Below are positions 1 to 64,000 of a stretch of DNA of 64,000 nt, piece by piece. The translations under genes were made by a program, and so were the position numbers. The notes below the pieces were generated by a model that worked only from the letters and a program-made list of their open reading frames with translations, was not told the origin of the DNA and did no database searches. Position 1 is the stretch's first letter. Every line of letters starts with the position of its first letter. The stretch is from the IMG/VR virus record IMGVR_UViG_3300025707_000003, positions 128,001 through 192,000 of that record; one strand, written 5' to 3'. This DNA comes from a virus. Lineage: Duplodnaviria; Caudoviricetes.

Positions 1-2046
1 AAAGCCTCTAAGAATCTACTCCCTAAGTTAGAATCTTATGGCGTTCGTCTTGCATCAGGGTCTGCTAAAACTCGTTTAAAGAAAGCCTTTATTGACCTCC
101 TTGAAGGTAGGGTCGCTCGACAAGACAAATCAGCGACATGGTTTCCGACACAGATCGACCAATCTAGCCTTATCTCTCTTGACCATGCTCGAAGAGAACT
201 AGAGGACGCTAGAGAGGAAAACATCTTCGTTGCTTCATATGAAGATGTTGAGCAATCAAAAATAGATAAAAAACTCAATAGGATCGCAAGTCAACTCGTC
301 AATCAAGGATTTCTTGAGGGTGAGCAGGTAACAGCAGTTGTGGAGTCTAATAGGACAAGCTCAAAGAAGATCGAAAGACTTTATGAGTTAGCGAGTATAC
401 CTGTGGACTCTAGCTCTTATGATGGTCAAGGCATAGGTGCTAAAACTCATACCCCACATAAAAGCAAGATCGAAGAGAACTTTAAGACTCGCTCTCAACT
501 GAACCTCGAACAACGACACGCTTCTGCTAAAGATAAAATTGGTCGTATCGTTAAAGCAAGAATGATTACAGCCCAAGAAGCATCTTCGATTTCCTCAAGA
601 CAAGAAACACCAGAAGATAAAGTTAAAGCAGTATTCAATCATATCGCTAAAAACATCAAAAACCTAGCTTCTACTTATGAAGGTCAAGGTACTGATGTGA
701 AACTATTGCTCCCTACTAGAAGTGACATTCAGAGCGACTTTAAGACTCGCTCAGAGATCACTATGGAGCAAAGGTTTGCTAGAGCGAAAGATAAGATTGC
801 TCGCATAGTTAAAGCTGGTCTTATTTCAGCTCAAGAGGCGAACACAGTGATCGCCAAACATAAGACACCTGAAGATAAGGTTCGTGCTGTCTTTAATAGT
901 ATCGCACACAAGGTAGATGATTACTCTGATTATGAAGGTCATGGTAAGAACGCTTCGTACCATAATATGCGTAAACATCGGACAAACGCAGATGTGTATA
1001 TACCTCAAAAAGGCGTTCGTGAACTCGCTCATAGACAAAAGATGGCTATGGAGCAGTTGTCGAACCTCGTAACCTCTGGATTGATCACTGTTGAAAAAAT
1101 ACAAGAAGTATCTAAAGGCAAAACACCAGAAGATAAGGTCGCCTCTGTACTAAGGTATATCGCAAAACCTATCGAATCGAAAGATTATGATGGTGTGGTT
1201 TCTACGGCACATATCATAACTGCTAGAAACAAACTACCAACCGAGAATGTGAAAGCAACTTCGGTATCTGAGGGCAGGAAGATCGCTTCTAAAGTGGATG
1301 TTTACATCTCAAACGGTCTTATCTCAAAAGAAGATGCTAGTCATGCCTTTACCCTTAAAGGTTCTGAAAAGTTCAAAGAGCTTTATCGCCTTGTCGTTAA
1401 AGGTGCTTCAGCTAAGAAGTCTGACTTCAAAGGTCAAAAGTTTGAAGCTCACATTGCGAAAAGAGCTTCTGCACCAACCAAGACTGCACATGAAGCACAG
1501 TCAGATAAAGTAGCAACATGGCTTCGTCAAAAAATCAGCGAGGGTTCAGCAGGAGAAGAGTTAGATGCCTTACTCCCAGCTCGCTTCTCACAGGACATCT
1601 TGAAATCTCATTCTGATCGTATTGCCTCTGTTAGATCTAAACATGAAGGTCTATCGGGTCATGCTTATGTCGATGCTACTGCCTACATGACAAAAGGAAC
1701 AGACGGATGTGATAAAGGGGCGTTAGTTCATAGGGCTAACCAAATCCCTACTCTTCTCAAGACCTCAAAATGTGGTTCGTGTGTATTCAACACAGATGGG
1801 ACTTGTCAGAAATATAACAAGCTTATCATCGCTTCAGCAGATGAAATCGTTGAAAGTCCTCAGTCTTATCAACAGGAGATGATAAGACTGGCTAATGCAA
1901 GTGATAGTGAGCAAACAGCATCACTATTTGTTAATAACTATGACGCTAATGAGTTTAACTTAACTGCAAGTGATGAGGTGTCTATTGACGATGCCCCTTC
2001 AAATGAACAGTTAGGAGATGTTCTCTTTGGTGGCTTTGAATTATAA
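1..2046 (+). CDS. 5'-truncated large internally repetitive protein, probably virion/head-associated
   Basis: Frame 1 is open from base 1 (KASKNLLPKLESYGVRLASG...) into the 340..2046 ORF, so the GTG at 340 is not the true start. About five ~80-aa repeats ([YF][DEK]GxG...GLI[ST]...TPEDKV..V...IA) and a C-terminal Cys cluster (CGSCVFNTDGTC). Confidence 0.6.
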   Translation, partial: KASKNLLPKLESYGVRLASGSAKTRLKKAFIDLLEGRVARQDKSATWFPTQIDQSSLISLDHARRELEDAREENIFVASYEDVEQSKIDKKLNRIASQLVNQGFLEGEQVTAVVESNRTSSKKIERLYELASIPVDSSSYDGQGIGAKTHTPHKSKIEENFKTRSQLNLEQRHASAKDKIGRIVKARMITAQEASSISSRQETPEDKVKAVFNHIAKNIKNLASTYEGQGTDVKLLLPTRSDIQSDFKTRSEITMEQRFARAKDKIARIVKAGLISAQEANTVIAKHKTPEDKVRAVFNSIAHKVDDYSDYEGHGKNASYHNMRKHRTNADVYIPQKGVRELAHRQKMAMEQLSNLVTSGLITVEKIQEVSKGKTPEDKVASVLRYIAKPIESKDYDGVVSTAHIITARNKLPTENVKATSVSEGRKIASKVDVYISNGLISKEDASHAFTLKGSEKFKELYRLVVKGASAKKSDFKGQKFEAHIAKRASAPTKTAHEAQSDKVATWLRQKISEGSAGEELDALLPARFSQDILKSHSDRIASVRSKHEGLSGHAYVDATAYMTKGTDGCDKGALVHRANQIPTLLKTSKCGSCVFNTDGTCQKYNKLIIASADEIVESPQSYQQEMIRLANASDSEQTASLFVNNYDANEFNLTASDEVSIDDAPSNEQLGDVLFGGFEL

Positions 2047-2057
2047 GGAGATAAGAT

Positions 2058-2723
2058 ATGCTTTCCTCTTACAGTCGTAGGGTCGTTGCTTCCCCTCAGT
2101 TCAAAATGCTCGTTGCTCATTTAAAGAAGTCCTCTGACCCATCAAAAGGAGAAGCAGGAAATCCCGAACCAATTCGTCAAGTTTTTGAAACACAAGTGAT
2201 CACCACTAATATGGGTACTGCTGTACTTGGTAATATAGACGCAAGCACTAACCAAGTACGCATTAAGGTAGAGACAACTGACTTCGGTAATGAGAATCTC
2301 GGCAACGCTCCACCCTTTTATGATCAAGACATTATTCAAGTTCAAACATCTGGATATATTGATGTTGATCGGATCAATGCCCTTAAAGCAGGAACTCACT
2401 TTGGTCGAGGTGAAGGCGAGAGTGCAGGTAACATCAATGATGTAGCCTCTGATCTCGCTCTCGTTTTAAATGACTCGGTGACCGATATTACTGCGAGTGT
2501 AGACCCCCAAAATCTTAACCATGTTCTTGTGCGTAGTAATGAAGTTTCATCCGCTTTATTTATCAAAGTATATAGCTTCTCTTACTTACTCTTAGCAGGC
2601 ACACCTCCTTTTATTATTGAAGATATGGATGGCAACACCCTTTATGACCCGACAGCTACAGAAGGTGGTGCAGGTGTTCTTTTAGTGCGACCGAATGGTA
2701 TATTACCTATGAATGAGTCCTAA
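2058..2723 (+). CDS. hypothetical protein, possibly structural
   Basis: 221-aa ORF with AGGAG RBS, co-oriented with the packaging genes. Confidence 0.6.
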   Translation: MLSSYSRRVVASPQFKMLVAHLKKSSDPSKGEAGNPEPIRQVFETQVITTNMGTAVLGNIDASTNQVRIKVETTDFGNENLGNAPPFYDQDIIQVQTSGYIDVDRINALKAGTHFGRGEGESAGNINDVASDLALVLNDSVTDITASVDPQNLNHVLVRSNEVSSALFIKVYSFSYLLLAGTPPFIIEDMDGNTLYDPTATEGGAGVLLVRPNGILPMNES

Positions 2724-2741
2724 TAAGTTAAGGAGGTTTAT

Positions 2742-3428
2742 ATGTCAATCCCCATACCAGCGGGTGCTACAAGAGTTCAAGTAGAAGATGAGTATGGTAA
2801 ACTAATTTGGCGAAAGCCCTCCGAAATCCTAGACACCGACACAATACGCATTAACTTTAAGACAGGCGAACCTTACGCTATGTTTGGTAAGCCAGGTCAA
2901 CCAAGTTCTAATAGTGCAAATGTCAAACAAACACCTGTAAATACACCTTATATACATCCATCAAACCCACAGGCAAACATCAATCAACTACAGCAACGCA
3001 AACAAGCGAAACTAAATAGCGATGCTGTATTTGATCAGACAAAGAAAAATGCCGATTCCTCTGAGGTATTGACTAATGTATTAGTTGGTTTAGCAGAAGA
3101 GTCTGCCTCACTTGCTTTTGAAAGAGAAGAAGCAGAGCGTAGGGGTGAATCCACATCTCAGATTTCTCTAAGGAGAGTAAATGCCTTAAAAGCTGTGGGT
3201 GACACTTGGATCAAGAAAAAAGAGATAATGTCGTCTAAATCCTTAGACTTAGAGTCTAAAGCTTTTAGGCAAGTTTTTGGACACATCGCTGAAACATTCC
3301 GTAAAGCGTGTGATGAAGCAGGGGTAAGACCCGAACTAGCAGAGAGTGTTTTTGCTACCTTCGGAAAGATGGTAGATGACCCAGATTGGATGCAAGACGC
3401 TAAAAAGGCTATGGAGCGTGAGAAATAA
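2742..3428 (+). CDS. hypothetical protein, candidate terminase small subunit
   Basis: Helical 228-aa ORF coupled (TAATG) directly upstream of TerL. The call is positional only. Confidence 0.4.
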   Translation: MSIPIPAGATRVQVEDEYGKLIWRKPSEILDTDTIRINFKTGEPYAMFGKPGQPSSNSANVKQTPVNTPYIHPSNPQANINQLQQRKQAKLNSDAVFDQTKKNADSSEVLTNVLVGLAEESASLAFEREEAERRGESTSQISLRRVNALKAVGDTWIKKKEIMSSKSLDLESKAFRQVFGHIAETFRKACDEAGVRPELAESVFATFGKMVDDPDWMQDAKKAMEREK

Positions 3429-6400
3429 TGAGTTTATCTTCGGTTGCGATCTCTGCAAGTGCTAGGGCAGGTAAGAAATCAGAAAAAGACGCAGACATCA
3501 TAGAATTTGTGGAAGCATCTTGGGGATTAAAGATGACTTTGTTTCCCGTACAAAGGGTAATCCTTAAAGCACATTATGGTCTTGAGCTTGATGATGAAAA
3601 GACATTTGAAATATCTGATTGGACTAGGACCAAAATAGAGACACATACCGAGAAATCATATCTTCGTAAGATATATGAAGATGGTCGTTGCAATATAGGT
3701 GAGGTAATACCTGGGAAACAACGAAGAGAAATGATCCTCTCTATTGGTCGTAGGTCTGGTAAATGTGTGACAGGTGAGACACTCATACCCACAAATAAAG
3801 GATTGGTTCGGATTGACTCTTTAGGTGATCCCAACGGGGATGAAATACAACCACTACAAGTTAATGTCGCACAAGAGTGTGGGACAACCTCTAGGTCGGC
3901 TTATTTTTATAACGGAGGTGTTAAACCTACTAAATACCTAGAGACATTCTGTGGGTACAGGATCGAGGGTACAGGAAATCATCGCATTAAAGTGATGACT
4001 CCCGAATGTAAGATCGAATGGAAGTATCTTGAAGAGATTGAAAATGGTGATGTGGCTTGCATCAATAGATCCAGTCAGCTTTGGTCTAATGACTATGTGG
4101 ATGTAAGTCAGCACCACACTGAAAAAGATCAACCTAAATATCTTGATGAAACTTGGGGAGAGTTATTAGGATTATTAGCAGGTGACGGTCACTGGACAAA
4201 TGAGAAAGCAGTTGGTATAACAGTAGGTGAGAAAGCCTTTGAGCCTTACCTTATGTCTTTATTTCGTAACCTCTTTGGGAAAGTCTCTTATCACCCAGAT
4301 AAGCGTAAGGTTGATGTCGGTCAAGTGTTAGCCTACGGGAAAGACCTAAGAAAGTTCCTCGATAACTTAGGTTGGGTAATCGACTGCACGACTAGAACTA
4401 AAAGTGTTCCACATACAGTCCTTAAATCCCCTATGTCTGTAGTATGTGCTTTCCTTAGAGGACTCTTTGAAACAGATGGTTCGGCTTATGACTCTGCCAT
4501 TACTCTTTCTACTGCTTCTTATCAACTCGCACATGAAGTACAACTTTTATTACTAAATGTCGGAATCGTATCCAATCTCTCTAAAAGCAACCGAGAAGAT
4601 AGAACAGAACATCGAATAAGAGTCAAAGGATCAAAGTCTAAGAGACTTTTCGCTAGACACATAGGGTTCATATCAGAAAGAAAGAAAAAGTGCCTTGAAG
4701 GGGTATTATCAACAGTCTCTTATAGGGGAGGTAATGAAGGAGTACCATTCTTTTACGAGTATGTTGAACGACTAAAGAAGTTCCACCCCTATCTCAAACA
4801 TGACTTAAGTCCTACAACTAAATACACACCCTATTGGAAGATCAAGAAGGTCGCAGACCATTCGGGTTTAAATCAGACCACAAAGTCTCAACTATATAAC
4901 CTCATCGACCGCGATTACTTTTTCGACCCTATCATCAAAGTAGAACAGCGTGAAGCTCATGTCTTTGATCTGAATGTGCCTAATGGATCAATGTTTATCG
5001 GCAATGGGTTCACTAACCATAATACTACGATTTCAGCCTGTATCGCCGCTTATGAAACCTACAAGTTGATCAAAAAAGAAAACCCACAAAAGTTTTATGG
5101 ACTACCCGCAAGTAATAATATCCAAATCATCTCGGTCGCCACAGATAAAGACCAAGCAGGTTTGCTTTACCAAGAAGTATCAGGTCATTATCGCTCCTGT
5201 GCTTTTTTTGGCCCCTACACTGCAAATAATACTCTCTCCTATGCCAGATTCCAAACACCAGCAGATGTAGAGAAGTATGGTAGATACATTGAGAACCAAG
5301 ACGCTAAAGCTACTCTTAAAATCACCTTTAGATCTTGTGTCGCTAAAGGTCTTCGTGGTGCAGGTAATATATGCGTCATTCTTGATGAGGTTGCTCACTT
5401 TACTGAAACGGGTCAATCGGGAGCAGAGGAAGTATATAACGCTGTTGTACCATCGACATCTGCTTATTCAGCTAAAGACCCAGAGAACCCAACGATCCCT
5501 ATTGGTGAAGTAGAGGGTCGTATCATTCTTATCTCTTCACCTTTGGGTAAACAAGGTCTGTTCTATAACCTCTTTATGATTGGTATGGGTGGTGGTCGGG
5601 CAGGAGATAATATCCTCGCTGTCCAAGCACCTACTTGGGAAGTAAATCCCACTGTACCTGCACAAGAGTTCGAGAAGCATTACCTCAAGAATGCGGCAGT
5701 CTTCTTCACAGAGTATGGTGGGGAGTTCACAGACAGAACAAGAGGGTGGATTACTGACGAGCGTGATCTATTATCTTGTATTGACCCTCAGTTAAAACCA
5801 CAAATGGGAGCACCAGCTAGAAAACCGCACTTTATGGGAATCGACTTGGGTCTTGTAGGTGACGGAACCGCAATTGCTATTGGACATCTCGAAGGTGAAG
5901 AAATCGTTGTAGATCTCGTAGCTCAAATTAAAGCAGGAGAGGGTATCTATCACGATAAAGAACGATTGGAGTTTGATGATGTCGCGGATTGGGTACTAGA
6001 GTTTACAAAGAAGTTTTATATTCAAGAGGGAATGTTTGACCAATGGGCAGGGATTCCTTTCCAACAGGCACTTGAAAAGCGAGGTCTAAAAAACCTCAAA
6101 TCTACTAATATGACTAAACAGATCACCTCACAAATGTATCAGAACTTTAAGGACATGATGTGGGATCAAAAGGTCAAACTCTACAATCGACCTAACTATG
6201 AAACAGAAGGACATGAACCGTATATCCAAGAACTCTTAGAGCTTCAACAAACGGTGCATGGTAAACACCTCATAACTGTCGAAGCTCCACAAACTAAAGG
6301 TAAACATGACGATATGTCGGACGCAATTGTACGCATGGCATGGCTCGCCTCTAATAACATCGGCAAAGGGCGATACTTCGCTTCAGGGTCTAAAGGAAGT

Positions 6401-6553
6401 AGACAATTCAGACACCCTATGGCAGGTGGTAAAACCTTTGCTACAGGTGGAAGGTATACAGGTCGAAGTGGGTCTGACGCTAAAAGGGTTGCACCTAAAT
6501 CACCTCGCTATAGCCTAAGAGACTCTATCAATGGTCGCTTTGGGAAAAAGTGA
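3428..6553 (+). CDS. terL: terminase large subunit, intein-containing
   Basis: Walker A GRRSGK|T interrupted by an intein, Walker B VILDE, motif III ISSP, and a C-terminal RNase H-like nuclease (MGIDLG...FDQW...HDDMSDA). Confidence 0.9.
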   Translation: MSLSSVAISASARAGKKSEKDADIIEFVEASWGLKMTLFPVQRVILKAHYGLELDDEKTFEISDWTRTKIETHTEKSYLRKIYEDGRCNIGEVIPGKQRREMILSIGRRSGKCVTGETLIPTNKGLVRIDSLGDPNGDEIQPLQVNVAQECGTTSRSAYFYNGGVKPTKYLETFCGYRIEGTGNHRIKVMTPECKIEWKYLEEIENGDVACINRSSQLWSNDYVDVSQHHTEKDQPKYLDETWGELLGLLAGDGHWTNEKAVGITVGEKAFEPYLMSLFRNLFGKVSYHPDKRKVDVGQVLAYGKDLRKFLDNLGWVIDCTTRTKSVPHTVLKSPMSVVCAFLRGLFETDGSAYDSAITLSTASYQLAHEVQLLLLNVGIVSNLSKSNREDRTEHRIRVKGSKSKRLFARHIGFISERKKKCLEGVLSTVSYRGGNEGVPFFYEYVERLKKFHPYLKHDLSPTTKYTPYWKIKKVADHSGLNQTTKSQLYNLIDRDYFFDPIIKVEQREAHVFDLNVPNGSMFIGNGFTNHNTTISACIAAYETYKLIKKENPQKFYGLPASNNIQIISVATDKDQAGLLYQEVSGHYRSCAFFGPYTANNTLSYARFQTPADVEKYGRYIENQDAKATLKITFRSCVAKGLRGAGNICVILDEVAHFTETGQSGAEEVYNAVVPSTSAYSAKDPENPTIPIGEVEGRIILISSPLGKQGLFYNLFMIGMGGGRAGDNILAVQAPTWEVNPTVPAQEFEKHYLKNAAVFFTEYGGEFTDRTRGWITDERDLLSCIDPQLKPQMGAPARKPHFMGIDLGLVGDGTAIAIGHLEGEEIVVDLVAQIKAGEGIYHDKERLEFDDVADWVLEFTKKFYIQEGMFDQWAGIPFQQALEKRGLKNLKSTNMTKQITSQMYQNFKDMMWDQKVKLYNRPNYETEGHEPYIQELLELQQTVHGKHLITVEAPQTKGKHDDMSDAIVRMAWLASNNIGKGRYFASGSKGSRQFRHPMAGGKTFATGGRYTGRSGSDAKRVAPKSPRYSLRDSINGRFGKK
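3764..5023 (+). mobile_element. intein with LAGLIDADG homing endonuclease (420 aa)
   Basis: Begins CVTGETLI, ends FTNHN, followed by Thr(+1). Two LAGLIDADG-like helices: LLGLLAGDG and FLRGLFETDG. Confidence 0.92.
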
Positions 6554-6562
6554 TTACAACGA

Positions 6563-6997
6563 TTAGTAGTTTTCTTGAGCCTCTTTACCCGCTTTGTACT
6601 CATAAAGCAGTTCACTTCGATCAGTCAAACCGACTTTCCATGTGTATTCTAAGTTATTTAAAGAAACACCATTCATGCCCATGTAGTAAACGATTTCTAT
6701 GATAGCTCCGTCCAAGTCTTTGATCATAGACTCTTGGTTGAGGTATCTTGAAAGTATCTCGATGTTAAGGATGAAATTTTCTTTATCTTCTTCCGAACCC
6801 TTTACCATTCTTTCCTTAGCAAAGTTTAAAAGTTGTTTGGTGTATGTATTGCGATGGTCAAGACCCAAGAAATAATCCTCGTGCTTACTCTCCATCATCT
6901 CTAAGAAATGTTTAGGGGTGAGTCTTGCAGACTGACGCTCTAAACGAGCAATCCTCATCTCAAGGTTTCTTATTATTTCTGAAGCTGATCTTTTCAT
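6563..6997 (-). CDS. leader-family protein (MKRSASEIIRNLEMRIARLERQSA) with unknown cargo
   Basis: True start is probably the ATG at 6997 (GGGGA RBS), not 7060. Leader matches the family consensus. Confidence 0.75.
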   Translation of the reverse strand: MKRSASEIIRNLEMRIARLERQSARLTPKHFLEMMESKHEDYFLGLDHRNTYTKQLLNFAKERMVKGSEEDKENFILNIEILSRYLNQESMIKDLDGAIIEIVYYMGMNGVSLNNLEYTWKVGLTDRSELLYEYKAGKEAQENY

Positions 6998-7025
6998 AAG
7001 AGTTTCCCCACTTTGTTTAATGTAA

Positions 7026-7056
7026 CACTTATTGACTATCATAAATAAACTACAAA
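7026..7056. repeat. 31-bp direct repeat, copy 1 (copy 2 at 7568..7598)
   Basis: CACTTATTGACTATCATAAATAAACTACAAA is identical upstream of two tandem leader genes. Confidence 0.9.
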
Positions 7057-7098
7057 TCAAATGGGGGGTGCATTTGATGATTGGTGGAAGTCTTAAGA

Positions 7099-7533
7099 CT
7101 ATTCGTTGCTTCTAATTCTTTTAAAGAAGTTAGGGTTCTTCATAATCAAGCTGGCGATCCCTGCTGACTCAATCTCAATTTGATAAGCCACGAGACCAGT
7201 ATCTCGTAAACTTCCACTCTCAACCTCGTAGTCAATGCGACAGTTGAATACAAAATAATCACCTCCACCCATCCAAGACAAATCAAAATCACCAGGCACT
7301 TTTCCTTTAGCTATAATCTGATCCATCATCTTATCTTTGCAGTAAGAGAAAATGGCTTGTAGATCATTTACACCCTTAACAGACTTTTTGAAGTCATCCT
7401 TCTCCATATCATGCTCTACAGATACAACACGAGCATTAAAGGATGAATCATTATCCCAACCTGCCGATTTGTTTTCAAGACGAGCAATACGACCCTCAAG
7501 GTTTCTAATCACTTCACTAGCTGATCTTCTCAT
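7099..7533 (-). CDS. leader-family protein (MRRSASEVIRNLEGRIARLENKSA) with unknown cargo
   Basis: Conserved leader, GGAGA RBS and upstream 13-mer motif. Confidence 0.8.
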   Translation of the reverse strand: MRRSASEVIRNLEGRIARLENKSAGWDNDSSFNARVVSVEHDMEKDDFKKSVKGVNDLQAIFSYCKDKMMDQIIAKGKVPGDFDLSWMGGGDYFVFNCRIDYEVESGSLRDTGLVAYQIEIESAGIASLIMKNPNFFKRIRSNE

Positions 7534-7580
7534 ATCATTTCTCCATTTGGTTTAGGGTTAAAGAGATCACTTATTGACTA

Positions 7581-7628
7581 TCATAAATAAACTACAAACT
7601 TTAGGGTTTGTGATGCAGATCTTCTCAT
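7581..7628 (-). pseudogene. truncated leader relic MRRSASQTLKFVVYL*
   Basis: ATGAGAAGATCTGCATCA with GGAGA RBS and the upstream motif intact. The frame runs into the next cassette's upstream motif and stops after 15 codons. Confidence 0.7.
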
Positions 7629-7645
7629 AATGGTTCTCCATTTGT

Positions 7646-7719
7646 TTAAGAATAAAGAGATCTCCTATGGATAACCTATAAATAAACTATCAATAGTTCT
7701 GGTTCTCCCAAGTCGCTGT
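7646..7719. repeat. 74-bp perfect direct repeat, copy 1 (copy 2 at 8825..8898)
   Basis: Identical 74 bp containing the last 10 codons (including the stop) of the 8869..10245 gene plus the 13-mer motif. Confidence 0.92.
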
Positions 7720-7786
7720 CTTGTATCGCAACCCCCCTAAAAACACAATCAATTCTAGATTCGGGAAAAAGTAGGAGGGGGGGGTA

Positions 7787-8806
7787 TTAACCTTGTGGTC
7801 TCCAAGACCTTATCTGTTGGTTTAACTTTGTTATTAGATCTTTGAAAACGCTTATACTTCTTTCTTTTTTACGCTGATGTATAGGGTCTGATGGTTGTCT
7901 CCTCTCTAACTCTTCGATCTCCTCATTTACTTTACGCTTAACATTTTTTAGACCCTCTGGAGATGTTTCTATTGGGTGTTCAAATGAACCATAACAAGAA
8001 ATTGTTTCCCTCCACCCATGTTGTATTCTATAACCATGCTTAAATAACTTACCATCTCTTCTTTTGGCATAAACTCCCCAACACATAGGGCAAGTACCTT
8101 TATTTTGTTCCTCTAAAGTCTGTTCGGGTTCGGTTTGCGGAGCGAGTCTTAAAAAGTCTTTTGCGTCTTCAACTGCACCCTCTTTGACTGCAAACTTTGT
8201 AATCTTAGTTAGATCAAAGTTCTCTAAATCTAGTTTGTAAGGTGAAATTTTTATCGCCACCTTTTTACCGTTTTTAGAAGTGGTTACTTTTTTGATACCA
8301 ACAAAAGCGTCCTCTAAATAAAACTTCCACCATTCTTTTCTTTTCTCATAAAACATACTGGTCAAAATAATCGAGATACGACCAAAAGTAGGTTTACTTG
8401 GTTTTCTATCTACAAAGTCTACATAGGGGATTGCTTTTTTAATCCTTTCAATCTCTTCTTCGTACTTTTGAAATGCCTCTTCAAATGTAGGGTATTCATC
8501 TACCGATACTAGTATAAAATAAATGCTTTGACCTAGCTTCTCAAAATCCTCAAAGGCAGTCTTGTGTTTGAGATTATCATTTGCATCCTGTGCCTCTTTC
8601 ATTTCAAAGTTAAAGCCTAAAGCTTCAAGCACCTCTTGTAAGATGTTAAAATTACCTTTTTTCGGCATTGGGGTTCTTCTTGAGTGGTTAGCCAAAGCTA
8701 ACATCATACTTTTAGCTTCATTGCTCAATGAAGATGTAGCTTGTTTTTCAAGACGGGCAACTCTCATCTCAAGCTCTCTGATGACTTCACTTGCTGTTCT
8801 TCTCAT
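7787..8806 (-). CDS. leader-family protein (MRRTASEVIRELEMRVARLEKQA) with C-terminal Zn-ribbon-like cargo
   Basis: Conserved leader; CPMCWG...KHGY...CYGS motif. Confidence 0.75.
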   Translation of the reverse strand: MRRTASEVIRELEMRVARLEKQATSSLSNEAKSMMLALANHSRRTPMPKKGNFNILQEVLEALGFNFEMKEAQDANDNLKHKTAFEDFEKLGQSIYFILVSVDEYPTFEEAFQKYEEEIERIKKAIPYVDFVDRKPSKPTFGRISIILTSMFYEKRKEWWKFYLEDAFVGIKKVTTSKNGKKVAIKISPYKLDLENFDLTKITKFAVKEGAVEDAKDFLRLAPQTEPEQTLEEQNKGTCPMCWGVYAKRRDGKLFKHGYRIQHGWRETISCYGSFEHPIETSPEGLKNVKRKVNEEIEELERRQPSDPIHQRKKERSISVFKDLITKLNQQIRSWRPQG

Positions 8807-8824
8807 AGGTCATTCTCCTGTGGG

Positions 8825-8898
8825 TTAAGAATAAAGAGATCTCCTATGGATAACCTATAAATAAACTATCAATAGTTCTGGTTCTCCCAAGTCGCTGT
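8825..8898. repeat. 74-bp direct repeat, copy 2
   Basis: Identical to 7646..7719. Confidence 0.92.
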
Positions 8899-10245
8899 AC
8901 GACCACGCTTCTCCAACGCATCAGATACCGTAGCCTTATCAGAGTCCATAGGGTAAGCACTGTCGGGTGTAACAGGATAAACAGCATCTGCTCTAGCTGT
9001 GTAGGTATCTCTCTGTGGCCAGTAACCATAACGAGTCTCAGGCCATGACACAGGAACTCCCTCAATAGGGAATCTATATCGTATGTCACCACTATCCAAA
9101 TACGCTATGTTGAAATGCTGTTGAAGAACATTACCTCTGTTCGATGGCATATTAACAGCACCACATGAATACCGTTCATTATTAGGTTTAACTATAAAGT
9201 CTTTCTGACTCACAATAGGACTAGGGCCGATCCACACCTCGTAGGAATGTTCCTTACGCCTACCACGATCTTCTTGACTAATCCTACGCTCACTGTCATT
9301 AGGGCCGACTATGATGTCATAAGGTCCATCATAACCTCCCTTAATACCTGTGCCGAAACAAATCGTACAAAGACTGTCTGGTTGCTTCGCATATTTAAGG
9401 GTCTCTTTATTGAAGGAGGTACAATAACAAGGTATCCCTGCTATCCTACGAGTAAATAACTTAACCCGTTCCCCCCCTTGTTCAAGTATCCAGTTATTAC
9501 GCCTTATCCCTTCTCTCCACATATAATCTACACGCTCAAGCTCTCTATCTGAGAAGGGCTTGCAATGCTCTAAAGGGGTTTCATGTAATACGCTTGTTTT
9601 TGGGTCTTCTGCTACTGTCGCTATACGATAGAAATCACGCTTATCTGTACCAAGTCTTAAGCGACTCTCTGGGTCATAAGCAATATAACTTATAGTGACC
9701 ACCGTATTGTCATCTATCGAAGGAGGTAAGCTATCTTCGGTTAAAGTGATGGCATCGGGTTTGGGTCTACCTGTAAAGAATAAAGTAACCTCACCAAACT
9801 CACCAAGCACTCTCGATGTGGGTACGATAACACCGTTAATCATTACCACAACATCTCTTGGTGAATCAGCAGGGTCATTGATGCTATTTTGTCTCGCTAT
9901 CGGGTACTCCACTTGAAACCGATAAGGATCTTCACCTTGATCCCCTTTAGAAATCCACTTGTCTGCTGGGATGACTTCATCATTAACTGCCCATGTGTCT
10001 ATTCGATCTCTGTATATTGTTCCACCGATAGGTGTGATGTTCACCCTACGATAAGGGCCACGATCAGAGTTGCCCGATCTGTATATGTTCACACCACGAA
10101 CAATCCAACCCTCATTTCCATGTAGGATTGATGGGTTATCCCAATGGACATCTATCTCACCCTTAGCGAAAGGGGAGACAGCACTCGTATTTCTTGGTGG
10201 TACAGGCCAAGGACTTCTACTGTCGTACCAACCATGTTGTGCCAT
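8869..10245 (-). CDS. putative virion structural protein (neck/head-completion-like, N-terminal beta-sandwich)
   Basis: FN3-like N-terminus (VHWDNP...GVNIYRS). The C-terminal GERVKLFTRR..PCYC...CTICFGTGIKGGY pattern is recalled from large-phage neck proteins and not verified. Confidence 0.45.
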   Translation of the reverse strand: MAQHGWYDSRSPWPVPPRNTSAVSPFAKGEIDVHWDNPSILHGNEGWIVRGVNIYRSGNSDRGPYRRVNITPIGGTIYRDRIDTWAVNDEVIPADKWISKGDQGEDPYRFQVEYPIARQNSINDPADSPRDVVVMINGVIVPTSRVLGEFGEVTLFFTGRPKPDAITLTEDSLPPSIDDNTVVTISYIAYDPESRLRLGTDKRDFYRIATVAEDPKTSVLHETPLEHCKPFSDRELERVDYMWREGIRRNNWILEQGGERVKLFTRRIAGIPCYCTSFNKETLKYAKQPDSLCTICFGTGIKGGYDGPYDIIVGPNDSERRISQEDRGRRKEHSYEVWIGPSPIVSQKDFIVKPNNERYSCGAVNMPSNRGNVLQQHFNIAYLDSGDIRYRFPIEGVPVSWPETRYGYWPQRDTYTARADAVYPVTPDSAYPMDSDKATVSDALEKRGRTATWENQNY

Positions 10246-10315
10246 AATAATCTCCCATGTAAGCGATATTTACTTATAGGGAGATTATAAATGACTTATT
10301 ATTCTCTCACTTCAA

Positions 10316-10834
10316 TTAATCATCGCCCTCAAAAGTGATCTCTACCTTTTCTTCTCCACCCTCGTCCTCCGCATCTTGTTTGGGGTCTATCCATTGTTTG
10401 ACGACACCTTTGAGTTTCACTTGCTCTTCAGTCGTAGTTTTAATAACTTTCTCTCCATGAAAAAGAGAAAGTTTGTCAATGACTGCGGATTGAAGCTCAA
10501 ATATTTGTTCTCTTAAAAGTTGCATCTGTATTTGTGCATCTCTCAACCTAGCGATTAATGCTTCCCTATCCCCATTAGCAGACGCAAGTTTATCTTTGAG
10601 TTCTTCTACTTCGGAAGGGTCTCTACCACTAGCGATGGCTAACATAGATGAGATACTGCCTGTGAGCATACCTATGATCCCAATAAGTATATCTCTGTTT
10701 TTCTCTACTATTTCATGCTTCGCTAAGAACCATATCAAACCTATGATCAAGAGCATGAAGACTACAGAAGCCCACCAACCTCTTTTCGCCTTTTCAGATT
10801 GAGTGAACTGTTTATTTGTTTGTTTTTTAGACAT
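10316..10834 (-). CDS. two-TM membrane protein with cytoplasmic coiled coil
   Basis: Two hydrophobic segments (aa ~20-38 and ~49-68) followed by a heptad-rich region. Confidence 0.65.
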   Translation of the reverse strand: MSKKQTNKQFTQSEKAKRGWWASVVFMLLIIGLIWFLAKHEIVEKNRDILIGIIGMLTGSISSMLAIASGRDPSEVEELKDKLASANGDREALIARLRDAQIQMQLLREQIFELQSAVIDKLSLFHGEKVIKTTTEEQVKLKGVVKQWIDPKQDAEDEGGEEKVEITFEGDD

Positions 10835-10843
10835 CGTAAAACC

Positions 10844-11686
10844 CTAGAACAGATTCTTAAAGAACTCTGAAATGAAAGAAATGAATGCGTCATACTTGGG
10901 CATATGGTAAGGAAGTCCGATCAGAGATCTTGCAACAGGTCTTGTAGATAGTTGAAAAATAATATGAAGCCAGAACAAACACGCTATAAACCCAGCCCTC
11001 CAAAAGACATAGAGAACCCAGTCTTTCAAGACTCTATCTCTTGCTCTTTTCTTAATGTATTTAGGCCCACCTAGTCTTTTTACTTTCTCAGATCCTAGAG
11101 GAGGCTGTAGCGATTCAATGGTTTCACCAACCGCATATATTTCTTGTGGTTCTTTCACCCCTTTAAATTTATACATACCTACACAAGCAAATCGGGTGCT
11201 TTTTGGTGTGTGCATATTCGTTCTGTTTCGAGTGGCTAACATTGCCTCCTTTGTGAGGAGAACTTGACCTTTTTGACAAAGAGACATTGTTCTAGCGGCA
11301 ATGTTTTTTGAGAGTCCTTCAAGTTCGACTCTCTTAGCTCCAGCTCCAACATAGACATCATCTTGTTCTACTTCAATGATTTTACCCCAGTGTATACCGA
11401 TACGAGTATTGATCTTTATTTTTGGTGGGATTGTTTTTTGATAAGCGAGAGCAAAGTTAACTGCATCTACAGGTCGGTCAAAAGACAATAGAAAACCATC
11501 AGAACGATCTATCTCTCTGCCTTCATGCCGATAAACAAGATTTCTAGCCATACGATCATGGATTTGAAACCACTGAGCCGCCACCTTAGCTCCCACCCTT
11601 TGAACGAAAGCAGTAGACCCTATCAAATCTAAGAGAACGATAGCTAAGTATCGTTCTTTCATAGTAATATCATGATCAAAGGGCAT
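10844..11686 (-). CDS. class III nucleotidyl (adenylate/guanylate-type) cyclase with C-terminal TM segment
   Basis: AIVLLDLIGST (metal Asp1), DRSDGF (Asp2), RIGIHWG, KNIAAR (catalytic Asn/Arg) and GQVLLT. Confidence 0.85.
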   Translation of the reverse strand: MPFDHDITMKERYLAIVLLDLIGSTAFVQRVGAKVAAQWFQIHDRMARNLVYRHEGREIDRSDGFLLSFDRPVDAVNFALAYQKTIPPKIKINTRIGIHWGKIIEVEQDDVYVGAGAKRVELEGLSKNIAARTMSLCQKGQVLLTKEAMLATRNRTNMHTPKSTRFACVGMYKFKGVKEPQEIYAVGETIESLQPPLGSEKVKRLGGPKYIKKRARDRVLKDWVLYVFWRAGFIACLFWLHIIFQLSTRPVARSLIGLPYHMPKYDAFISFISEFFKNLF

Positions 11687-11690
11687 GGGT

Positions 11691-11897
11691 TTATCTCCAG
11701 AGACTTTTTATGTTCTCACAAGGTGTGTTTAATATCTTATCTGCTAATTCATCATTACAAGTAAAAGCAGGGATATATTCAACACACTGATAAATATGGT
11801 TTTCTGCCTTTTCACAAAGGGTTCTATCTTCATTTGGAATATCTTCACAAGAAACTAATAATCCAAATATACATAAGAGGTATCGTGTGTTTTTCAT
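11691..11897 (-). CDS. small Cys-rich lipoprotein
   Basis: Signal peptide with lipobox-like LLVS|C and four further Cys. Confidence 0.55.
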   Translation of the reverse strand: MKNTRYLLCIFGLLVSCEDIPNEDRTLCEKAENHIYQCVEYIPAFTCNDELADKILNTPCENIKSLWR

Positions 11898-11899
11898 AA

Positions 11900-12220
11900 T
11901 TAATATCCTATAAAGGCAAACTCTTGCTTTTTAATGACTTCAAGAGGCGAGGAGTCAGTGCGTTTGATAACCCATTGGACAAAGTAAGATCCTGGAATAA
12001 ATCCCGCAGATAACATTTCCCCTACATAGTATTTGCCTGTCTCTTCTTTTACAGGGTATCTTTTTTCAACACCCACTCGCCACTCACCTCTAACTTCATC
12101 TGTACCATAGAACGAATAATAGATTAAGTAAGGATCAAAGCCATTGCCTTGATTGCCGAAGATTTCTACTCTTAAATCATTTGGACCCATTTGGGTTCTT
12201 TGTACAAAGATCACTGACAT
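11900..12220 (-). CDS. small beta-rich (Ig-like) protein, probably structural
   Basis: Alternating beta-strand pattern (GKYYV..., GSYFVQWVI). Confidence 0.5.
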   Translation of the reverse strand: MSVIFVQRTQMGPNDLRVEIFGNQGNGFDPYLIYYSFYGTDEVRGEWRVGVEKRYPVKEETGKYYVGEMLSAGFIPGSYFVQWVIKRTDSSPLEVIKKQEFAFIGY

Positions 12221-12222
12221 AA

Positions 12223-12573
12223 CTATACTACCTCAATAAAAGTGTCTCTTGAGGAAACAGATATGGTTTGCTCTCCGTAAACAAGAGCGTTGTCAGCGAC
12301 CATCTCTGCTTTAAACTCGACAAAGATAGTTTGTCCTAAAACACTATCAGGTATGGTGAAGCGATAAACGAAACGGTGAGCTTGATCTGTGGCTACCATA
12401 GCGTTTGGCCCATCTAAGATTGTTCGCACATCCTCCACATAGTGAAAAAGGGTTGTCTCTACATTCTGTATGTTGAGTGGTTTGAGATCAAATCCAACCC
12501 AAGAAATCTGACAGGGGATTGTATCCCCAATATGTGCGTTAGTGTTATAAATCATGTGATGATCTCCTCTCAC
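12223..12573 (-). CDS. small beta-rich (Ig-like) protein, probably structural
   Basis: Beta-strand pattern (FVYRFTIP, IFVEFKA); first gene of the minus-strand operon. Confidence 0.5.
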   Translation of the reverse strand: MRGDHHMIYNTNAHIGDTIPCQISWVGFDLKPLNIQNVETTLFHYVEDVRTILDGPNAMVATDQAHRFVYRFTIPDSVLGQTIFVEFKAEMVADNALVYGEQTISVSSRDTFIEVV

Positions 12574-12666
12574 ATATAAAATAAATTATAAATAGACTAT
12601 AAATGAGGAGATCATCATATAAGGGATTAAGTCGTCCTACTAACCTCATTCTTAAGGAGTGCGTTT

Positions 12667-13893
12667 ATGGCTAAAGCCAAATCTAAAGCATCTAAATCTT
12701 CAAAAGTGAAGTCTGCCCTAAAAGGGGTTGATCTCGCAAGTGTCCTCAACGATGCTGAAAAGGGCATGAAAGACTCGGCTCTTGTAGAGCTTGATCTTGA
12801 TTCTCTCTCTAATTCTATGCCCCACATCAGTACAGGATCTGTCGCCCTTGACTACCTCATTGGGGGCAAAGAAAATGCTCAAGGTGTTCGTCCTTGTCCT
12901 GGTATTCCAAGAGGTCGTATAACAAATGTTTATGGTTTGGCTGGTGCAGGTAAAACCACGATTGCTTTACAGACAGCGGCCTCCGTATGTAATGACGAAG
13001 GAGGGACTTGTGTCTATATTGACTGGGAGAATGAGGTTGAACCTAGATACGCTCAAATGCTCGGTGTTCCTGTTACAGATAAGTCTAAGTTCATGCTTCT
13101 CCAACCAGAAACTTTGGAGCAAGGGTTCAAACTCATGGTTAAGTTCGCATCGGCAGGTGTAGATCTTATCGTGGTTGACTCTGTAGGTGCAGGCGTTCCC
13201 GAAAAGATGTTTGCTAAAGAAGCAGGAGAACAAGCCGCAGTTGGTCTTTTGGCTCGTCAATGGTCGCAATTCCTACCCCTGTTCAAGCGTGTTATCGCAG
13301 ATGCTAATACAGGCGTTATCGGTATCTCTCAGTTGCGAGAAGCGATTGGTGGTATGGGTGGATTTGGATCTGGACCTCAGAGAAAACCACAAGGTGGTCA
13401 AGCGTGGAAGTATTATTCATCTCTACAGATTATGCTTCGTGTGGTCGGCAAAGATCGTGGTAAAGAATGGGATGGTCTACAGAACAAGATGATCGAAACT
13501 GTTAAAGGAAATATCGTTCGTGCTACACTCGATAAATGTAAAGTTTCTGACGCTTACAAACACGAGTGTCAGTTTTACCTTATGAATGGGATCGGTGTAG
13601 ACAATGAGCGTACAGTGTTAGACCTTGCGATTTCTGTTGGAGTCGTTAAGAAGGGTGGTGCTTGGTATACATGGGCTGATCCAACCACAGGTAGTGAACA
13701 TAAGGGTCAAGGTCTTGATGGCTTCCGAAAGTTGCTTCCCGATAGTTGGCTAGATTCCATGTTCAATCAAGTTCGTGGTTACCTCACCTCTAAGAAAAAC
13801 GAAGAAGAACCCGAAATGAAGGAAGAGGTATCTAGCAATCTCGGTGAGGATGGTCAAAAAGCTATGGACGAACTTGACGATCTCTTTAAGTAG
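12667..13893 (+). CDS. recA: RecA/UvsX recombinase
   Basis: ISTGSVALD, Walker A GLAGAGKTT, Walker B VVDSV, ISQLR, GGQAWKYYSS, KKGGAWY. Confidence 0.95.
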   Translation: MAKAKSKASKSSKVKSALKGVDLASVLNDAEKGMKDSALVELDLDSLSNSMPHISTGSVALDYLIGGKENAQGVRPCPGIPRGRITNVYGLAGAGKTTIALQTAASVCNDEGGTCVYIDWENEVEPRYAQMLGVPVTDKSKFMLLQPETLEQGFKLMVKFASAGVDLIVVDSVGAGVPEKMFAKEAGEQAAVGLLARQWSQFLPLFKRVIADANTGVIGISQLREAIGGMGGFGSGPQRKPQGGQAWKYYSSLQIMLRVVGKDRGKEWDGLQNKMIETVKGNIVRATLDKCKVSDAYKHECQFYLMNGIGVDNERTVLDLAISVGVVKKGGAWYTWADPTTGSEHKGQGLDGFRKLLPDSWLDSMFNQVRGYLTSKKNEEEPEMKEEVSSNLGEDGQKAMDELDDLFK

Positions 13894-13895
13894 CC

Positions 13896-14783
13896 TTAAC
13901 CGTTCGCTTCGAGTACAGTTAAAAGTCCAGAAGTAGTTTTGACTTTATTGATCTTCATTAGGTATTTCACCTCTAGTACTAAAATTACAGCGAAAACGGA
14001 TGAAATCCCTACTGAAGCGATAAGTTTAACTAAAGCTCCATTGGCAGGGGGAGGTAGGATTAGCTCTAAGATAATCTCGATACCTTCTCCTGGCAACATA
14101 GCCACTAAGTTGCTAAATGAAATTGTACCTAAAAGCCCTGCTACGACAGCTTTAAAATCAAAGTCTGCAAACCAATCCCAGATTTGGAAAAAGAGATAAA
14201 TCTTGATGGGTGCAGAAAGAGCTTTAAGGGTTCTTGAAGTTCCAAGAACACCATCAAGGAACTCACCTAGTTTGGTTGTACCTTGTTCTATTTTTGCTAG
14301 TGCAGACTTTACAGAGTCTGGAACATAACTCTTATACTTGTTTATTAAATCTTCCCATCGGTTCTGTTCTTCTAACACCTCTCCAAGAAGACGAAGCAAA
14401 GGTAGCTCTTTTAATATCTTTGTGGATAAACTACTGAGCTTTTTCTTACCCTCTTCAAGAAGGTCACCTAGCTTTTTGTCGATTTGTTTAATCATGGAAA
14501 ACACATTTGTGGCTGTGACCCCTAACATAGATTTAAACTTTTGCCATGCTTGAGGTGCTTTCTTAAACAAAGTAATCAGTTTCTTCACCTTCTTCACTAT
14601 CTTCATAAATGCTTTTCTTTGAGTGAAGTCTTGGCGACTGTTCGCAGTTAAGTGTTTAGCAATAACTTGTATTGCTTCAATGGAAAGATCCGAAGAGGTT
14701 GCCCTCTTCAAGTTCGGACTTTGATCGTAGGCGACTTGACAAGCAATTCTAACCATATGTTGTTGTACTATTCTATCTAACAT
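13896..14783 (-). CDS. amphipathic/membrane protein with weak leader-like N-terminus
   Basis: MLDRIVQQHMVRIACQVA...KRATS start, hydrophobic C-terminal third, 13-mer motif at 14824. Antisense insertion in the recombination cluster. Confidence 0.6.
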   Translation of the reverse strand: MLDRIVQQHMVRIACQVAYDQSPNLKRATSSDLSIEAIQVIAKHLTANSRQDFTQRKAFMKIVKKVKKLITLFKKAPQAWQKFKSMLGVTATNVFSMIKQIDKKLGDLLEEGKKKLSSLSTKILKELPLLRLLGEVLEEQNRWEDLINKYKSYVPDSVKSALAKIEQGTTKLGEFLDGVLGTSRTLKALSAPIKIYLFFQIWDWFADFDFKAVVAGLLGTISFSNLVAMLPGEGIEIILELILPPPANGALVKLIASVGISSVFAVILVLEVKYLMKINKVKTTSGLLTVLEANG

Positions 14784-14886
14784 TTTTTATCCTTAATGCT
14801 CAGTGTCTATTTATTGGGGGGTTATAAAAAGTCTACAAACATATAAGTAGAGGGGTCGTCAACTTTAAGCATTAAGGAGGTACAAT

Positions 14887-15861
14887 ATGGGTGAACCGAA
14901 CACCGAAGTATTGGACGATCCCATGAGAAACATATACTGGTCGCACTTAAAAATGATGAGAGCTTGCCCTCAACAATACCTATGGCATAAAGGGCATCCA
15001 GATCACGATCTTGGAGCAGGGAAAGGTAAAAGAAAACCCTTACCCGATGAGTCAAAGGACTCTGAACACCATCAACTTATGGGTACTGTGTTATCCACTG
15101 TGGTTGAAGAAGTCTACGATCATGAACTGTATCGAGATCCTAAAACGATACAGACAAAGATTAAGGACATTGTAGACCAAGCGTTTACCAAAGCAGAGCA
15201 ACGCCATTATGTAATCTGGTCATATATGACTAGAGAAGAAGCGATGGACATCTGCCAAAGAGGTGCTCAGAACTTTCTTGAGATTTTGAAAGAGCATAGA
15301 TTTCTCGGTCCTTACGCTAAGTCCGAGTTGCGTATGACCCCTGCGATGAACAAATACTTTAATGTCTGTGGTATTGCCGACCTCGTATATAGAGATAAAG
15401 AAGGCAAAGTTCATCTTCTTGACGGGAAGAACGCTTCCACTCCGATGAAATATGAGGATGAAGATCAGTTAAGATGGTATGCTCTCTGTTTTAGATTACA
15501 GTATGGGAAAGTACCCGACAGGTTAGGGTTCTTTTATTTTAGGTATCCTAGATCAAACCCCCCTGAAAAACACTTTGCAGATAAAGACGCAGAATGGACT
15601 GGGTTCGTGGAAGTGAAGATCACCGAAGATGATATAAGAAGATTAGGGAAAGAAGCGATAGAGACTAATCGTGCTATCCATAGAGGTGTCTTTGAGCCTA
15701 ACCCTATTCCGAAGCATTGTACTTGGTGTAAGTTCGAGAACATTTGTGAACCTAGACAAGCACAGAAGAAGCGTAATGCGGCGAAGCGTGGTATGGGTAA
15801 AACAAAAACACCCGACCCAACGGAACAAGGTGGTGGGGTTATCAACCTTGATATGAAATGA
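14887..15861 (+). CDS. Cas4/RecB-like PD-(D/E)xK exonuclease with Fe-S Cys motif
   Basis: N-terminal ACP, GIAD...LDGKN catalytic motif, QLRWY, and C-terminal HCTWCKFENIC. Confidence 0.8.
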   Translation: MGEPNTEVLDDPMRNIYWSHLKMMRACPQQYLWHKGHPDHDLGAGKGKRKPLPDESKDSEHHQLMGTVLSTVVEEVYDHELYRDPKTIQTKIKDIVDQAFTKAEQRHYVIWSYMTREEAMDICQRGAQNFLEILKEHRFLGPYAKSELRMTPAMNKYFNVCGIADLVYRDKEGKVHLLDGKNASTPMKYEDEDQLRWYALCFRLQYGKVPDRLGFFYFRYPRSNPPEKHFADKDAEWTGFVEVKITEDDIRRLGKEAIETNRAIHRGVFEPNPIPKHCTWCKFENICEPRQAQKKRNAAKRGMGKTKTPDPTEQGGGVINLDMK

Positions 15862-15909
15862 ATCATATAAAAGAGGTATCACAAACACACCACTCAAAGG
15901 AGAGTTCAA

Positions 15910-16173
15910 ATGGATCTTGAACAACTGGTTAATAAAAAAATCGACATTGAAAGACGAAGGGAGCGTTTGCTAGGTAAACTAGAAGTCGCTAAGTCAAGTC
16001 TTTTAGAGCTTGATAAGAGGTTAGTCGAAAGGGGTATTAACCCCGACACTCTTGAAGAAGAAATAAATCGCCTTAAAGCTGAAAGGCAAGAGGCAATCAC
16101 TAAACTTAATGAAGCTCTGTTGGATGCAGAGCAAGTCATCACACGCATTGAAAGTCGAGTAGACGGTATATGA
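15910..16173 (+). CDS. small coiled-coil protein
   Basis: Heptad-rich 87 aa with GGAG RBS. Confidence 0.6.
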   Translation: MDLEQLVNKKIDIERRRERLLGKLEVAKSSLLELDKRLVERGINPDTLEEEINRLKAERQEAITKLNEALLDAEQVITRIESRVDGI

Positions 16174-17375
16174 AAATCACAGTATCAGCACAAGATTTAA
16201 AGGAAACTCTCTCAATCGCCCAAAACACATTGGGTGCAAACCAAGACATCACCTCACACTTTATCTTCACCATTGAGAATGCTGGAGTGAGCGTTATGGC
16301 TTGTTCTCCCCCTCGTCAGTTTTCAAAGATCCCTGTCATCGGTGCTACTGTTCAAGACGGAGGTTCTTTTTCTATTGAGGGGAAGCGTTTAATCTCAGCA
16401 ACTAATGTTATGACAGGTGTTGTAGAGATTGAGTATAATGAGGAGGATAAAGAAGTTTCGTTAAAAGGTAGTGAGGGAGAAGCAACTACAATCTCGCTCG
16501 ACCCAGAGTCCTTTCCCCCTTGGGTTGAAAAGTTCGGTCAAGCAACTAAAGTAGGAGAGATTTCTGCTTCCATTCTATATGATACGCTCAATACCAATAG
16601 ACAGTATGTATCACAAGATGATAGTCGTAGACCAGAGCTTGCTATGATCTTGATTGAAGACGGAAAAGCCATTGCCTGTGATGGATTCATGCTTAATATG
16701 TCTCGACATGATGATCTTCAAGGAATGAATGTGAAGGTTCACTATAAGGACATTACACCATTGATGAAGTTCCTCAAGGCGTATGATGGAGGTATGATTG
16801 AGGTTCTTAGTGGAGGACAAGCTACCTTCTTTAAGGCTGAGGACAGTGCTTTATTTGCTGTGATGGACTTGCCATATACTTACCCTCCCATCACACAGCA
16901 ATATGCTGATGCCTTTAACTGGACTCCTCGTAGGGTTTGGATGTTGTCTAAGGAAAACTTTATGAATGGTCTTACCTTCTTATCAGCCTTTGCTGATAAG
17001 ACTAACTTTAAGGTTTCTTTTAAAGACCCAGAAGATGAGGCTTTATTACCTCCAAGTCTTGAGATGAAGTCGTCTAATAGTAAGACTATTTCGTACAATC
17101 TTGAAGTGCCTCTTTTTGAGGACGCTGAGAAGCCACTAGAAGAGATCACAGACCTCTCTCACTTGATGTATGCTACTCGCCTTAAAGAAAAAGGTAAAGG
17201 TGATGACATCGCCACTTTCGATTTTAACTATCTTTCGGTCAAAAAAGCAGTGGAAATATATAATGATAACATCGTCTTTGGATGTTCTCAAGAGGGCAAT
17301 AAAGGTTATATGCTCTTTAAGTCAGACCAAGACTCTGGTGTACAGACTGTTTCTATTATAGGTTGGATGCTTTAA
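16170..17375 (+). CDS. dnaN: DNA polymerase sliding clamp (beta-clamp-like)
   Basis: 401 aa; MKITVS..DLKETL start and YVSQDDSRRPELAMILIEDGKAIACDG resemble the DnaN domain II motif. Confidence 0.65.
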   Translation: MKITVSAQDLKETLSIAQNTLGANQDITSHFIFTIENAGVSVMACSPPRQFSKIPVIGATVQDGGSFSIEGKRLISATNVMTGVVEIEYNEEDKEVSLKGSEGEATTISLDPESFPPWVEKFGQATKVGEISASILYDTLNTNRQYVSQDDSRRPELAMILIEDGKAIACDGFMLNMSRHDDLQGMNVKVHYKDITPLMKFLKAYDGGMIEVLSGGQATFFKAEDSALFAVMDLPYTYPPITQQYADAFNWTPRRVWMLSKENFMNGLTFLSAFADKTNFKVSFKDPEDEALLPPSLEMKSSNSKTISYNLEVPLFEDAEKPLEEITDLSHLMYATRLKEKGKGDDIATFDFNYLSVKKAVEIYNDNIVFGCSQEGNKGYMLFKSDQDSGVQTVSIIGWML

Positions 17376-17376
17376 T

Positions 17377-17997
17377 GTGATGAATGATCTTGCTTCTCGA
17401 TTTTACCGATTAAAGGCTCTCAAAGAATCGTGTGAGAAACGCATAGACGATCTTGAAAATGAGATCGCTTTCCTTGAGCTTGATAAGGATAAAAAGACAG
17501 AAGCAGGAGTCATTCTCGACACTCTCGCTCAAGATGAAGTAGAGCGTGGTGTCTCGACCTATATATCCCTCTTGGAAGAGGGGTTAAAGGCGATATTCCC
17601 CGAACAAGAGGTAGGGCTAACAGCCGAGATCTCAAAGGTGCGAGGGAAGGTAGCTGTTAACCTCAAGACTACCTTTAAGGGTCAAGATGGGCTTGAGATA
17701 GTAGGGGCTGGTTTAGATGCGTTTGGCGGAGCAGTGACCACTATCCAAAGCCTGTTGTTAAGAATCTCTCTTATCCTTAAAAGAAATCTTAGACCAATAC
17801 TTATTCTTGATGAGACATTTCCTGCTGTGGATGAAAATCGAGTAGAGATCTTAGTCGAGTTTCTAAAAATCCTGTGTCAACGATTGGATATGGATATATT
17901 GTGTATCACACATGACGCAACCATAGCTGATAACTGTGATATAGGATATAAAATATCCCCTAGTAAAAATGGTGCTACCTTAAAGAGAATCAAGTAA
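17377..17997 (+). CDS. C-terminal half of an SbcC/Rad50/gp46-type ABC ATPase
   Basis: Coiled coil, then signature-like AFGG, Walker B LILDE, D-loop FPAVD and H-loop ITH. No Walker A. Confidence 0.75.
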   Translation: MMNDLASRFYRLKALKESCEKRIDDLENEIAFLELDKDKKTEAGVILDTLAQDEVERGVSTYISLLEEGLKAIFPEQEVGLTAEISKVRGKVAVNLKTTFKGQDGLEIVGAGLDAFGGAVTTIQSLLLRISLILKRNLRPILILDETFPAVDENRVEILVEFLKILCQRLDMDILCITHDATIADNCDIGYKISPSKNGATLKRIK

Positions 17998-18398
17998 TGA
18001 AAAAACAAGGATCTATAAGACATAAACTCAAGCAAGTTAAACATCGACTGCTTAAGAAAGCCATACGCAACGGTATGTCGAAGAAGCCTTGTAACTGCAC
18101 TCACTCTGGTCAAGTCAAAGGCAACGCTAACGATCCCCTTTTTTATGTCTGCCTACTAGATGCAGATAAACCTAAAGAGTGGGACGGGGTGATATGTGAT
18201 CCCTCTGTTCCAAACACCTGTCCTTTTTTTAAATCAGAAAAAACAGAACAAGAAATCAAAGAAGATTTCGAGTTAGGGTTTGATAATCTCATCAATGAAG
18301 GAGACATGGGTAATATAGCTAGTAAGTATCCCGATGTAGCCGCACTGTTATGGGTACTTGCAGAGAGCACCGATGAAACTGAGGATGGAAATGATTGA
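17997..18398 (+). CDS. Cys-rich hypothetical protein
   Basis: CNC...C...C...C pattern; coupled to the previous gene. Confidence 0.6.
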   Translation: MKKQGSIRHKLKQVKHRLLKKAIRNGMSKKPCNCTHSGQVKGNANDPLFYVCLLDADKPKEWDGVICDPSVPNTCPFFKSEKTEQEIKEDFELGFDNLINEGDMGNIASKYPDVAALLWVLAESTDETEDGND

Positions 18399-18825
18399 AA
18401 TAGTAGAACTAAAAGTGAAGGACAAAACACCCTTATTCTTAGAAGTAGATGTACCTCCTAAGTGTATGCCCTTACTCGTAGGTGACCCTAAAGGTGAAAC
18501 CTTACTTAAATGGGTAGAGAAACCATCTAATAGAGAGTCTGTACTTACATGGGGCATAGAAGCCTCTGTAAAGGAAGTTATAGAAGCTATGCTAGGGATT
18601 GCACTAGATCGTAGTGAAAAAGAGCTGTGGGGCATAAAACAAGGCTCATTCACCGATGCTGAACAAAGGTTGAATGAGCTAGGTATAGATGAGGTGATTA
18701 CCACTGATAATGTGGTTCACCCTAAAGACCCCTCTATGTTGGGAACTGTCATTGTAGCAGGAGGGAAATGCTTCCCCGTCATCCACAATGTGAGTCGAGG
18801 AATCTGTGTCTTAGACAAGGATTAG
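18391..18825 (+). CDS. hypothetical protein
   Basis: Likely start MIEIVELK at 18391, overlapping the upstream stop. Confidence 0.55.
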   Translation: MIEIVELKVKDKTPLFLEVDVPPKCMPLLVGDPKGETLLKWVEKPSNRESVLTWGIEASVKEVIEAMLGIALDRSEKELWGIKQGSFTDAEQRLNELGIDEVITTDNVVHPKDPSMLGTVIVAGGKCFPVIHNVSRGICVLDKD

Positions 18826-18848
18826 GTTTTAGTACAGACGAATTGTAG

Positions 18849-19448
18849 TCACCCTCGGAACCTTTTGAACTCTTTAAGGAGTTTATTGAGTTTTCGAGTG
18901 AGTAAGTCAACATCTTCAGAAACACTCCCTGTAGATTTGACTTCAAACCCAACGCTCTTGGCAAAGTCCCAGAAACTATCAGGGATCTCACCACTGTCAC
19001 CTTCGTCCTCAATACTAAGAGTCCATTTACCCGCATAAAAAGATAGGGTGATAAAAATAAATTTAGCGACCTCGTTGTCTACAAGAATCATTGCATAAGA
19101 ATCGAAAGATTCGATAACATCTACAGTGTTCTCACCAAATACATCTTGAAGTTTTAGGAGGATGGACTCTGCTGAGAAAGGGGTTGGGATCATTTCAGCG
19201 GGTATGATGCCACTGATCTGTCCCTTAAACTCAACTTCATCCGAGTCTGCATTCGCTTCGGTTATGTTCCAGCTCACATTTTGAAAAAGCTCTCCAAGTT
19301 CATTTTGAAGTTTAATAGCTATTTCTCTAGGTGAGTCACTCTCATCAAACGAAAAGTTATCCATCAGATCGGTTATACTCGCTGACTTCTCAAGTCGTGC
19401 GATACGACTCTCAAGGTCATTAATAATTTCACTAGCTGATCTTCTCAT
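18849..19448 (-). CDS. leader-family protein (MRRSASEIINDLESRIARLEKSA) with acidic cargo
   Basis: Conserved leader, GGAGA RBS, 13-mer motif at 19498. Confidence 0.8.
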   Translation of the reverse strand: MRRSASEIINDLESRIARLEKSASITDLMDNFSFDESDSPREIAIKLQNELGELFQNVSWNITEANADSDEVEFKGQISGIIPAEMIPTPFSAESILLKLQDVFGENTVDVIESFDSYAMILVDNEVAKFIFITLSFYAGKWTLSIEDEGDSGEIPDSFWDFAKSVGFEVKSTGSVSEDVDLLTRKLNKLLKEFKRFRG

Positions 19449-19509
19449 AAGGGTTCTCCATTTTGTTTAAGGTTAAAGAGATCACTTATGAGAAGATATA
19501 AAAGAACTA

Positions 19510-20427
19510 TTAAAAGTCGTAAGCTCTACGACCTCTAAAAGCATTTTCGTCTTCAAGAGATTCCTCAATTTCACCATAGTTCTCTTCATACCAATCAAGG
19601 TGTCCAGGTTCATCTACTTTAGACTTCTTGAAGTACGCAAGAACGATAGGCATAATGATCTCTAGGAGAGGTATAGAAGCAAGACCCCACCATGCAGGGT
19701 TCCCAGTTATGCTTACCATTGTTGCAGGAAGAACATAATGTTCGAGTGTTTCTACAATAGCCATTGCGATTGCTAGTAGGACAACCTTAAAGAAACGCTT
19801 AGACCATTTTTTATACCAAATCTCATCTGCGTGTGGATCCCAACCCTTTGACTTGACGATATGGTAAGCGTGTTTGATGATCTCAATAGGGTTGATGACA
19901 TTAAGAGCTTTCTTTAATGCTCTCTCAACAACCTTTTTGTCATGCTCTTGTGCCGCTTCTTGAATGATACGCTTTTTTACTTCGTTAGGTATTGGGCCAT
20001 CATTGGTGTCACCCCAAGTATAACCCTCGTAAAACTCTGGTGACTTGCCTCTCGGAGAGAACCAAGATTGACCATGTTCTCTCTCGCTTTGCCTAAGTTT
20101 AGCACCTGTTTCAAATTCCTCAAAGTCAGCGTCTACTTCAGATTCCATCAGAGCTTCTGCATATTCTGGAGCGATTGCTTCGATAACATCATCCATGAGA
20201 TCATCAACAGGCATAGAGAAAAGGTTAAGATGCCTACGATACTTATCAAGTGGTTCTGCGACATACTTGAGGAAAAGACCTTTTAATGAGTCTGTCATTC
20301 CTGCTTGATATTCCATAGCCGCAACTTTAAGCTCAAGTCCTGCGATACGCTCCATTGTAGCTTGACGATTCATTGATGCTTGCCGATAAGAGCGTCTTGC
20401 TCTACGATAACTGTTATCATGTCTCAT
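19510..20427 (-). CDS. membrane protein with diverged leader (RQATMERIAGLELKVAAMEYQA)
   Basis: Leader-like heptad segment and two C-terminal hydrophobic helices; 13-mer motif at 20480. Confidence 0.65.
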   Translation of the reverse strand: MRHDNSYRRARRSYRQASMNRQATMERIAGLELKVAAMEYQAGMTDSLKGLFLKYVAEPLDKYRRHLNLFSMPVDDLMDDVIEAIAPEYAEALMESEVDADFEEFETGAKLRQSEREHGQSWFSPRGKSPEFYEGYTWGDTNDGPIPNEVKKRIIQEAAQEHDKKVVERALKKALNVINPIEIIKHAYHIVKSKGWDPHADEIWYKKWSKRFFKVVLLAIAMAIVETLEHYVLPATMVSITGNPAWWGLASIPLLEIIMPIVLAYFKKSKVDEPGHLDWYEENYGEIEESLEDENAFRGRRAYDF

Positions 20428-20494
20428 GGTGGGTTCTCTCCTTTAAAGGGGTATCATATAACGATATCTAAAGATGATTATAAAGGAACTACAA

Positions 20495-21145
20495 ATGATT
20501 TTAGGACTCGACCCCTCACTCAGAAACTTCGGTTGGACTCTCATTCGTGATGACGGACACTTCTTGGATAAAGGCACAATGAAAACCGATGCCAAAACCA
20601 TGTTCGTTGAACGCTACATCACCCTGCGAGAAGGTCTAAGAGAAATCGTACAACAAGTCAGAGCAGACCACCCAGAGGAGACTTTAAGGGTAGGTATAGA
20701 GTCCCCCATATTTAATGACCTTTTCTCAGAGGGGATGTATGGTCTATTCCTATATAGCAATGAAGCACTCATGCTTGAGAAATGCGATACGGTTTATTTG
20801 TCCCCTAATCAAGTAAAAGCCCATGCGGCCGCTTTCCTCAATAGACCCAAAGGTTGGAAGATGGGTAAAGGTGATATGGTAGATGCGGCTAAACAAGCTA
20901 CCGATGGTCAAGGGGCTAAGAGATGGAATAATCACCAAGCAGATGCCTTCTGGGTAGCTAAAGCCAGTAGCAGGTTTTGGCTCTTGGTCGAAGAAGAAAT
21001 CACCGTTGATGATCTCTCGGACTTAGAGCGTAAACACTTTACCTCTTTTGAACGCTATGTGCGTGGAAAGAAAGCTGGTAAAGTGAAGCGTAAAGGGATC
21101 ACACATAAAGAAGATGATCGCTTCTTTAGATGGTCGGAGACTTAA
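20495..21145 (+). CDS. ruvC: RuvC-like Holliday junction resolvase
   Basis: MILGLDPSLRNFGW, VGIESP, and HQADA (C-terminal acidic motif). Confidence 0.8.
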   Translation: MILGLDPSLRNFGWTLIRDDGHFLDKGTMKTDAKTMFVERYITLREGLREIVQQVRADHPEETLRVGIESPIFNDLFSEGMYGLFLYSNEALMLEKCDTVYLSPNQVKAHAAAFLNRPKGWKMGKGDMVDAAKQATDGQGAKRWNNHQADAFWVAKASSRFWLLVEEEITVDDLSDLERKHFTSFERYVRGKKAGKVKRKGITHKEDDRFFRWSET

Positions 21146-21459
21146 CCCTCGTCAGCATCTGCTTCTTCATTGAGGATCGCTACCACTGTTCCATCCTCTT
21201 GAATCTGCCAAGGTGAACCTTCTGAAATACCAAGACGATCTCTTGCTCCAGAGACTACCTCCTGTGCCTGTGCTTCATTACGCTCTATCTGAAATGCAAT
21301 ACGAGTCTTACGAAGCTCTAACTGACCAAGCTGATTCAATAACTGATTAGCGTTCTGTCGTAGTTGTGAGATGGTAGACATCTCCTCCTCTGTGAGTGAC
21401 CCCACTTCTACAGGTTGGTTGGTGATTGCTGGCTCTTGGTTTACATTCTCTTCTGACAT
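21142..21459 (-). CDS. small coiled-coil acidic protein
   Basis: ORF with GGAGA RBS. Confidence 0.6.
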   Translation of the reverse strand: MSEENVNQEPAITNQPVEVGSLTEEEMSTISQLRQNANQLLNQLGQLELRKTRIAFQIERNEAQAQEVVSGARDRLGISEGSPWQIQEDGTVVAILNEEADADEG

Positions 21460-21709
21460 CTTTGTCTCCTGTGCTTTTAAGCATACGGGTGATTTGGCAA
21501 GTCATGTGAAGTAGATCATCTACTTCACATCTCATATCTGAAATTATATTAGCTTGCTCTACTGCTACACTTTCTATTTGTACCACCCCTTTATCTGTTT
21601 CAAACACCTTGTCAACACTTTCTTTTGAACTACTGCCCTCTATACTTAGACCACTCACTAAAAAAAAACTAAAAAAAACCACCATTACTAATAAAACTAA
21701 CTTCTTCAT
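21347..21709 (-). CDS. exported/membrane-anchored hypothetical protein
   Basis: Hydrophobic N-terminal signal; the 3' end overlaps the next gene by 113 bp and is uncertain. Confidence 0.45.
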   Translation of the reverse strand: MKKLVLLVMVVFFSFFLVSGLSIEGSSSKESVDKVFETDKGVVQIESVAVEQANIISDMRCEVDDLLHMTCQITRMLKSTGDKDVRRECKPRASNHQPTCRSGVTHRGGDVYHLTTTTER

Positions 21710-22011
21710 GGATTCTTACCCTGCTGGCGTAAAACCCATTGATAAATCTCTCGCATCATAGCGTTTTGTTGATTTAAGTCAGCCCTCATCTGCCTCAACT
21801 CTTGGCTGTTAAGTTGGACTTGATTCAAATCCTTCTCAATACGCTCAATCTTACTATCTAACTTCTCCACAACTCTCGCTTGAGACTCCGATTTCTGCTC
21901 CATTAACTTCAAACTAGTACTCATGTTGAACAAATAAATGATTACAGGTATCAGGAAAACAGATAACACCTTAAAACCCCACTCAAGTGCGTTCTTCATA
22001 GACTCGGACAT
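21706..22011 (-). CDS. single-TM coiled-coil protein (holin-like architecture)
   Basis: N-terminal TM (VLSVFLIPVIIYLF) then coiled coil; 13-mer motif at 22064. Confidence 0.5.
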   Translation of the reverse strand: MSESMKNALEWGFKVLSVFLIPVIIYLFNMSTSLKLMEQKSESQARVVEKLDSKIERIEKDLNQVQLNSQELRQMRADLNQQNAMMREIYQWVLRQQGKNP

Positions 22012-22075
22012 GGCAATATACTCCTAGATTTTTTTTGCTTCTTATTCACCATACTGACGATATATAAAAAAACTA

Positions 22076-22429
22076 TTACTTTGAACCATCCCACACCCTA
22101 CGAATATCCCCCCATATCGTGTCCAAACCTAACCTAAAAATCGTGTCCGTGTCATCGTTGTCCATTCGATTAACTAAACCAACACGATAACAAATTACAG
22201 TGTCCTTGTTCAGATCTACCAGATAAAGCCTAACAACGACTCCCTCTAGTTGTAGATCAGTCACCTTACTCAATGGAGAATATGAGGTATAGTCTTTCTT
22301 AATAAAACCAGACTCCTCTAACCCTAAGACTAAACTCGTATATCGGTCTTCAATAGAGAGTAAATCAAACTCTAACAAAAAGTTGTGTGACCAGACTCTC
22401 TTTTCGTTTATCTTTTCTGTTATAGACAT
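22076..22429 (-). CDS. 'ExGF...IRxVW' family paralog 1
   Basis: LEESGF ... DIRRVW. Confidence 0.65.
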   Translation of the reverse strand: MSITEKINEKRVWSHNFLLEFDLLSIEDRYTSLVLGLEESGFIKKDYTSYSPLSKVTDLQLEGVVVRLYLVDLNKDTVICYRVGLVNRMDNDDTDTIFRLGLDTIWGDIRRVWDGSK

Positions 22430-22519
22430 AAGGCATGGTTTAACCCCCTTCGTCTATAACACCCCAAATCATTTAAGAACTACCACACTTCGGAGAACTT
22501 ACTCGCATATTTAAGCGTC

Positions 22520-22873
22520 TTAATCTGCCTCCCAAGCATTACGAATCATCTCCCACAAATCACATAACTCATCACTACCCAACTCATAGTGCATAGGGAA
22601 GTGGTACATCACCCCATCTCGGACGACTCGTAAAGCCTCATCGTCCATAAGTACCTCCACAACACGACCCTCTCCGTCCGACAACTCAAACCTCTCGTAA
22701 GGTATGACCCTTACGAAACCACGACTCTCAAGTACATCACCTAAAAGCCTACGACAAGTTAAATCAATACCGTCTTCCATGATCTGTTGAAACTCGTTCA
22801 ACATCTCAAAACCTCTCTTAGACCAATCCACTTGTCCATCATCATCATGCTTCTTAAGATACTTGTTCATCAT
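22520..22873 (-). CDS. 'ExGF...IRxVW' family paralog 2
   Basis: LESRGF ... MIRNAW. Confidence 0.65.
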   Translation of the reverse strand: MMNKYLKKHDDDGQVDWSKRGFEMLNEFQQIMEDGIDLTCRRLLGDVLESRGFVRVIPYERFELSDGEGRVVEVLMDDEALRVVRDGVMYHFPMHYELGSDELCDLWEMIRNAWEAD

Positions 22874-23238
22874 CTTTTCAAGCCCCCCTCAACCCAAACA
22901 TCCCTTACAGACTGTAAAATCTCCGATACAAAGCCATACATCTCATAGCCTTCTAAGTTGATTTTATGATCCATGAAAAATTCTCCTCGCAGGACCCTCA
23001 AGACAAATGTCTCTCCTTTACCTTGCATCCAAACTACGCAAAGCGAAGATGGACTCATTGGACTTGTGGATTGGTGAACATACACAAGACTTTGATCTTT
23101 CCTTTTCAGCTCAAAAACAAAACCTAACTCACCAAGCAAGTTCTCATAACTATTGCGTATCTGATCTGCATTAACCCTAGTTCCAATAAAAGAACTATTG
23201 GCTACCCGAACTCCATTTTCTTTTACTGTTAATAACAT
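22870..23238 (-). CDS. 'ExGF...IRxVW' family paralog 3
   Basis: LGELGF ... SVRDVW. Confidence 0.65.
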   Translation of the reverse strand: MLLTVKENGVRVANSSFIGTRVNADQIRNSYENLLGELGFVFELKRKDQSLVYVHQSTSPMSPSSLCVVWMQGKGETFVLRVLRGEFFMDHKINLEGYEMYGFVSEILQSVRDVWVEGGLKR

Positions 23239-23292
23239 ATGGATCTCCTTTCAAGAGATTATAAATAAGGGGTTGTTCCATAGGAGACTTAA

Positions 23293-23820
23293 CTACCCCC
23301 CAATCCTCTTTATTGCACCTAAAACCCTATGATGCTCTTCATCACTTAACTTAAATAGATTGTCAAGCACATCACTTGAAAGACCCTCAAGCCCATAAAG
23401 AGCAATGACCTCCTCTCCTGTCATTTGCGGATTAGAAAAGCACTCTTGCTCGACTCTAACCTTAGACCATCCAAACATCTCCATACACACCTCTTTATGT
23501 GGTCTAAACACCTTAACTTTAGGTTCTACTTTAGGTTCACGCTTAAATGCTGAACCCCAACCATTAAGCTCATGTACCAAGTCGGTGTAGTTCACCTTAG
23601 CCCTCTTCAAAACATGATGATAAAAAGAAATGCTCCCCCAATCACTCATTTCAAAGAACTTCCCGTCATAAGCTCCGCTACCTACCCTCTCTTTTAACCA
23701 ACCATGTATGTGGTTAAAGGTAATATCTGGATATAGGTCTATAAAGTTAGGGTGGATCGTATACACCTTTGCATAAGGCATTATCTGATTTGCATCGTGT
23801 GAGTATCTTATCAAACTCAT
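23293..23820 (-). CDS. hypothetical protein
   Basis: ORF with GGAGA RBS behind motif 23877. Confidence 0.6.
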   Translation of the reverse strand: MSLIRYSHDANQIMPYAKVYTIHPNFIDLYPDITFNHIHGWLKERVGSGAYDGKFFEMSDWGSISFYHHVLKRAKVNYTDLVHELNGWGSAFKREPKVEPKVKVFRPHKEVCMEMFGWSKVRVEQECFSNPQMTGEEVIALYGLEGLSSDVLDNLFKLSDEEHHRVLGAIKRIGG

Positions 23821-23989
23821 ATCGGTTCTCCTTTCAAGAGACTTATATTTAAGTCTCCTTTCAAGAGATTATAAATAAGGGGTTACAAACTCGAACCCAA
23901 AAATCACAAACCCAAATAATATACAGAATCACTTATCCAACATCGCTTTTTCAAAAACGCTCATATATAAGACCCCCCCCTCTCTGGAC

Positions 23990-24262
23990 TTAACCTTTAT
24001 ACATAATCTTGTAATCATGCTCCCCCATACGCTTGTATGACTCAATCTGCTCCGCATTCGCTTGCTCTATCTCATCCGAATCTCCCCAAAGAGTTAGCTC
24101 TTTGCCCCAATATCGCCCTAGATTCAAGTATTCAGAAGAAGTCATTTTTAATAAGTCTTCCACAGCTTCCTGTTTGGAGACTGGTAGTTCCAAGCCATGT
24201 CTCTTTATGTATTCTTCACAAGTCATTTGTCTTCCCTGTATTGGTAAAGGTGGTTGAAACAT
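23990..24262 (-). CDS. hypothetical protein
   Basis: 90-aa ORF. Confidence 0.45.
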   Translation of the reverse strand: MFQPPLPIQGRQMTCEEYIKRHGLELPVSKQEAVEDLLKMTSSEYLNLGRYWGKELTLWGDSDEIEQANAEQIESYKRMGEHDYKIMYKG

Positions 24263-24302
24263 GGTTATAGATCAAGGGATGTCAAATTGTATGCGTTTTC
24301 AA

Positions 24303-24334
24303 TATGGGTTTTCGGGACTCCCCCAAAAACCCAT
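24303..24334. other. stem-loop (TATGGGTTTT ... AAAACCCATA)
   Basis: 10-bp inverted repeat in an intergenic gap. Confidence 0.5.
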
Positions 24335-24415
24335 AGAGTCTTTGATGGGGTTCTGAGAGAATGTTGATTAACCCTGTCTTTGAGGGACGAGAAGACCTTT
24401 ATATTCAAGGGGTTA

Positions 24416-25042
24416 CTACTTCGCATCCGTATCTTCCTTCGGCTCGGTTTTCCCTTTTAGCTCGCTTATTTCTTTTAGGAGCTGATCACGCTCTGCTTTC
24501 AAGTGACTATTATTTTGGTAGTATGCGTTGAGGTGGTTGATCATGGTTTCTTTCGGTACGCCCTTCTTCTTGAGATGGAGGTCTTGAAGGGTAACACTCT
24601 GCCATGTTCCGTTTGGGTTCTGACATTCAGCGAAACAAACTACAGAGACTACCTCTCCTTGCACCACTTCGCCAGTATAGGATCTGTAATAGTATATGTC
24701 TCCTGCTCGTGGTAGGTCAGAGCTTGAGAGCTTGGGGTCGGTGTGTACCTCTTTTGGATGAGGGGTCTTAGTAGGAATGTTTGGTTCGGAAATAGGCTCT
24801 TCGACTGGTTCGGAATTATCTGGTTCCGAAGTCTCACTCCAAACGACAACATCCCCAAAAAGATCTAAGGGGTCTGCTTCGGCTGGGTTTCTAATCATGT
24901 CACCGTCAAGAATAAAGTCTCCGTTCTTAATGCATTGGTCGAGGACCATCTTAAAACGAGCATCGCCCATTCTTTTAACGCCCAACTCCTGCTTCGCTAC
25001 CTCTTTAGCCTTCTTGATCGTCAGCCCTATGAGTGCCTTCAT
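24416..25042 (-). CDS. hypothetical protein (N-terminal helical/wHTH-like, C-terminal coiled coil)
   Basis: The stop codon abuts motif 24407. Confidence 0.55.
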   Translation of the reverse strand: MKALIGLTIKKAKEVAKQELGVKRMGDARFKMVLDQCIKNGDFILDGDMIRNPAEADPLDLFGDVVVWSETSEPDNSEPVEEPISEPNIPTKTPHPKEVHTDPKLSSSDLPRAGDIYYYRSYTGEVVQGEVVSVVCFAECQNPNGTWQSVTLQDLHLKKKGVPKETMINHLNAYYQNNSHLKAERDQLLKEISELKGKTEPKEDTDAK

Positions 25043-25476
25043 AGCTCGCCCTCCATACCATCGCCATAGTCGTCATCATCTAGGGCATAGTATTCATCCT
25101 CATCATCGGCACTGTCAAAGTCGAGCATCTCCTCGACCATCTTCTTTAAGATCTGTGCTTTGATCGTTTGGTGGTGGGTTACCTCGACTGAGGAGATGCC
25201 ATAGTGGTGTGCCATGTCCTTGACCTCCTCATAGTTCTCAAGTTCCTCTATGAATGACTTAGCCCATATCTTCGCATCGCTCTCACTTAATCTCTCACTG
25301 TGAGCTTCGGAGATAAGGTCTTGTAGGTGTCCACAGTTATTAGCGTATGTCGTCATATTACTAGTCTCTACTTTCTTGCCATTCATCATAGCTCGCCATC
25401 GTTTGTATATCCTCATTAAACTGCCTTCGCAAGAGGGAGGTCTTAGTTCGGATAGTTTGGTGATCTCCCCATCCAT
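25039..25476 (-). CDS. hypothetical acidic-tailed protein
   Basis: Overlaps the next gene by ATGA coupling. Confidence 0.55.
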   Translation of the reverse strand: MDGEITKLSELRPPSCEGSLMRIYKRWRAMMNGKKVETSNMTTYANNCGHLQDLISEAHSERLSESDAKIWAKSFIEELENYEEVKDMAHHYGISSVEVTHHQTIKAQILKKMVEEMLDFDSADDEDEYYALDDDDYGDGMEGEL

Positions 25477-25735
25477 TTATTTGATTTGGGTCATGATCCT
25501 CACCCCAACCTTGAGGGTTCTCTGATCGTAGGTTGATCCAAGCTCCAAGAGCTGACTCATATTGAGCCACCTCAGTGCTGAACTTACTGACCTCTGCCAC
25601 CCACTCGCTAGGGGTAGGAGGAACATCAAGATCAGCAAAGGCTCGCTCGATCTCTCTCCACTCCCCACGAAAAGGTTGGGGTAGGCTGTTTCGGATGGTG
25701 GCGTATTGTGCTCGTTGTTTTTCTATGGTCGTCAT
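25361..25735 (-). CDS. hypothetical protein (3' end uncertain)
   Basis: GGAGG RBS behind motif 25766; overlaps the downstream gene by 116 bp. Confidence 0.5.
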   Translation of the reverse strand: MTTIEKQRAQYATIRNSLPQPFRGEWREIERAFADLDVPPTPSEWVAEVSKFSTEVAQYESALGAWINLRSENPQGWGEDHDPNQINGWGDHQTIRTKTSLLRRQFNEDIQTMASYDEWQESRD

Positions 25736-25774
25736 GTTGACCTCCTTCTACACCTTTATATAAATAAGGGGTTA

Positions 25775-26416
25775 CTACTTCGTATTGCCCTTATGGTGAA
25801 CGATGCAGTCATAGTGTACCTCCACCATAGACCCTACACGCTTGATCTTCTTCACCCCTCGCTCTTCTAGCAACTCGACTCTATAGTAGTTGCGACCCCA
25901 TGCTCCCCCTGCCCCGATGACCTTAGCTCGTGTGCGTTGTCCACCACCACCTGGCGTACCACTGAACACGATCTCATCACCGATCTTGATCTCACTCTTG
26001 TTGGGTCGGTTATCAGAGACCCAGTCCAACCGAACCAACTTGAGGAACCAGTTGCCAAGATGAGCATCGTTATGAGACTGGGGCTTATCGTGTCCTCTCC
26101 ATGTCTGATAAGGGTAGGTTATAGAGTTTGTACAGTTGCCATATAGACTCACTGTAGACGCTCCATCCTTAGCCCATGTCAAGGTGAGGAAGAAGTCGCC
26201 AAACCCCTCCTTTCGGAGTACGAGATCCACCTCACCCGACAACTCAATGGCAGGTTTGGGGATCACCTTAAACCCTATCTCCTCTGCTAGATCAGTGAAG
26301 AGCTTGATGTGTCGGTCATACCACGACTGCATAGACCCTTTGGTCTTGTATGCAGTCTTGTGATGAGGTGTCGGGATCATCTTGCGAACCCCATTGATCT
26401 TCTGAGTTAAGGTCAT
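25775..26416 (-). CDS. hypothetical protein with C-terminal SH3/KOW-like domain
   Basis: IKIGDEIVF...RAKVIG...YYRVEL; the stop abuts motif 25766. Confidence 0.55.
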   Translation of the reverse strand: MTLTQKINGVRKMIPTPHHKTAYKTKGSMQSWYDRHIKLFTDLAEEIGFKVIPKPAIELSGEVDLVLRKEGFGDFFLTLTWAKDGASTVSLYGNCTNSITYPYQTWRGHDKPQSHNDAHLGNWFLKLVRLDWVSDNRPNKSEIKIGDEIVFSGTPGGGGQRTRAKVIGAGGAWGRNYYRVELLEERGVKKIKRVGSMVEVHYDCIVHHKGNTK

Positions 26417-26438
26417 TAGCAGTCTCCTTTTATTACAG

Positions 26439-26491
26439 TACCCTATAAATAAGGGGTTACCATTAGGCTGTAACCCCTTATTTATAGGGTA
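26439..26491. repeat. 22-bp perfect inverted repeat (back-to-back motif pair)
   Basis: TACCCTATAAATAAGGGGTTAC (26439..26460) and its reverse complement (26470..26491), with a 9-nt spacer. Confidence 0.9.
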
Positions 26492-26528
26492 ACATCAATC
26501 ACTCTCACTCCCCCAAACGGAGAAAAAA

Positions 26529-27122
26529 ATGACTGCGACACAAACCATATTCTTTATATCAGCACTCGTGTTCGTTGGTACCAGCATCAACGCAGGTAAA
26601 AAGGCTTTTGAGGGCAGGGCTGTTTACCACAGCCAATGCTCAATCAACCCTAATCCTGTGCAGTACCAGGGTCACACTGGGACAGTGAGTGTCCGTAGGT
26701 GGTGGTATGTGGATACTGTCACATTTGCTCAGATCAAGGCTAATAAGGCACAGCATAAAATTTGTGAGAGCGTGAAGGTTCTCATGTCGAGTGAGGCTGA
26801 GGTTGCTGAAGCTGAGAGGCTTCAAGATGTCGCCAATAACTGGATCATCTTCTTCTTCGCTTGGCTTGGTCTGGGTGTCTTGATTGAGCTTGTGAGGGTT
26901 CAGATTGGCAACAGGCGGGAGCGTCTTGACCGACTCAACGCTGAAGCAGAGCGAGATCTTGAAGCATCAGCGAGAACTGAGTTCTGGGTCTCTTATGCGA
27001 CAGCTAAGGAAACTGAGCGACAGAGATCTAAGACAGCTAATGAAGAACGAGCCAGACGAAAGGCTGATAGGGGAGCGACCCTTGAAGCTAAAAGGATTGC
27101 AAACCTAGAGCGTAAGGGATAA
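26529..27122 (+). CDS. membrane protein (signal/TM + TM + charged coil)
   Basis: Two hydrophobic segments; GGAGA RBS. Confidence 0.6.
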   Translation: MTATQTIFFISALVFVGTSINAGKKAFEGRAVYHSQCSINPNPVQYQGHTGTVSVRRWWYVDTVTFAQIKANKAQHKICESVKVLMSSEAEVAEAERLQDVANNWIIFFFAWLGLGVLIELVRVQIGNRRERLDRLNAEAERDLEASARTEFWVSYATAKETERQRSKTANEERARRKADRGATLEAKRIANLERKG

Positions 27123-27126
27123 CGAA

Positions 27127-27714
27127 ATGACACTAAGAGAACAAATCCAAACACGAGCCGAGATTCTAGGTCAGTTAGGTGGTCGAGGCACCCTTATGAC
27201 CCAAGAAGAGTATGTACTCGATAAGGGTGCTGAGATGGCTTCTAGTGAGACTTTAACAGAGGAGCAGTACTCGTACCTCAAAATGATCACAGGAATGATT
27301 GAGTGCCTCCCTAAGCAGTGTTTCCATAATGCTCAGATGATGACCCTTGCCGACAGCTACCGAGTCCACCAGAGGGTCAAGTATCACGAGGGCTATGTGT
27401 GGACTGGTTTTATGCCTATCCTCCATGCGTGGATCACCCTTGACGATAAGATTGTTGATGTGACTCTTAGCACTGACCCAGAGTCTACTCAACGCTTCCT
27501 TGCAGGAGATTCGCCACAGGGAGACTTGATGGACAGGGTGCTTGGAGTGATCCCAGATGAGTGGGAATATCTAGGTGTGCCTATGGAGAGTGAGTATGTA
27601 GTTTCCACGATGATGAAGAATCAGGAGTCCCGTTCACTCATCGACAATTGGCAGGACGGATGGCCTCTACTTTCTAAAGTGAGTTCCTCTTTAGATACGA
27701 ATACGAGGTCGTAA
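27127..27714 (+). CDS. putative transglutaminase/papain-like Cys-His-Asp protein
   Basis: QCFHNA ... LHAWI ... IVDVT. The stop codon is the TAA inside GTAACCCC. Confidence 0.5.
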   Translation: MTLREQIQTRAEILGQLGGRGTLMTQEEYVLDKGAEMASSETLTEEQYSYLKMITGMIECLPKQCFHNAQMMTLADSYRVHQRVKYHEGYVWTGFMPILHAWITLDDKIVDVTLSTDPESTQRFLAGDSPQGDLMDRVLGVIPDEWEYLGVPMESEYVVSTMMKNQESRSLIDNWQDGWPLLSKVSSSLDTNTRS

Positions 27715-27764
27715 CCCCTTATATAAGAGTAAATATCAATCACCCACTTCTCAACGGAGACAAC

Positions 27765-28199
27765 ATGGTAAACCTACTCTCAACAATCATCATCCTCGAA
27801 GCTTGCAAAGGCTTTGAGACTTATGACGAAACCTTTGATCGTATGATCCCGACAGCAGGTGCAGAGATCAAATCTTTGAGCTTCGATATACACCCCTCTT
27901 ACTTTGAAGATGAGGACTATAACGCCATCGCACCACTCGCACTGAAGGTGGCTACATACGATGTCATCTGTGATCCGAAGGATCGAGAGGCAATCGTGGA
28001 AGCAATCGCCAAAGGCTTTGAGGGTGTGTCGGATCATGTGAAGCTTTTCAGCATCAAGATGACCTCAACCACCAAGACTTTTTGGAACGCTCGTAAGGGT
28101 AAAGCCACCACTCATAAGAGCCACCATCAACCTCAGCTTGTAATCACTTATAGCGAGGACATGAGAATCAACCTCAAGGATCGTGAAACGAACTTCTAA
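27765..28199 (+). CDS. hypothetical protein
   Basis: GGAGA RBS behind motif 27711. Confidence 0.6.
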   Translation: MVNLLSTIIILEACKGFETYDETFDRMIPTAGAEIKSLSFDIHPSYFEDEDYNAIAPLALKVATYDVICDPKDREAIVEAIAKGFEGVSDHVKLFSIKMTSTTKTFWNARKGKATTHKSHHQPQLVITYSEDMRINLKDRETNF

Positions 28200-28252
28200 G
28201 ATGTCGTAGCGTTCAGTGAAGGGTCTAGGCTAGGGTTGCTCCTTTAATGCTC

Positions 28253-28534
28253 TTAGAGGGCAATCTGAGCGTCCTCTTTGACCATTACTAAACGATAGGC
28301 GAACTTGAGCCAATCCTCTGCATTGTTCCCCCCTTGCCACATGAGGAGTTGTACCTGCTTTTCATGTTCTCCCCAGTCAACTAAGGTCTTAGCATTAAAG
28401 GTCATCCATCGATTTCTCAAGTCTCGGTAATGACCTCTTGCTAAGTCTTCCCACATTGGAAGCCAGCTTGAGCGTGTCTCCCTTGACTTACGAAGCAACT
28501 GGATAAGGTCGGTGGTAATCATTTCTCTAGTCAT
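28253..28534 (-). CDS. hypothetical protein
   Basis: 93-aa ORF. Confidence 0.5.
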   Translation of the reverse strand: MTREMITTDLIQLLRKSRETRSSWLPMWEDLARGHYRDLRNRWMTFNAKTLVDWGEHEKQVQLLMWQGGNNAEDWLKFAYRLVMVKEDAQIAL

Positions 28535-28599
28535 TTTAGTGTCCTTGAATCATATTTAAGAGTACCTATTTATTATATGATTTGGGCTACTAAGGACTC

Positions 28600-29142
28600 T
28601 CAATAACTGATGTCTTTATGAGCTGGACTACTCTTATTGATCTTCTTACGACAGATGGGGCCGATAGCTTGCTTTAAGCTCGAAGGGTTAGTGAGGGGGA
28701 GAGCACATCTCGCACACTTGGCTTCACACATGATCTGTAGATTATCGGGCATCTCGAAGTCTTGGTCAGTAGATACTCCTAAGAGCCAGACGAGGGTTTC
28801 GTAGCCGATGTCGAGTCGGGGCTGATTGAGGTTCAGTCCGCATTGGATTCGGAGCGTACCTCTCTCATCGACTGTCCCGATGGTCTGATACACAGGGTCA
28901 TACAAGCTGTTAAGTCCATGTAGGTTAAGGCTCACTTCAACAGGTTCATTGACGGTCTGCCCCTTTAGACGAGTCGCCTTGTAGGTGAGGTGATTGTCCT
29001 TACGCTCGTTGCCGAAGGTGAACACCCAGGACTTGGTTCTCTTGGACGGAAGGGCGACACCGTTATGGTCATGTGTCGCCCCGAAGAAAGGGGCTGTAAG
29101 GTGAGCGAGGAACTCACTAGGTTTTATCTCGACTTGCTTCAT
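28600..29142 (-). CDS. Zn-ribbon (DUF6011-like) protein, paralog A
   Basis: CARCALPLTNPSSLKQAIGPICRKK; likely start MKQVEIK at 29142. Confidence 0.65.
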   Translation of the reverse strand: MKQVEIKPSEFLAHLTAPFFGATHDHNGVALPSKRTKSWVFTFGNERKDNHLTYKATRLKGQTVNEPVEVSLNLHGLNSLYDPVYQTIGTVDERGTLRIQCGLNLNQPRLDIGYETLVWLLGVSTDQDFEMPDNLQIMCEAKCARCALPLTNPSSLKQAIGPICRKKINKSSPAHKDISY

Positions 29143-29714
29143 GGGTTCTCCTTTTCGATTAGTGCTTCGACCTCTATCAGAGCCTTGTCTACCCATGAGG
29201 GGGTCTCAGTCTCGTTGTGGTCTTTCAGAATGGATAGGTTCTGGTGGAGGTTGTAAGGAAGGAAGCTATAGTGATGTAAGGCTTGTTTCCACTCTTTGAC
29301 CTCCAGTGGAGGAGAGAGGTCAAGGTCGTAAGCCTGATCCTCAAGAAGATCTCTTAACTCATCCTCTCGCTCGTCCTCATCCAAGTTTGGATCAAGGGTA
29401 GCCTTAGCCACTTCCTCATCAAACCATGAGCGTTTGACATCCCAAGGGTACACTCCATCCATGAGACAACACTCGCACAGTTCTGGGTCCGCTTCGTAGT
29501 CGTCATATCCGACCTGAAACATACGCCCTATCCGACCTTCTCCGCCACACTCTTGACACTCTACAGCGTCTGCGTAGGATGAGGATTGGAGGCGAGCCTT
29601 AGCTTCTTCGAGTGAAGCCTTAGCTGACTTCAACTTTTTGAGGTCTTGTTGGATCGCCTCAGTGAGTTGCTCGGAGGTGAAGTTTAGGTCTTGAAGTGAG
29701 GGGTAGTAGCTCAT
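29139..29714 (-). CDS. hypothetical protein with CxxCxGxG Zn-finger motif
   Basis: CQECGGEG ... CECC. Confidence 0.55.
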   Translation of the reverse strand: MSYYPSLQDLNFTSEQLTEAIQQDLKKLKSAKASLEEAKARLQSSSYADAVECQECGGEGRIGRMFQVGYDDYEADPELCECCLMDGVYPWDVKRSWFDEEVAKATLDPNLDEDEREDELRDLLEDQAYDLDLSPPLEVKEWKQALHHYSFLPYNLHQNLSILKDHNETETPSWVDKALIEVEALIEKENP

Positions 29715-29956
29715 GTTGGCTTCTCCATTTGGGAGTGATGGGGTGCGTGATTATTCTGCACCCCTCTTACATAGTCTTATAGATAAGGGGTTACGACTTC
29801 GTACTTAGCTCACTACAATAGCATCACACCACCCTAGATTTCTCGCCCCAGGGTAGTAGGCATCGAAGTCAAAGGCTCTGCCCGAAGATAGACAAAGCCT
29901 CACGATCTCTTAAATGCCCCTCTAAGAGCCTCCCGACCCCCAACCCACCCTAGCCC

Positions 29957-30481
29957 TTAGACCCCTCGACTTACCTTGCTCGATGAAGCCTTCTTGCGAC
30001 ATACTGGCCCCATGCCATCGTCCACACTGTCTGGGTTGGTGAGCTTCTTAGCACACCGACAGCATTTAGAAGCACCCTTGATCTCAAGAGCGTCTGGAAG
30101 CTCCACCCCATTGTTGAGCTTCGTGATAAGCCACACGAGGGTACGATCTGCCACAGTCTTGCGATCAGCATCTACCACGCTCTTAGGGCTTGCCTTGTAG
30201 AACCCTCTTGGGCTGACCGAGCCGATGAAGCCGAAGTCTGAGGAGTTATCCTTGCCGACCATGAGGTCGATGAGGACAGGGCTTTCAACAGTCCACCCAC
30301 GAGGGCGGCGAGCCTTGAAGGTGAGGTGGGTATCACGCTCGTTGTTGTGGAGCGTGAATGTCCACGCCTTGCTTGAGGTTGATGGGAGAGCCTCGCCCGA
30401 CTCGCTGTGGGTGTCCTTGCCACCGAAAGGGGCGAGGAGAGCTGGAAGGAAGTTGTCGGATGTGATGTTTACTGTGTTCAT
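29957..30481 (-). CDS. Zn-ribbon (DUF6011-like) protein, paralog B
   Basis: CCRCAKKLTNPDSVDDGMGPVCRKK; collinear similarity to 28600..29142. Confidence 0.65.
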   Translation of the reverse strand: MNTVNITSDNFLPALLAPFGGKDTHSESGEALPSTSSKAWTFTLHNNERDTHLTFKARRPRGWTVESPVLIDLMVGKDNSSDFGFIGSVSPRGFYKASPKSVVDADRKTVADRTLVWLITKLNNGVELPDALEIKGASKCCRCAKKLTNPDSVDDGMGPVCRKKASSSKVSRGV

Positions 30482-30574
30482 TTTGTTCTCCGTTTGGGAG
30501 TTAGGGTTGGTGAGGATTGCTCCCCTTACACTATCCTATATTTAAGGGGTTACAGCATGGACTAATCGTTGCTC

Positions 30575-31390
30575 TTAGATGTAGCTCTTAGCCTCTACTC
30601 CTGTGGATGACTTGACGATCTTCTCAAGATGATCCATCATGCGAGGTGCGATCTCAAGAGCAGACTTACCACTGATACCGTTAGGCAAGTTATCCCCCTG
30701 TACACCTAATCCGATACCGACTAGTTTGATACCTTGGGCTTGGGCTTGGAGTCTCATTGATTCTAAGTAAGCCTTCTCGTAGTCTTCACCATCAGTGAGG
30801 AAAAAGGCGATCTTATGAGTAGCATTAGATTTAGACACCATGTCGATTGCAGTTTCGGCATAGCAGACGATACTTGTCCCACCACTGCAACGCTTATTAC
30901 GAAGCCTATCAGGATTATCTCGTTGCCATTTATCACCAAGACCTTTGATCATGTTAGCTACAGGCTTGTAGCTTGAACTTGCCATAGGGACATCTCTATC
31001 CCCATAGGTGTACATGACTAGGGCAGAGCTTGAGTCAACCCCGATTGATTGACATGAAGTATGGAGTCCATTTATGAGGCTGATACACTCATTCCAATAG
31101 TTTCCACTAGGAGTAGTATTGCTATAGTTCATGCTGTCGCTCCCATCACAGGCGAAACTGAAAGCCGCTCTCACTTGTGGCTTCTGATACATCTTGATGT
31201 GCCGATCTTTATTCACTTGTCCAGTTCTTACGCTTACAAGCGTATTCACTAAAGCTGTGGAGCGAGTGTTGAGTCTCGCACCTATGAAGTTTTGACCAGC
31301 CTTTTGGTTAGCAACCTCTAAGGCTCTGCGAACCTTATTAGTGCCTCGACCAAGAGCCGAGAGGACTTTGGTGTCATATTGGTTTGGCAT
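30575..31390 (-). CDS. von Willebrand factor A domain protein
   Basis: MIDAS DGSDSM, GGTS and FFLTDG, then LVGIGLG. Confidence 0.85.
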   Translation of the reverse strand: MPNQYDTKVLSALGRGTNKVRRALEVANQKAGQNFIGARLNTRSTALVNTLVSVRTGQVNKDRHIKMYQKPQVRAAFSFACDGSDSMNYSNTTPSGNYWNECISLINGLHTSCQSIGVDSSSALVMYTYGDRDVPMASSSYKPVANMIKGLGDKWQRDNPDRLRNKRCSGGTSIVCYAETAIDMVSKSNATHKIAFFLTDGEDYEKAYLESMRLQAQAQGIKLVGIGLGVQGDNLPNGISGKSALEIAPRMMDHLEKIVKSSTGVEAKSYI

Positions 31391-31452
31391 TGTCTTTCTC
31401 CTTTCGAGAGTTAATAGGATAGATAAGGGGTTACTTCGTACCCCCCAAATGA

Positions 31453-32622
31453 TTAAAGGAACTTCCGATAGATCGGTTTAGATCCATTGGGGATATAAAG
31501 CTCATGGTCTAATTGCTTTTTATTCTTATTGACCTCTTGCTTCATTGCACTATTAGGATCAAGTGCTTTACCCTCACCGTCTAAGAGTCGTTTGATGTCG
31601 TTGAGGCTCATGGGAGACTTACCTGCTTCTTGTTGAGGCTTGCTATCATCCCCTTGCTCATTAGGCTTGTTATCATCCCCTTGCTCATTAGGCTTGGTTG
31701 GGTCTTCACCCTTACCCTTACCTTTACACTTACCCTTGCCTTTACCCTTGCCTTTACCTTTACCATCTTCGGGAGGTGGTTCTTTCAGCATCTTATGAAG
31801 AGCGTTGATGACCTCGACAGCGACATAGACAGGAAGGTGAGCCGAAGACTCCCAATCAGTGTTTTTTGGATTAAGCTCAGACCATATAGGTTTGAGGTAG
31901 TCCACCAAGTCTCTAGCCTCTTGCTTGTACTCAGCATAGACAGCTTTTGACTCATCGGAAACCCAACCCTTCCCACTGTCTCTAAGAGCCATGAGAAAGT
32001 CACTAGGAACTTCCTGTCCTCTCCCTTCAGATTCAAGCTCATGACACCAAGTTTGGATTGCATGAAAGCGATGTTCGACCTCTGGATAAGAGAGTGCCAT
32101 TCCTGGTTCAAGTCTCATATCAGCAGTCACATTAACCCATTTAGGGAGGTTAGACTCATGGTATGGGATCTCCATCTCTAAGTGGCGACCAACATGAGTG
32201 TAAAACTCAGCAAAGGTAGGGAAGCGACCATTCGCACAATCACAGATGGCATGACCTGCTTCATGGATTCCACCACCGACACCTGCGGAAGCATTGATTG
32301 TGGTCACACCTGCGGCTGAGGGTGCAGGGAGGTACAAAGTCGCCTTCTCTGGCCCACTCTGAAACTTATATAATGCGTCTTGATAGATCGCCTTTAACCA
32401 CTTTGCTTTATCAGACGAGTCGAAGTCTTTCCCTCTAACATTTTGAATAGCTCGACCAAAGACGAGCCAAGGGAAGGATGCTGAGATAGCGAATGTGCCA
32501 CCTTGTCTCTGCACAGAGATACCTCTCAGCATTAAGGTAAGAGCCTCGAACGCTCCCTTAGCGAAGCTCAAAGGATCTCTTTTAGCATATTGTGATGGGT
32601 CGTGGTTTGTATCCATATTCAT
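31453..32622 (-). CDS. HExxH metallopeptidase-like protein with low-complexity linker (CobT/DUF2201 N-terminal-like)
   Basis: GIHEAGH, NVTADMRLE, and a (GK)n/QGDD linker. Confidence 0.65.
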   Translation of the reverse strand: MNMDTNHDPSQYAKRDPLSFAKGAFEALTLMLRGISVQRQGGTFAISASFPWLVFGRAIQNVRGKDFDSSDKAKWLKAIYQDALYKFQSGPEKATLYLPAPSAAGVTTINASAGVGGGIHEAGHAICDCANGRFPTFAEFYTHVGRHLEMEIPYHESNLPKWVNVTADMRLEPGMALSYPEVEHRFHAIQTWCHELESEGRGQEVPSDFLMALRDSGKGWVSDESKAVYAEYKQEARDLVDYLKPIWSELNPKNTDWESSAHLPVYVAVEVINALHKMLKEPPPEDGKGKGKGKGKGKCKGKGKGEDPTKPNEQGDDNKPNEQGDDSKPQQEAGKSPMSLNDIKRLLDGEGKALDPNSAMKQEVNKNKKQLDHELYIPNGSKPIYRKFL

Positions 32623-32650
32623 CTCCTGTGAGTTTATTTAAAAGTGAGAA

Positions 32651-32732
32651 CACAATACTAATATATAAGGGGTTACGCTTCTGTTATAGGATTGCCAATA
32701 AAAACTGTAACCCCTTATATATTAGTATTGTG
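32651..32732. repeat. 26-bp perfect inverted repeat (back-to-back motif pair)
   Basis: CACAATACTAATATATAAGGGGTTAC (32651..32676) and its reverse complement (32707..32732), with a 30-nt spacer. Confidence 0.9.
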
Positions 32733-32834
32733 TAGGGGGGAACAATCCCCCGAAAATCGTATAAGGTTATTATCCTGTAACCCCTTATTTATAGACTCTT
32801 GTAATCAACTCGCACTCTGACAAAGGAGAACCTC

Positions 32835-33971
32835 ATGGCTCGTCAAGCACCAAATCTAAATACTCTCAAAAGCAACTCATTCTGTGGAGTGAAGAGACTG
32901 ATGTCTCCCCTCACAAATACAGAGATCAAAAGTGCAGGTTGGACTCCTGCCGAGCGACCCAACAACTATGTTGAGGACTCTTCAGAGGGATGGATGCAGG
33001 ACGCATCCATGTTTCTAAAAGTGAATCACATGATCGTCAGTGGGCCAGCAGGCACAGGTAAGGATGATTTGGTGAAAGCGTTTTGCCACGCTTTCAATAT
33101 CCCATGTAAGAGGTTCGCCTTCAAGCAAGGCACTTCACCTACCGATTGGGTGACCCGAACCACCCTCGTTTCAGTCGATGGAGGTACTGAAACGAAGGAG
33201 GTCGAAGGGGAGCTTTTAAAGGCGTGTAGGGGGGTCACTTGTAAGCGAGACTTTACAGGTGCAACTCCACTCCAACTCTCTGAGTCCATCAAGGACATGG
33301 AGGGTAATGGGTACACCGTTATCAATAACGATGGTATGCTCACCATCACTGTCCCAGGAGTCGTCATCTTTTCGGATGCTGACCGAGCCTTACCCGATAT
33401 GCTTGAACTGTTGAGGGAGGCTGTGGAGAATGGTAAAGAGATGATCGCCAATCCCATTGAGGGAGGGTTGTTCAAAGTGTTGCCAAATACTCGGTTTTAT
33501 TTCACCGCTAATAGTGGTGCAGATGGAAGTGAAGGTGGAGGGAACATCACTCAAATGAAAGACTCCAGCTTCTTGTCTAGGCTCATTGGTATCTACGCAC
33601 CACCTCCCACACCTAAGTTTGAGAGAATGGTTGTACAGGCTGAGTTTCCTCAGTTTGATACCGATCAAGTAAAGCTCCTAGTGGATTGCAATCGAGCGAT
33701 ACGCAAGGTGGCTGAAGAACAAGATATGGGACTTGAGATCACTCTACGACAGGCCAAACAGTGGGGTCATGCTTGTCTTTTGGTCATGAACGACTTGGGT
33801 ATCACTGACTTTAAGAAGGCACTCAAGCGTTCGTTTGTGACCATAAAAGGTCATTTAAATATGAAGCACAATCAGAACGCTTTTGAGGGTGCTATAGACC
33901 CTTACTTGAGATCAGATGTGGTTGACGCTCAAAGCCAATCTTCATCTGATGTTTGCCCTATTGACCTCTAA
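32835..33971 (+). CDS. MoxR/CobS-type AAA+ ATPase
   Basis: Walker A GPAGTGKD, Walker B-like VIFSDAD, FTANS, SSFLSRL and ITLRQ. Confidence 0.8.
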   Translation: MARQAPNLNTLKSNSFCGVKRLMSPLTNTEIKSAGWTPAERPNNYVEDSSEGWMQDASMFLKVNHMIVSGPAGTGKDDLVKAFCHAFNIPCKRFAFKQGTSPTDWVTRTTLVSVDGGTETKEVEGELLKACRGVTCKRDFTGATPLQLSESIKDMEGNGYTVINNDGMLTITVPGVVIFSDADRALPDMLELLREAVENGKEMIANPIEGGLFKVLPNTRFYFTANSGADGSEGGGNITQMKDSSFLSRLIGIYAPPPTPKFERMVVQAEFPQFDTDQVKLLVDCNRAIRKVAEEQDMGLEITLRQAKQWGHACLLVMNDLGITDFKKALKRSFVTIKGHLNMKHNQNAFEGAIDPYLRSDVVDAQSQSSSDVCPIDL

Positions 33972-34057
33972 GGTCGGATGGTGCATCTCGTAACCCCTTA
34001 TCTATTATATCATGTAGGTGATACTGCTCACTTACTCACTCCTAAAGGAGACTCTCT

Positions 34058-34822
34058 ATGACAACACAGGAACAAAAAAACTTAATACTAAACGCTATGC
34101 GAGAGGTGTTCCCAAACATCTTGCCAAGTCGTCTTCAAGAGGCTCGACAAGCAGTCCTTACCCATGTGGGTATGACTGAAGCTGACTTTGGGTATTACCC
34201 ATCGGGTCAACCTAAGTTTAATAACCTCTGTAGCCAAGCTGTTAAAACGCTCAAGTCTACAGGGGAGATGACCACTCAATGTTGGGAGTGGCGATGGAAT
34301 GTGGTTTGCTCCGAAGAAGCACCTGCTCCTTCGTATGATAACACACCAATGGAGATGATGATGGAACTAGAAGATGAAGATGACCTCTTCGGTGACTTTG
34401 AGATCGTACAGTCTACTCCAAGTCTCTATAATCTCAACGATGAGGAAACAATGATACGCCTCGTGGCTACGACCCCTTGCTTTGGCAAAGTCGTGCAATC
34501 AGACTCGATGTGTCAAGGTTGTCCTCTCTTTGACTCTTGCTGTGAAAAGAAGGGTGAAGATTCCCTCGCTAAAAGAGAAGCGAAGGAAGCCCGAAAGGAA
34601 GCCCTAGAGCAAGCCTCTCTCGCAGGGTATGACTTGACTAAGGTCAAAGTACCCAAGTCGGCACGACTTCACGAGACACAGCATATAGAGGCACTAGCTG
34701 ACACCTCTTGTGTCGTGTCGGGAGAACCGATCCTCACAGGAGAGGTTGCCTATCATATCCCAAGTTGGGGTATGGTAAAGAAAGTCATTGGAGACTCATA
34801 TAAAGCAATGAACAATCTATAA
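34058..34822 (+). CDS. Mrr_N-like winged-helix protein with Cys-rich C-terminal part
   Basis: YPSGQPKFNNLCSQAVKTLKSTG resembles the Mrr N-terminal motif PSG...F.NRV.WA...L; also PCFG...CQGCPLFDSC. Confidence 0.5.
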   Translation: MTTQEQKNLILNAMREVFPNILPSRLQEARQAVLTHVGMTEADFGYYPSGQPKFNNLCSQAVKTLKSTGEMTTQCWEWRWNVVCSEEAPAPSYDNTPMEMMMELEDEDDLFGDFEIVQSTPSLYNLNDEETMIRLVATTPCFGKVVQSDSMCQGCPLFDSCCEKKGEDSLAKREAKEARKEALEQASLAGYDLTKVKVPKSARLHETQHIEALADTSCVVSGEPILTGEVAYHIPSWGMVKKVIGDSYKAMNNL

Positions 34823-34849
34823 AATACTAACTTCGTAAAAGGAGAAAAT

Positions 34850-35479
34850 ATGAACACTACAGAACAAGTCTTAGATTACGCTAAGAGCGTACACCTCGCC
34901 CTTAAAGGCGAACCACTACCAATCGAGTTTGCAGACTCAGACCATCCTTATGAGGGTCACAGCACCGAAGTGATCCAAAACCTTGTGGACGGAGACTTAG
35001 TTAAATCTCAAGTGAGAGCTTTTGAGAAAGGTCTAAAGTCAGAGATGGAAGCAATGTACGCAACTCTTATGTGCGATACTCCAGTCAAAGTCACAAAGGG
35101 TAGTATGGACAAGCGTGGTATCGAAGGGTTTATCCTTCACGCCCGCGAACCACTTCAAGGATCGGGGAAGGCACTCTTTGTCTATGATGTCTTGACCAAT
35201 AAATCGTGCATGGTTCGAGACTCTGCAACTAAAGTACGAATCCCTAAGCCAGGTGAAAGACACACCCTAAAAGAGACTTATAGAGTGTGCAAATCTCTAG
35301 CCCCTCACTTCACTAAAGGCAAAGATGTAGTCCTCAAGACAAACTCATCGACAGGATTCATTGTTGAGGACGCTCATAAAAACTCAAACTTAGACGGTAA
35401 TGGCTTTCACCAAGTATCCGTCCAATGGGTCGGTGGAGAAACTTCAACACATATCCTAACTGAACTAAACCTAAAATAA
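34850..35479 (+). CDS. hypothetical protein (C-terminal SH3-like)
   Basis: GGAGA RBS; FTKGKDVVLK...TGFIVE...VSVQW. Confidence 0.55.
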   Translation: MNTTEQVLDYAKSVHLALKGEPLPIEFADSDHPYEGHSTEVIQNLVDGDLVKSQVRAFEKGLKSEMEAMYATLMCDTPVKVTKGSMDKRGIEGFILHAREPLQGSGKALFVYDVLTNKSCMVRDSATKVRIPKPGERHTLKETYRVCKSLAPHFTKGKDVVLKTNSSTGFIVEDAHKNSNLDGNGFHQVSVQWVGGETSTHILTELNLK

Positions 35480-35499
35480 ACTTCGCACAGGAGAACACA

Positions 35500-35916
35500 A
35501 TGAACTTCAACACACTTATGAACACAATGAACGATACTAACCTCGACATCAACCAACGAACCGAAGCGGCAAGTAAACTATGGGAAGCACAGAACAGGTT
35601 TAACAAGTCTCTTAAAAGTTTCAAGTCAGAACTGATCGAGATGGCAGATGACCAAGATCTTATCATCGAGTCGGCATCGGGTAAATACACCACGAGGGTA
35701 GAAAAACAACCCCCCACACCTAAGTTGGAATCGGTAGACATCTGCGACATCGAGGACGCTATCAGTGAAGATCTCTTTGATCAATACATCGCTCATAGTT
35801 ATACGATCCGTTGGAGCGAGTTTAGAGAGGCTCCAGAAGAGGTGAAAGAAGCGTTCTATGCTGTACCCAACCTCGAAACGATGCAGACCTACCAAGTCAA
35901 GTTTAAGAGGTCTTAG
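35500..35916 (+). CDS. hypothetical protein
   Basis: The stop abuts motif 35916. Confidence 0.6.
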   Translation: MNFNTLMNTMNDTNLDINQRTEAASKLWEAQNRFNKSLKSFKSELIEMADDQDLIIESASGKYTTRVEKQPPTPKLESVDICDIEDAISEDLFDQYIAHSYTIRWSEFREAPEEVKEAFYAVPNLETMQTYQVKFKRS

Positions 35917-35956
35917 TAACCCCTTATTTATAAATCACTTCCCAAAGGAGAACTAC

Positions 35957-36691
35957 ATGATCCATCAAAACAAAAGACGAGCCTTCCACAAAGGCATGGT
36001 AGCGGGTAAGACTCCTGCTGAGATCGCACAAGACTGGGAGCTAACTGAGCTTGATGTCGTACAGACGCTCAGACACCCGAAGCCTAAGATTGGATGGGCT
36101 AACTATAACCACTTAAAAGTACCAATCCCGATGGACGAGATCATAGATGCGTACCACGGGGGTACGCTTGAGGTCTTAGGTGAACTTTATGGTGTGACTA
36201 AACAAACAATATATCAGCGACTCCCTCAAGAACTGAGAAAGTCAGCAAAACGAGGTCGAAAACCTAAAGACAGTAGACCCACAGAGGCCACACTCCTCAC
36301 TTCAGAAGAAAAAGATCGGATTGTAGCTCGCTACTACCGTTCAGGTCGCAAGCTCTCTGCCTGTGGGGTCACGAGTCAGATCGCTAAAGAGGTCTTAACC
36401 GAACAAGAGATCTCTTTCCTAAAGAAAGGAGAACAAATACCACCCAAAGATATGGTCGCTTTACTTGACTGTCTCTTAGAAAAGACAGCTCAAGGTATCA
36501 TCGAGCCTCAAGTGATGTACAGTTGGAGTCGGAAACTTTATGAGCTTAAGACCAATAACCCTCATGTCTGGAAAGGGCAAATGCTAGACTGGCTCTTAGA
36601 AAATAAAATCTCTCAAGATGTTGTTCCACATATAAATGAAGCTATCGGAGAGATCATTAAACTACGGGGTTATGAAGATGCTGACAGTTAA
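35957..36691 (+). CDS. multi-HTH DNA-binding protein
   Basis: GKTPAEIAQDWELT and TLEVLGELYGVTKQTIYQRL HTH patterns, GRKPK; start MIHQNK at 35957 with GGAGA RBS. Confidence 0.6.
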   Translation: MIHQNKRRAFHKGMVAGKTPAEIAQDWELTELDVVQTLRHPKPKIGWANYNHLKVPIPMDEIIDAYHGGTLEVLGELYGVTKQTIYQRLPQELRKSAKRGRKPKDSRPTEATLLTSEEKDRIVARYYRSGRKLSACGVTSQIAKEVLTEQEISFLKKGEQIPPKDMVALLDCLLEKTAQGIIEPQVMYSWSRKLYELKTNNPHVWKGQMLDWLLENKISQDVVPHINEAIGEIIKLRGYEDADS

Positions 36692-37010
36692 GCAAGACGA
36701 TAAGAGGATTGTTAATCCCGATATAGATTCGCTAACTGAGCATCTTGCCACTAAGGAAGAACTGTTCAAAATGCTCGTGGCAGAATGTGGCTTCATCGCC
36801 TCTCATCGAAATCATGTATGGACACATACAAAAGACGATAAGTTCAGCGTCCAACTCGACCCTTCAAAAGGCATCTTCCTGTTCGAGTACGGGTATACTT
36901 CAGATAAAGTAGTCTACCCTAAAAAAGCAGGTGGTGCTGAGTTCGTCAACAGGTTCTTGGAAAGCTCTCGGAACTTTTTCCACAAGGTGGTTGTTAAGCC
37001 AACGAAGTAA
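36636..37010 (+). CDS. 'ExGF...IRxVW' family, diverged paralog
   Basis: VAECGF ... ESSRNFF; true start probably 36672 or 36678. Confidence 0.5.
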   Translation: MKLSERSLNYGVMKMLTVKQDDKRIVNPDIDSLTEHLATKEELFKMLVAECGFIASHRNHVWTHTKDDKFSVQLDPSKGIFLFEYGYTSDKVVYPKKAGGAEFVNRFLESSRNFFHKVVVKPTK

Positions 37011-37013
37011 AAC

Positions 37014-37751
37014 CTACTTGCAGTTGTATTTACTGTAAAGTTGATCTTCCTTCTTCAGATTAAAGACGGTCTTGATGTCTACACTCCCATCTCTCTGAGG
37101 AACAAACCCTACGAAGACACCCATATATTTATGGTTGATCTCCATCTCTCGATTACGCCTTCTCATATCGTCCATCTGCTTCTTGAGTTGATCACGAGAC
37201 AAAGTTCTTTCAAACCATTCCCAGTTAGCTTTGATTTCTTCATGCTTTTCTTTATTTGCCATAGCGATTTCTTTAAGTCGGTCATAATCTCGCATACCCT
37301 CTACTACTAAGGCATTCTGTGTATGCCAGTGCTTCACAACAGCCTCTACTTGTTTCATAGTCACGCCTCTCAGATCCATTCTAAACTGAGCGTGTTGAGA
37401 ATAAGTGATATGTGGAATGTTGACTGGTATCTTTTTGTTATTTTTTCCGTATACAATCTCCTCACCCTCTACTCTCTCCCTCAATCTTCTAGGGTAAGTC
37501 AGACCATACCAATCATTCCTATCTCTATTAGAAATGTCTTCTAACCCCTCTCGATTAGAATCTTGGTGTGTGACGACATTAAGATCCTCTAACACATCTT
37601 TGACATACCTTAGCTCATCAATGTTAGCCTTATTATTCTTCGCCCTCTCAAGAATGATACAGGGATCTTGTGTGCCAAGACCTGGTGTTAAGTCAGCCTG
37701 TCTTTCGAGGCAAGCAATTCTTAATCTTAAATACGCTAGCTTGTCATACAT
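37014..37751 (-). CDS. diverged-leader protein with RNase-toxin-like (DUF4258/BrnT-like) motif
   Basis: MYDKLAYLRLRIACLERQA start; YSQHAQFRMDLRGVT ... VDIKTVF. Antisense to the flanking early genes. Confidence 0.5.
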   Translation of the reverse strand: MYDKLAYLRLRIACLERQADLTPGLGTQDPCIILERAKNNKANIDELRYVKDVLEDLNVVTHQDSNREGLEDISNRDRNDWYGLTYPRRLRERVEGEEIVYGKNNKKIPVNIPHITYSQHAQFRMDLRGVTMKQVEAVVKHWHTQNALVVEGMRDYDRLKEIAMANKEKHEEIKANWEWFERTLSRDQLKKQMDDMRRRNREMEINHKYMGVFVGFVPQRDGSVDIKTVFNLKKEDQLYSKYNCK

Positions 37752-37811
37752 TGTTTATGCCTTTCATATAAATGATCTGTAGTATGATAGAGATAAAGAA
37801 AGTATTAAGTT

Positions 37812-38222
37812 ATGGATGTTCAAATTTGTGGTCAATGTAACTGGCCTATGGAGGATAGTCATTTTAACATCTGTTGGACTTGCTGGAGAGATACGCAAGG
37901 GCATAAGAGGATAAAGTCGGATCTAAAATATGAAGCCCTACAAAAGATCATACATAAACTTCTACAAGAAGAAACGCCCCCCGACCATCAAGCCAACATC
38001 CTAAAGGTTGAAAACCACCAGCTTAAAATACAGATGAACCAGCTTAAGATGCAGATTTCTTGCTTGATTCATGCACGAGATAATTCCCCTAAGCATCCTC
38101 TTGATCAGAACCTTATCAAAACCCTCCTCATGTTCTGTCACCCAGATAAAAACCAAACACGAGAAGTAGAAGCTGGAGAAATCACTAAAACTTTACTCAA
38201 AATGAGGGAGAAGAAAAAATGA
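37812..38222 (+). CDS. Zn-finger + coiled coil + truncated J-domain-like (HPD) protein
   Basis: CGQC...CWTC; LLMFCHPDKN. Confidence 0.5.
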   Translation: MDVQICGQCNWPMEDSHFNICWTCWRDTQGHKRIKSDLKYEALQKIIHKLLQEETPPDHQANILKVENHQLKIQMNQLKMQISCLIHARDNSPKHPLDQNLIKTLLMFCHPDKNQTREVEAGEITKTLLKMREKKK

Positions 38223-38587
38223 TGACATACCTAAGTAGAGACAGCGAGGGGCGAATGATCCCCAACCCCTCATTAATGACCAACATAGAAATGACCCAAC
38301 ACCTATCCCCCGCTGATTGGAAAGATGTTTTTGCGGAGATTGGGTTTGTAGACGACCAAGACCCTTATCCTAAGCATAACGCAAATTTATATCCAGACAG
38401 AGTTCACTACAAACACGACAAGGACTCCAACCTTCGCCTTAGCTTTGACAGTAGTATAAATCTGGTCACTATCTCCACAGATACCACTGAAGAAATCTAT
38501 ATTTACCCTGTTGATTCTAACTCTTTAAGCTATGCAATTGGACTCTTGTTAAAAACCATACGAGGTCTATATGAAACTCACTGTTGA
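38219..38587 (+). CDS. 'ExGF...IRxVW' family paralog
   Basis: FAEIGF ... KTIRGLY. Confidence 0.55.
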   Translation: MMTYLSRDSEGRMIPNPSLMTNIEMTQHLSPADWKDVFAEIGFVDDQDPYPKHNANLYPDRVHYKHDKDSNLRLSFDSSINLVTISTDTTEEIYIYPVDSNSLSYAIGLLLKTIRGLYETHC

Positions 38588-39017
38588 ACTCGTCCCTCAA
38601 TCCTCATGGGGCAATAACCTACGCTCTGAAGCCAACCTCTCCAAAGCTCAATGGGATAAGCTACGCAAAGCCTCTTACAAGCAAGCAGGGTACAAATGCG
38701 AGGTCTGTGGGGGTAAAGGATCTAAGTGGCCAGTAGAGTGCCACGAGATTTGGCACTATGATGACCAGAACAAAAATCAAACTCTCAAGGGTCTGATTTC
38801 TCTCTGCCCCACCTGCCACAAAGCAAAGCACATCGGACGAACCTTATCCGTTGAACCCCCACAAGTTCAATCGCAGGTACTACATCAACTCGCTTCGATT
38901 AATAACCTTACACCCCAAAAGACTGAGGACTACATCGTCCGAGTCTTTGAAGTATGGAACGAGAGATCCCAACATCAGTGGACGCTAGACCTCTCGTGGC
39001 TCGATGATAACCTTTAA
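38571..39017 (+). CDS. HNH endonuclease
   Basis: CEVCG...ECHEIWHY...LCPTCHKAKH. Confidence 0.85.
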   Translation: MKLTVELVPQSSWGNNLRSEANLSKAQWDKLRKASYKQAGYKCEVCGGKGSKWPVECHEIWHYDDQNKNQTLKGLISLCPTCHKAKHIGRTLSVEPPQVQSQVLHQLASINNLTPQKTEDYIVRVFEVWNERSQHQWTLDLSWLDDNL

Positions 39018-39021
39018 AATC

Positions 39022-39381
39022 TTAACCACCTAGTATTTCTTCGATCTCTTTTGAAGAAAGCACAACTGGTAACCCTAAAGGATTTTTACGCTCATGTGTC
39101 CATACCGACCTTATGGTATCGAACAAGCTTTGGCGTGTAAAAAACATCTCGGAGTAGTTGTTTATTTCGACTATCCAGCCATGTCTTTCTTCCCCTTGCT
39201 GGATAACCTTTAACACCCCCTCGTCTGTCTTTAAAGCGTAGATTCCAGAATCAATCGGTTCAAACCCTATCTCCAAACAAGCACCTCTAATCAAATCTTC
39301 AGCCTCTTCATCAGGTAAGAGTTTGTGATACTCCCACTCAATCTTCCCATTCACTTTGCGTGTGTATCTTTTCATAATCAA
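39022..39381 (-). CDS. 'ExGF...IRxVW' family paralog
   Basis: CLEIGF ... DTIRSVW. Confidence 0.65.
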   Translation of the reverse strand: MIMKRYTRKVNGKIEWEYHKLLPDEEAEDLIRGACLEIGFEPIDSGIYALKTDEGVLKVIQQGEERHGWIVEINNYSEMFFTRQSLFDTIRSVWTHERKNPLGLPVVLSSKEIEEILGG

Positions 39382-39614
39382 GCACTCGCTCTAAAGAGCA
39401 TGGTGTTAAGTGCTTGGATCTTACGCTCTACCCAAAGAACAGTCTTGAGGACAAAGCTCGGTTCGTCCAGCACAGTCAGAGTATTTACCATAGCCTTATA
39501 AGCCTTCGGATCAAACTCTAGGTCATCATTATTTGGGATCTTTACATGGTGTGATCCATCTCGCTCGATTATGATGATGATTGATTCTTGTAGATCTCTT
39601 TTAGTTAGACTCAT
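39378..39614 (-). CDS. hypothetical protein
   Basis: Coupled by ATGA overlaps. Confidence 0.55.
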   Translation of the reverse strand: MSLTKRDLQESIIIIIERDGSHHVKIPNNDDLEFDPKAYKAMVNTLTVLDEPSFVLKTVLWVERKIQALNTMLFRASA

Positions 39615-39897
39615 GGATAAGTCCTTTTTCCTTTAAGGAGTTTGTAAGTTGCCCCCAAGTCATCGTTGATGTTAGGGGGAGTATGATTGTACTTGTGGTA
39701 AAGTTTAAGGTAAGCAACTTGTTCTCCAACCTCACGCTGTTAAGTGTCGGAGCGATTGTCTTTAAAAATCTCTCTAGTCGGCTTTCGCTTAACAGCGTGA
39801 GAGGAGTCTCCTTATGAGTCTTGAGGGTTGTACTTGTGGTAAAGTTTGTTGACATAGATCGCCACCCCTCCCCAAATGCTCTGTAGTGGACAGTCAA
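39601..39897 (-). CDS. hypothetical protein
   Basis: Thr-rich; NFTTST occurs twice; start uncertain (possibly 39855). Confidence 0.4.
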   Translation of the reverse strand: MTVHYRAFGEGWRSMSTNFTTSTTLKTHKETPLTLLSESRLERFLKTIAPTLNSVRLENKLLTLNFTTSTIILPLTSTMTWGQLTNSLKEKGLIHESN

Positions 39898-41002
39898 GAG
39901 GCTTCATACAAGGCTCAACTAGACCACCAAAGTCATCGGTATGATCGCATTTGTGAGTACAGGAGATGAGAGCCTTGACATGAAACAGACAACCGTCCTT
40001 ATGGTTCTTTTCTGTTTCAAAGAGTCTTACTGCTTTCAAGGCATACCTAGTATAGCGACCGTCAATCTGATTAAGAGCATCAAGTCGGTCTTGATCTATA
40101 TCCACAGGGATTATTACATAATCCTCTCGCTTCTTTTGGGTCAACACGATGTTTCGTGCGACCATGTCTCGGTACACCTCATAGCTACCCTTCACTTCAT
40201 TTAAAGTCATCTCGATAGGGTCAAAGGAAGCACTCTTGCGAAGCTCTCTCAGATCATAGCTCGGTTGAGTGTCCTTTTCTACCTCTTGAGTCTCCATATT
40301 GCCCTCTACAGGCAGTTCGATCTCAAGGGTAGGTTCTACCACCTCTTGAACCTCAACAGGCTCTACAGGAGCAACCTCAACCTCAACCTCAACAGGCTCT
40401 TGCTCTTGCTCTGCAACAGGCTCAAGTGTAGTCGTGCTTACCTGCACACTTGAAGTGATGTACCCATCCTCTACTTTATCAAGAGAGATGCGGTAGTCCT
40501 TAGACCCACCGACATTCTCCACCAACTCATTTGTGGTAGTGTCGATGTGGGCTTCGATGACAGCTGGGTTGTCCACCTCAACAGGGACATGAGTTTCCTC
40601 GACCTCTTGAGTTTCCTCGACCTCAAGGGTAGGCTCGACCACAGTTTCGACCACAGGCTCAACCTTTTTAGCCTTAGCCTTCTTAGCCTTAGCCTTAGCC
40701 TTAGCCTTAGCAGGGATTGTGGTAAGGTCAAAGTCGGGGTGGTAGTACCCACGCTTATGGGTGATAAGTTCACCACTCTTTTTAAGTTCCTGTATGCAGT
40801 CATAGACCTTGACCTGTACGACAGACCAATTGTGCTTACTCTTGGTCATGCCGAACTGATCTACGAGAACAGGATTAGCATCACAGTACAGTGTCTCTAA
40901 CTGTCCTGTACTCTCGCCTGGGTTCGCCTGTACTAGAGCAGGAAGTTCAGCTCGGATACGAGTCTTGAGGTTTTCGATGTCTTGCTTTGTGTAGGTAGCC
41001 AT
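39812..41002 (-). CDS. wHTH + (AK)n basic tract + Glu/Val/Pro-rich linker + Cys/His C-terminal domain
   Basis: Start MATYTKQ at 41002 with GGAGA RBS behind motif 41049; TTAGCC repeats encode AKAKAKAKKAKAKK. Confidence 0.6.
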   Translation of the reverse strand: MATYTKQDIENLKTRIRAELPALVQANPGESTGQLETLYCDANPVLVDQFGMTKSKHNWSVVQVKVYDCIQELKKSGELITHKRGYYHPDFDLTTIPAKAKAKAKAKKAKAKKVEPVVETVVEPTLEVEETQEVEETHVPVEVDNPAVIEAHIDTTTNELVENVGGSKDYRISLDKVEDGYITSSVQVSTTTLEPVAEQEQEPVEVEVEVAPVEPVEVQEVVEPTLEIELPVEGNMETQEVEKDTQPSYDLRELRKSASFDPIEMTLNEVKGSYEVYRDMVARNIVLTQKKREDYVIIPVDIDQDRLDALNQIDGRYTRYALKAVRLFETEKNHKDGCLFHVKALISCTHKCDHTDDFGGLVEPCMKPLDCPLQSIWGGVAIYVNKLYHKYNPQDS

Positions 41003-41078
41003 GTTGTTCTCCTTAGTGAGTGTGGGCTGATTACATAGAGTTATAAATAGGGGGTTACAGCGAAGCACCCGATGAGGA

Positions 41079-41684
41079 CTATAGGGTAGGGTTGTCAATC
41101 CCATTCACAGTCGCTGAAGCAGGGAGTTTGTACTGTCTCCATTTACGACTGGTGAGGTCTAACTCACGACTGATAGCGTTCTTGATTTGGACATGAAGAC
41201 CACTTTTAGTCTTTCTCGCATCTCCGTTGGGATCAGCCGAGAGAACACGCTCTCCGATGATGATTCCACGAACATGGACATCACCTGTTCCATCGTGGAT
41301 AGAGACACCCTTCACACCTGCTGGATGATCGCTGTAAGCCTCAAGATGAGAGTTGTCATCGTTAGACCCTGTGGCTGACTGACGGAGTGCTGTCAGCAGA
41401 CCTTTCTTGCGTGGCTGATCCCCATCGAGAGCGAGATCAAAGTCAAGATCGGTAAAGACCAACCCACGATCCTCAAGATCCACCTTGAGCTTGGCTCGAT
41501 CAGCCGACTCTACCTTGACCATATCCATAGCGGCGATGGTCTTGTGGTCAGTACCCACGAGCATCGACACCTCGACAGTATGCCTCCCTCTGACAGTGCC
41601 TCCGTCTTTCTTGAGGTCAGCCTTGCCCGACTTGGTTGTAGTGAAAGTTAAAGTTGTGTTTGGTGTTGCTGTGATGTTCTGCAT
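41079..41684 (-). CDS. hypothetical protein (paralog of 42833..43354)
   Basis: VHVRGIIIG...QIKNAISRELDL. Confidence 0.6.
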   Translation of the reverse strand: MQNITATPNTTLTFTTTKSGKADLKKDGGTVRGRHTVEVSMLVGTDHKTIAAMDMVKVESADRAKLKVDLEDRGLVFTDLDFDLALDGDQPRKKGLLTALRQSATGSNDDNSHLEAYSDHPAGVKGVSIHDGTGDVHVRGIIIGERVLSADPNGDARKTKSGLHVQIKNAISRELDLTSRKWRQYKLPASATVNGIDNPTL

Positions 41685-41790
41685 GGGAGTCTCCTTTCAA
41701 GAGATGTGGTTTGCAGTTTGAAATGATTATATGATTGCTGGTAAATGTTTCCTAGCCTCTCACACTAGGATATATTTAAGGGGTTACAGC

Positions 41791-42063
41791 TTACGCTCCC
41801 CCGACTCGCTCTAACAGAGATGTTTGAGCGTTCTCGATCAGCTCTGCCTTGTTCTTCGCCTCATAAGAGTGGAGGACATCGAGTTTGTTCTCACGATTGA
41901 GAGAGGCATAGTAAGCAGACACCTTAGATCGTACTGCCTTAACTGTGGGCTTTTCCTCAGCCTCTCCCATTAAGAGAGAGAAGCTGAGAGAGCTGATGAT
42001 GTCGCTGATTCTGTTAGAAGCCTCTGAGTAGGTTAAAAGTGCGTTCATGTCTTTAGTCTCCAT
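41791..42063 (-). CDS. hypothetical protein
   Basis: ORF behind motif 42108. Confidence 0.55.
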   Translation of the reverse strand: METKDMNALLTYSEASNRISDIISSLSFSLLMGEAEEKPTVKAVRSKVSAYYASLNRENKLDVLHSYEAKNKAELIENAQTSLLERVGGA

Positions 42064-42157
42064 TGGGAGTTAGGGGTGAGGATCGTTCCTCATATAATGG
42101 TATAGATAAGGGGTTACGCTTCAGTCAAGTATTTGATTTACTTAGCAAAAGCGTGTA

Positions 42158-42201
42158 GCGTAACCCCTTCTCTATTACCTAACATGAAGGCAATCAAGCC
42201 C
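42158..42201 (+). repeat. 44-bp imperfect direct repeat (copy 2 at 42611..42654, 41/44 identical)
   Basis: GCGTAACCCCTT..TCTAT.AC.TAACATGAAGGCAATCAAGCCC flanks the 42227..42616 gene. Confidence 0.85.
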
Positions 42202-42226
42202 CACCACCACTCCCAAAGGAGAAAAA

Positions 42227-42616
42227 ATGAAACCACAAACAAAGACTAGACTAGACGAGATAGAGAGTACCGACCACAAACAAAGTGGCTTCCTCTCTTG
42301 CGGGGGAGATGAGTATCAGATCTCTTGTGGAGAGGCAAAATGGGAAGTGGATAACGCTCTAGCTCTAGCACAGCTCCTCATGTTAATCGAGGAGGATGAA
42401 GAAATTCAATCATTTTCCATCTTGAGCGGAGCGAATGGCTATGACCATGTTTTTACCCGCTCCAAGTCAGGATGGCTCATACAGGATCATCATCTGGTCA
42501 ATGGGGTTTGGTTTCAAGAAACCACACGCTCTCCTGTCTCAATGCCTTTTCTCATTGACTCTTATCCCGATGATTGGGATGAGTTGGATTGGTGGTGCGA
42601 AAAAGGGGAAGCGTAA
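42227..42616 (+). CDS. hypothetical acidic protein
   Basis: GGAGA RBS; the stop is the TAA inside GTAACCCC. Confidence 0.6.
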   Translation: MKPQTKTRLDEIESTDHKQSGFLSCGGDEYQISCGEAKWEVDNALALAQLLMLIEEDEEIQSFSILSGANGYDHVFTRSKSGWLIQDHHLVNGVWFQETTRSPVSMPFLIDSYPDDWDELDWWCEKGEA

Positions 42617-42676
42617 CCCCTTATCTATAACTTAACATGAAGGCAATCAAGCCCAACTCTCATAAAGGAGACTTTC

Positions 42677-42820
42677 ATGAAAAACTTCCCAACAAAGCAT
42701 TTGAAGAAGGTCGCTAAAGCTACTCTTGTCTCACTGAGACCAGGGCCTCGCCCCAACCCTTTTATAAAGAAAGAGGAAGAGGAAATTCCTCACAGCCTTA
42801 TCACCAAGATTATTAAATAA
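42677..42820 (+). CDS. unannotated 47-aa peptide MKNFPTKHLKKVAK...
   Basis: AGGAG RBS behind motif 42613; below the ORF-track cutoff. Confidence 0.5.
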   Translation: MKNFPTKHLKKVAKATLVSLRPGPRPNPFIKKEEEEIPHSLITKIIK

Positions 42821-42832
42821 AGGAGAACCACC

Positions 42833-43354
42833 ATGACTAACCACCCAAGAGTAAAACTGTCAAGAATCAACGGAGACAACAAATACTCTGTCATCCTCGA
42901 CATGACCATCTCATACAAAGAGGTTCTTAACGAGCGTCTTAATCGCCTCAACGCTTTCGTTGCCGAGAACAGCCTTGAGAGTGCAACTCGCCTCATCAAT
43001 GAGGCAGGTGTGGCCTGCACGACTAAGGATGTGGACAAGGTGATCTTTGGTAGCAAGGGTCTTATCCCTAGCACCATCGCTTCTCTTAATGGGAATAATA
43101 CGAACCGTCCTAAGAGCTACAGTGGCAAGCTCACTCGCAGAGATGGAAGCCCCCACTTCATCGACCAAAACGGAACAGAGTTTGTCCGAGGTGTCATCGT
43201 TGATGGACACTACCCACAGAAGACTCCAACCCATCTCTTCACAGCGATCCGAAACTGCATCGAGTCTAACTTGAACCTCCCACGCTACATCCGTCATGAG
43301 ATCCAAGAGCATGACGAGACTGTGGATCGTGATGAGAACAACAACCCTCAGTAA
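42833..43354 (+). CDS. hypothetical protein (paralog of 41079..41684)
   Basis: EFVRGVIVD...AIRNCIESNLNL. Confidence 0.6.
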   Translation: MTNHPRVKLSRINGDNKYSVILDMTISYKEVLNERLNRLNAFVAENSLESATRLINEAGVACTTKDVDKVIFGSKGLIPSTIASLNGNNTNRPKSYSGKLTRRDGSPHFIDQNGTEFVRGVIVDGHYPQKTPTHLFTAIRNCIESNLNLPRYIRHEIQEHDETVDRDENNNPQ

Positions 43355-43428
43355 GAGAGCCACCACATGACGCTCAAGCTCATCGTACTAATGATTATCA
43401 GAACGGCTCTGCCTAAAGGAGAAGAACA

Positions 43429-43521
43429 ATGCTCTCAACGATCTTAGACATCGCGGGTGTAGCGAGCATCTGCCTCATCGGGATTTTCATCGTCAGCTAC
43501 TATCGCACGAAGAACCTGTAA
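43429..43521 (+). CDS. unannotated 30-aa single-TM peptide MLSTILDIAGVASICLIGIFIVSYYRTKNL
   Basis: AGGAG RBS; the stop is the TAA inside GTAACCCC at 43518. Confidence 0.55.
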   Translation: MLSTILDIAGVASICLIGIFIVSYYRTKNL

Positions 43522-43577
43522 CCCCTTATCTATAACCATACATGAGGAACGATCCTCAACTCTTTAAAGGAGAAACA

Positions 43578-43805
43578 ATGACCACTACTAGAACACCCCT
43601 AAGCCTTAAACTCGATAAGTTAGAGGGTACACCTCTCAAGGCGATGCTGTGGCACTTGAATGAGGCTGTTAACGGCCCATACATCACCGAAAAGAACATG
43701 AAAGGCTGTACAGACCTCGCTATCAACGAAGCTCTCAGTCTCCTCAAGAAAGAGAGCGAGTCAATGTTCGATGAAGTATCCTCGCAAATGGGAGTAAAAG
43801 CATGA
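43578..43805 (+). CDS. hypothetical protein
   Basis: Start MTTTRTP with AGGAG RBS behind motif 43518. Confidence 0.55.
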   Translation: MTTTRTPLSLKLDKLEGTPLKAMLWHLNEAVNGPYITEKNMKGCTDLAINEALSLLKKESESMFDEVSSQMGVKA

Positions 43806-43978
43806 GCATCAAAAGACATCTATCAGTTCTGTTCTACCGAGAGCGTTGCCAGAGGGAGACACTGACCTCAATGCTCGAAAAGTTAAATGAGCAAGAGGCT
43901 CATGCTCTATGGAGACTACTCCAAGAGAAAGAGCAACAAGCTAACCGAGCGAAAAGTAAAGCCAATCGAGGCTGGTAA
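43802..43978 (+). CDS. unannotated 58-aa protein MSIKRHLSVLFY...
   Basis: ATGA coupling to the upstream gene. Confidence 0.5.
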   Translation: MSIKRHLSVLFYRERCQRETLTSMLEKLNEQEAHALWRLLQEKEQQANRAKSKANRGW

Positions 43979-44060
43979 AAAGTATTTAAAAGTTTTGTCC
44001 GATTCTCAATGTTCAAGTCGTTAGAGATATCAACACTACTCGTAAAGAGAGAGAACAGTT

Positions 44061-44633
44061 ATGGTAAACATCATCAAGCCAGAGTTTCTAAAGTGGAACT
44101 CAAACAATTCTAAAGAACACTTCGACATGAACTTCGACATGAACTCATGGGAGACAGGTGGTGAGACTTTTTTCAATGTGTTCAAATCAGAGACTTTCAA
44201 TCTCTGCACTTACAGTAGAGTAAAGAAAGAATATGTTCTTGAGACCGAAGGCGTAAACATCATCAGCCAAGAGCAAAAGTCTCAAGAGATGCCATTCTTC
44301 GATGACTCTGAGGATGAGATCATATCTGAACAACACGAGATCGAAATCGAATGGTTGATCACTGATCCTAAAGGTCATGTCTTTATCACTGTTGACGATA
44401 AACGAGTAGGCATCGAATGGGCTGACAGAAGGATCAAGGATCTACAAGGGAATGAAGCAAGACTGATACCTAGTGAACCGTATCGAGTAGAAGAGATCCT
44501 TACATCAGATGAACATGATACCCTCATCGAAATCAAACGACTCGCCCGTTTAAGAGATATGTCAACAGGCAAGACTCGTGAAATGTTAACCTTCAAAATT
44601 CTAGGTTTGAGTGTAATAAATGAAAGACTTTAG
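44061..44633 (+). CDS. hypothetical protein (tandem paralog A)
   Basis: YRVEEILT...IKRLAR. Confidence 0.55.
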   Translation: MVNIIKPEFLKWNSNNSKEHFDMNFDMNSWETGGETFFNVFKSETFNLCTYSRVKKEYVLETEGVNIISQEQKSQEMPFFDDSEDEIISEQHEIEIEWLITDPKGHVFITVDDKRVGIEWADRRIKDLQGNEARLIPSEPYRVEEILTSDEHDTLIEIKRLARLRDMSTGKTREMLTFKILGLSVINERL

Positions 44634-45204
44634 AACCTTCGGTCGGGGTGGTTGTGAATGGGGCGATTGGGAGGAATCAGCGTTCGATTGCGACTCACCC
44701 AATGATCGAAATGGGGCGTGTGCATACTTCGATTCCTGGCCTGAGTGTTCTGCCATGCAGTTCAGAGTATGGCACATAAAAGAAGATCTACACATAGAAC
44801 TCAAAGGTGAAGGGTTTAAAGTCACCGATACAAAGACCAAGTTCTTTCCAGATGATTGCGAAGGGAAAGACTGTAACTCGTACCTTACCACTATCGTCTT
44901 TCAGATTATCGAACCTCAAGGAAGGACTGAGGTCGTCATACCTTCGGAAGATATTTTCCAAGATGAGTGTGTTATCAAGTGGGATAAAAAATATCTCTAT
45001 GACCTCGATGGTCAAAAAGCAAAACTCGATATAAAATCTGTTGACCACTATAAGATCGAAGAGATCCTAACTGCTAAACAAAGAAAAAACTACGCTCTAC
45101 AGGACAGAACTATCAAGCTAAAAAAGATCGTTCGCAAGATGGGCAGATACGACATCAGTTCTCAAATAGATATAGCAAGGATGTGTGGAGACTTTAATTT
45201 TTAG
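44620..45204 (+). CDS. hypothetical protein (tandem paralog B)
   Basis: YKIEEILT...LKKIVR. Confidence 0.55.
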   Translation: MKDFRTFGRGGCEWGDWEESAFDCDSPNDRNGACAYFDSWPECSAMQFRVWHIKEDLHIELKGEGFKVTDTKTKFFPDDCEGKDCNSYLTTIVFQIIEPQGRTEVVIPSEDIFQDECVIKWDKKYLYDLDGQKAKLDIKSVDHYKIEEILTAKQRKNYALQDRTIKLKKIVRKMGRYDISSQIDIARMCGDFNF

Positions 45205-45401
45205 TCGCCCACCATTTAAATAATAACTACCGTAAAACCCATTTCCAGATTTTAAAACCCAAAATCTTTCTGGGTTTAATCTTAATAGTTGTTTTATTGT
45301 TTGTGTGGTAGAATGCACCACAACACACAGACCTACATACATCTTGCGTGTGTTGTAAGTCTGACAACATTAAGTTTTCTTCTAATAGGGGTTCACATAG
45401 T

Positions 45402-45950
45402 ATGCCAGTACCAGGAGCAGTGAGTGGAGCGATCATGGCTTCCTCTAGTAGTAAGACCCCACAAATGGCTCAGATAGCACAGGGTGTAGAGCTTGGTTTA
45501 TATCAGTGGTTATTAGCGAGTACAGTACAAGGTGTGGCTCAAGGCACAGTAGGTAGTGGTGTATGTGTAGGCTCAATGGTGGTAGTGCCTAATGCACCTT
45601 TAATGGAGACAGCCTTTAAGAGTAATCTGTTAGTGGGTGTCTTTGCACCTGTCATGTGGGTTCCGATTATGCTTGGCATAAGTCAGCCTTATTTTTTTGG
45701 AGGTGCAGTAGCAGGTGTAGGTGTTGGTTCATTTGTAGGGGGGATAGTGGGCGACCCTATTTTATTAACACAGTTGTTAGTGAGTAGTTTCACGAGTGTT
45801 GGTATTGTAGGATTAGAAGTACCTCGTATATGTAGTGCTTTAGGGCAAGGGATCAGTTCACACTTTTTAACAACCGTAGCGAATGGTGTAGTAGCAGGAG
45901 TTCCTGGTCCCTCAGCATCAGCCACAGGATTTGTAGGGAGATTTATATGA
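45402..45950 (+). CDS. Gly/Val-rich hypothetical structural protein
   Basis: Start MPVPGAVSG; coupled to the 3039-aa gene. Confidence 0.55.
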   Translation: MPVPGAVSGAIMASSSSKTPQMAQIAQGVELGLYQWLLASTVQGVAQGTVGSGVCVGSMVVVPNAPLMETAFKSNLLVGVFAPVMWVPIMLGISQPYFFGGAVAGVGVGSFVGGIVGDPILLTQLLVSSFTSVGIVGLEVPRICSALGQGISSHFLTTVANGVVAGVPGPSASATGFVGRFI

Positions 45951-48900
45951 GTAAGATTATATTAGATGTTCGTAGTGGAGAGCGTAATGACAGTACTACG
46001 GGTTTATGTCTACGGGTAGTAGATGCTAGTGTGGTAGAGGTAGATGGTCGTTGGGAGCGTGTGGGTCGTGATCTATATGAGATAGGTAGTAGTTGCGGAG
46101 CAGTAGAGTCTTATGCTCTGATTTCTAGTGGGGATGGTGAGATAGGTTCGGAGAGTGTGGGGGTTAGTTTTGAGAAGTTATTTGAGGATGCGATTGATGG
46201 AGTCTATTATTACTTAACGAACAGTCGTGTATGGTTAAGTTCGGTAAGGGATGAGAATGGTGCAGTCTTAGATCATTTCTTTGGTGGGACGGTGGTTCAT
46301 TCAGTTCGTTCAGATTTGGACACAGATAATTTGGAGGGTACAGGAGTATGTGGTGGTTTATTTTGGTGGAGTCGTAATGATGTGAGTCGGACTAGGTTTT
46401 CATATGAGAACAGGGGTTGGTCATTATTGAGGGGAGGTGCTGGTAGTATAGTTGGAGAGGTAGGTAGTGAGGACGACATTATAGCTGGGTTAGAGGGTGA
46501 GTTAAGGATAGGTGGGGGTAATGTAGCGGAAGTATCTGTTACGGTGTATGAGATAGGCACTGAGGGAGTGTTCCCTGTGGTGTCCGAGGGATCTGAGGAA
46601 GATGCGTTTAATGGTGGTGTGGAGGGTGTAGTTTTAAACCCATCGGGCAAGGTTTTATTTAAGGAAGGGAGTGATCATGTTGGTAAGGAGATCTTGTATA
46701 TATCTGGTACGCTTGGTGATTTTGAATCGAATGTTGTAGGGGAGCAGGATTATTTATCTCCGAAGCCGAGATTGAATGAGCGACCTTTATTGCGAGTGGC
46801 TGGATATGGTTATAGCGATGTAGAGTTTGTGGCTACCGAAGCTCAATTGGTTGATGCTGAATATGGGAAAGTGAAGGTGGCGTTGGATAGTGGTCGTATT
46901 TTGTCTAGTGGGCAACCTGTGATTTATGATGGTTTGGTTTTATGTGATGCCCCTATTGGGGTGGGTGCAGGAGTAGACGGATTAACACCCGTAGAGAAGA
47001 TGGATATACCAGATGGTTCGGGATTAGAGCCTAGTGGTGTGGCGAGTTCATTTGATCCGACAGGTGTGGGTTTAAAATGGGATTACAGATATGAGCGAAT
47101 GTATGTTCGTTTAGTGGAGGCGGGTCGTACATTACCAGTGGAGCTAGTAGAGAGGCTACCTAAGAGGTTATCGGTACATCGAGGTTATTTAGTACAAGGC
47201 ACAACGAGTGTTGTATTGAGTCGTGCTTGGTCTAATCAGACGAAGAAGATTTTCGGTGGTCATGTAGCTTTAAACAGAGGGGGATTAAAGCACATGAGTA
47301 TTTTGAGGCTCACAGGTACTGGTTCATTTAAGGTGGATGGTGCAGTGGTATCGTTTACAGGGGAGAATGTGGTTGGATCTGGAGTATCTGTAGTAGACGG
47401 TTATTTGGTAGTGGACTCTGGATCTATTGTAGATCATCCATCAACGACAGAAGAGTTTGAGTCATTAAGGTCTATTGGTCTTGTGCCGAGTTCGAGTCTT
47501 GAGACAGGTCTTGAGTTTGTTCTGACTCGATCATCAGTTAAGGGTTATTATTCTTTTGATGAGGAGAAGGTAGCGGACATAAGTGGTAGCACAGCATTTC
47601 AGTTTTTACAGTTTGAGCCTCGTGTGGATTTCTCAGGTTATGAATCTGGCAAGTTTTTCAAGATAGGAGATAAGGTACTTGGAGATACGGACATCGAGCC
47701 AGCTTTTGGTGGCAACCCAAATGGTTTCCATTGGATTGTAGGTCGTACAGTAAGTTCTAAGGTGAACCAAGAGACATCACGCTTGGCTTTAGGTGCTGGA
47801 TTAAGGGTAGGCACAACATCTATCACGATCACCCAAGAGCAGATGAATGGTTCTATATCGACTCAGCCTTTAACAGAGGGAGTTGACTATGACTTGCCGA
47901 GTGATGGGTTAGAGGGTCAAGCTCGTTTAATCAGTCGTCTAGGTTCAGAGGTTTTATCGGGGCAAAAGGTTGGTTCATTAGTAGGTGTAGATTTAGACTT
48001 ATCCGTAGGAGTGGATGCTACGCAAGTGAGACAGGGAGATTTCTTTTATGACGGGTTAAACTATTTTAAGATCGTTGCGATTACAGGCACAGTGATCACA
48101 CTTAGTTCAGCGTTGGGTATTCAGCTTGGGAGATGGAAGATTTACAGAGGTTATAGAGAGGGGTTGGAGGAAACCGAGACACCCGATCCTACAAAGGTAG
48201 TGGGAGAGATTTTAGATGACCTACCTGTGTTGGATCGTAAGGCAGTAGAGATATACAAGGTGTATGGAACGCTTGCTTTTGACAAGGTGTTGCCTAGCTC
48301 AACTTTATTTATCCGTAAGGGAGATGACTCTTATCCTCTGACAGTCTTGAGGGATGATGTGTTGTTATCCCCTTATGAGTTGAGTGGTGATCACTACACG
48401 AGTGGATCATATCGCATTAAGGTAGGAGAAATAGAATACGAAGCAGGTGTAGGCCATACCAAAGAAGGTGAGGTTGTAGAGAAGGGTTTTACAGTCACAG
48501 ATAACAGGGTTGTTTTTGAAAGCCCTATGGGAGTAGCGAACAGCAGTTGGGTAGATGGTGAGGTGATCTTTGTAAGGAAACCTCGTAGTGGATTGGTTGA
48601 TACAGCCGAGATGGATTTGAGTTTAACGCTGACGACCCCATTTGACCCAGACCCATTTGATGATTTCTTAGAGTTGTTAGCGAACCCAAGATTTGAAGCA
48701 ACGAGTGGAGCGATTAGTTTTGAAGATCCTTTAGAGGTAGGTGTTGGTGTAGAGGTATCTTATACGCCAACAGATGATCCTGATGGGGTACGCATCATTG
48801 AAGCGATGGGATTTGTGGTAATTCAAGAAGAGGCTACAAGGGTTAATGGTTTTGAGTTTACTTACAACCCTACAGGTAAAGAGGTAGAGTTATTAGCATC

Positions 48901-51900
48901 ACCCACAGTATTGGTTGGTCCAGAGCAGATTAACGCAGGGCTTTATAGTATTGGTCAAAACACAATACGATTTTCTTTTGAGGTGTCGAGTACGACATCG
49001 GTCAAAGTGTCTTATACGACCTTAACCTCTAACGGTGGAGATGGAACAGTTCGGACATCTAGTGGTATGGTGATCCCTAAATATAAGATTGATAAGGGAG
49101 CGACCTCTTTATCTGTTCAAAGAGACTTTACGAGTGTCTTAGGTGTTGGAGATTTGATTTATGTAGGCACACAGATCTTCAATGTTGGGTCAGTGAGTGC
49201 GAGTAGCATTACAGTGAGTCCACCTGCGAGGGTAAATATAGAGTCCGAGATGATTGCATATCTCAATGTGCCTTCATTCACATATGGAGCAACAACTAGC
49301 TCGTATGCCTTTAGAACGGTGAATAATGCGAACATCACGGCAAAGCCGAAGAGTCCAGACATTTTGATACAGGGAGATTACAGGGACTTTATTAAGGCTC
49401 AATCCATTGTGGTTCTTCAAGGAACTCCGTACCGAGTCAAGGTGGTAGGTCTTGATGACGCAACAGGTATGACCAAAGTTACTATAGAAGGGTTCACTTC
49501 TGGTCATGACTTTACATCTAACAACGACTTCCACATTTCTTTTAGACCTGTTCTTCTTGAGGGTGCTACGAGTCTTACTTTAAATACTGGTATTGTAGAC
49601 ACTGAGAGTTTTCAACTCATCAAGTACAGCCACACAGAGGGTAGGGGTCGCCTCCTAACTCCTAATGAGGACTACAAGTTCAACTCAGAAGCAGGGTTAA
49701 TCAACCTCACTAATGGACATGATGTTAGACCTCAAGTCAGTTATTACTTGCTCCACACAGCTTTGAGTGGTGTCAAGCCTTTTACTCTTTTAGGTGGTCG
49801 GGTAAGTAAGCCCACATACAAAGCGATTTTCAATCAATCAACAACGCCTAAATCTTATGATGGTTTGGGGTTGAATGTCCGTTGTGTTGTTTCCTCACCA
49901 GATACATTCCAAATTCGCATAGCAGACGATGATACTTACTCATCAGAAATCGCCAATGAGCTTCAACAGAGTCTTAATCAAGGTACAGGTTCTGGAGGTA
50001 AGTTGGTCATTTCTTCCCCTACCTCACAGGGTAAGGCGATAGGGATATATGACTTACTAGCGAATGATGTTGTGGCTCGATCAAGGATCAATCTTTACAA
50101 TGGTTATGTTCAACCTGTGGATGACATCATCTCTACTACAACGGGTAAAGTGGTGGGCGATGCAGATGGATCATTTAAGTTTAACTTATTGAGTTCGGGT
50201 GATTGGATCGCACCAGGTATGGAGGATCACATCACAAGAGAGATTTACCCTCGTTATGTGAGCATGGAGTATCTGACTCCTCTTAATCCATTAAACCCTT
50301 TTCCAACACCTGAAGATACTATCTTGATTGGAGGAGTACCTCCAGAGTCGGATCGGTTATCTTTGTTGTTATTACAGCAGAGGGATTTGATCGAGAATGA
50401 GATGGATGACTATGTTCTCATAGGTCAAAGGGAGAAGACATCATTCGACTTTGGTGCAGGCATTTTAAACTTATATTTGAGATATGATTATATACCTGTC
50501 TATCGAGCCATGTGGAAAAGACATAGGTTCAGTCGGTTATTCCCAACAAGTACGAGAATGTACTCATATCGCTCACCTGGGACACTTAACACCTCAACCA
50601 ATGGTAATACCATAGCCAATGTTCAAAACAACGCTCTAGGGCAAATAGAGAACATCACTTCGCTTCCTATGATTAAGCGTAGGTCAGCTAGGTTTAGGGT
50701 CTATGACTTCTCTCTTACAGGATTCCCTAGCATAGATGCAGGATCAAGTGGGAAGCCGACATTTATCCTTTCGGCTTTACCTTTAGATGAGTTCCCTATT
50801 AATAGTGCGACTGGTATTGTAGACACCGCACAGTTCATGTCTGAGGGAGGAGATCTCGCTGATGTTGTTGTGGGTAATGTTGACAGGACATTTAACGGTC
50901 TTAATCCTTTATCTAAAATTAAATTAAGTCGTAATGGTGGGGATTTCTATCCAATCCTAAACACAGCCCGAACAGCAACTCTTGTGGACTTAGGTTTATT
51001 CCCACCTTTAGAGCAAGAAGCACCTCGTAATGCAACGGTTTCTAGTGTGTTGAAAGGTTGTTTAGTTGTTCTCAATGGGAACGCATTTACATTAAAGATT
51101 AATGGTGAGTCTTTGACTAAAAACCCACCTAAGCGTGGAGATACTATTATTGAATCTTTCGCTCGTGATCTTGATGATGAAAGTTCACCGAACACTACAT
51201 TTAGAGTTGGTTCTGATATAGGTCTTAAGAGTAGCACAGGAGAACTGGTAGATATAAGCCTCCCAAGTTTTAATGACCCCGATTGGCCTATTAAAGAGAT
51301 AGTCGGTCAGACAGTGCCTAGTGGTAGATTAGCCTTAGAAGGGGTTGTTGATTTCACATATACTGAAACCACACCGTTCAGATACCCTGCTTTAGACGGA
51401 GACTCTTTAGATGACACAGGGGATGAGTCTATACCGTATATGAGCAGATTTAATGAGAGGGACTTATTACCTCAAATACCTCCTGCTTTGAATGGACTTC
51501 AAGTACAGACCACCAATGCCATATCGGGTGTTGATGAGTATGCTTATCCAGATGAAGCTAGAGGTACAGCTAGTATCTCGAATGGGATCATCACAACAAG
51601 CGAAGATTTCTCTGCTTTGAATGGGATCTGTGAGCAAGCACCAAGACAGGGTGATCTGCTTATATTGAAGCCCGATTCAAGCGATGCTTCTACAGGTGTC
51701 CTTGAGATCGCAACTATTAATGGGTCTGAGATCTTGCCCCCAACATACACTACACCTGGTGCTGTGTCATGTAGGATACCAAACTTGATGGCAGACTTTA
51801 GAGAGTTCTCTAATGGTGTTTTCATCGAGGAAGATTGGCCTTTCAACGCAGTAACTGGTCTCCATGATAGATCCGAGTTGAAGATGTACTTTTTTCAACA

Positions 51901-54900
51901 CTCGATACAAGAACTCTTTGACAACCCACAAGCTGATTTAGAGATCACAGTTCACATTCATAACTTTGATGACAATGTGACAAACCCAAACATAAACGCT
52001 CACTCATTTCGTTTTAGATATGACGGAGCTAACTGGGAAGTTGCTTTAATAAATGAGCTTACCCCCTCAGAAACTATCGTACCTAATCTCTCAGTTTCAG
52101 CTACAGCCCCTAGTGAGCTAACAATCGTTCAAGATCCCGTACCTAACCCATTCGATCCCTCTACAGAAACTTGGGCAGACTCTGCGGATATGGGATCTTG
52201 GCTTTTTGAAGATTATTGGGACGGTGTAAATCACTTCTATAATCCAATACCCCCTATTGGTGGGTCTACTGGATATATATTCACACAACGACAAGGGGGG
52301 TCAATGACTCCCTCAAATTATCGCATTTCTGTTAAGAGTAATGCTACGGTCTTAGATAATCGTGTGGATGTCGTGTTCCCTATGAGCCTCATTCCTCATG
52401 CGTTCATACAAGATCCTATTTATGCAGGTGGTTCTAATACAGATCAAAAACTAATCATTGATGGAACAACGCTAGGGGTTAAAGAGGAAGGCGGAGTTGG
52501 AACAGATACAATCACCTCCGATGTGAATGATGGGGATTTTTATTTCTCGTCTGTTAACGACACAACATTAAGACCACTATCTCTTGACGGTATCACACGG
52601 TCAGATGATCCAATGTCAATCTTCATTGGGTCAGAGGTAGATGAGACAGATACGATTTTACAAGGCACAGCTCGATCTGGACTTGTCAACTCAGCGGGTA
52701 ATGAAGATAAAGGTAAAGGCATACTTCGTAATGTGTCCCCTACACAGGGTACAACGGCTCAAGTCCACACAGGTGATCTGCTGTATATTGAGAGTGGTCA
52801 CAATGCGGGTACACATCGGGTCTTAGATGTCATAGAGACTGATATAAGCTCAGAGATCACAGAAACTTTGGGGTCAAGCCAAGTCCTACCCGTAGTGTTC
52901 CCTAAAGTTGTAAGCCTAGACACAGGCACAAAAGTTTTAACTACAGATGTAGCTGATCTCACGCAATACTTTAGCGACCTCAATGCTGGCTCTATCTACA
53001 TCATATTAAATGATAACTACACTAACACCCCCACTCCAACATTAGACTCTACTCCAGCTCTCGTTAAAGACCCAGTATTTGGTGTCTCTATTATTAAGGT
53101 CGATTACACTAACATCGCAGGGTCAGAGATCACTTTGGATTTCCCATGTGAATATGCAGATGGAACAGGTATCGCAAACGCTACTGGTTTGAATACGATC
53201 TTAGGGAGTTATAACCAAGTCATTGGCGGGGTGAATAAGATACCTTTCAACTTAGAGGCAACAGGTTTAGCAAGTAATGGTTTATCTGCCTCCTTTGGGG
53301 TAGACCTAACCTTACAGATGATCGTAGGTGGTGGTATCGCAGGTTCAGCAAGTGCTTCAAATACGCCAGCTAATCCATTCTTAGAGACTCAAGTAGTTAG
53401 AACCGATAAAGGTTTAGTCTCACACATAACACTAGATGTCAGCGATGCTAATCTCTATCCAGTCATTACAGATACAGGGAGTCAAACCTACGGTAAGTCT
53501 TTCTTATCTCCTAATGACACCATCACCTTAACTGTTAAGTTGGACGCAGGTCTTTACCTTGATACAACATTCCCTCTACTCCTTAGAGAAGACTATAATG
53601 GCACTGCACCCGTTGAGTTTGGTGATGGCACAAGCCAAGTCAGATCCCCTATACAATCTACCCTAACAAATCTACCCGCATGGGATTGGTATGAGGAAGT
53701 CACATTCACTGTTCGCAGACTCAGACGCTTCACAGATGTGTTCTCGAAGCTCATCTATGCGTTCGAGGGGTTTCGATACCTTTATGAGCAACGAGTTGGT
53801 CGAGTAGATAGTGTGGCTTACGCAAATGGTGTGATTACCCTTACACCACTCAAGGTTGATGGTGAGGGTGTTGCTGATGTTAATGGTACAGATACACAGG
53901 TAGGGGACTTTGCAAATGTTGTGTCTGTAGGAGATCAAGTACAGTGCGTTAATGCGTCTAACCTTGAGACTCTTTATTTGAGAATCCTTGAAGTTGGTTC
54001 TACGCTCAAATGTTCCGCAATCAGAGGTTCAGTCTCCGTTGTTTCCAACGGTGATGTTTTTAAGATCATCACTCGTGTTCCTCTTATCCCCGAACTACAA
54101 GCGTTCGATCAGTTTATTGAACATGGCTTCACAGAGGTTCATTCTACAACGCCACAGGCTGGTATCTCTGTCGGGTTTGAGAATATACTTACAGACACTA
54201 ACGCTGACTTCATCTCACTTGGTGTAGCAACAGGTGATTTCTTAGTTATCGACCCTCAAGGAGAGTTGGCAGGTTCTAACCCGACCGAATATGGATCACC
54301 ACCTAAAGGAGATAATGGAGATGGTACTGTAGGGTCATCTCATGTTCTTGATGACAATAGGGGAGCTTACAAGGTGGTATCTGTAGATGATGCTAACACA
54401 CTTGCTGTTGAGTTTTATGCAGGGGATAGTGGAACTGCTAGAACAACTTATAAACTCTTGCCCTCTGTTAATGGGGATGACGCTCAACCATTGCGTGAGA
54501 CTTCTAGTATAGTCGGTAGCTCCTATGCGACAACCAATCACTCGATCCATCCATTCTCTTATCGTATCCTTAGACGGAAGACCACTCTTGGGGAGTCGCT
54601 TGCAGGTTCGTTCTTGTTCTTTAGGGAGAGGACGCTTTCATGGGTAGAGGTTATTCGTTCTTTCAACGCACTCCCTACTCAGCCATACACATGGTCGCAA
54701 TATGAAACCGAGAACTTGATTGATAGCGTAGGTGTTGCAGACCTCAGTCACCCATCTAATGATCTCTTATTACAAAACATCTTAGGTAATGAAGTTCCCA
54801 ATCCTTTTGAGAACAATGAAACTTGTTTATCTGTATATGATAGGCGAATGTTGATTGAAGACCCGAAGATGGCAGAAGAGGGGTATGGGACACCCGAAGA

Positions 54901-55066
54901 GGGCATCCCAACGGTGCTTGAAAATGATATATCTTCTATGAACGCTAGAGATAATAGGTACGCATGGATTTCTGTTCGTACCGATCAAGTAAACGGCACT
55001 CTCTCTAAACTTAGTAGGGTGAATCTTAACAACCCCGATGACACAGCATTGGAGGACATCAAATGA
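45947..55066 (+). CDS. very large (3039 aa) beta-rich virion protein, probably baseplate/tail-associated
   Basis: Uninterrupted 9.1-kb ORF, rich in Gly/Ser/Thr/Val/Asp; LTEGVDY and LTPNEDY motifs of a kind common in tail/baseplate proteins. Confidence 0.6.
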   Translation: MSKIILDVRSGERNDSTTGLCLRVVDASVVEVDGRWERVGRDLYEIGSSCGAVESYALISSGDGEIGSESVGVSFEKLFEDAIDGVYYYLTNSRVWLSSVRDENGAVLDHFFGGTVVHSVRSDLDTDNLEGTGVCGGLFWWSRNDVSRTRFSYENRGWSLLRGGAGSIVGEVGSEDDIIAGLEGELRIGGGNVAEVSVTVYEIGTEGVFPVVSEGSEEDAFNGGVEGVVLNPSGKVLFKEGSDHVGKEILYISGTLGDFESNVVGEQDYLSPKPRLNERPLLRVAGYGYSDVEFVATEAQLVDAEYGKVKVALDSGRILSSGQPVIYDGLVLCDAPIGVGAGVDGLTPVEKMDIPDGSGLEPSGVASSFDPTGVGLKWDYRYERMYVRLVEAGRTLPVELVERLPKRLSVHRGYLVQGTTSVVLSRAWSNQTKKIFGGHVALNRGGLKHMSILRLTGTGSFKVDGAVVSFTGENVVGSGVSVVDGYLVVDSGSIVDHPSTTEEFESLRSIGLVPSSSLETGLEFVLTRSSVKGYYSFDEEKVADISGSTAFQFLQFEPRVDFSGYESGKFFKIGDKVLGDTDIEPAFGGNPNGFHWIVGRTVSSKVNQETSRLALGAGLRVGTTSITITQEQMNGSISTQPLTEGVDYDLPSDGLEGQARLISRLGSEVLSGQKVGSLVGVDLDLSVGVDATQVRQGDFFYDGLNYFKIVAITGTVITLSSALGIQLGRWKIYRGYREGLEETETPDPTKVVGEILDDLPVLDRKAVEIYKVYGTLAFDKVLPSSTLFIRKGDDSYPLTVLRDDVLLSPYELSGDHYTSGSYRIKVGEIEYEAGVGHTKEGEVVEKGFTVTDNRVVFESPMGVANSSWVDGEVIFVRKPRSGLVDTAEMDLSLTLTTPFDPDPFDDFLELLANPRFEATSGAISFEDPLEVGVGVEVSYTPTDDPDGVRIIEAMGFVVIQEEATRVNGFEFTYNPTGKEVELLASPTVLVGPEQINAGLYSIGQNTIRFSFEVSSTTSVKVSYTTLTSNGGDGTVRTSSGMVIPKYKIDKGATSLSVQRDFTSVLGVGDLIYVGTQIFNVGSVSASSITVSPPARVNIESEMIAYLNVPSFTYGATTSSYAFRTVNNANITAKPKSPDILIQGDYRDFIKAQSIVVLQGTPYRVKVVGLDDATGMTKVTIEGFTSGHDFTSNNDFHISFRPVLLEGATSLTLNTGIVDTESFQLIKYSHTEGRGRLLTPNEDYKFNSEAGLINLTNGHDVRPQVSYYLLHTALSGVKPFTLLGGRVSKPTYKAIFNQSTTPKSYDGLGLNVRCVVSSPDTFQIRIADDDTYSSEIANELQQSLNQGTGSGGKLVISSPTSQGKAIGIYDLLANDVVARSRINLYNGYVQPVDDIISTTTGKVVGDADGSFKFNLLSSGDWIAPGMEDHITREIYPRYVSMEYLTPLNPLNPFPTPEDTILIGGVPPESDRLSLLLLQQRDLIENEMDDYVLIGQREKTSFDFGAGILNLYLRYDYIPVYRAMWKRHRFSRLFPTSTRMYSYRSPGTLNTSTNGNTIANVQNNALGQIENITSLPMIKRRSARFRVYDFSLTGFPSIDAGSSGKPTFILSALPLDEFPINSATGIVDTAQFMSEGGDLADVVVGNVDRTFNGLNPLSKIKLSRNGGDFYPILNTARTATLVDLGLFPPLEQEAPRNATVSSVLKGCLVVLNGNAFTLKINGESLTKNPPKRGDTIIESFARDLDDESSPNTTFRVGSDIGLKSSTGELVDISLPSFNDPDWPIKEIVGQTVPSGRLALEGVVDFTYTETTPFRYPALDGDSLDDTGDESIPYMSRFNERDLLPQIPPALNGLQVQTTNAISGVDEYAYPDEARGTASISNGIITTSEDFSALNGICEQAPRQGDLLILKPDSSDASTGVLEIATINGSEILPPTYTTPGAVSCRIPNLMADFREFSNGVFIEEDWPFNAVTGLHDRSELKMYFFQHSIQELFDNPQADLEITVHIHNFDDNVTNPNINAHSFRFRYDGANWEVALINELTPSETIVPNLSVSATAPSELTIVQDPVPNPFDPSTETWADSADMGSWLFEDYWDGVNHFYNPIPPIGGSTGYIFTQRQGGSMTPSNYRISVKSNATVLDNRVDVVFPMSLIPHAFIQDPIYAGGSNTDQKLIIDGTTLGVKEEGGVGTDTITSDVNDGDFYFSSVNDTTLRPLSLDGITRSDDPMSIFIGSEVDETDTILQGTARSGLVNSAGNEDKGKGILRNVSPTQGTTAQVHTGDLLYIESGHNAGTHRVLDVIETDISSEITETLGSSQVLPVVFPKVVSLDTGTKVLTTDVADLTQYFSDLNAGSIYIILNDNYTNTPTPTLDSTPALVKDPVFGVSIIKVDYTNIAGSEITLDFPCEYADGTGIANATGLNTILGSYNQVIGGVNKIPFNLEATGLASNGLSASFGVDLTLQMIVGGGIAGSASASNTPANPFLETQVVRTDKGLVSHITLDVSDANLYPVITDTGSQTYGKSFLSPNDTITLTVKLDAGLYLDTTFPLLLREDYNGTAPVEFGDGTSQVRSPIQSTLTNLPAWDWYEEVTFTVRRLRRFTDVFSKLIYAFEGFRYLYEQRVGRVDSVAYANGVITLTPLKVDGEGVADVNGTDTQVGDFANVVSVGDQVQCVNASNLETLYLRILEVGSTLKCSAIRGSVSVVSNGDVFKIITRVPLIPELQAFDQFIEHGFTEVHSTTPQAGISVGFENILTDTNADFISLGVATGDFLVIDPQGELAGSNPTEYGSPPKGDNGDGTVGSSHVLDDNRGAYKVVSVDDANTLAVEFYAGDSGTARTTYKLLPSVNGDDAQPLRETSSIVGSSYATTNHSIHPFSYRILRRKTTLGESLAGSFLFFRERTLSWVEVIRSFNALPTQPYTWSQYETENLIDSVGVADLSHPSNDLLLQNILGNEVPNPFENNETCLSVYDRRMLIEDPKMAEEGYGTPEEGIPTVLENDISSMNARDNRYAWISVRTDQVNGTLSKLSRVNLNNPDDTALEDIK

Positions 55067-55272
55067 GTAATGAAAATAAATGGACTAGAACACCCGAAGA
55101 GCCAAACCTTAATGGCACAGAGGTAGGGAAGCTCTTAGATAACTTAAAGACGCTTCAAGCACACTACGAGGGTAAGCTACAAGGGGATTTAGGTAACTTA
55201 GCTGTTCTTGAACAAGCACTCGCTAAGTGGGAACTACAAAAAAGAAATAGAAAGGTAGACCCCAATGGCTGA
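55063..55272 (+). CDS. small hypothetical protein
   Basis: Coupled within the structural operon. Confidence 0.55.
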   Translation: MSNENKWTRTPEEPNLNGTEVGKLLDNLKTLQAHYEGKLQGDLGNLAVLEQALAKWELQKRNRKVDPNG

Positions 55273-57715
55273 GGACAACCCCACTTTTACCGTCAAAGCT
55301 CCAGGCTTTAACACTTGGGGTAATGTCGGTATTTCAAAAGACAACGATTTTTATAAGCTCTTAGACGAAACCAAAGAGAAAACGGATGCTGTCTTTGAGG
55401 TCGTCAATCTTGTTTTTGATCTAGTCAACTCTGCGTTAGATTTTATTGCTTCCCTACTGATTGACTTCACTAATCCTTTGAAGCCCATCATTGAAGCAAT
55501 CATCGCTTTCTTAGACTCTTTTATCTCTGACCTTCGCAACTTTGGCTGGTATCTTACTTACGATAAAAAACAGTTTAAAAACCCAGCTGAAAAACTACTC
55601 GGTGGATATCCTGCATTTGAAAGTCGAATAATTGAAAAGCTGTTAAAGATCAAAGATCCTACTCGACCTAACTTCTCTCCCGAAAGTAAAGTGTTCGCAA
55701 TGACCTTCTTTGCAGGAGCAGACGCATCATCACTAGGTGCGATTATTTCGGCTATAAAGAAGTTACTTAAACTTTTCCTCACCCTTAAAGGTCCGAGCGA
55801 TAAGGCTGAAGCCCCCATCAACTTACAGGTCGGTTATTACAATGATGTTGTAGGTAGCATCGAGATACCAAATGTGTATAAACCCGATGGGGTAAGGGTT
55901 AAATGGAATCTACCTCCCCCTCCCTCAACAAATAAGATCCTGCCCAAGTCGTTCATACTACCAGATTATTTCTTATTCTCTGTGGCTACTCGACAGGCAA
56001 CCGAACGAATCGCTTACATCAACAGAAAACCGAGAGATCCTTATGATGAGGTGGGTATAGACGCATTCGGACCAGAAAAGTCTACCGTTCAAGAATTAAT
56101 AGGGGATCTAGACGCTAGACTATGGCCTCTCATCAAGACTGACAGTGAGTTCACTAAGCTCGATGAGTCTAAAGTTCTTGAACGACTTGATCAGATGCCC
56201 GATGGGATTGGCACTCTAGGGTCGTTCATCTTAAAGGGAGATGATGACTATTACCTCAACAAGATTGGAGAGGAGAAAATCTCTGATGTTTATAGGTGTT
56301 TCGTATATGGAAGTGGTGGGGGAGCATTGTTTGGAGACAATGACTTCTCTTTCGACATCCCCCTAGAATCCCTAAAGATCAATGACAGTTTAGCGTCAGA
56401 GTATTTCATCACGATATATTCTCTCACAATGGAATCAAACGACTATGACTCTATATCTAAGAAAAAGAAGGATCTGCCAAGTGGGGGGCTGAACATAAGA
56501 GTAGGCACACACGAACTAGTAGAAACAGGCGAATTTCTTATTAATAAGCCGTGGGGGAACAAATATTATCTAGGGATAGAAGCTGGAGAACTGTCTAAGC
56601 CCTCAGCCACAGTAGTAGTTAAAAGCCCATCTGAGATACGAGAAAAATACCTCAAAGCAGTTAAGTTTTATTTCCTCGCTCACTTATTGGCACAGCCATA
56701 TATTGAAAGCCACAAAGCAAAACTTGGGTATGAAAATCCTGTGGGTAAAGAGGAAACACTCTTAAAAGAGTTCGCAGAAAGCATCGAAGGAAAACATCTC
56801 CATCAAAATAAGCAGAGTCGTAAAGTATTTGCTTTAGGTATCCAAGAATGGCTAAGAAAGATCATGATTAGGTTTAAGGAGGGTATGCCCTCAGATGCGA
56901 CTCTTAGGTCTTTATCTAATAGCCTAGATAAGATCAACAGTTTCCCTCTTGACTTGGAGGTGCTGGTAAAGAATGAGGTAGAAGGAGAGCATCATGATTT
57001 AGATCTTTATCCAGATCTTAGGTCGGTTCTAGATAGCATCAAAAACATTGAAATAGAACAGGAACTTATAACTTCTAACTACGATGGAGTTGCACAGTTC
57101 ATGTATGCAGGTACTAAACCAAAGTATAAGGCTTCAGACTTCATGCACGATAAATGGCCAGAGAGTAAACAACCTGTGATCTTTGACGATGCCATGACTG
57201 GGTTTGTAGGTCACCTCATCTTCCACAAAGAGTTCAGAGAAACATTCAGACTCGCACAAAGAGTGGTGACCCTAAGCCCTCCTTCTGTTGGAGGAGGGGA
57301 ATGGCTAAACCAACGACCTTTTAGAGACTCCGACCTAAGTGCTTTGACTAACTTTATAGACACAGTTAAAAAGTACATGGAAGGATTTCTTAAAGGTCTT
57401 GAGGGGATTGTCGCTCAAATACTGAAGTTCATCCATATGTTGAAAACTAGGATAGCTCAAGTGCAGGCGATCATAGCGAGAATAAAAGCTCTCATAGACT
57501 TAATACTGAGCTTCAGATTTCCTGCTGGTCTATATGGCACATTCCATTTAGCTGATGGTACAGCGGGTCTTGTTTCAGCATTACAACAGTCCGAAGATAA
57601 GCCCGACATAGGTACTAGTGGTTATGGGACTGGTGTAATGGTGGTTGCAGGTGGTGTTCCTACTATACTTATTGATTTTTTGATCGCCCTTATGGGTGGA
57701 GAGGGAGAGGAATAA
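55265..57715 (+). CDS. 816-aa putative structural protein with amphipathic N- and C-terminal helices
   Basis: Operon position; helical termini (VFEVVNLVFDLVNSALDFIASLL; IVAQILKFIHMLKTRIAQV). Confidence 0.55.
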   Translation: MAEDNPTFTVKAPGFNTWGNVGISKDNDFYKLLDETKEKTDAVFEVVNLVFDLVNSALDFIASLLIDFTNPLKPIIEAIIAFLDSFISDLRNFGWYLTYDKKQFKNPAEKLLGGYPAFESRIIEKLLKIKDPTRPNFSPESKVFAMTFFAGADASSLGAIISAIKKLLKLFLTLKGPSDKAEAPINLQVGYYNDVVGSIEIPNVYKPDGVRVKWNLPPPPSTNKILPKSFILPDYFLFSVATRQATERIAYINRKPRDPYDEVGIDAFGPEKSTVQELIGDLDARLWPLIKTDSEFTKLDESKVLERLDQMPDGIGTLGSFILKGDDDYYLNKIGEEKISDVYRCFVYGSGGGALFGDNDFSFDIPLESLKINDSLASEYFITIYSLTMESNDYDSISKKKKDLPSGGLNIRVGTHELVETGEFLINKPWGNKYYLGIEAGELSKPSATVVVKSPSEIREKYLKAVKFYFLAHLLAQPYIESHKAKLGYENPVGKEETLLKEFAESIEGKHLHQNKQSRKVFALGIQEWLRKIMIRFKEGMPSDATLRSLSNSLDKINSFPLDLEVLVKNEVEGEHHDLDLYPDLRSVLDSIKNIEIEQELITSNYDGVAQFMYAGTKPKYKASDFMHDKWPESKQPVIFDDAMTGFVGHLIFHKEFRETFRLAQRVVTLSPPSVGGGEWLNQRPFRDSDLSALTNFIDTVKKYMEGFLKGLEGIVAQILKFIHMLKTRIAQVQAIIARIKALIDLILSFRFPAGLYGTFHLADGTAGLVSALQQSEDKPDIGTSGYGTGVMVVAGGVPTILIDFLIALMGGEGEE

Positions 57716-58683
57716 TGAGCTTCGGTTGGAACTGTATGTTTCGTAAAGGACAGTGGCTAGAGTTTAGACGCTTTGTCCTTCTTCAAAGACAGAATGTAGG
57801 TTATCGTATCAACTACATAAATAAAGAGATTAGTCATATAGGAGAAATACGCATCTCTTATGAAAAGGTAGGTGAAGGCGAGGATCAAAGAGTAACAGAA
57901 AAAAGAGTGGGTCTTGAAGTTGGCGTGAACTCGGTTCTCGGCAAACTCTTAAAAGCATATATCGCACAGGGTGGAAATCCTTTTGACATCTCTATGTTTT
58001 TAAAGCCAGATTCTTATCAATGGGTAGAGAGAGAGGTAGAGGCAAGTAGTGAGCAAGGTACAGTCACTGACTCTCAAGGGAACACACAAAATGTGTATAA
58101 AAGTTATGATCTGCCCTATGGTGGTACTTTGTGGCCTAGAACAGCAACGGCTGAAGAATCCGAACAAGTAGACACATCGGGTTGGTTACCTCTACTAAAG
58201 TATCCAGGGTGGAGACTAGGTGGTAGTAATAAAAGCATTTACCCTAGAGCCGATGAGATAGGTGGGGTGATCTACCATGCTCGTAAATGGGCGACACAAG
58301 AAATATCTCATTTAAGGAACAACCTAGAAGCGAGGATCATCAAGCTCTGTGATTTAAGAGAACAACTCTTAATTGAGAGGGATGATCTCTTATTTAACGC
58401 TCTTTCTGGCACTGCGTCTAAACTAGCTCCTTATGATCCTAACATACAACTTGATGAGGTACATCTTTCACACATCGTGACCAACATAGATCTCAACTAC
58501 TTTGAGGCTATGGATCAAGAACAGATAGATCAGATTGAAGGCCCTCCTGCTCCGAACACTGTTGACCGAGTTGCTTCAAGCGTACCCGACTTTAGCAAAC
58601 TGAGGGATCGAGGACCAGAACCTTATTATAAATCGTTGCTTGACGATTATGAGAATGGTGAAGAAGATAACACAGCTCTATGA
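57715..58683 (+). CDS. putative structural protein
   Basis: Coupled (TAATG) to the upstream gene. Confidence 0.55.
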   Translation: MSFGWNCMFRKGQWLEFRRFVLLQRQNVGYRINYINKEISHIGEIRISYEKVGEGEDQRVTEKRVGLEVGVNSVLGKLLKAYIAQGGNPFDISMFLKPDSYQWVEREVEASSEQGTVTDSQGNTQNVYKSYDLPYGGTLWPRTATAEESEQVDTSGWLPLLKYPGWRLGGSNKSIYPRADEIGGVIYHARKWATQEISHLRNNLEARIIKLCDLREQLLIERDDLLFNALSGTASKLAPYDPNIQLDEVHLSHIVTNIDLNYFEAMDQEQIDQIEGPPAPNTVDRVASSVPDFSKLRDRGPEPYYKSLLDDYENGEEDNTAL

Positions 58684-59000
58684 TTTCTCTTGCTACAAAT
58701 AAAATCGACTTCAAAAGAGGATGGTCTGATAAAGCCTTAGATGCGTTTCAAAAAGGCAAATGTAATATGTGTCTCATGTATTTCTCTGTAGGATTAATAG
58801 AGAGTGGATTCAAAAAGAACGGAGAGTATGCTGGAATGGAGCGTTGGTATTTAGCTGATACGGATATCTATATCTTAGTTAATACAAATACTTCCACTTG
58901 GGGATTCAATAATCATAGTCACTACCTCATAAAGGATTCTAAAGACTTCTTCGACATCATTCGGAAAGTTTGGGATGAGAGGACCAAACCTGTCGAATAG
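58680..59000 (+). CDS. 'ExGF...IRxVW' family paralog
   Basis: LIESGF ... DIIRKVW. Confidence 0.6.
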   Translation: MISLATNKIDFKRGWSDKALDAFQKGKCNMCLMYFSVGLIESGFKKNGEYAGMERWYLADTDIYILVNTNTSTWGFNNHSHYLIKDSKDFFDIIRKVWDERTKPVE

Positions 59001-59304
59001 TTACTAATACAAGATCTCCGTTCTCTCGAAAGCGACTACGAAGAGTCCAAGCCATGTCTAGCGACTGATGGCTTTCATCATCACTGACAAATAAAACTTT
59101 ACATTGAGTGTCTGTGCTAAACTTCACATAGATTAAAATTTGTCCCTTACACCCTTTCATGATGTATTCTTTAGGTGAAGCACTTTGCGTTATAGCAAAC
59201 CCACAATCCGACAACACTTCTTTAAGGTAATCCCATGAGTGTATGTGAGGATTAGGATGCTCACATTTACGCTTACCATTTATTCTCTGTGTGAACATCG
59301 CCAT
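58957..59304 (-). CDS. 'ExGF...IRxVW' family paralog
   Basis: LSDCGF ... VTIRQVW. Confidence 0.6.
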   Translation of the reverse strand: MAMFTQRINGKRKCEHPNPHIHSWDYLKEVLSDCGFAITQSASPKEYIMKGCKGQILIYVKFSTDTQCKVLFVSDDESHQSLDMAWTLRSRFRENGDLVLVTIRQVWSSHPKLSE

Positions 59305-59602
59305 GCCTAAAAGTCGGAGACAAGATATAAGAGAGTTCTTAGTGATACACTTTAAAAGTGAATCACAACCACAGACTGTGGAGAACTGTCTGAACGCTTA
59401 TATCATACAGAGAGATTTGGGTGGAGACTATAAACTCAAAACCAACGAGGTTAAAACATCAAAACCCACTAGCAAAAAGTCTCGTGTTCGACTCAGAGAT
59501 CAGATCGCCCAAGAGCTAGGTGTGGTGAAGCAAATGGGTTTGATATGCCGTCTAAGATATGGTGTCTATGTTAAGAAGTACCCACCTAGCAGATCACCTT
59601 AA
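59291..59602 (+). CDS. winged-helix-like DNA-binding protein
   Basis: RDQIAQELGVVKQMGLICRLRYGVY resembles the wHTH recognition helix and wing. Confidence 0.45.
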   Translation: MNIAMPKSRRQDIREFLVIHFKSESQPQTVENCLNAYIIQRDLGGDYKLKTNEVKTSKPTSKKSRVRLRDQIAQELGVVKQMGLICRLRYGVYVKKYPPSRSP

Positions 59603-60145
59603 ACGCTTATTGATCTCCCTAACTAATGCAGAAGCGTCATCCTCTGGTTTAAAGTTCGTGTCTAACTCAAAGTTAAACTTCCTGTCTCTGGAACTCACAA
59701 CCCAATTACCTTTAAAATCATCATACTCGATTTCGATCATTTCCGTTAGACTCAAACCCTTGCTCGGATAGATTTCGCCACGACCAATGTTTGAGTGTCC
59801 AAAAGTATAGTTTTGGAAATGGCAGTCTGTAAAAGGTTGTTTCTCTTCTAGGAGAGAAACTACTTTTTTGCCATCGTAATGAACCATCACATAGTCCTTA
59901 GTCTTAAAACGACCAGTGATTTCTACCTCCCCACTATTCCCGTCTTGCTTCTTGAACTCAACACTAGAGACATCCCAATCAACACCTGGGTTGTTCTCTT
60001 TGAGGTAACCAATCACATTTTCTTCTATTTCAGAAGCTGTCTCAAAGTACATCTCACTAGAGATAGGTAGCAACTGAGCTGACTTTTCAAGTCTGGCGAC
60101 TCTTGATTCAAGGTCATTAATGATTTCTGAAGCTGATCTTCTCAT
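59594..60145 (-). CDS. leader-family protein (MRRSASEIINDLESRVARLEKSA)
   Basis: Conserved leader with unrelated acidic cargo. Confidence 0.8.
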   Translation of the reverse strand: MRRSASEIINDLESRVARLEKSAQLLPISSEMYFETASEIEENVIGYLKENNPGVDWDVSSVEFKKQDGNSGEVEITGRFKTKDYVMVHYDGKKVVSLLEEKQPFTDCHFQNYTFGHSNIGRGEIYPSKGLSLTEMIEIEYDDFKGNWVVSSRDRKFNFELDTNFKPEDDASALVREINKRLR

Positions 60146-60154
60146 GGGTCATTC

Positions 60155-60718
60155 TCAATTCTTTCTATACTCAGCTATAGCAGGTGTAAAATACTCCGAT
60201 AAAATAACCTCTGAGACTAACCCCTTGCGTGTACTCTTGACTCGACCCAAAGTGTCTCGTAATTGTCTAATTTTTGATTCCATACAAAGACATATATTAG
60301 ACCCTTTACCAAAATCTTCAGCGTCTAGCTCTAACCAGAAATCAATCTCGTATTTTATTCCCTTTATCATGAAAGAAACATCACCCCCCCCAAGTATGCT
60401 TTGAGAAATTTTCTCGTTATACATAGTCCCAATATTCATATCACTGCTGTTCATATGGAAGTTGTGTACTTTAATGTTTGTCGCACCTTTAGATTTAAGT
60501 GCTTTCATCATTTGTTTAGGGAAAGTCTTTTGTATTTCAATGTCCACACCCCTCGCATACGATAAAAGATATTTTCTCTGTTCATTTAAGTCGCCATAGT
60601 CATAAGGATAGCCATCGTCTTCTGGATTGCCCTCCTCGTCTTCTGGATAGGATCGTTTTTCAAGTCTAGCGACTCTAGTTTCAAGATTACGGATTATTTC
60701 TGATGCTGATCTTCTCAT
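60155..60718 (-). CDS. leader-family protein (MRRSASEIIRNLETRVARLEKRS)
   Basis: Start at 60718; 13-mer motif at 60753. Confidence 0.8.
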   Translation of the reverse strand: MRRSASEIIRNLETRVARLEKRSYPEDEEGNPEDDGYPYDYGDLNEQRKYLLSYARGVDIEIQKTFPKQMMKALKSKGATNIKVHNFHMNSSDMNIGTMYNEKISQSILGGGDVSFMIKGIKYEIDFWLELDAEDFGKGSNICLCMESKIRQLRDTLGRVKSTRKGLVSEVILSEYFTPAIAEYRKN

Positions 60719-60764
60719 AATGGACACACCTTTCATCTAAAAGATGACGACAATAAATAAACTA

Positions 60765-61625
60765 CTAATCATTGGTTTCACACAAGCCCCACCTAAAACA
60801 ACCGATTTCATCTCTTCCTAGTTGTTCATCTGTGAAAAGTTCTTGTAATCCGTCTTGTTTCCCTTTAGCCCAAGATACCGCTTGCCTTATGTTTCCTTTC
60901 TTGAAGAAAGTGGCTTGACTCCCTCGCTCCTCAGATACTCTCTTCTCTAAGTTCTCTAAGTAGTCTATACGATCTGGATCTATTCTAGCCATATTACGAA
61001 TGTCTGCTTTATTGGAGTATATACAAGGCCAACATCCAACTCTACTAGAACCCTTTAGATATAGAGGGTTTGGAGAAACACCGTTTTTCTGATGAATGTA
61101 AATCACATCTTCTTCTGACCATTCTAAAATAGGTCTGATTTGTGTCGCTTCGTCTTGCTCCTCTACATATCCAAAAGTAGATCTTCTGATCGACTCCCCT
61201 CTTCTAATACCTGTGATGTTAATGGGGAACTTTCGGTTCTTTAAGAAAACCTCCACTGCGTAAGTTCGATAACTTACAAGTTTAAGCTCATTAGTACACC
61301 ATTTTAAGCGTCCATTCGGGAACATTTTTTTCTGTAATACAGCACTCTCCATACCATAAGCATGATCTTGGTAGTTGAGTTTTTCATTTTGAAGTTTGAC
61401 TACTTCAACCCCCAAAATATCACTAAGGGTATCTACATACTTATATGTCAAAGGGTGTTCCCACCCAGTGTCGCAAAACACTGGAGTGAAAGGTATGTTA
61501 TGTGTTTTTAACAACAACCCGACTGCTGTAGAGTCTTTTCCCCCACTACAACTTAAGATTAGAGGTCGATCTGTTTCTTTTAAGAATGCTATCGTTTCTT
61601 TTTCAGTGTTTAGTTCTAATGTCAT
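60765..61625 (-). CDS. PAPS reductase-family (PP-loop) protein
   Basis: SCSGGKDS, DTGWEHP, GIRRGESIRR, RPILEWS and SRVGCWPC. Confidence 0.85.
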   Translation of the reverse strand: MTLELNTEKETIAFLKETDRPLILSCSGGKDSTAVGLLLKTHNIPFTPVFCDTGWEHPLTYKYVDTLSDILGVEVVKLQNEKLNYQDHAYGMESAVLQKKMFPNGRLKWCTNELKLVSYRTYAVEVFLKNRKFPINITGIRRGESIRRSTFGYVEEQDEATQIRPILEWSEEDVIYIHQKNGVSPNPLYLKGSSRVGCWPCIYSNKADIRNMARIDPDRIDYLENLEKRVSEERGSQATFFKKGNIRQAVSWAKGKQDGLQELFTDEQLGRDEIGCFRWGLCETND

Positions 61626-61645
61626 TGTTCTACCTTTTTAAGAAG

Positions 61646-61706
61646 AGGTTTAATGACATTATACTATTTAAGGTTTAATGACATTATTATACTATTTAAG
61701 GTTTAA
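61646..61706. repeat. imperfect tandem repeat (25/28-bp units) upstream of the PAPS reductase-like gene
   Basis: AGGTTTAATGACATT(ATT)ATACTATTTA x2, then AGGTTTAA. Confidence 0.75.
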
Positions 61707-61815
61707 AATAATCGAATAACCTTTTCCAATCAAGAGGGTGTTTTAATCTGCCGAACTAGTTGTAAGCGATCTTTTGGATCATCTGGTAGGAGATGTGACA
61801 TCCAACTTGGTGGAT

Positions 61816-62730
61816 TTAATAATACAGTCTTCTCATAGGTCTAGTGATTGGGCTTGGTCTTCTAACAAAACCATCGTCAAGTCTAGCAAATCTTTTCTTT
61901 TCAACAGGGTACTTTTTAACTTTAGCTCTGTACTTTGTACCTAACTTGCCCTCTACTTTACCTAGAACTTCACCTCTAGCGATTTCTACAGCCTTAACAC
62001 CTGCTGGGTTCGCCAACTTACCATAAGCACTTGCACCCACAAAAAGACCTGTATCTTGATCTTCCCAAAGAACAAAGAAATGGAACTGACCTGCTCTTGA
62101 ACCTACTCCCTCTAAATACATTGTACCAATCTCATTATAGTTAGATACACCTGTTTTACTTTCAAGTGCTTGGTAAGCCGATCTGGATAACGCTTCTGTT
62201 TTTGATAAATTATCAGAAGAAATCTCGTTATCAAGTTCCTTTTGTTTCTTATAGTTCTCTCTTCTTCTTGCCTTATCTTCACCCATAGCTTTAGGTTTCG
62301 ATCTTGGTTCTCTCAAAAACCACCCTTGATCTTCGGCGTGTTCAGCTTCGCCCACATAACCAGGTTTACCAGACTTTCCCCAACACTCTTTGTGGAAAAC
62401 TGAAAAAGGAGCATTTTTCGCACTGCCGAGAGGTAGTCGTTTACCATTCATATTATAGTATCCGTCATAAGCCTCATCAATCTCAACTTTGCCGTTTGGG
62501 TGGACAACGACCAACTCACTCATCCATTTAGACTTATCAGACCATGCTTTAGGTTGTTTTGGAGTACGAACACCTGGGATAACAGGTAGGGGTGTTGTGT
62601 CCCATTTAAAGTGGGAAATGATAGACTTGCCACAAGCCATACATTTCCAAGAACTGAACCCTGCTGTTTTTTCAAGACGAGCGACCCTTGTTTCAAGATT
62701 ATGGATAATTTCTGATGCTGATCTTCTCAT
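61816..62730 (-). CDS. leader-family protein (MRRSASEIIHNLETRVARLEKTA) with Zn-binding and WGR-like cargo
   Basis: CMAC...FHKEC; C-terminal YLEG...QFHFFVL...AYGKL...K..K..KKY. Confidence 0.7.
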   Translation of the reverse strand: MRRSASEIIHNLETRVARLEKTAGFSSWKCMACGKSIISHFKWDTTPLPVIPGVRTPKQPKAWSDKSKWMSELVVVHPNGKVEIDEAYDGYYNMNGKRLPLGSAKNAPFSVFHKECWGKSGKPGYVGEAEHAEDQGWFLREPRSKPKAMGEDKARRRENYKKQKELDNEISSDNLSKTEALSRSAYQALESKTGVSNYNEIGTMYLEGVGSRAGQFHFFVLWEDQDTGLFVGASAYGKLANPAGVKAVEIARGEVLGKVEGKLGTKYRAKVKKYPVEKKRFARLDDGFVRRPSPITRPMRRLYY

Positions 62731-62803
62731 AATGGTTTTCTCCTTTGGGTTTAAATCATATAAACATGGTGACCAATAAACAAATTACAAAAGGATTTGA
62801 ATC

Positions 62804-63061
62804 ATGACGAGAGGTAGAAATAAAACACCCGCAGAGAGAGCGTTGGAGGTCATCTGTACTATGGCTGGTGTCTCATTTGAAGAGTTCGAGGAGCAACTTA
62901 AGAAGTCTCAAGGAAACACAGCGACTGAGAGAGCGTTTCCCGAATCCTCATATAAAATGGTCAAGACGAACTACTTTAAGAACAGTTCAATCAGCCAACA
63001 GGAATGGAAAGACCTGTATCAGCACATCACCAACCCGAAGAGCAACTTTGGGGCTAACTAA
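62804..63061 (+). CDS. hypothetical protein
   Basis: 85-aa ORF with AGGA RBS. Confidence 0.55.
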   Translation: MTRGRNKTPAERALEVICTMAGVSFEEFEEQLKKSQGNTATERAFPESSYKMVKTNYFKNSSISQQEWKDLYQHITNPKSNFGAN

Positions 63062-63132
63062 TGCCTTTAATCATATAAGAAAGATATCTACAAACCACTA
63101 CTGTTCCAATATGAGAAACAGGAGATGAAAAT

Positions 63133-63501
63133 ATGAGTAATAACTTTAGACCCAAGCGAGGTTCAAGTTTCTTCCTTAAATCAATGCCCCGATCACAGTA
63201 TGCGTTCGGGATCTGTCTGTCCTCTAAGTCTGATGAAGATGACGAGTATAAGATCATTCGCACAGATTTTGCAGATAATCCTTCGGAAGCTCTCAAACTC
63301 GCACTCGTACACACAGATATGTTCGACTTCCAAGACACTGACCTTTACGGTGTGGTCGAGTGGGATAAGACGATTGTTAAATCTCTGTCCCGTAAGCAAC
63401 TTTTTGGTAAAGGTCTTGAGGTTCGTTTACTCACACATGACCAAGAGCAACCCTCCCCTTTTGTCGAGGAAAGCGTAGAAACTCTCTTCATCGAGGATTA
63501 G
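63133..63501 (+). CDS. hypothetical protein
   Basis: GGAG RBS; the stop lies just before motif 63506. Confidence 0.55.
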   Translation: MSNNFRPKRGSSFFLKSMPRSQYAFGICLSSKSDEDDEYKIIRTDFADNPSEALKLALVHTDMFDFQDTDLYGVVEWDKTIVKSLSRKQLFGKGLEVRLLTHDQEQPSPFVEESVETLFIED

Positions 63502-63543
63502 GTTTGTAACCCCTTGTCTATTAAGTCTTGAAAGGACAACACT

Positions 63544-63831
63544 ATGAAAACACTTACACTTTTTTTTCTTCTTCTTTCCACTGCCTGTACCGATGCTACT
63601 TGGGATAAGTACGCTGTCTTAGGGAATAAGGCAGAGGTCAAGTGCTACTCTGGCCCCTTGCTTATCTTTCATGGGGTCAGCACAGGAAAGATAAGCAATG
63701 AGCAAAACAGCGATGGCTACTTTGCTCGATGGAATGTCATCTCTGTAGACGGAAAATGGAAACACATCGACACTACTAAGCCTGTTAGTGCAGGTGTAAG
63801 TGGGAACTGCACAATCATCTACATCGACTAA
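63544..63831 (+). CDS. putative lipoprotein
   Basis: MKTLTLFFLLLSTA|C lipobox. Confidence 0.65.
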   Translation: MKTLTLFFLLLSTACTDATWDKYAVLGNKAEVKCYSGPLLIFHGVSTGKISNEQNSDGYFARWNVISVDGKWKHIDTTKPVSAGVSGNCTIIYID

Positions 63832-63873
63832 GCAAGGATCTTATTCATATCACTATATAAAGGAGAACCGAAT

Positions 63874-64000
63874 ATGAACCAGCAAGCCATTGACGCAAAG
63901 ATCAAAGAGACACAATCTAAGATCAAAGAGTTGCATCCCAACTCTTGCACCTCATGTTCGGGTAGAGGTGGTCGGATAGTCCCTTCTTGGGAAGACAGTC
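63874..64000 (+). CDS. 3'-truncated ORF with CxxCxGxG motif
   Basis: MNQQAIDAKIKETQSKIKELHPNSCTSCSGRGG...; AGGAG RBS. Confidence 0.55.
   Translation, partial: MNQQAIDAKIKETQSKIKELHPNSCTSCSGRGGRIVPSWEDS

What the first reader, a model, noticed from the sequence alone, without database searches (positions are those of the whole stretch)
6563..62730. Conserved ~23-aa N-terminal leader fused to many unrelated cargo proteins: candidate capsid-targeting/injected-effector cassette system
Seen: seven ORFs start with M[RK]R[ST]ASE[IV]IxxLExR[IV]ARLE[KRN] and share no visible similarity afterwards. They are 6563..6997, 7099..7533, 7787..8806, 18849..19448, 59594..60145, 60155..60718 and 61816..62730. 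Diverged versions occur at 19510..20427 and 37014..37751, and perhaps 13896..14783. All are on the minus strand, in four or more dispersed loci, often antisense to their neighbours. The leaders of 18849 and 59594 are 22/23 aa identical, yet differ at 9 synonymous codons (including two AGT/TCA Ser switches) against 1 non-synonymous change, so the peptide is under selection. The leader has coiled-coil heptad spacing and usually ends in K/R-x-A or K/R-x-S-A (KSA, KQA, KTA, RQSA). Established: T4 internal proteins IPI/II/III share an N-terminal capsid targeting sequence removed by prohead protease gp21, their loci are hypervariable, and IPI* inhibits the GmrSD restriction enzyme. Inference: this is an independent, longer targeting tag that loads interchangeable effectors into the head for injection.
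Basis: partly seen in the sequence, partly recalled or inferred. Interest (0 to 1): 0.92.

Follow-up and report, generated by a model that had tools for sequence, protein, structure and literature searches.

The report
Portable leader tag on phage cargo proteins
A group of very large marine phages puts the same 24-residue helical tag, driven by the same late promoter as their head genes, on the front of over a thousand unrelated small proteins; it is most likely an address label that loads swappable cargo into the virus head, but this is not proven.

Summary
Seven minus-strand genes begin with M-[RK]-R-[ST]-A-S-E-[IV]-I-x-x-L-E-x-R-[IV]-A-R-L-E (profile E 1e-15 to 1e-17 each) and share nothing afterwards. 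Of the three "diverged versions", only 37014-37751 is partly supported.

The window belongs to an uncultured marine huge phage whose head module resembles that of phage G. A complete 375-kb relative carries about 30 tagged genes and a 312-kb relative about 26. A profile search of 1.84 billion proteins found 1079 tagged clusters. No cultured phage or cellular genome has the full tag.

Selection acts on the peptide: invariant Arg and Ser positions use up to six codons. Most tagged genes sit behind the promoter box TAGT-N3-TTTAT, which also precedes the head operon.

The cargos are small, soluble orphans that turn over quickly. None of 7 is conserved in the 375-kb relative, against 68 of 76 other genes. 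Seawater contigs show cargo deletions with breakpoints in the tag or promoter module.

The capsid-loading and injection reading fits this evidence but is untested (about 0.5). The one complex prediction gave no verdict. First readers of neighbouring windows of this genome noted the same system; none had followed it up.

The parts
6563..6997 (-). Tagged gene A (144 aa); leader encoded at 6926-6997
   Evidence: E 2.4e-17. No homolog in the 375-kb relative G001.
7099..7533 (-). Tagged gene B (144 aa); leader at 7462-7533
   Evidence: Absent from relatives L016/L066, where gene A abuts the 458-aa gene.
7581..7628 (-). Empty cassette remnant: promoter box, UTR and ATG AGA AGA TCT GCA TCA (MRRSAS), then the sequence runs into the next promoter box
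   Evidence: Read directly; repeat family D3.
7787..8806 (-). Tagged gene C (339 aa, Cys-rich C-terminal part); leader at 8735-8806
   Evidence: Three tagged orthologs whose cargo part (query residues 26-339) is 43-60% identical. The AF2 model has only a central domain of good confidence and no fold match.
7634..7719 (.). 86-nt direct repeat (second copy at 8813-8898, 95% identical). It holds the end of the upstream 458-aa gene, the promoter box and the UTR, and brackets gene C.
18849..19448 (-). Tagged gene D (199 aa); leader at 19377-19448
59594..60145 (-). Tagged gene E (183 aa); leader at 60074-60145. It has no promoter box of its own and starts 9 nt after the stop of gene F.
60155..60718 (-). 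Tagged gene F (187 aa); leader at 60647-60718
   Evidence: Natural variants join it to the upstream region of gene G.
61816..62730 (-). Tagged gene G (304 aa); leader at 62659-62730
   Evidence: Absent from variant contigs in seawater runs.
7041..7052 (-). Class I promoter box TAGTTTATTTAT, lying 28-64 nt before the ATG (about 61 nt in four of the cassettes). Further copies at 7583-7594, 7678-7689, 8857-8868, 60753-60764 (exact) and 19498-19509, 62776-62787 (2 mismatches).
   Evidence: The same box precedes the head operon and 22 of 28 tagged genes in G001.
37014..37751 (-). Conserved core gene (245 aa) whose N-terminus carries only the core half of the tag
   Evidence: 73% identical to its G001 ortholog, which has an exact RIARLE.

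Best explanation
Shown:
- A 24-residue N-terminal helix is a portable protein module. Its consensus is M-R-R-[ST]-A-S-E-[IV]-I-[RN]-[ND]-L-E-x-R-[IV]-A-R-L-E-[RK]-Q-[AS]-[SAG], with the core L-E-x-R-[IV]-A-R-L-E-[KR].
- It is carried by about 30 small, soluble, mostly orphan accessory proteins per genome in a clade of marine huge phages.
- Each tagged gene is usually a self-contained cassette: class I promoter box, short UTR, tag, cargo.
- The conserved 5' module also marks where cargos are deleted or swapped in natural populations.

Inferred:
- Class I is the late (morphogenetic) promoter class, so cargos are made together with head proteins.
- The tag docks them to an interior prohead component, most likely the scaffold core, so they are enclosed as the shell assembles.
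- The head maturation protease probably removes the tag near the [RK]-Q-[AS]/[SAG] boundary, or cuts at internal copies of the core motif.
- The freed cargos are delivered with the DNA, giving the phage ready-made, fast-evolving effectors at the start of the next infection.
For: 1. The tag is modular. 71 tagged proteins fall into 55 cargo clusters, and 146 representatives fall into 117. 1079 clusters reach E<=1e-3, nearly all with the tag at residue 1.
2. Selection is on the peptide. R15 and R18 each use six codons and S6 uses both codon families. The synonymous:non-synonymous count is 12583:8192 in codons 2-20 against 566:11595 in codons 25-30. Gene E keeps the tag without a promoter.
3. The genes are co-regulated with head genes. 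In G001 the class I box precedes 22 of 28 tagged genes against 52 of 428 others (p 4e-14). It also precedes the operon containing a possible portal, the protease, an EF-hand scaffold and the major capsid protein (MCP), and a lysozyme/baseplate-hub-like gene.
4. The cargos are accessory and turn over fast. 0 of 7 are conserved in G001 against 68 of 76 others (p 1.5e-6). 0 of 30 G001 cargos have a homolog in G006 against 193 of 426 others (p 6e-8).
5. The cargos are soluble. 2 of 146 have a TM-like segment, against 50 of 426 in the background.
6. The core half-motif recurs at internal domain borders or in tandem in 14 of 150 representatives. This fits a processing or docking unit.
7. There is precedent. 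T4 internal proteins are diverse defence-related proteins that share only a capsid targeting sequence which places them in the scaffolding core (PMC3012670).
Against: - There are no virion proteomics, no cleavage data and no cultured host.
- The late timing of class I is inferred only from the genes it precedes.
- The tag-scaffold complex prediction scored 0.00, which is no verdict.
- A post-hoc resemblance between the tag core and motifs in the G001 scaffold and the protease C-terminus is not kept in G006.
- LR745208.1 has an 89% identical MCP but no tag, so no binding site can be assigned to the conserved shell.
- The tag shows no match to known prohead-protease sites that holds across lineages. 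The A-S-E of one lineage is V-S-A-Q-Q in another.
- The cargos have no charge bias like the basic T4 internal proteins.
- An LExRIARLExQA-like helix occurs by convergence in unrelated cellular proteins, so the core alone is a generic coiled-coil sequence.
Confidence: 0.5

Rival explanations
1. The tag is an address or docking helix for some other common late partner or structure, not the head interior. Candidates are the tail or baseplate, the capsid exterior, or a phage-built intracellular hub.
For: The same evidence of modularity, late-type promoter and all-face conservation of the helix applies. No head partner could be identified. A phage with a nearly identical MCP lacks the tag.
Against: The few recognisable cargo domains (WGR, KOW, OB-fold) suggest action on nucleic acids inside a cell, not outside a virion. 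The cargos are small and very variable, unlike structural tail parts. There is no candidate hub gene.
Confidence: 0.2
2. The tag is only a short coiled-coil oligomerisation module that dimerises or trimerises each cargo, or mixes cargos. It has no targeting role.
For: It shows a/d heptad spacing and i/i+5 Arg-Glu pairs. Similar helices occur in unrelated cellular coiled-coil proteins. Internal and C-terminal copies are tolerated.
Against: Two to three heptads make a weak zipper. There is no reason why only fast-evolving, late-promoter accessory genes (about 7% of genes) should need the same zipper. All faces of the helix are conserved, as is the non-helical [RK]-Q-[AS]-[SAG] end.
Confidence: 0.15
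3. Conservation is driven mainly at the DNA or RNA level. The promoter-UTR-start module acts as an expression and recombination handle, and the peptide is a passenger.
For: ATG AGA AGA and CTT at L12 and L19 are nearly fixed codons. The UTR and promoter are conserved. Natural deletion joints lie in this module.
Against: Invariant residues use up to six codons. The synonymous excess is limited to the tag. Gene E keeps the tag without a promoter or UTR. Internal copies lie far from any start. A diverged lineage keeps the peptide core with a different N-half.
Confidence: 0.05
4. This is an ordinary paralog family that has diverged beyond recognition after the N-terminus.
For: Some local paralog groups exist, for example a tandem family in G006.
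Against: There are 55 to 117 unrelated cargo clusters of differing lengths and predicted content. The sharp fall in conservation exactly at residue 25 is not the pattern of paralog decay. The same cargo is 43-60% identical between orthologs while the tag stays closely similar.
Confidence: 0.01

Closest known systems
T4 capsid targeting sequence (CTS) of internal proteins IPI/IPII/IPIII and Alt
   Same: A short N-terminal peptide is the only thing shared by diverse, rapidly varying proteins. The genes are expressed with head genes, and a prohead protease gene lies in the head module. The principle is stated in PMC3012670.
   Different: There is no sequence similarity. The tag is about 24 residues against about 10. 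There are about 30 tagged genes per genome and more than 1000 cargo clusters, against a handful in T4. No L/I-x-E site lies at the tag end. The head is of phage-G/HK97 type with a separate scaffold. Packaging, cleavage and injection are untested here.
N-terminal propeptides of head and ejection proteins in giant phages (phiKZ, 201phi2-1, SPN3US), cut by the prohead protease
   Same: These are large phages with many head-internal proteins and N-terminal propeptides that are proposed to target proteins into the prohead (PMC10052503).
   Different: Those propeptides are not one shared sequence. Their A/S/G-x-E cleavage motif (from my own knowledge) matches A-S-E at residues 5-7 of one lineage here but is absent in the G006 lineage.
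Encapsulin cargo-loading peptides; the C-terminal targeting tail of the HK97 protease; engineered P22 scaffold-fusion encapsulation
   Same: A short peptide directs otherwise unrelated cargo to the inside of an HK97-fold shell. The shell here is HK97-like.
   Different: Those tags are usually C-terminal and have different motifs (from my own knowledge). No contact with the shell or scaffold could be predicted here.
Polymorphic toxin systems, including phage MuF toxins (PMC5576092)
   Same: A conserved N-terminal delivery module is joined to highly variable C-terminal payloads that are exchanged by recombination. MuF toxins are proposed to travel in phage heads.
   Different: No MuF or other known N-terminal domain is present. 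No toxin or immunity pairs were recognised. The tag is a single helix rather than a domain.

Membership tests
T4-type CTS / internal-protein system | The same short N-terminal peptide on otherwise unrelated proteins | tested here: met
T4-type CTS / internal-protein system | Sequence relatedness to the T4 CTS or to T-even internal proteins | tested here: not met
   tblastn of the tag against 50,697 phage records, T-even phages included, gave no match at E<=10. The cargos have no informative PHROG or Pfam hit.
T4-type CTS / internal-protein system | Tag removed by the prohead protease at a defined site | not testable with these tools
   A head maturation protease gene exists in the head operon of relatives. 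The tag ends in conserved [RK]-Q-[AS]-[SAG] followed by a linker. There are no cleavage data.
T4-type CTS / internal-protein system | Cargo physically present in the head and ejected into the host | not testable with these tools
   The phage is uncultured. The one complex prediction gave no verdict.
T4-type CTS / internal-protein system | Expression together with head morphogenesis genes | tested here: inconclusive
   The promoter box is shared with the head operon and a lysozyme/hub-like gene. Timing itself was not measured.
T4-type CTS / internal-protein system | Hypervariable cargo loci | tested here: met
Giant-phage propeptides cut at A/S/G-x-E | Conserved A/S/G-x-E site at the propeptide boundary | tested here: not met
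   A-S-E lies at residues 5-7, not at the tag end, and is replaced in the G006 lineage.
Encapsulin cargo-loading peptide | HK97-fold shell plus a short, usually C-terminal, loading peptide that binds the shell interior | tested here: inconclusive
   The shell is HK97-like. The tag is N-terminal or internal. Binding was not tested.
MuF / polymorphic toxins | Known N-terminal trafficking domain with a C-terminal toxin and an adjacent immunity gene | tested here: not met
   No such Pfam domains were found in 69 + 150 tagged proteins.
Ordinary paralog family | Homology over the full length | tested here: not met

The most novel reading that the evidence does not exclude
The tag defines a complete, computationally readable set of capsid-loaded, injected proteins in uncultured marine huge phages. 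This set comprises more than 1000 unrelated effector families. They are held in late-promoter cassettes and exchanged by recombination within the shared promoter-tag module, in an integron-like way but addressed at the protein level. The tag would be a new, transferable packaging signal for HK97-type heads.
Probability: 0.4. Interest if true: 0.9.

Novelty: new variant of a known kind. Interest (0 to 1): 0.78.

Why it matters
If the tag is a head-loading signal, one short profile lists the injected proteins of a whole clade of abundant, uncultured ocean phages. That list is about 7% of their genes and runs to more than 1000 protein families, nearly all without known function. It would be a rich source of candidate anti-defence and host-takeover proteins.

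It would also show that the T4 internal-protein strategy arose independently, and at a far larger scale, in phages with phage-G-type heads. It would give an engineering handle for packing foreign proteins into large HK97-type capsids.

Whatever the function, the promoter-tag cassette with natural cargo gain and loss is a clear example of how huge phages organise and exchange accessory genes.

Tried and rejected
- Complex prediction of the tag (alignment A3) against the G001 scaffold (alignment A4): score 0.00 with low pLDDT. This is no verdict and is not evidence either way.
- AF2 model of the head maturation protease: mean pLDDT 34, unusable.
- AF2 model of cargo C: mean pLDDT 58, with one confident domain and no PDB fold match.
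- Atlas searches for cargos C and G and for the 458-aa neighbour: orphan viral clusters only.
- My guess that cargo G ends in a WGR domain: hhalign probability 0.1, dropped.
- Scaffold-mimic idea. The regex R[ILVM][AV]RL[AE] hits only tagged proteins plus the scaffold and the protease C-terminus in G001. The regex was chosen post hoc, and the motif is not kept in G006. It remains a weak lead only.
- LR745208.1 (485 kb, MCP 89% identical): no tag by profile or by pattern.
- Cultured phages: no tag.
- 185,579 cellular genomes: no full tag. Core-only matches are unrelated coiled coils or wrong-frame hits.
- The phage G multi-omics paper: nothing about shared leaders.
- Pfam, PHROG and NCBIfam searches of cargos and neighbours: almost nothing.
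- A possible second N-terminal motif seen in LR745208.1: not recurrent in G001, G006 or the window.
Full report
**1. The observation.** ORF listing and a six-frame regex scan find exactly seven matches to [RK][ST]ASE[IVL][IVL]..LE.R[IVL]A.LE in the window. All seven lie at the reported minus-strand coordinates, each directly after an ATG. A profile of 64 leaders scores them at E 2e-17 to 1e-15 among 955 six-frame ORFs; the next hit is at E 0.3. With the first 25 residues removed, all-against-all BLASTP gives nothing better than E 0.32. The 18849/59594 pair differs at 9 synonymous codons and 1 non-synonymous codon.

Of the proposed diverged versions, 37014-37751 is marginal in the window (E 0.35), but its ortholog in a relative has an exact RIARLE core. 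19510-20427 (E 25) and 13896-14783 (no hit) are not supported. All three are conserved core genes, unlike the seven.

**2. What the window is.** It is a piece of an uncultured huge phage. It encodes a large terminase interrupted by an intein-like insert, whose nearest record is the 485-kb LR745208.1.

- G001 is a 375,691-bp contig rated 100% complete. It is syntenic with 79% of the window at about 70-85% identity.
- Its head operon encodes a 1171-aa possible portal, a head maturation protease, an acidic scaffold with an EF-hand, and an HK97-type major capsid protein (MCP).
- The protease matches phrog_18299 at 5e-14, and its homologs are annotated as such in Tunturiibacter and Gordonia phages.
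- The MCP matches phage G gp27 (PDB 6WKK) at 3.6e-63.
- The stretch 59594-62730 occurs in marine and seawater metagenomes from at least 13 studies.

**3. Extent of the tag.** G001 has about 30 tagged proteins among 456 called ORFs. Four partial relatives have 9-15 each. G006 is a complete 312-kb genome with direct terminal repeats, 38% GC and an MCP 98.6% identical to that of G001. It has about 26 tagged proteins.

In G006 the N-terminal half of the tag differs or is shorter, while the core L-E-x-R-[IV]-A-[RQK]-L-E-K is kept. A profile search of 1.84 billion representative proteins found 1079 clusters at E<=1e-3. Nearly all carry the tag at residue 1.

No cultured phage and no genome among 185,579 cellular species has the full tag. 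A core-only pattern in cellular genomes hits unrelated coiled coils and wrong-frame matches. LR745208.1 has an MCP 89% identical but lacks the tag.

**4. Anatomy of the tag.** Conservation runs from residue 1 to residue 24 and then collapses into a linker rich in S, N, P, G and K. The hydrophobic positions I9, L12, I16, L19 and A23 follow a 3-4-3-4 spacing. The Arg and Glu positions and the end [RK]-Q-[AS]-[SAG] are conserved as well, so every face of the helix matters.

Invariant residues are encoded by many codons: six each for R15 and R18, and both serine families for S6. Synonymous differences outnumber non-synonymous ones in codons 2-20 (12583:8192) but not in codons 25-30 (566:11595). 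Gene E keeps the tag although it has no promoter or UTR of its own.

In 14 of the 150 best representatives a second copy occurs inside the protein. It almost always covers profile positions 14-27. It lies at an apparent domain border, in tandem after the first copy, or once at the extreme C-terminus. One 433-aa protein is a chain of three tagged units. The core half is therefore a functional unit in its own right.

**5. The cassette and its regulation.** Six of the seven genes have the box TAGT-N3-TTTAT 28-64 nt before the ATG, about 61 nt in four of them. Several also share the UTR. A second, different box, GTAACCCCTTAT[CT]TATA, precedes many small genes elsewhere.

In G001 the first box (class I) precedes 22 of 28 regex-defined tagged genes, against 52 of 428 others (p 4e-14). 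It also precedes the first gene of the head operon and a lysozyme/baseplate-hub-like gene. That class I is late is an inference from these genes, not a measurement.

**6. The cargos.** 71 tagged proteins form 55 BLAST clusters, and 146 representatives form 117. Pfam recognises only WGR, KOW and an OB-fold in 219 proteins.

They are short (median about 110-150 residues after the tag) and have no charge bias. They are depleted in TM-like segments: 2 of 146, against 50 of 426 in the background.

They are accessory genes:
- None of the seven is conserved in G001, against 68 of 76 other window genes (p 1.5e-6).
- None of 30 G001 cargos has a homolog in G006, against 193 of 426 other proteins (p 6e-8).
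- Where orthologs exist (cargo C), the cargo part (query residues 26-339) is 43-60% identical while the tag stays closely similar.

**7. Cassette turnover.** Genes B and C are missing from close relatives, where gene A abuts the 458-aa gene. In G001 no cassette lies there at all.

An 86-nt repeat brackets gene C. It includes the end of the 458-aa gene, the promoter box and the UTR. A remnant cassette at 7581-7628 keeps only MRRSAS.

Contigs from four seawater runs show joined forms:
- 60689 joined to 62732, with 27 nt of a variant tag in between. This places cargo F behind the upstream region of gene G and removes 2.0 kb.
- 60150 joined to 62790, which removes F, the gene between F and G, and G.

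Many other contigs match only the 5' half of the tag DNA and then diverge. The shared module is thus where cargos are lost or exchanged in nature.

**8. Mechanism.** The best reading is a head-loading address tag on the T4 principle, in which diverse internal proteins share only a capsid targeting sequence that places them in the scaffolding core (PMC3012670). The following all fit it:
- the promoter box shared with head genes;
- the presence of a protease and a scaffold;
- the soluble, small, rapidly exchanged cargos;
- the processing-site-like end of the tag;
- the internal core copies.

Nothing here shows packaging, cleavage or injection. I looked for the partner and did not find it. A tag-scaffold complex prediction gave no verdict. 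A motif resemblance to the scaffold and the protease tail in G001 was chosen post hoc and is not kept in G006.

I put this reading at about 0.5. I put a different late partner or structure at 0.2, plain oligomerisation at 0.15, a mainly DNA/RNA-level module at 0.05, and a paralog family at about 0.01.

**9. Novelty.** The principle is known from T4. This tag is unrelated in sequence, longer and two-part. It is used on a scale (about 7% of genes, more than 1000 clusters) not described for any phage that I could find in the literature searches. It also comes with a defined promoter-tag cassette that is polymorphic in the ocean. First readers of neighbouring windows of the same genome noted the same system; none of those notes had been followed up.

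Noticed in passing
window 3428-6553 (+): The large terminase (1041 aa) appears to be interrupted by an intein-like insert at roughly residues 100-545. tblastn aligns it to LR745208.1 in two pieces covering 61%, and the middle part matches inserts in helicase genes of Bacillus, Listeria and Enterococcus phages.
   Followed up: partly
window 22.8-34.9 kb, 41.7-43.8 kb and 63.5 kb, both strands: A second, very conserved promoter-like box, GTAACCCCTTAT[CT]TATA, precedes many small genes of unknown function. It precedes 52 genes in G001 and is almost exclusive of the tag genes. It probably marks a different temporal class.
   Followed up: partly
window 10844-11686 (-): This protein has an adenylate/guanylate cyclase catalytic domain (PF00211, E 1e-5) and a hydrophobic C-terminus. 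It lies in the minus-strand block next to the tag cassettes.
   Followed up: no
L071:8890-9765 (G001) and L109 (G006): The major capsid protein is 98.6% identical between G001 (45% GC) and G006 (38% GC), and 89% identical to LR745208.1 (54% GC). In contrast the protease (70% and 42%) and the scaffold (about 64% and lower) diverge strongly. The shell protein is unusually constrained, or has been exchanged recently.
   Followed up: partly
L071:10558-12096 (G001 scaffold): The acidic scaffold protein contains an EF-hand calcium-binding motif (PF13202, E 1e-7) between two conserved helical repeats that end in ADNAVQVG.
   Followed up: partly
window 45947-55066 (+): A 3039-aa ORF is followed by 816-aa and 322-aa ORFs. 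All are conserved in G001 and none has a family assignment (the 3039-aa ORF itself was not scanned).
   Followed up: no
window 60765-61625 (-): This untagged gene lies between tagged genes F and G and carries an SGGKDS (PP-loop-like) motif. It is lost together with gene G in natural variants. Its family was not tested.
   Followed up: no
window 8869-10245 (-): This conserved 458-aa viral protein of unknown function has a 3' end that is a recurrent insertion point for tag cassettes, in the window and in G006. Its last codons are duplicated within the 86-nt repeat.
   Followed up: partly

Follow-up and report, generated by a model that had tools for sequence, protein, structure and literature searches.

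The closest described counterparts of the locus studied here are the promoter-early stem-loop (PeSL) cassettes, with their mini-circles, which occur in hyperplastic regions of the genomes of T4-type phages (Arbiol et al. 2010, PMC2839356; Comeau et al. 2014, PMC4122927). A second point of comparison is offered by the internal proteins of phage T4, in which the cargoes are diverse anti-restriction proteins and only the targeting sequence is conserved (Rao and Black 2010, PMC3012670). The window, as the whole 64-kb stretch of DNA analysed here will be called, comes from an uncultured huge marine phage and contains a slot between two convergent genes, both conserved, one encoding a 458-aa protein and the other the large terminase. 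To judge from its sequence, this slot is hypervariable and holds small autonomous cassettes. The 458-aa gene and the cassettes lie on the minus strand and the terminase gene on the plus strand, in the following layout.

3428..6553, plus strand: large terminase gene with a LAGLIDADG intein, right flank of the slot, convergent with the 458-aa gene
6563..6997, minus strand: cassette C, 144-aa leader protein starting with MKRSAS
7026..7056, minus strand: 31-bp promoter block before cassette C
7099..7533, minus strand: cassette B, open reading frame of a 144-aa leader protein
7568..7598, minus strand: 31-bp promoter block before cassette B, left copy of the repeat of the 542-bp unit
7581..7628, minus strand: dead leader relic with intact ribosome site and start codon and about 8 leader codons (MRRSASQT), running into the next promoter block
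7646..7719, minus strand: displaced copy of the 74-bp repeat, made of the 458-aa gene end scar (7690-7719), the motif (7678-7689) and the UTR block (7646-7677)
7736..7774, plus strand: scar of the terminase 3' end in the 3' flank of cassette A, with INSRFGKK and a stop codon at 7748-7774
7787..8806, minus strand: cassette A, open reading frame encoding 339 aa, with MRRTASEVIRELEMRVARLEK as N-terminal leader
8825..8898, minus strand: native copy of the 74-bp repeat, made of the 458-aa gene end (8869-8898), the motif (8857-8868) and the UTR block of cassette A (8825-8856)
8869..10245, minus strand: open reading frame of the conserved 458-aa gene, left flank of the slot, its last 30 nt being the coding part of the 74-bp repeat
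12667..13893, plus strand: phage RecA/UvsX-like recombinase gene (PF00154, E 7e-41; phrog_97 UvsX-like, E 3e-62)

Several traits of this locus are those of the PeSL regions. Short promoter-bearing intergenic repeats directly flank small orphan or variable genes, these genes have been inserted, deleted or replaced between one close relative and another, the indels are bounded by the motif with crossovers falling between promoter and ribosome site or ATG, and the machinery is that of general phage recombination, with no integrase. On the other hand, the locus lacks the stem-loop or terminator part of PeSL: terminator-like or sigma-70-like sites did not exceed chance between 6400 and 10400, and the RNA fold of the 3' flank of cassette A (z 0.31 against shuffles) gives no support to a stem-loop or terminator after this cassette. 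Its motif is phage-specific and not a sigma-70 early promoter, the shared module reaches into the coding region as a leader peptide, and the scars of both flanking genes, which point to out-of-register joints between whole slots, have no description in the two PeSL studies (PMC2839356, PMC4122927). Host and phage group differ as well.

T-even phages reportedly possess internal-protein (IP) loci whose products bear a capsid targeting sequence (CTS). The likeness to these loci consists in a conserved short N-terminal peptide placed on unrelated, fast-changing small proteins at a polymorphic locus, but here the cassettes are spread over several slots, each has its own promoter, and packaging or cleavage is conjectural. 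Lambdoid phages are said to carry morons, and the cassettes resemble these in being autonomous units with a promoter-like motif, placed between genes that are directly adjacent in relatives with an empty slot (L006, L034 and L003/L033). No terminator was found, and in contrast to morons the units all use one type of header and leader and form scar-bearing arrays. Exchangeable single-gene cassettes arrayed at one place also recall integrons, yet the array lacks a neighbouring integrase, attC structures and a fixed crossover point, and every cassette has a promoter of its own. Homology-facilitated illegitimate recombination, reportedly described for natural transformation of bacteria and not for phage co-infection, is similar in that one side is anchored by homology (here the 458-aa gene and the header) and the other side is an illegitimate joint importing foreign DNA. 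It differs in that the illegitimate joint here lies upstream of the end of the anchor, so that this end has been duplicated.

Repeats and scars within the slot

The sequence-only reading of this DNA had pointed to two identical 74-bp segments, and the segments 7646-7719 and 8825-8898 are indeed exactly identical, with no exact extension on either side. They flank the 339-aa leader gene on both sides and belong to a wider repeat (86 nt at 95%, spacing 1,179 bp), which is the longest near-exact direct repeat within the 64-kb window. On the minus strand, each copy starts with 30 nt of the 3' end of the 458-aa gene (8869-8898, copied at 7690-7719), ending in TATWENQNY and the stop codon, and the 44 nt that follow (8825-8868, copied at 7646-7689) hold the promoter-like motif and 5' UTR sequence. 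On its outer side the repeat reaches into the 458-aa coding sequence, and its right edge falls between the UTR block and the ribosome site. Immediately past the stop codon of the 458-aa gene begins the motif TAGTTTATTTAT, which has 7 matches with at most one mismatch against 0.69 expected, while TAGTNNNTTTAT has 12 matches against 0.75 expected; the promoter-like motif precedes cassette A, the relic, cassette B and cassette C. Likewise, the two 31-bp blocks at 7026-7056 and 7568-7598 are identical, as had been claimed, and spaced by 542 bp. The 30 coding nucleotides were also considered as a part of the promoter, but this was rejected, since other promoter copies have unrelated upstream sequence, and it is contradicted as well by a scar of the 458-aa gene end in relative L004 (scar 3 below) that has no promoter behind it.

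The displaced 74-mer is followed by an intact ribosome site and a 15-codon open reading frame, MRRSASQTLKFVVYL* (7628-7581), and the dead leader relic is real. Its description as a leader start without cargo holds, while the number of leader codons retained is about eight and not six, the peptide MRRSASQT matching the leader of the cassette in L036. Both the header and the leader of the relic resemble those of the L036 cassette. A tandem duplication of cassette A followed by decay was rejected, because what stands behind the displaced 74-mer is a ribosome site and leader of the L036-like type and not of the type of A. A further dead leader relic, MRRTASE followed by a stop codon, lies in another slot of L003.

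The other flanking gene has left a trace, too. INSRFGKK and the stop codon form the C-terminus of the terminase alleles of L006, L036 and L004, and the scar right after cassette A, with 27-38 bases of a foreign terminase allele, encodes this end in different codons (local alignment score 38, against 15 +/- 3 for shuffles and a maximum of 30 in 500). It matches the resident terminase end at only about 74% of positions, whereas the 458-aa gene end scar together with the header is identical to its resident copy at 74 of 74 positions. As the two scars adjoin, the internal joint consists of a terminase end followed by a 458-aa gene end, which corresponds to two whole slots set head to tail. No microhomology is visible at this joint (ATACAAG/ACAGCG), and the exact joint of A flank and scar has no match in the viral contig collection.

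Two further scars of the 458-aa gene end are present in L004 and L007, which come from two separate metagenomes. Scar 2 differs from the resident end at four sites, all of them synonymous third positions (chance 0.002 if random), and scar 3 has the AGG-ACT codons found in the functional alleles of L042, L036 and L034, so the scars in L004 and L007 derive from other functional alleles. The scars are of different length from event to event (30, 72 and at least 27 nt).

The 74-bp repeat is evidently a real recombination scar, and the scars are evidently illegitimate, out-of-register joints between whole slots and not the product of header-only exchange. The earlier proposal that the array recombines in the segment of motif, ribosome site and leader is correct insofar as crossovers in the header do occur. 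The 74-mer ends before the ribosome site, the B unit runs from promoter block to promoter block, and the header in L001 is a hybrid of a slot-proximal promoter/UTR and a C-specific ribosome-site part. A confinement of recombination to that segment, however, is contradicted by the scars in the flanking genes.

Slot content among relatives

Turnover of the array, which had been proposed from the window itself, is confirmed by relatives whose 458-aa gene is 79-94% identical. Among the relatives compared, the slot measures 4, 10, 26, 387, 469, 510, 885, 1,342, 2,315 or 4,095 nt and holds 0-3 cassettes, with at least 13 unrelated leader-tagged cargoes. Its content differs in every sampled lineage, and this contradicts an invariant gene set, the outcome that had been named as speaking against turnover. 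L004 and L006 have 458-aa genes with 94% identity and slots of 4,095 and 4 nt, respectively, and the window and L001, at 92.9% identity, have only cassette C in common. This is the sole cargo common to the window and a close relative, with 99% amino-acid identity in L001. Empty slots comprise 4 nt in L006, where the flanking stop codons are 4 nt apart, 10 nt in L034 and 26 nt in L003 and L033. Every outgroup differs in slot content as well and gives no order of gain and loss. A possible promoter remnant is suggested in the "empty" site of L003.

Cassettes are not tied to one slot. The B unit, comprising 7099-7533 and a 46-nt 3' flank (7053-7098), occupies another slot in L090, where it follows a 172-aa gene, and the similarity spans exactly the stretch from the promoter block to just short of the next promoter. 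The slot between the 172-aa and 458-aa genes varies too, as do other leader loci far from the intein. The 458-aa gene has 83 related loci; its protein has no match to a Pfam or PHROG family, and its Atlas clusters consist of viral hypothetical proteins.

Recombination between the 74-bp repeats had been expected to remove the 1,179-bp unit. Such a loss is plausible given that the phage has its own RecA/UvsX-like gene, which is encoded within 8 kb together with a PD-(D/E)XK exonuclease. It was not observed. A lookup of the exact 458-aa protein and a short flank gave 24 contigs with identical gene neighbours, all 23-24 contigs examined keep cassette A, and neither a variant without A nor an excised circle was seen.

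Possible routes to the present array

In regard to the mechanism, the array probably arose by general misaligned recombination of co-infecting relatives, together with crossovers in the shared promoter/UTR header, and not by a site-specific reaction. Related phages with different contents in the same slot would have paired in the conserved flanks or in the shared header, and the molecules would have been joined out of register by an illegitimate joint, giving the succession of A, relic, B and C by general recombination. One parent would have been cut about 38 nt or more inside the terminase 3' end, downstream of A, and the other 30 nt before the stop codon of the 458-aa gene. Tandem slots would result, with the terminase-end scar and the 458-aa gene end scar back to back, and the 74-bp identity would represent the 458-aa gene end and that part of the header which was common to both parents. 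Smaller steps could use the header as homology, as may be the case for the 31-bp blocks around B, the hybrid header of L001 and the move of B. In the case of the relic, an illegitimate deletion that began near leader codon 8 could have taken away the body of a former cassette; a leader-to-leader homologous exchange would leave an intact leader, so the relic cannot stem from such an exchange. Co-infection is the presumed setting, the RecA/UvsX-like protein of the phage would be the likely enzyme of the homologous steps, and the 74-bp repeats may now be able to delete or circularise the 1,179-bp unit. Due to the contrast between the terminase-end scar (about 74% identity) and the 458-aa gene end scar (74 of 74), one simple event between uniformly diverged parents does not explain both scars. 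This mismatch needs mosaic parents, a gene conversion that acted on the repeats afterwards, or a scar that is older and travelled with A.

Alternatively, a circular cassette could be excised by a crossover between two headers, as in the mini-circle model of T4-type PeSL, and enter another genome through one homologous crossover, located there in the header or in the 458-aa gene end, a Campbell-type integration that duplicates the homology and would give the 74-bp and 31-bp repeats. In favour of this route, each pair of direct repeats encloses exactly one cassette (units of 1,179 and 542 bp), and the repeats end between promoter and ribosome site, the place to which PeSL crossovers have been mapped (PMC2839356). 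B occupies two different slots as a unit delimited by the promoter block. The product would be identical to that of an unequal crossover, so that sequence cannot separate the two. We nevertheless regard this route as unlikely, since a circle holding 30 nt of the 458-aa gene end and the terminase-end scar needs an earlier illegitimate joint, and the scars are not of uniform length; mini-circles could thus act at a second stage, whereas the scars must have another origin. The slot could also be shuffled by faulty long conversion tracts, when breaks made by intein-encoded LAGLIDADG endonucleases in the terminase gene of an intein-less, co-infecting relative are repaired from the other genome. The terminase gene adjoining the slot carries a LAGLIDADG intein, and the terminases of L006 and L007 have a second insertion of about 320 aa, with Cys as its first residue and a LAGLIDADG-like motif, at the equivalent of window positions 5194-5197. 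This insertion, a second intein of the L006 lineage, lies at a distance of 1.4 kb from the slot and is missing in the window, L001 and L005, and the terminase-end scar beside A encodes a Ser allele common to lineages of the L006/L007 type. Such a hot spot could account for the frequency of recombination but not for the geometry of the scars, and the variation of the 172-aa/458-aa slot and of leader loci far from the intein also makes it a rather improbable cause.

An integron-like system, in which the motif would be the attachment site of a cassette recombinase, is very improbable. A repeated motif does stand at the head of every cassette, cassettes are gained, lost and moved, and close relatives have a 491-aa open reading frame, 55-60 kb away, with a borderline match to the tyrosine recombinases of PF00589 (25 bits, against a cut-off of 27.1 bits). 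However, the 64-kb window has no match to this integrase-like reading frame, the repeat borders (74, 31, 72+16 and at least 27 nt) are off any fixed position relative to the motif, coding DNA from the two flanking genes is present in the scars, every cassette comes with a promoter, and no attC-like structure was seen, the fold of the A flank being that given above. Finally, strain variants could have been wrongly joined during assembly, as the window is metagenomic and the repeat is short enough for a graph node. This has almost no probability left and is refuted unless all these assemblies share reads. Both 74-mers are found 1,179 bp apart in L086 and L087, contigs from different JGI metagenomes whose identity to the window is 99.97-100% across 3.9 kb, and the gene neighbours are the same in all 23-24 contigs that match the exact A, B and 458-aa proteins. 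Furthermore, the joint of the A flank and the 458-aa gene end scar is a novel sequence that a graph could not invent, and the three-copy structure is common to L004 and L007 across samples. The repeat is hence not the artefact that the sequence-only reading had allowed for.

The header as a possible platform, its leader and its cargoes

A typical cassette comprises a conserved UTR and a ribosome site besides the promoter motif, and as a rule a leader of about 21 aa is fused to its unrelated cargo. The leader is common to seven genes in the window and is kept as a peptide and not as DNA, with synonymous codon changes within it (TCA or AGT for Ser and AGA or CGT for Arg, depending on the copy). 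When 18 leader proteins were compared with their leaders stripped, the one related pair was C from the window and from L001. The leader may address the cargo to the virion, and the slots would then renew the set of proteins delivered by the phage, making the 458-aa/terminase slot a ready marker for turnover in metagenomes.

The locus offers a sequence-level record of the gain, stacking and loss of accessory genes in uncultured huge phages, in which homologous joints in the shared header can be told apart from illegitimate joints inside both flanking genes, the partners belonging to different lineages. The shuffling of promoter cassettes known from T4-type coliphages is in this way extended to a different group of very large marine phages, the new element being that the shared module also encodes a leader peptide. 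As a tentative and rather doubtful generalisation, huge marine phages may operate a platform for cassettes that needs no integrase, with the header of about 125 bases serving both as an expression-and-addressing module and as portable homology. If so, any open reading frame could be inserted, stacked with others, shifted from slot to slot and handed on among co-infecting lineages, and the proteins delivered by the virion could change rapidly. Such a platform would be functionally an integron for injected effectors, run by RecA/UvsX-type recombination, and the scars of flanking genes would record the concatenation of whole slots.

The cargoes have no Pfam or PHROG match, except for an unnamed PHROG on the C-terminal third of A. 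A homologue of A, 61% identical, is in the same slot in L084, and more distant ones follow an IMPDH gene or, in the G004 genome, lie about 60 kb from the 458-aa homologue. These came from a protein search; a pattern scan of the viral contig collection gave no relatives of protein A. In four large records of relatives, B is absent, and the only relative of A has 32% identity and is located at a large distance from the 458-aa homologue. A DNA search of phage records returned one weak match of 161 nt, to an uncultured phage of 485 kb.

Cassettes of the slot and the direct repeats

The slot, the space between the conserved 458-aa gene and the large terminase gene, holds small promoter-headed cassettes, with all cassette genes and the 458-aa gene read on the minus strand:

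10245-8869, minus: conserved 458-aa gene
immediately 3' of the 458-aa stop codon, minus: header of A (motif TAGTTTATTTAT, then conserved UTR and ribosome site)
8806-7787, minus: cassette A (339 aa), followed by a 67-nt flank
after this flank, minus: displaced repeat (last 30 nt of the 458-aa gene and 44 nt of header)
7628-7581, minus, after the displaced repeat: 15-codon ORF behind a ribosome site, the relic of a leader gene
7533-7099, minus, after the relic: cassette B, behind a second header type
6997-6563, minus: cassette C, headed by the same header start as B
3428-6553, plus: convergent terminase gene, its stop codon 9 bases beyond C

In regard to the direct repeats of 74 bp and 31 bp reported by the sequence-only reading, identity is exact in both pairs, and no near-exact direct repeat in the 64-kb window is longer than the 74-mer. 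An assembly artefact is ruled out as its source: in each of two contigs, which come from different JGI samples, both 74-mers recur at the same 1,179-bp spacing, and 3.9 kb of sequence agrees with the window at 99.97-100%. Exact proteins are recorded in the public collection in 111 blocks for A, 106 for B and 91 for the 458-aa protein, and neighbours were identical in all 23-24 contigs read per protein, among which neither an A-less variant nor a circle was seen. A 661-bp contig from another sample (L089:168-569) matches the relic-plus-B region, but its B has lost 33 nt in frame, and with them RIARLENKSAG of the leader; the deletion is flanked by GGT microhomology, coverage of the contig is low, and the deletion may be an error.

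Leaders resembling MRRSASEIIRNLExRVARLEK open A, B, C and four other window genes. Their codons differ synonymously among copies (TCA or AGT for Ser, AGA or CGT for Arg), and therefore it is the peptide, not the DNA, that is conserved. Once leaders were stripped, comparison of 18 proteins from the slot and the window gave only one related pair. Elsewhere in the window, the 458-aa gene is preceded on its own strand by an adenylate/guanylate-cyclase-like gene (10844-11686, minus), leader cassettes flank a PAPS-reductase-like gene (60765-61625, minus), and at least eight copies of a TATAAATAAGGGGTTAC-like motif, which may represent another promoter class, occupy the more G+C-rich middle (23244-42118).

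Slot content among relatives

Retrieval with the 458-aa protein gave 83 loci, and slot length, measured between the stop codons of the 458-aa and terminase genes, was compared within the clade whose 458-aa proteins are at least 90% identical.

Slot length and content in the window and related loci
L006: 4 nt, empty
L034: 10 nt, empty
L003/L033: 26 nt, empty
L036: 387 nt, one cassette
L005/L035: 469 nt, one cassette, other than that of L036
L001/L002/L032: 510 nt, C only
L071: 885 nt, two cassettes
L039: 1,342 nt, two cassettes
Window: 2,315 nt, A, relic, B, C
L004/L007: 4,095 nt, leaderless pentapeptide-repeat gene, 311-aa leader gene, reverse 647-aa HATPase-like gene

The turnover of cassettes previously proposed from the window is borne out by this comparison, since slot content differs between lineages (4 to 4,095 nt). 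On the 458-aa gene tree, content differs in every lineage more than about 6% apart (e.g., L004 vs L006, 94% identity), and the same content occurs only in pairs that are 99.9-100% identical and come from different samples. In one relative (L042:7374-13371), the gene after the 458-aa gene is not the terminase but a 210-aa gene, beyond which homologues of the window genes at 14887-17375 stand in reverse, an order that indicates a larger rearrangement at the 458-aa/terminase junction.

Scars of the flanking genes and the mode of recombination

The 67-nt flank after A holds a piece of a terminase 3' end, oriented like the terminase. Positions 7748-7774 encode INSRFGKK and a stop, which is how the terminases of L006, L036 and L004 end, though in different codons, and the similarity spans about 38 nt (score 38 against 15 +/- 3 for shuffles, maximum 30 of 500). 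This scar shares about 74% identity with the resident terminase gene, whereas the two copies of the 74-mer are identical. As the piece lies beside the scar of the 458-aa gene, the joint thus runs from terminase end through 16 nt to 458-aa gene end, opposite to the order at empty sites, and head-to-tail joining of two whole slots would be expected to give this order.

Two further scars of the 458-aa gene's end are present in L004 and L007. One (scar 2) comprises 72 nt and the promoter core, and its four differences from the resident end all fall on synonymous third positions (P = 0.002 under random changes). The other (scar 3) adjoins the stop of the reverse gene and carries AGG-ACT, the codons found in the functional L042/L036/L034 alleles, in place of the resident gene's CGT-ACA. 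With synonymous-only differences and codons of functional alleles, the origin of these scars therefore lies in other functional alleles, and they reflect exchange between lineages, not local duplication and decay.

A site-specific system is argued against by the variable borders, by coding scars of both flanks, by the lack of a gene for such a recombinase in the 64-kb window, and by the lack of a stem-loop or terminator-type structure at the slot. Near the slot lie genes for a RecA/UvsX-like recombinase and for a PD-(D/E)XK exonuclease. We conclude from these comparisons that the array was probably built, and is probably still remodelled, by general recombination between co-infecting relatives, in which illegitimate out-of-register joints would concatenate slots and homologous crossovers would take place within the header that cassettes share. 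Repeats formed in this way could serve as substrates for deletion, or for mini-circles of the kind described for PeSL cassettes of T4-type phages (PMC2839356). Close relatives carry a 491-aa ORF at 55-60 kb from the slot; its tyrosine-recombinase match is borderline (25 bits vs a 27.1-bit cut-off; L092, G002:62279-62695; L093, G001:181435-181833), and the ORF has no counterpart in the window.

In the terminase of L006 (3255-7340, minus) and of L007, about 320 aa form a second insertion, with Cys as first residue and a LAGLIDADG-like motif, which is absent in the window, L001 and L005. By these features it is probably a second intein; its site corresponds to window 5194-5197, 1.4 kb from the slot, and it could be a source of breaks.

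Header crossovers and cassettes in other slots

The 74-mer stops after the UTR block, short of the ribosome site, and the L001 header is a hybrid of the slot-proximal promoter/UTR and the C-specific ribosome-site part. The B unit is also found in a different slot, in L090, where the B orthologue (L090:182-714) lies directly 3' of a homologue of the 172-aa gene, on a contig that ends before any 458-aa gene. There it is 82% identical, and the similarity begins precisely at the promoter block and stops just short of the following one, which corresponds to the 542-bp unit. This second variable slot, between the 172-aa and 458-aa genes, contains nothing in the window and L005; in L004 (6330-6775) and L006 (1385-1820) it is occupied by a leader cassette of 125 aa, and in L003 (1440-1660) by a dead leader relic, MRRTASE and then a stop, with an intact header. 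The nearest homologue of A (61% identity) occupies the 458-aa/terminase slot in L084, while more distant ones are found after an IMPDH gene or about 60 kb from the 458-aa homologue. In a distant relative (L085:1680-3052), two tandem A-like genes lie downstream of an IMPDH gene, each preceded by about 60 nt of nearly identical header.

Follow-up and report, generated by a model that had tools for sequence, protein, structure and literature searches.

What is the function of a short sequence, GTAACCCCTT, that recurs ahead of gene after gene in one part of the 64,000-nt window (the whole stretch of viral DNA analyzed here), and what reads it? Exact copies number 20 in the window, where 0.15 would be expected, and none of 100 shuffles reached 20. 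Nineteen of these lie within 23877-43527 (23.9 to 43.5 kb) and the remaining one is at 63506. Two near-copies also were found, ACAACCCCTT at 23260-23276(-) and GTAACCCCCT at 41042-41058(-). An earlier reading made from the letters of this DNA (the sequence-only reading) had counted 21 copies in the block. The motif is indeed heavily repeated, but there are 19 exact copies, and 21 is reached only when both near-copies are added; the first near-copy also accounts for the block start at 23267 given in that reading. On balance, we consider it probable that the motif is part of a clade-wide 17-bp promoter whose 5' box is read by a phage-encoded specificity protein, and that its copies double as homologous-recombination substrates.

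Structure and placement of the 17-bp element

The full element is 17 bp long, (Y)GTAACCCCTTATyTATA, and GTAACCCCTT is its 5' half. Inspection of the logo revealed a weaker T..TRT.ARGGG trailing the core at +20 to +31. Positions 17 to 19 carry only 0.11 to 0.27 bits, the base after TATA not being conserved, and a Y-R-Y (T-R-T) is conserved 7 to 10 nt beyond TATA. Sigma70 requires a T at -7; the logo contains a -10-like box without this T, and no -35 element. The site is an oriented, non-palindromic 17-mer positioned 5' of each gene, with a ribosome-binding site (RBS) after it. There is a weak general preference for AAGTY immediately 5' of the motif. The flank TAC(T/G)ACTTCG, previously described as shared by several minus-strand copies, is real; it is CGAAGT(A/C) on the other strand, is present at about five copies, and fits this preference.

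A same-strand gene start lies 10 to 135 nt downstream of 19 of the 20 window copies and of 59 of the 62 copies in a complete 375-kb relative (G001), compared with 8.3% of random oriented positions (p ~1e-60). All copies are intergenic and face an RBS and ATG. Divergent pairs are 9 to 60 nt apart, too close together for a further promoter to fit between them. The block shows no excess of sigma70-like sites (21 versus 26.6 expected), and only one canonical sigma70 site is upstream of any gene in the whole of G001. Together with the presence of orthologous copies in four genomes (see below), these observations support the earlier proposal of a phage-specific, non-sigma70 promoter. From its sequence context, the motif almost certainly represents a promoter class for non-structural genes, which we refer to as class A. 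No RNA run was recorded as containing the sequence.

The leftmost class A sites are on the minus strand. The variant ACAACCCCTTATTTATA at 23260..23276 is 28 nt before the ATG of 22870..23238, and its ACAA variant is kept in the relative G006. The copy at 23870..23886, before 23293..23820, has a leader with an inverted duplication of the RBS region. These are followed by 24400..24416 (GTAACCCCTTGAATATA) and by 25759..25775, which precedes 25361..25735. Two copies then stand back to back with a 9-nt gap, the closest such pair (26444-26460(-) and 26470-26486(+)). Further along are 27711..27727(+) before 27765..28199, a chimeric copy at 29778..29794(-), a copy with a 5' hairpin at 30537..30553(-) before 29957..30481, and 31418..31434(-) before a vWA gene (30575..31390). 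The divergent cluster at 32660..32793 comprises 32660-32676(-), before 31453..32616, and 32707-32723(+) and 32777-32793(+), before an AAA gene (32835..33971); this arrangement is retained in 17 relatives, in other dialects.

To the right of the cluster, 33990..34006(+) precedes 34058..34822, and at its 5' edge the homology to G006 is lost; 35916..35932(+) precedes 35957..36691. The variant GTAACCCCCTATTTATA at 41042..41058(-) precedes 39812..41002, and 41771..41787(-), before 41079..41684, is the site whose orthologue is the only copy in G006 still to read GTAA. A further divergent pair (42101-42117(-) and 42160-42176(+)) is followed by 42613..42629(+) and by 43518..43534(+), which has a hairpin and precedes an operon (43578..45950) joined by an ATGA overlap to a 3039-aa open reading frame (ORF; 45947..55066). 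The isolated copy at 63506..63522(+) precedes 63544..63831.

The motif is closely juxtaposed with upstream stop codons, as had been described. Its TAA terminates 27127..27714 and 42227..42616, and also 43429..43521, although the reality of the latter 30-codon ORF is doubtful. The stops said to abut the motif at 24416, 25775 and 35916 are TAG codons whose G is motif base 1 (ending 24416..25042, 25775..26416 and 35500..35916, respectively). In G001, the motif TAA terminates the upstream gene at 6 of 33 tandem junctions. The motif begins 0 to 25 nt past the upstream stop at most tandem junctions. These overlaps arise because the genes are tightly packed and the motif holds stops in two of its three frames.

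A hairpin scan of the leaders gave a mean z of -1.7, with z below -1.5 in 48% of copies. The hairpins (about 45% of copies) lie downstream of the promoter and have no T-runs, and terminator-like sites are not enriched in the block (15 versus 16.1 expected). Transcription would most likely start 7 to 10 nt past the TATA box, at the conserved T-R-T; with a start here, about 45% of copies would have a C/A-rich leader that opens, at its very 5' end, with a small stable hairpin. We also considered whether the motif instead acts in RNA, as a processing site or a translational-regulator binding site in polycistronic transcripts. It is strand specific, is positioned 30 to 130 nt before start codons, and often sits right behind the upstream stop with no terminator between. 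However, transcripts that start upstream could not contain both members of a divergent pair separated by 9 nt, the AT-rich 3' half is shared with promoters of structural genes, and neither an Rfam match for the motif nor a conserved structure involving the motif itself was found. A role in RNA rather than as a promoter is hardly credible.

Two probable promoter classes and genome-specific dialects

The 3' half of the element, TTATYTATA, is common to class A and to a second class, class B (TTnTAGT-TTATTTATA). Sites with this 3' box upstream of genes in G001 comprise 39 of class A, 28 of class B and 20 others. Class B heads operons encoding tail and baseplate proteins (baseplate wedge, Baseplate_J and sheath-like proteins), and CNNM, SNF2 and unknown genes follow class A sites. 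Since both classes contain the 3' box, we suggest that it serves as a common core and that the 5' octamer selects the class; GTAACCCCTT would then be the class-defining 5' part of a promoter of the form (Y)GTAACCCCTT-ATy-TATA. Class A appears to head non-structural transcription units that probably are early or middle, and about half of its copies are packed into one block of small genes of about 30 kb. The promoter belongs to huge marine myoviruses, a clade of uncultured phages with genomes of about 375 kb.

The block had been labeled accessory, a description that does not hold: about 36 of its approximately 45 genes have orthologues in the relatives G001 and G002, mostly in the same order and with 45 to 93% amino acid identity. 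Ahead of orthologous genes, class A copies have been kept in four genomes (the window genome, G001, G002 and G006). At 14 of 15 orthologous promoters, the sequence is GTGA in G006 and GTAA in the other three. G006 has 16 GTGA copies and one GTAA copy, and there are no GTGA copies in G001 or the window genome. GTGA genomes still contain one or two GTAA copies, and the switch therefore is not absolute.

To extend the comparison, 17 relatives were used that had been fetched by protein and not by motif. Each is internally uniform; six dialects occur in all, at the same orthologous positions, where the genome-specific forms include GTGACCCCTT, ACACCCCTT, GTCACCCAA, GTCCCCCCCT and GTTACTCTTC. A tree of f47 indicated that the change from GTAA to GTGA (A3 to G) arose at least twice. 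The main new result of this study is that promoters at conserved places are spelled genome by genome.

These dialects bear on whether the host holoenzyme reads the motif, through a primary or alternative sigma factor of unusual consensus, with the dialects reflecting different hosts. In keeping with such a reading, no phage sigma factor or RNA polymerase (RNAP) was identified and the 3' box resembles a -10 element. However, the -35 element is missing, and the window genome and G006 are 85 to 90% identical in DNA, yet 14 of 15 orthologous promoters differ while class B is unchanged in G006. Moreover, six dialects occur among phages whose AAA proteins are 70 to 77% identical. Host sigma factors change their DNA recognition at a far slower pace, which makes reading by a host sigma factor improbable. 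The dialects instead point to a phage-encoded reader. Because the 5' box changes in concert across the genome, with at least six dialects and two A3-to-G switches, the reader most likely would be a fast-evolving specificity protein of the phage, which we propose directs the host multi-subunit RNAP.

Candidate readers of the 5' box

As a possible link to a bacterial-type polymerase, one phage protein has two sigma70-region-4-like helix-turn-helix domains (PF04545, 6.6e-6) and adjoins an ORF with a weak KOW motif. Its helix-turn-helix domains are identical in GTAA and GTGA genomes, and on this basis it was ruled out as the reader of the dialects. No sigma region 2 homologue was found. A sequence search with T4 gp55 (L123:9601-10158:-) returned nothing at E<=1 from either G001 or G002, and MotA (PF09114) likewise gave no match there, as was the case in control genomes.

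The sequence-only reading had raised the idea of a virion-carried RNAP. The motif could be the promoter of an unrecognized phage RNAP, single-subunit or highly divergent, that may be carried in the virion and be independent of the host from the start. The contiguous 17-bp block, uniform within a genome and with an AT-rich 3' end, is as found in promoters of T7-type single-subunit RNAPs, and T7, T3 and SP6 offer a parallel to the genome-specific dialects and their recurrent one-base switch. Canonical sigma70 promoters are essentially missing from the 375 kb of G001. In addition, several ORFs of 2,000 to 3,000 aa have no detectable family, and nothing matches the 3039-aa ORF that comes immediately after the block.

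Against this, RNAP profiles PF00562 and PF00623 had no match in G001 or G002; the same was true of PF00940, although this profile also was silent in control genomes. The catalytic signature D[FYW]DxD was absent from all called proteins, and there was no PHROG match to a virion RNAP. The variable base after TATA and the Y-R-Y 7 to 10 nt on correspond to the geometry of a bacterial polymerase, and six hybrid copies differ by 2 nt in the distance from the 5' box to TATAA. The phage also encodes the sigma-region-4-like protein and the weak-KOW ORF described above. We therefore regard a dedicated phage RNAP as possible but unlikely, and retain a phage specificity protein acting on the host enzyme as the preferred reading.

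Recombination at the copies and comparison with known systems

The copies also had been proposed to act as recombination joints, and a number of rearrangements fall on them. In two inversions, each end falls within one of a pair of inverted copies. The segment 26470..29794 is inverted relative to G001, G002 and G006, and its ends are the promoter copies at 26470(+) and 29785(-). The promoter at its right end (29778..29794) is a chimera, its upstream flank being homologous to that of the f37 promoter of G002 and its downstream leader to the f42 leader. The f104 cassette has opposite orientations in G001 and G002, and the order of the f41 and f116 cassettes is swapped. A window-specific insertion at 42223..42836(+), encoding ORFs of 129 and 47 aa, is absent from G006 and is flanked by direct promoter-plus-leader repeats of about 45 nt at 42160 and 42613. 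Many other breaks lie away from the motif, including indels of f34, f53 and f27, a move of the gene 28600..29142, and an inversion at 39.0 to 43.4 kb. The proposed comparison of gene order thus places some breakpoints at the motif, but without significant enrichment: 11 of 17 gene boundaries with a motif were broken, compared with 10 of 26 without (Fisher p=0.12).

Is the motif, then, a dedicated site-specific recombination site, either integron-like or cut at CCCTT by a topoisomerase IB, with its promoter role secondary? The exact coincidence of both ends of two inversions with inverted copies would be expected of such a site, and both G001 and G002 have a gene for a topoisomerase IB-like protein (PF01028, 1.3e-12), which is also the one borderline match in these genomes to the integron-type tyrosine recombinase profile PF00589. 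Poxvirus topoisomerase IB cleaves (C/T)CCTT, but the bacterial TopIB enzymes have relaxed specificity (PMC2666729). The topoisomerase gene is about 270 kb from the block, behind a late-type promoter, and the dialects GTCACCCAA and GTTACTCTTC contain no CCCTT. With many rearrangements off the motif and no significant enrichment at junctions, a dedicated site is highly improbable. The copies share 22 to 45 nt of identity, which suffices for homologous recombination with the RecA that the phage encodes. Because 20 to 60 near-identical copies of promoter and leader are scattered in both orientations, we favor ordinary homologous recombination between them as a likely source of inversions, cassette swaps, and gain or loss of cassettes.

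Like the promoters of T7, T3, SP6 and K11, the element is contiguous, about 17 bp long and AT rich at its 3' end, with a uniform consensus per genome, and close relatives diverge simultaneously at every promoter, by one base or a few. Unlike those families, it has no conserved initiating purine (G) directly after TATA (-4..-1), no single-subunit RNAP gene was detected, and two classes share a 3' half in a genome of 375 kb.

Middle promoters of T4 combine a MotA box with the sigma70 -10 element (sigma appropriation), and T4 late promoters are read through gp55 at TATAAATA. As in those promoters, a phage-specific box here takes the place of the -35 element ahead of a -10-like box, single-block promoters lack a -35 element, and the promoter class would set timing. 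In contrast, the MotA box is centered at -30, whereas the 5' box abuts a -10-like element that lacks T at -7; T4-type late promoters hardly vary even among very distant relatives, whereas the 5' box shifts between close ones; and no MotA or gp55 homologue was found here.

The block resembles integron arrays in its rows of small single-gene units parted by a repeated short site. The earlier description of it as an integron-like array nevertheless is not supported: each unit has its own promoter rather than a common Pc promoter, the motif is not an attC-type hairpin, no integrase is adjacent, genes occupy both strands, most units are vertically inherited, and many breakpoints lie off the motif.

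The rearrangements instead fit homologous recombination of the kind associated with the PeSL (promoter-early stem-loop) cassettes of T4-type phages (Arbiol et al. 2010, PMC2839356; Comeau et al. 2014, PMC4122927). In both cases short regulatory cassettes are repeated, in a variable region, ahead of small genes whose function is unknown, a stem-loop lies beside many copies, and recombination between copies yields insertions, deletions, replacements and reordering among close relatives, although here the motif is not the sole type of breakpoint. The PeSL promoter is a sigma70-like early promoter (-35 TTGACA, -10 TATAAT), whereas the class A element is not sigma70-like. The PeSL stem-loop is a terminator, whereas here terminators are not enriched and the hairpin is in the downstream 5' leader. 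PeSL cassettes belong to T4-type phages, and this phage is not one of them: its DNA polymerase is of family A, and no gp55 was found. Finally, and again unlike PeSL cassettes, the majority of genes in the block are retained in relatives.

Motif copies and the genes that they precede

The window contains 20 copies of the word GTAACCCCTT, where 0.15 would be expected by chance; 19 copies lie within 23877-43527 and a single copy is found at 63506. When mismatches to the longer word GTAACCCCTTATNTATA were allowed, two further near-copies were recovered, both on the minus strand (23260-23276, ACAACCCCTT; 41042-41058, GTAACCCCCT). The sequence-only reading had counted 21 copies in the block, a figure that is reached only once these near-copies are added to the 19 exact ones there. 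Every copy in the window is intergenic or overlaps the final bases of the preceding gene, and a Shine-Dalgarno sequence and ATG lie 28 to 118 nt 3' of each (gene calls are from a simple ORF model made for the present analysis). That the motif supplies stop codons was borne out: its TAA terminates 27127..27714 and 42227..42616, and the TAG codons at 24416, 25775 and 35916 have their G in common with it. These overlaps arise because the genes are tightly packed and the motif has stops in two of three frames. The G+C content of the block is 45-49% (window 24000-36000 and 40000-44000), compared with 39-42% in the 20 kb flanking each side.

The block had no Megablast match among 50,697 cultured-phage records. 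Relatives were found in IMG/VR at 70-90% DNA identity, and window DNA was found in marine sequencing runs from at least 13 studies. One relative, G001, is a 375,691-bp contig rated complete and was analyzed whole. It is of the myovirus type, with a family A DNA polymerase, a ribonucleotide reductase, a sheath-like protein and baseplate J, and is not T4-like. Intein plus LAGLIDADG insertions occur in the 1041-aa product of window 3428-6553, in its 1361-aa G001 counterpart (3255-7340) and in the G001 ribonucleotide reductase (86441-89101).

Alignment of 82 copies from the window and G001 gave a 17-bp core, (Y)GTAACCCCTTATyTATA, a very probable promoter designated class A. It is followed by a weaker T..T-R-T.ARGGG at +20 to +31 and then by a C/A-rich leader; about 45% of class A copies also have on their 3' side a small, stable hairpin that begins close to +27 (for example, GAGGAACGATCCTC). 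The leader of 23293..23820 (window 23830-23886) carries an inverted duplication of TCTCTTGAAAGGAGA that folds as a 10-bp hairpin (-14.8 kcal/mol, z -6), which is predicted to sequester a ribosome-binding site.

All 62 copies in G001 precede a gene on the same strand, and 59 of them lie 10 to 135 nt from its start, compared with 8.3% for random oriented positions. The divergent back-to-back pair at 26451/26470 is separated by just 9 nt, and with divergent copies this close the transcripts must begin at the motif, not 5' of it. Neither sigma70-like promoters nor intrinsic terminators are enriched in the block, and only one canonical sigma70 site was found upstream of a gene across 375 kb of G001. 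The genes behind class A are non-structural and include a CobS/CobT-like AAA+vWA pair, CNNM, SNF2 and many unknown genes; the early timing that had been proposed for the motif we infer from this gene content only. No RNA runs were listed among the sequencing-run matches to the block and to 32300-34250, an Rfam search of the window gave no match, and a full-text literature search for the motif returned only unrelated primers.

Analysis of k-mers enriched upstream of G001 genes revealed two further classes. Class B, TTnTAGTTT(A/C)TTTAT(A/G), heads leader-tagged small genes and operons with baseplate wedge, Baseplate_J and sheath-like proteins. Classes A and B have their nine 3' bases, TTATYTATA, in common and differ solely in the 5' octamer (GTAACCCC versus TTTGTAGT), which therefore is the class selector. 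Class C is a single box, (A/T)TCATATAA, which in the window is found at 28573, 34796, 37764, 41727 and 42090. Across the whole G001 genome it stands before about 35 genes and tRNA genes, without a -35 element, and there are six hybrid class C copies (GTAACCCCTTAATCATATAAC).

Genome-specific spelling of the class A 5' box

The main new result is that the class A 5' box is spelled differently in different genomes, each spelling being termed a dialect. G006 is the closest relative of the window phage (85-90% DNA identity), and 16 of its 17 copies read GTGACCCCTT, a word that has no copy in the window, G001 or G002. The promoters of 15 orthologous genes could be traced across four genomes; at 14 of the 15, G006 has GTGA where the other three genomes have GTAA. 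No change was seen in the class B copies of G006. An origin of the lone GTAA copy of G006 by recent cassette import was rejected, as its surroundings are 82% similar to the window, no more than the rest.

For a wider sample, 19 relatives were fetched by their AAA protein, the motif not being used as a query. Each locus with a repeated motif was internally uniform, and the dialects at orthologous places were GTAACCCCTT, GTGACCCCTT, ACACCC(C/T)TT-AAATTCTA, GTCACCCAAnAnT-ATCTA, AGTCCCCCCCTCnATCTTAG and AGTTACTCTTC. On the AAA-protein tree, GTGA arose at least two times. The repeated k-mers CCTTTACCCTT and CCTTGTCC in three of the fetched loci (L133, L140 and L144) were rejected as promoters, being coding sequence for a GK-rich linker. 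This low-complexity linker lies in a peptidase-like gene upstream of the vWA gene (L133:1190-1300, L140:2916-3000) and consists of tandem 12-nt repeats that vary in number.

Independent drift cannot yield 14 identical changes in 15 promoters. Gene conversion among the copies is unlikely, because variable positions 11-13 and the leaders remain diverse. The simplest reading of these sequence comparisons is that the dialects reflect coevolution with a phage-encoded protein that recognizes the 5' box (the reader).

Candidate readers of the motif

Searches of G001 and G002 with PF00562, PF00623 and PF04542, and with the T4 gp55 sequence, gave no match; PF00940 also found none there, nor did it in control genomes. 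The D[FYW]DxD signature was absent from all called proteins, and a regular expression for the two-barrel RNAP catalytic motif had only two irrelevant C-terminal matches. Pfam analysis of 13 large G001 proteins revealed DNA polymerase A, ribonucleotide reductase, inteins, a sheath-like protein and baseplate J, and no RNA polymerase.

A minus-strand operon of G001 (42275-43367; L086:2275-3367) encodes a 174-aa ORF with a weak KOW motif and a 188-aa protein. The latter has two tandem sigma70-region-4-like helix-turn-helix domains (PF04545, 6.6e-6) and is 87-95% conserved in G002 and in a further relative, G009. From their sequences, both are candidate phage transcription factors, and the pairing is compatible with dealings with a bacterial-type polymerase. 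The 188-aa protein was rejected as the dialect reader, as neither of its helix-turn-helix domains differs between GTAA and GTGA genomes.

We lean towards the host polymerase acting with a phage factor, because a Y-R-Y lies 7 to 10 nt past TATA, the base straight after TATA is not conserved and six copies show a 2-nt spacing variant. A serious rival is that class A is read by an unrecognized phage polymerase, in favor of which several ORFs of 2000 to 3000 aa, including 45947..55066, lack any match. Searches of Pfam, PHROG and PDB with this 3039-aa ORF gave no match, and its look-alikes in Atlas were all weak. The ORF is translationally coupled (ATGA overlap) to an operon whose promoter is the class A copy at 43518; its DNA is 89% identical to that of G006, and its G001 counterpart is 3049 aa.

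If class A is the first to fire, its reader must enter with the DNA, and it could be one of the leader-tagged proteins proposed to be packaged in the capsid. Our most inclusive proposal, which we hold tentatively and at somewhat less than even chances, is that these huge marine phages, a widespread clade, rely for their entire programme on two-part 17-bp promoters (a TTATYTATA core plus a class octamer), without sigma70-type promoters, and that the non-structural octamer is read by a fast-evolving phage protein whose specificity has switched repeatedly (six dialects; A3 to G twice), all 20 to 60 promoters per genome following.

To our knowledge, transcription in huge uncultured ocean phages is essentially unknown. 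One abundant clade now has a concrete, testable promoter grammar, which sorts non-structural from structural genes without annotation. The dialects constitute a natural experiment in promoter-specificity switching at whole-genome scale, and covariation with them offers a direct route to the reader protein. A further implication of the dialects is restricted gene exchange between phages that are otherwise close, since a cassette bringing a foreign dialect would be silent.

Gene order and recombination at the motif

The region had been described as an accessory block, which proved incorrect: most of its genes have same-order orthologues in G001 and G002, and the block is conserved, with variable pockets. 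Several rearrangements coincide with the motif. Segment 26470-29794 has the opposite orientation in G001, G002 and G006, and its two ends lie within inverted motif copies; the promoter at 29785(-) is a chimera whose upstream flank matches the f37 promoter flank of G002 and whose leader matches that of f42. The f104 cassette is flipped between inverted copies (G001 versus G002), the f41 and f116 cassettes have swapped order, and 45-nt direct repeats, each a promoter plus leader, flank an insertion at 42223-42836.

Other events lie off the motif: the loss of f34, f53 and f27 in G006, insertions at 22429|22520, an inversion of 39.0-43.4 kb and movement of the gene at 28600..29142. The latter is a paralogue (family f41) of 29957-30481 and is 80% identical to a gene placed elsewhere in G001 and G005, where it is second in another operon; the window gene therefore moved without its own promoter. 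Compared with G006, two large segments, 10379-21145 and 39001-43415, have been inverted or relocated; the second has its breakpoints where two genes converge (39017/39022) and past 43354, neither being at a class A motif.

Junctions were broken in 11 of 17 cases with a motif versus 10 of 26 without (p=0.12); enrichment does hold against random sequence, 5 of 15 breakpoints being located in 6% of the DNA (p=0.002). The proposal that the motif doubles as a recombination joint thus stands in part: two inversions or flips, a swap and an insertion fall at it, but other events occur elsewhere and the junction comparison gives only p=0.12.

The further suggestion of an integron-like array was not supported: many breaks are off the motif, and tyrosine-recombinase-like matches in the relatives were limited to one topoisomerase IB-like ORF, distant from the block. 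The gene of this 474-aa protein (G001 61721-63145, plus strand; L087:1721-3145; PF01028 1.3e-12, borderline PF00589; no PDB sequence match) follows a class B (structural-type) promoter and is conserved in G002. Poxvirus topoisomerase IB cuts (C/T)CCTT (PMC2666729), and the class A motif contains CCCTT, as does the class B cassette leader (AACCCTTAACC). A more remote variant of our most inclusive proposal would make the CCCTT in the motif also a target of the phage enzyme; none of our conclusions depends on this match.

The rearrangements are best described, from the sequences compared, as opportunistic homologous recombination at dispersed repeats, with no dedicated integron-like system. PeSLs recombine in the same way (PMC2839356, PMC4122927). 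From the inversions resolved here, such reshuffling of genes by repeated regulatory cassettes extends beyond the T4 group.
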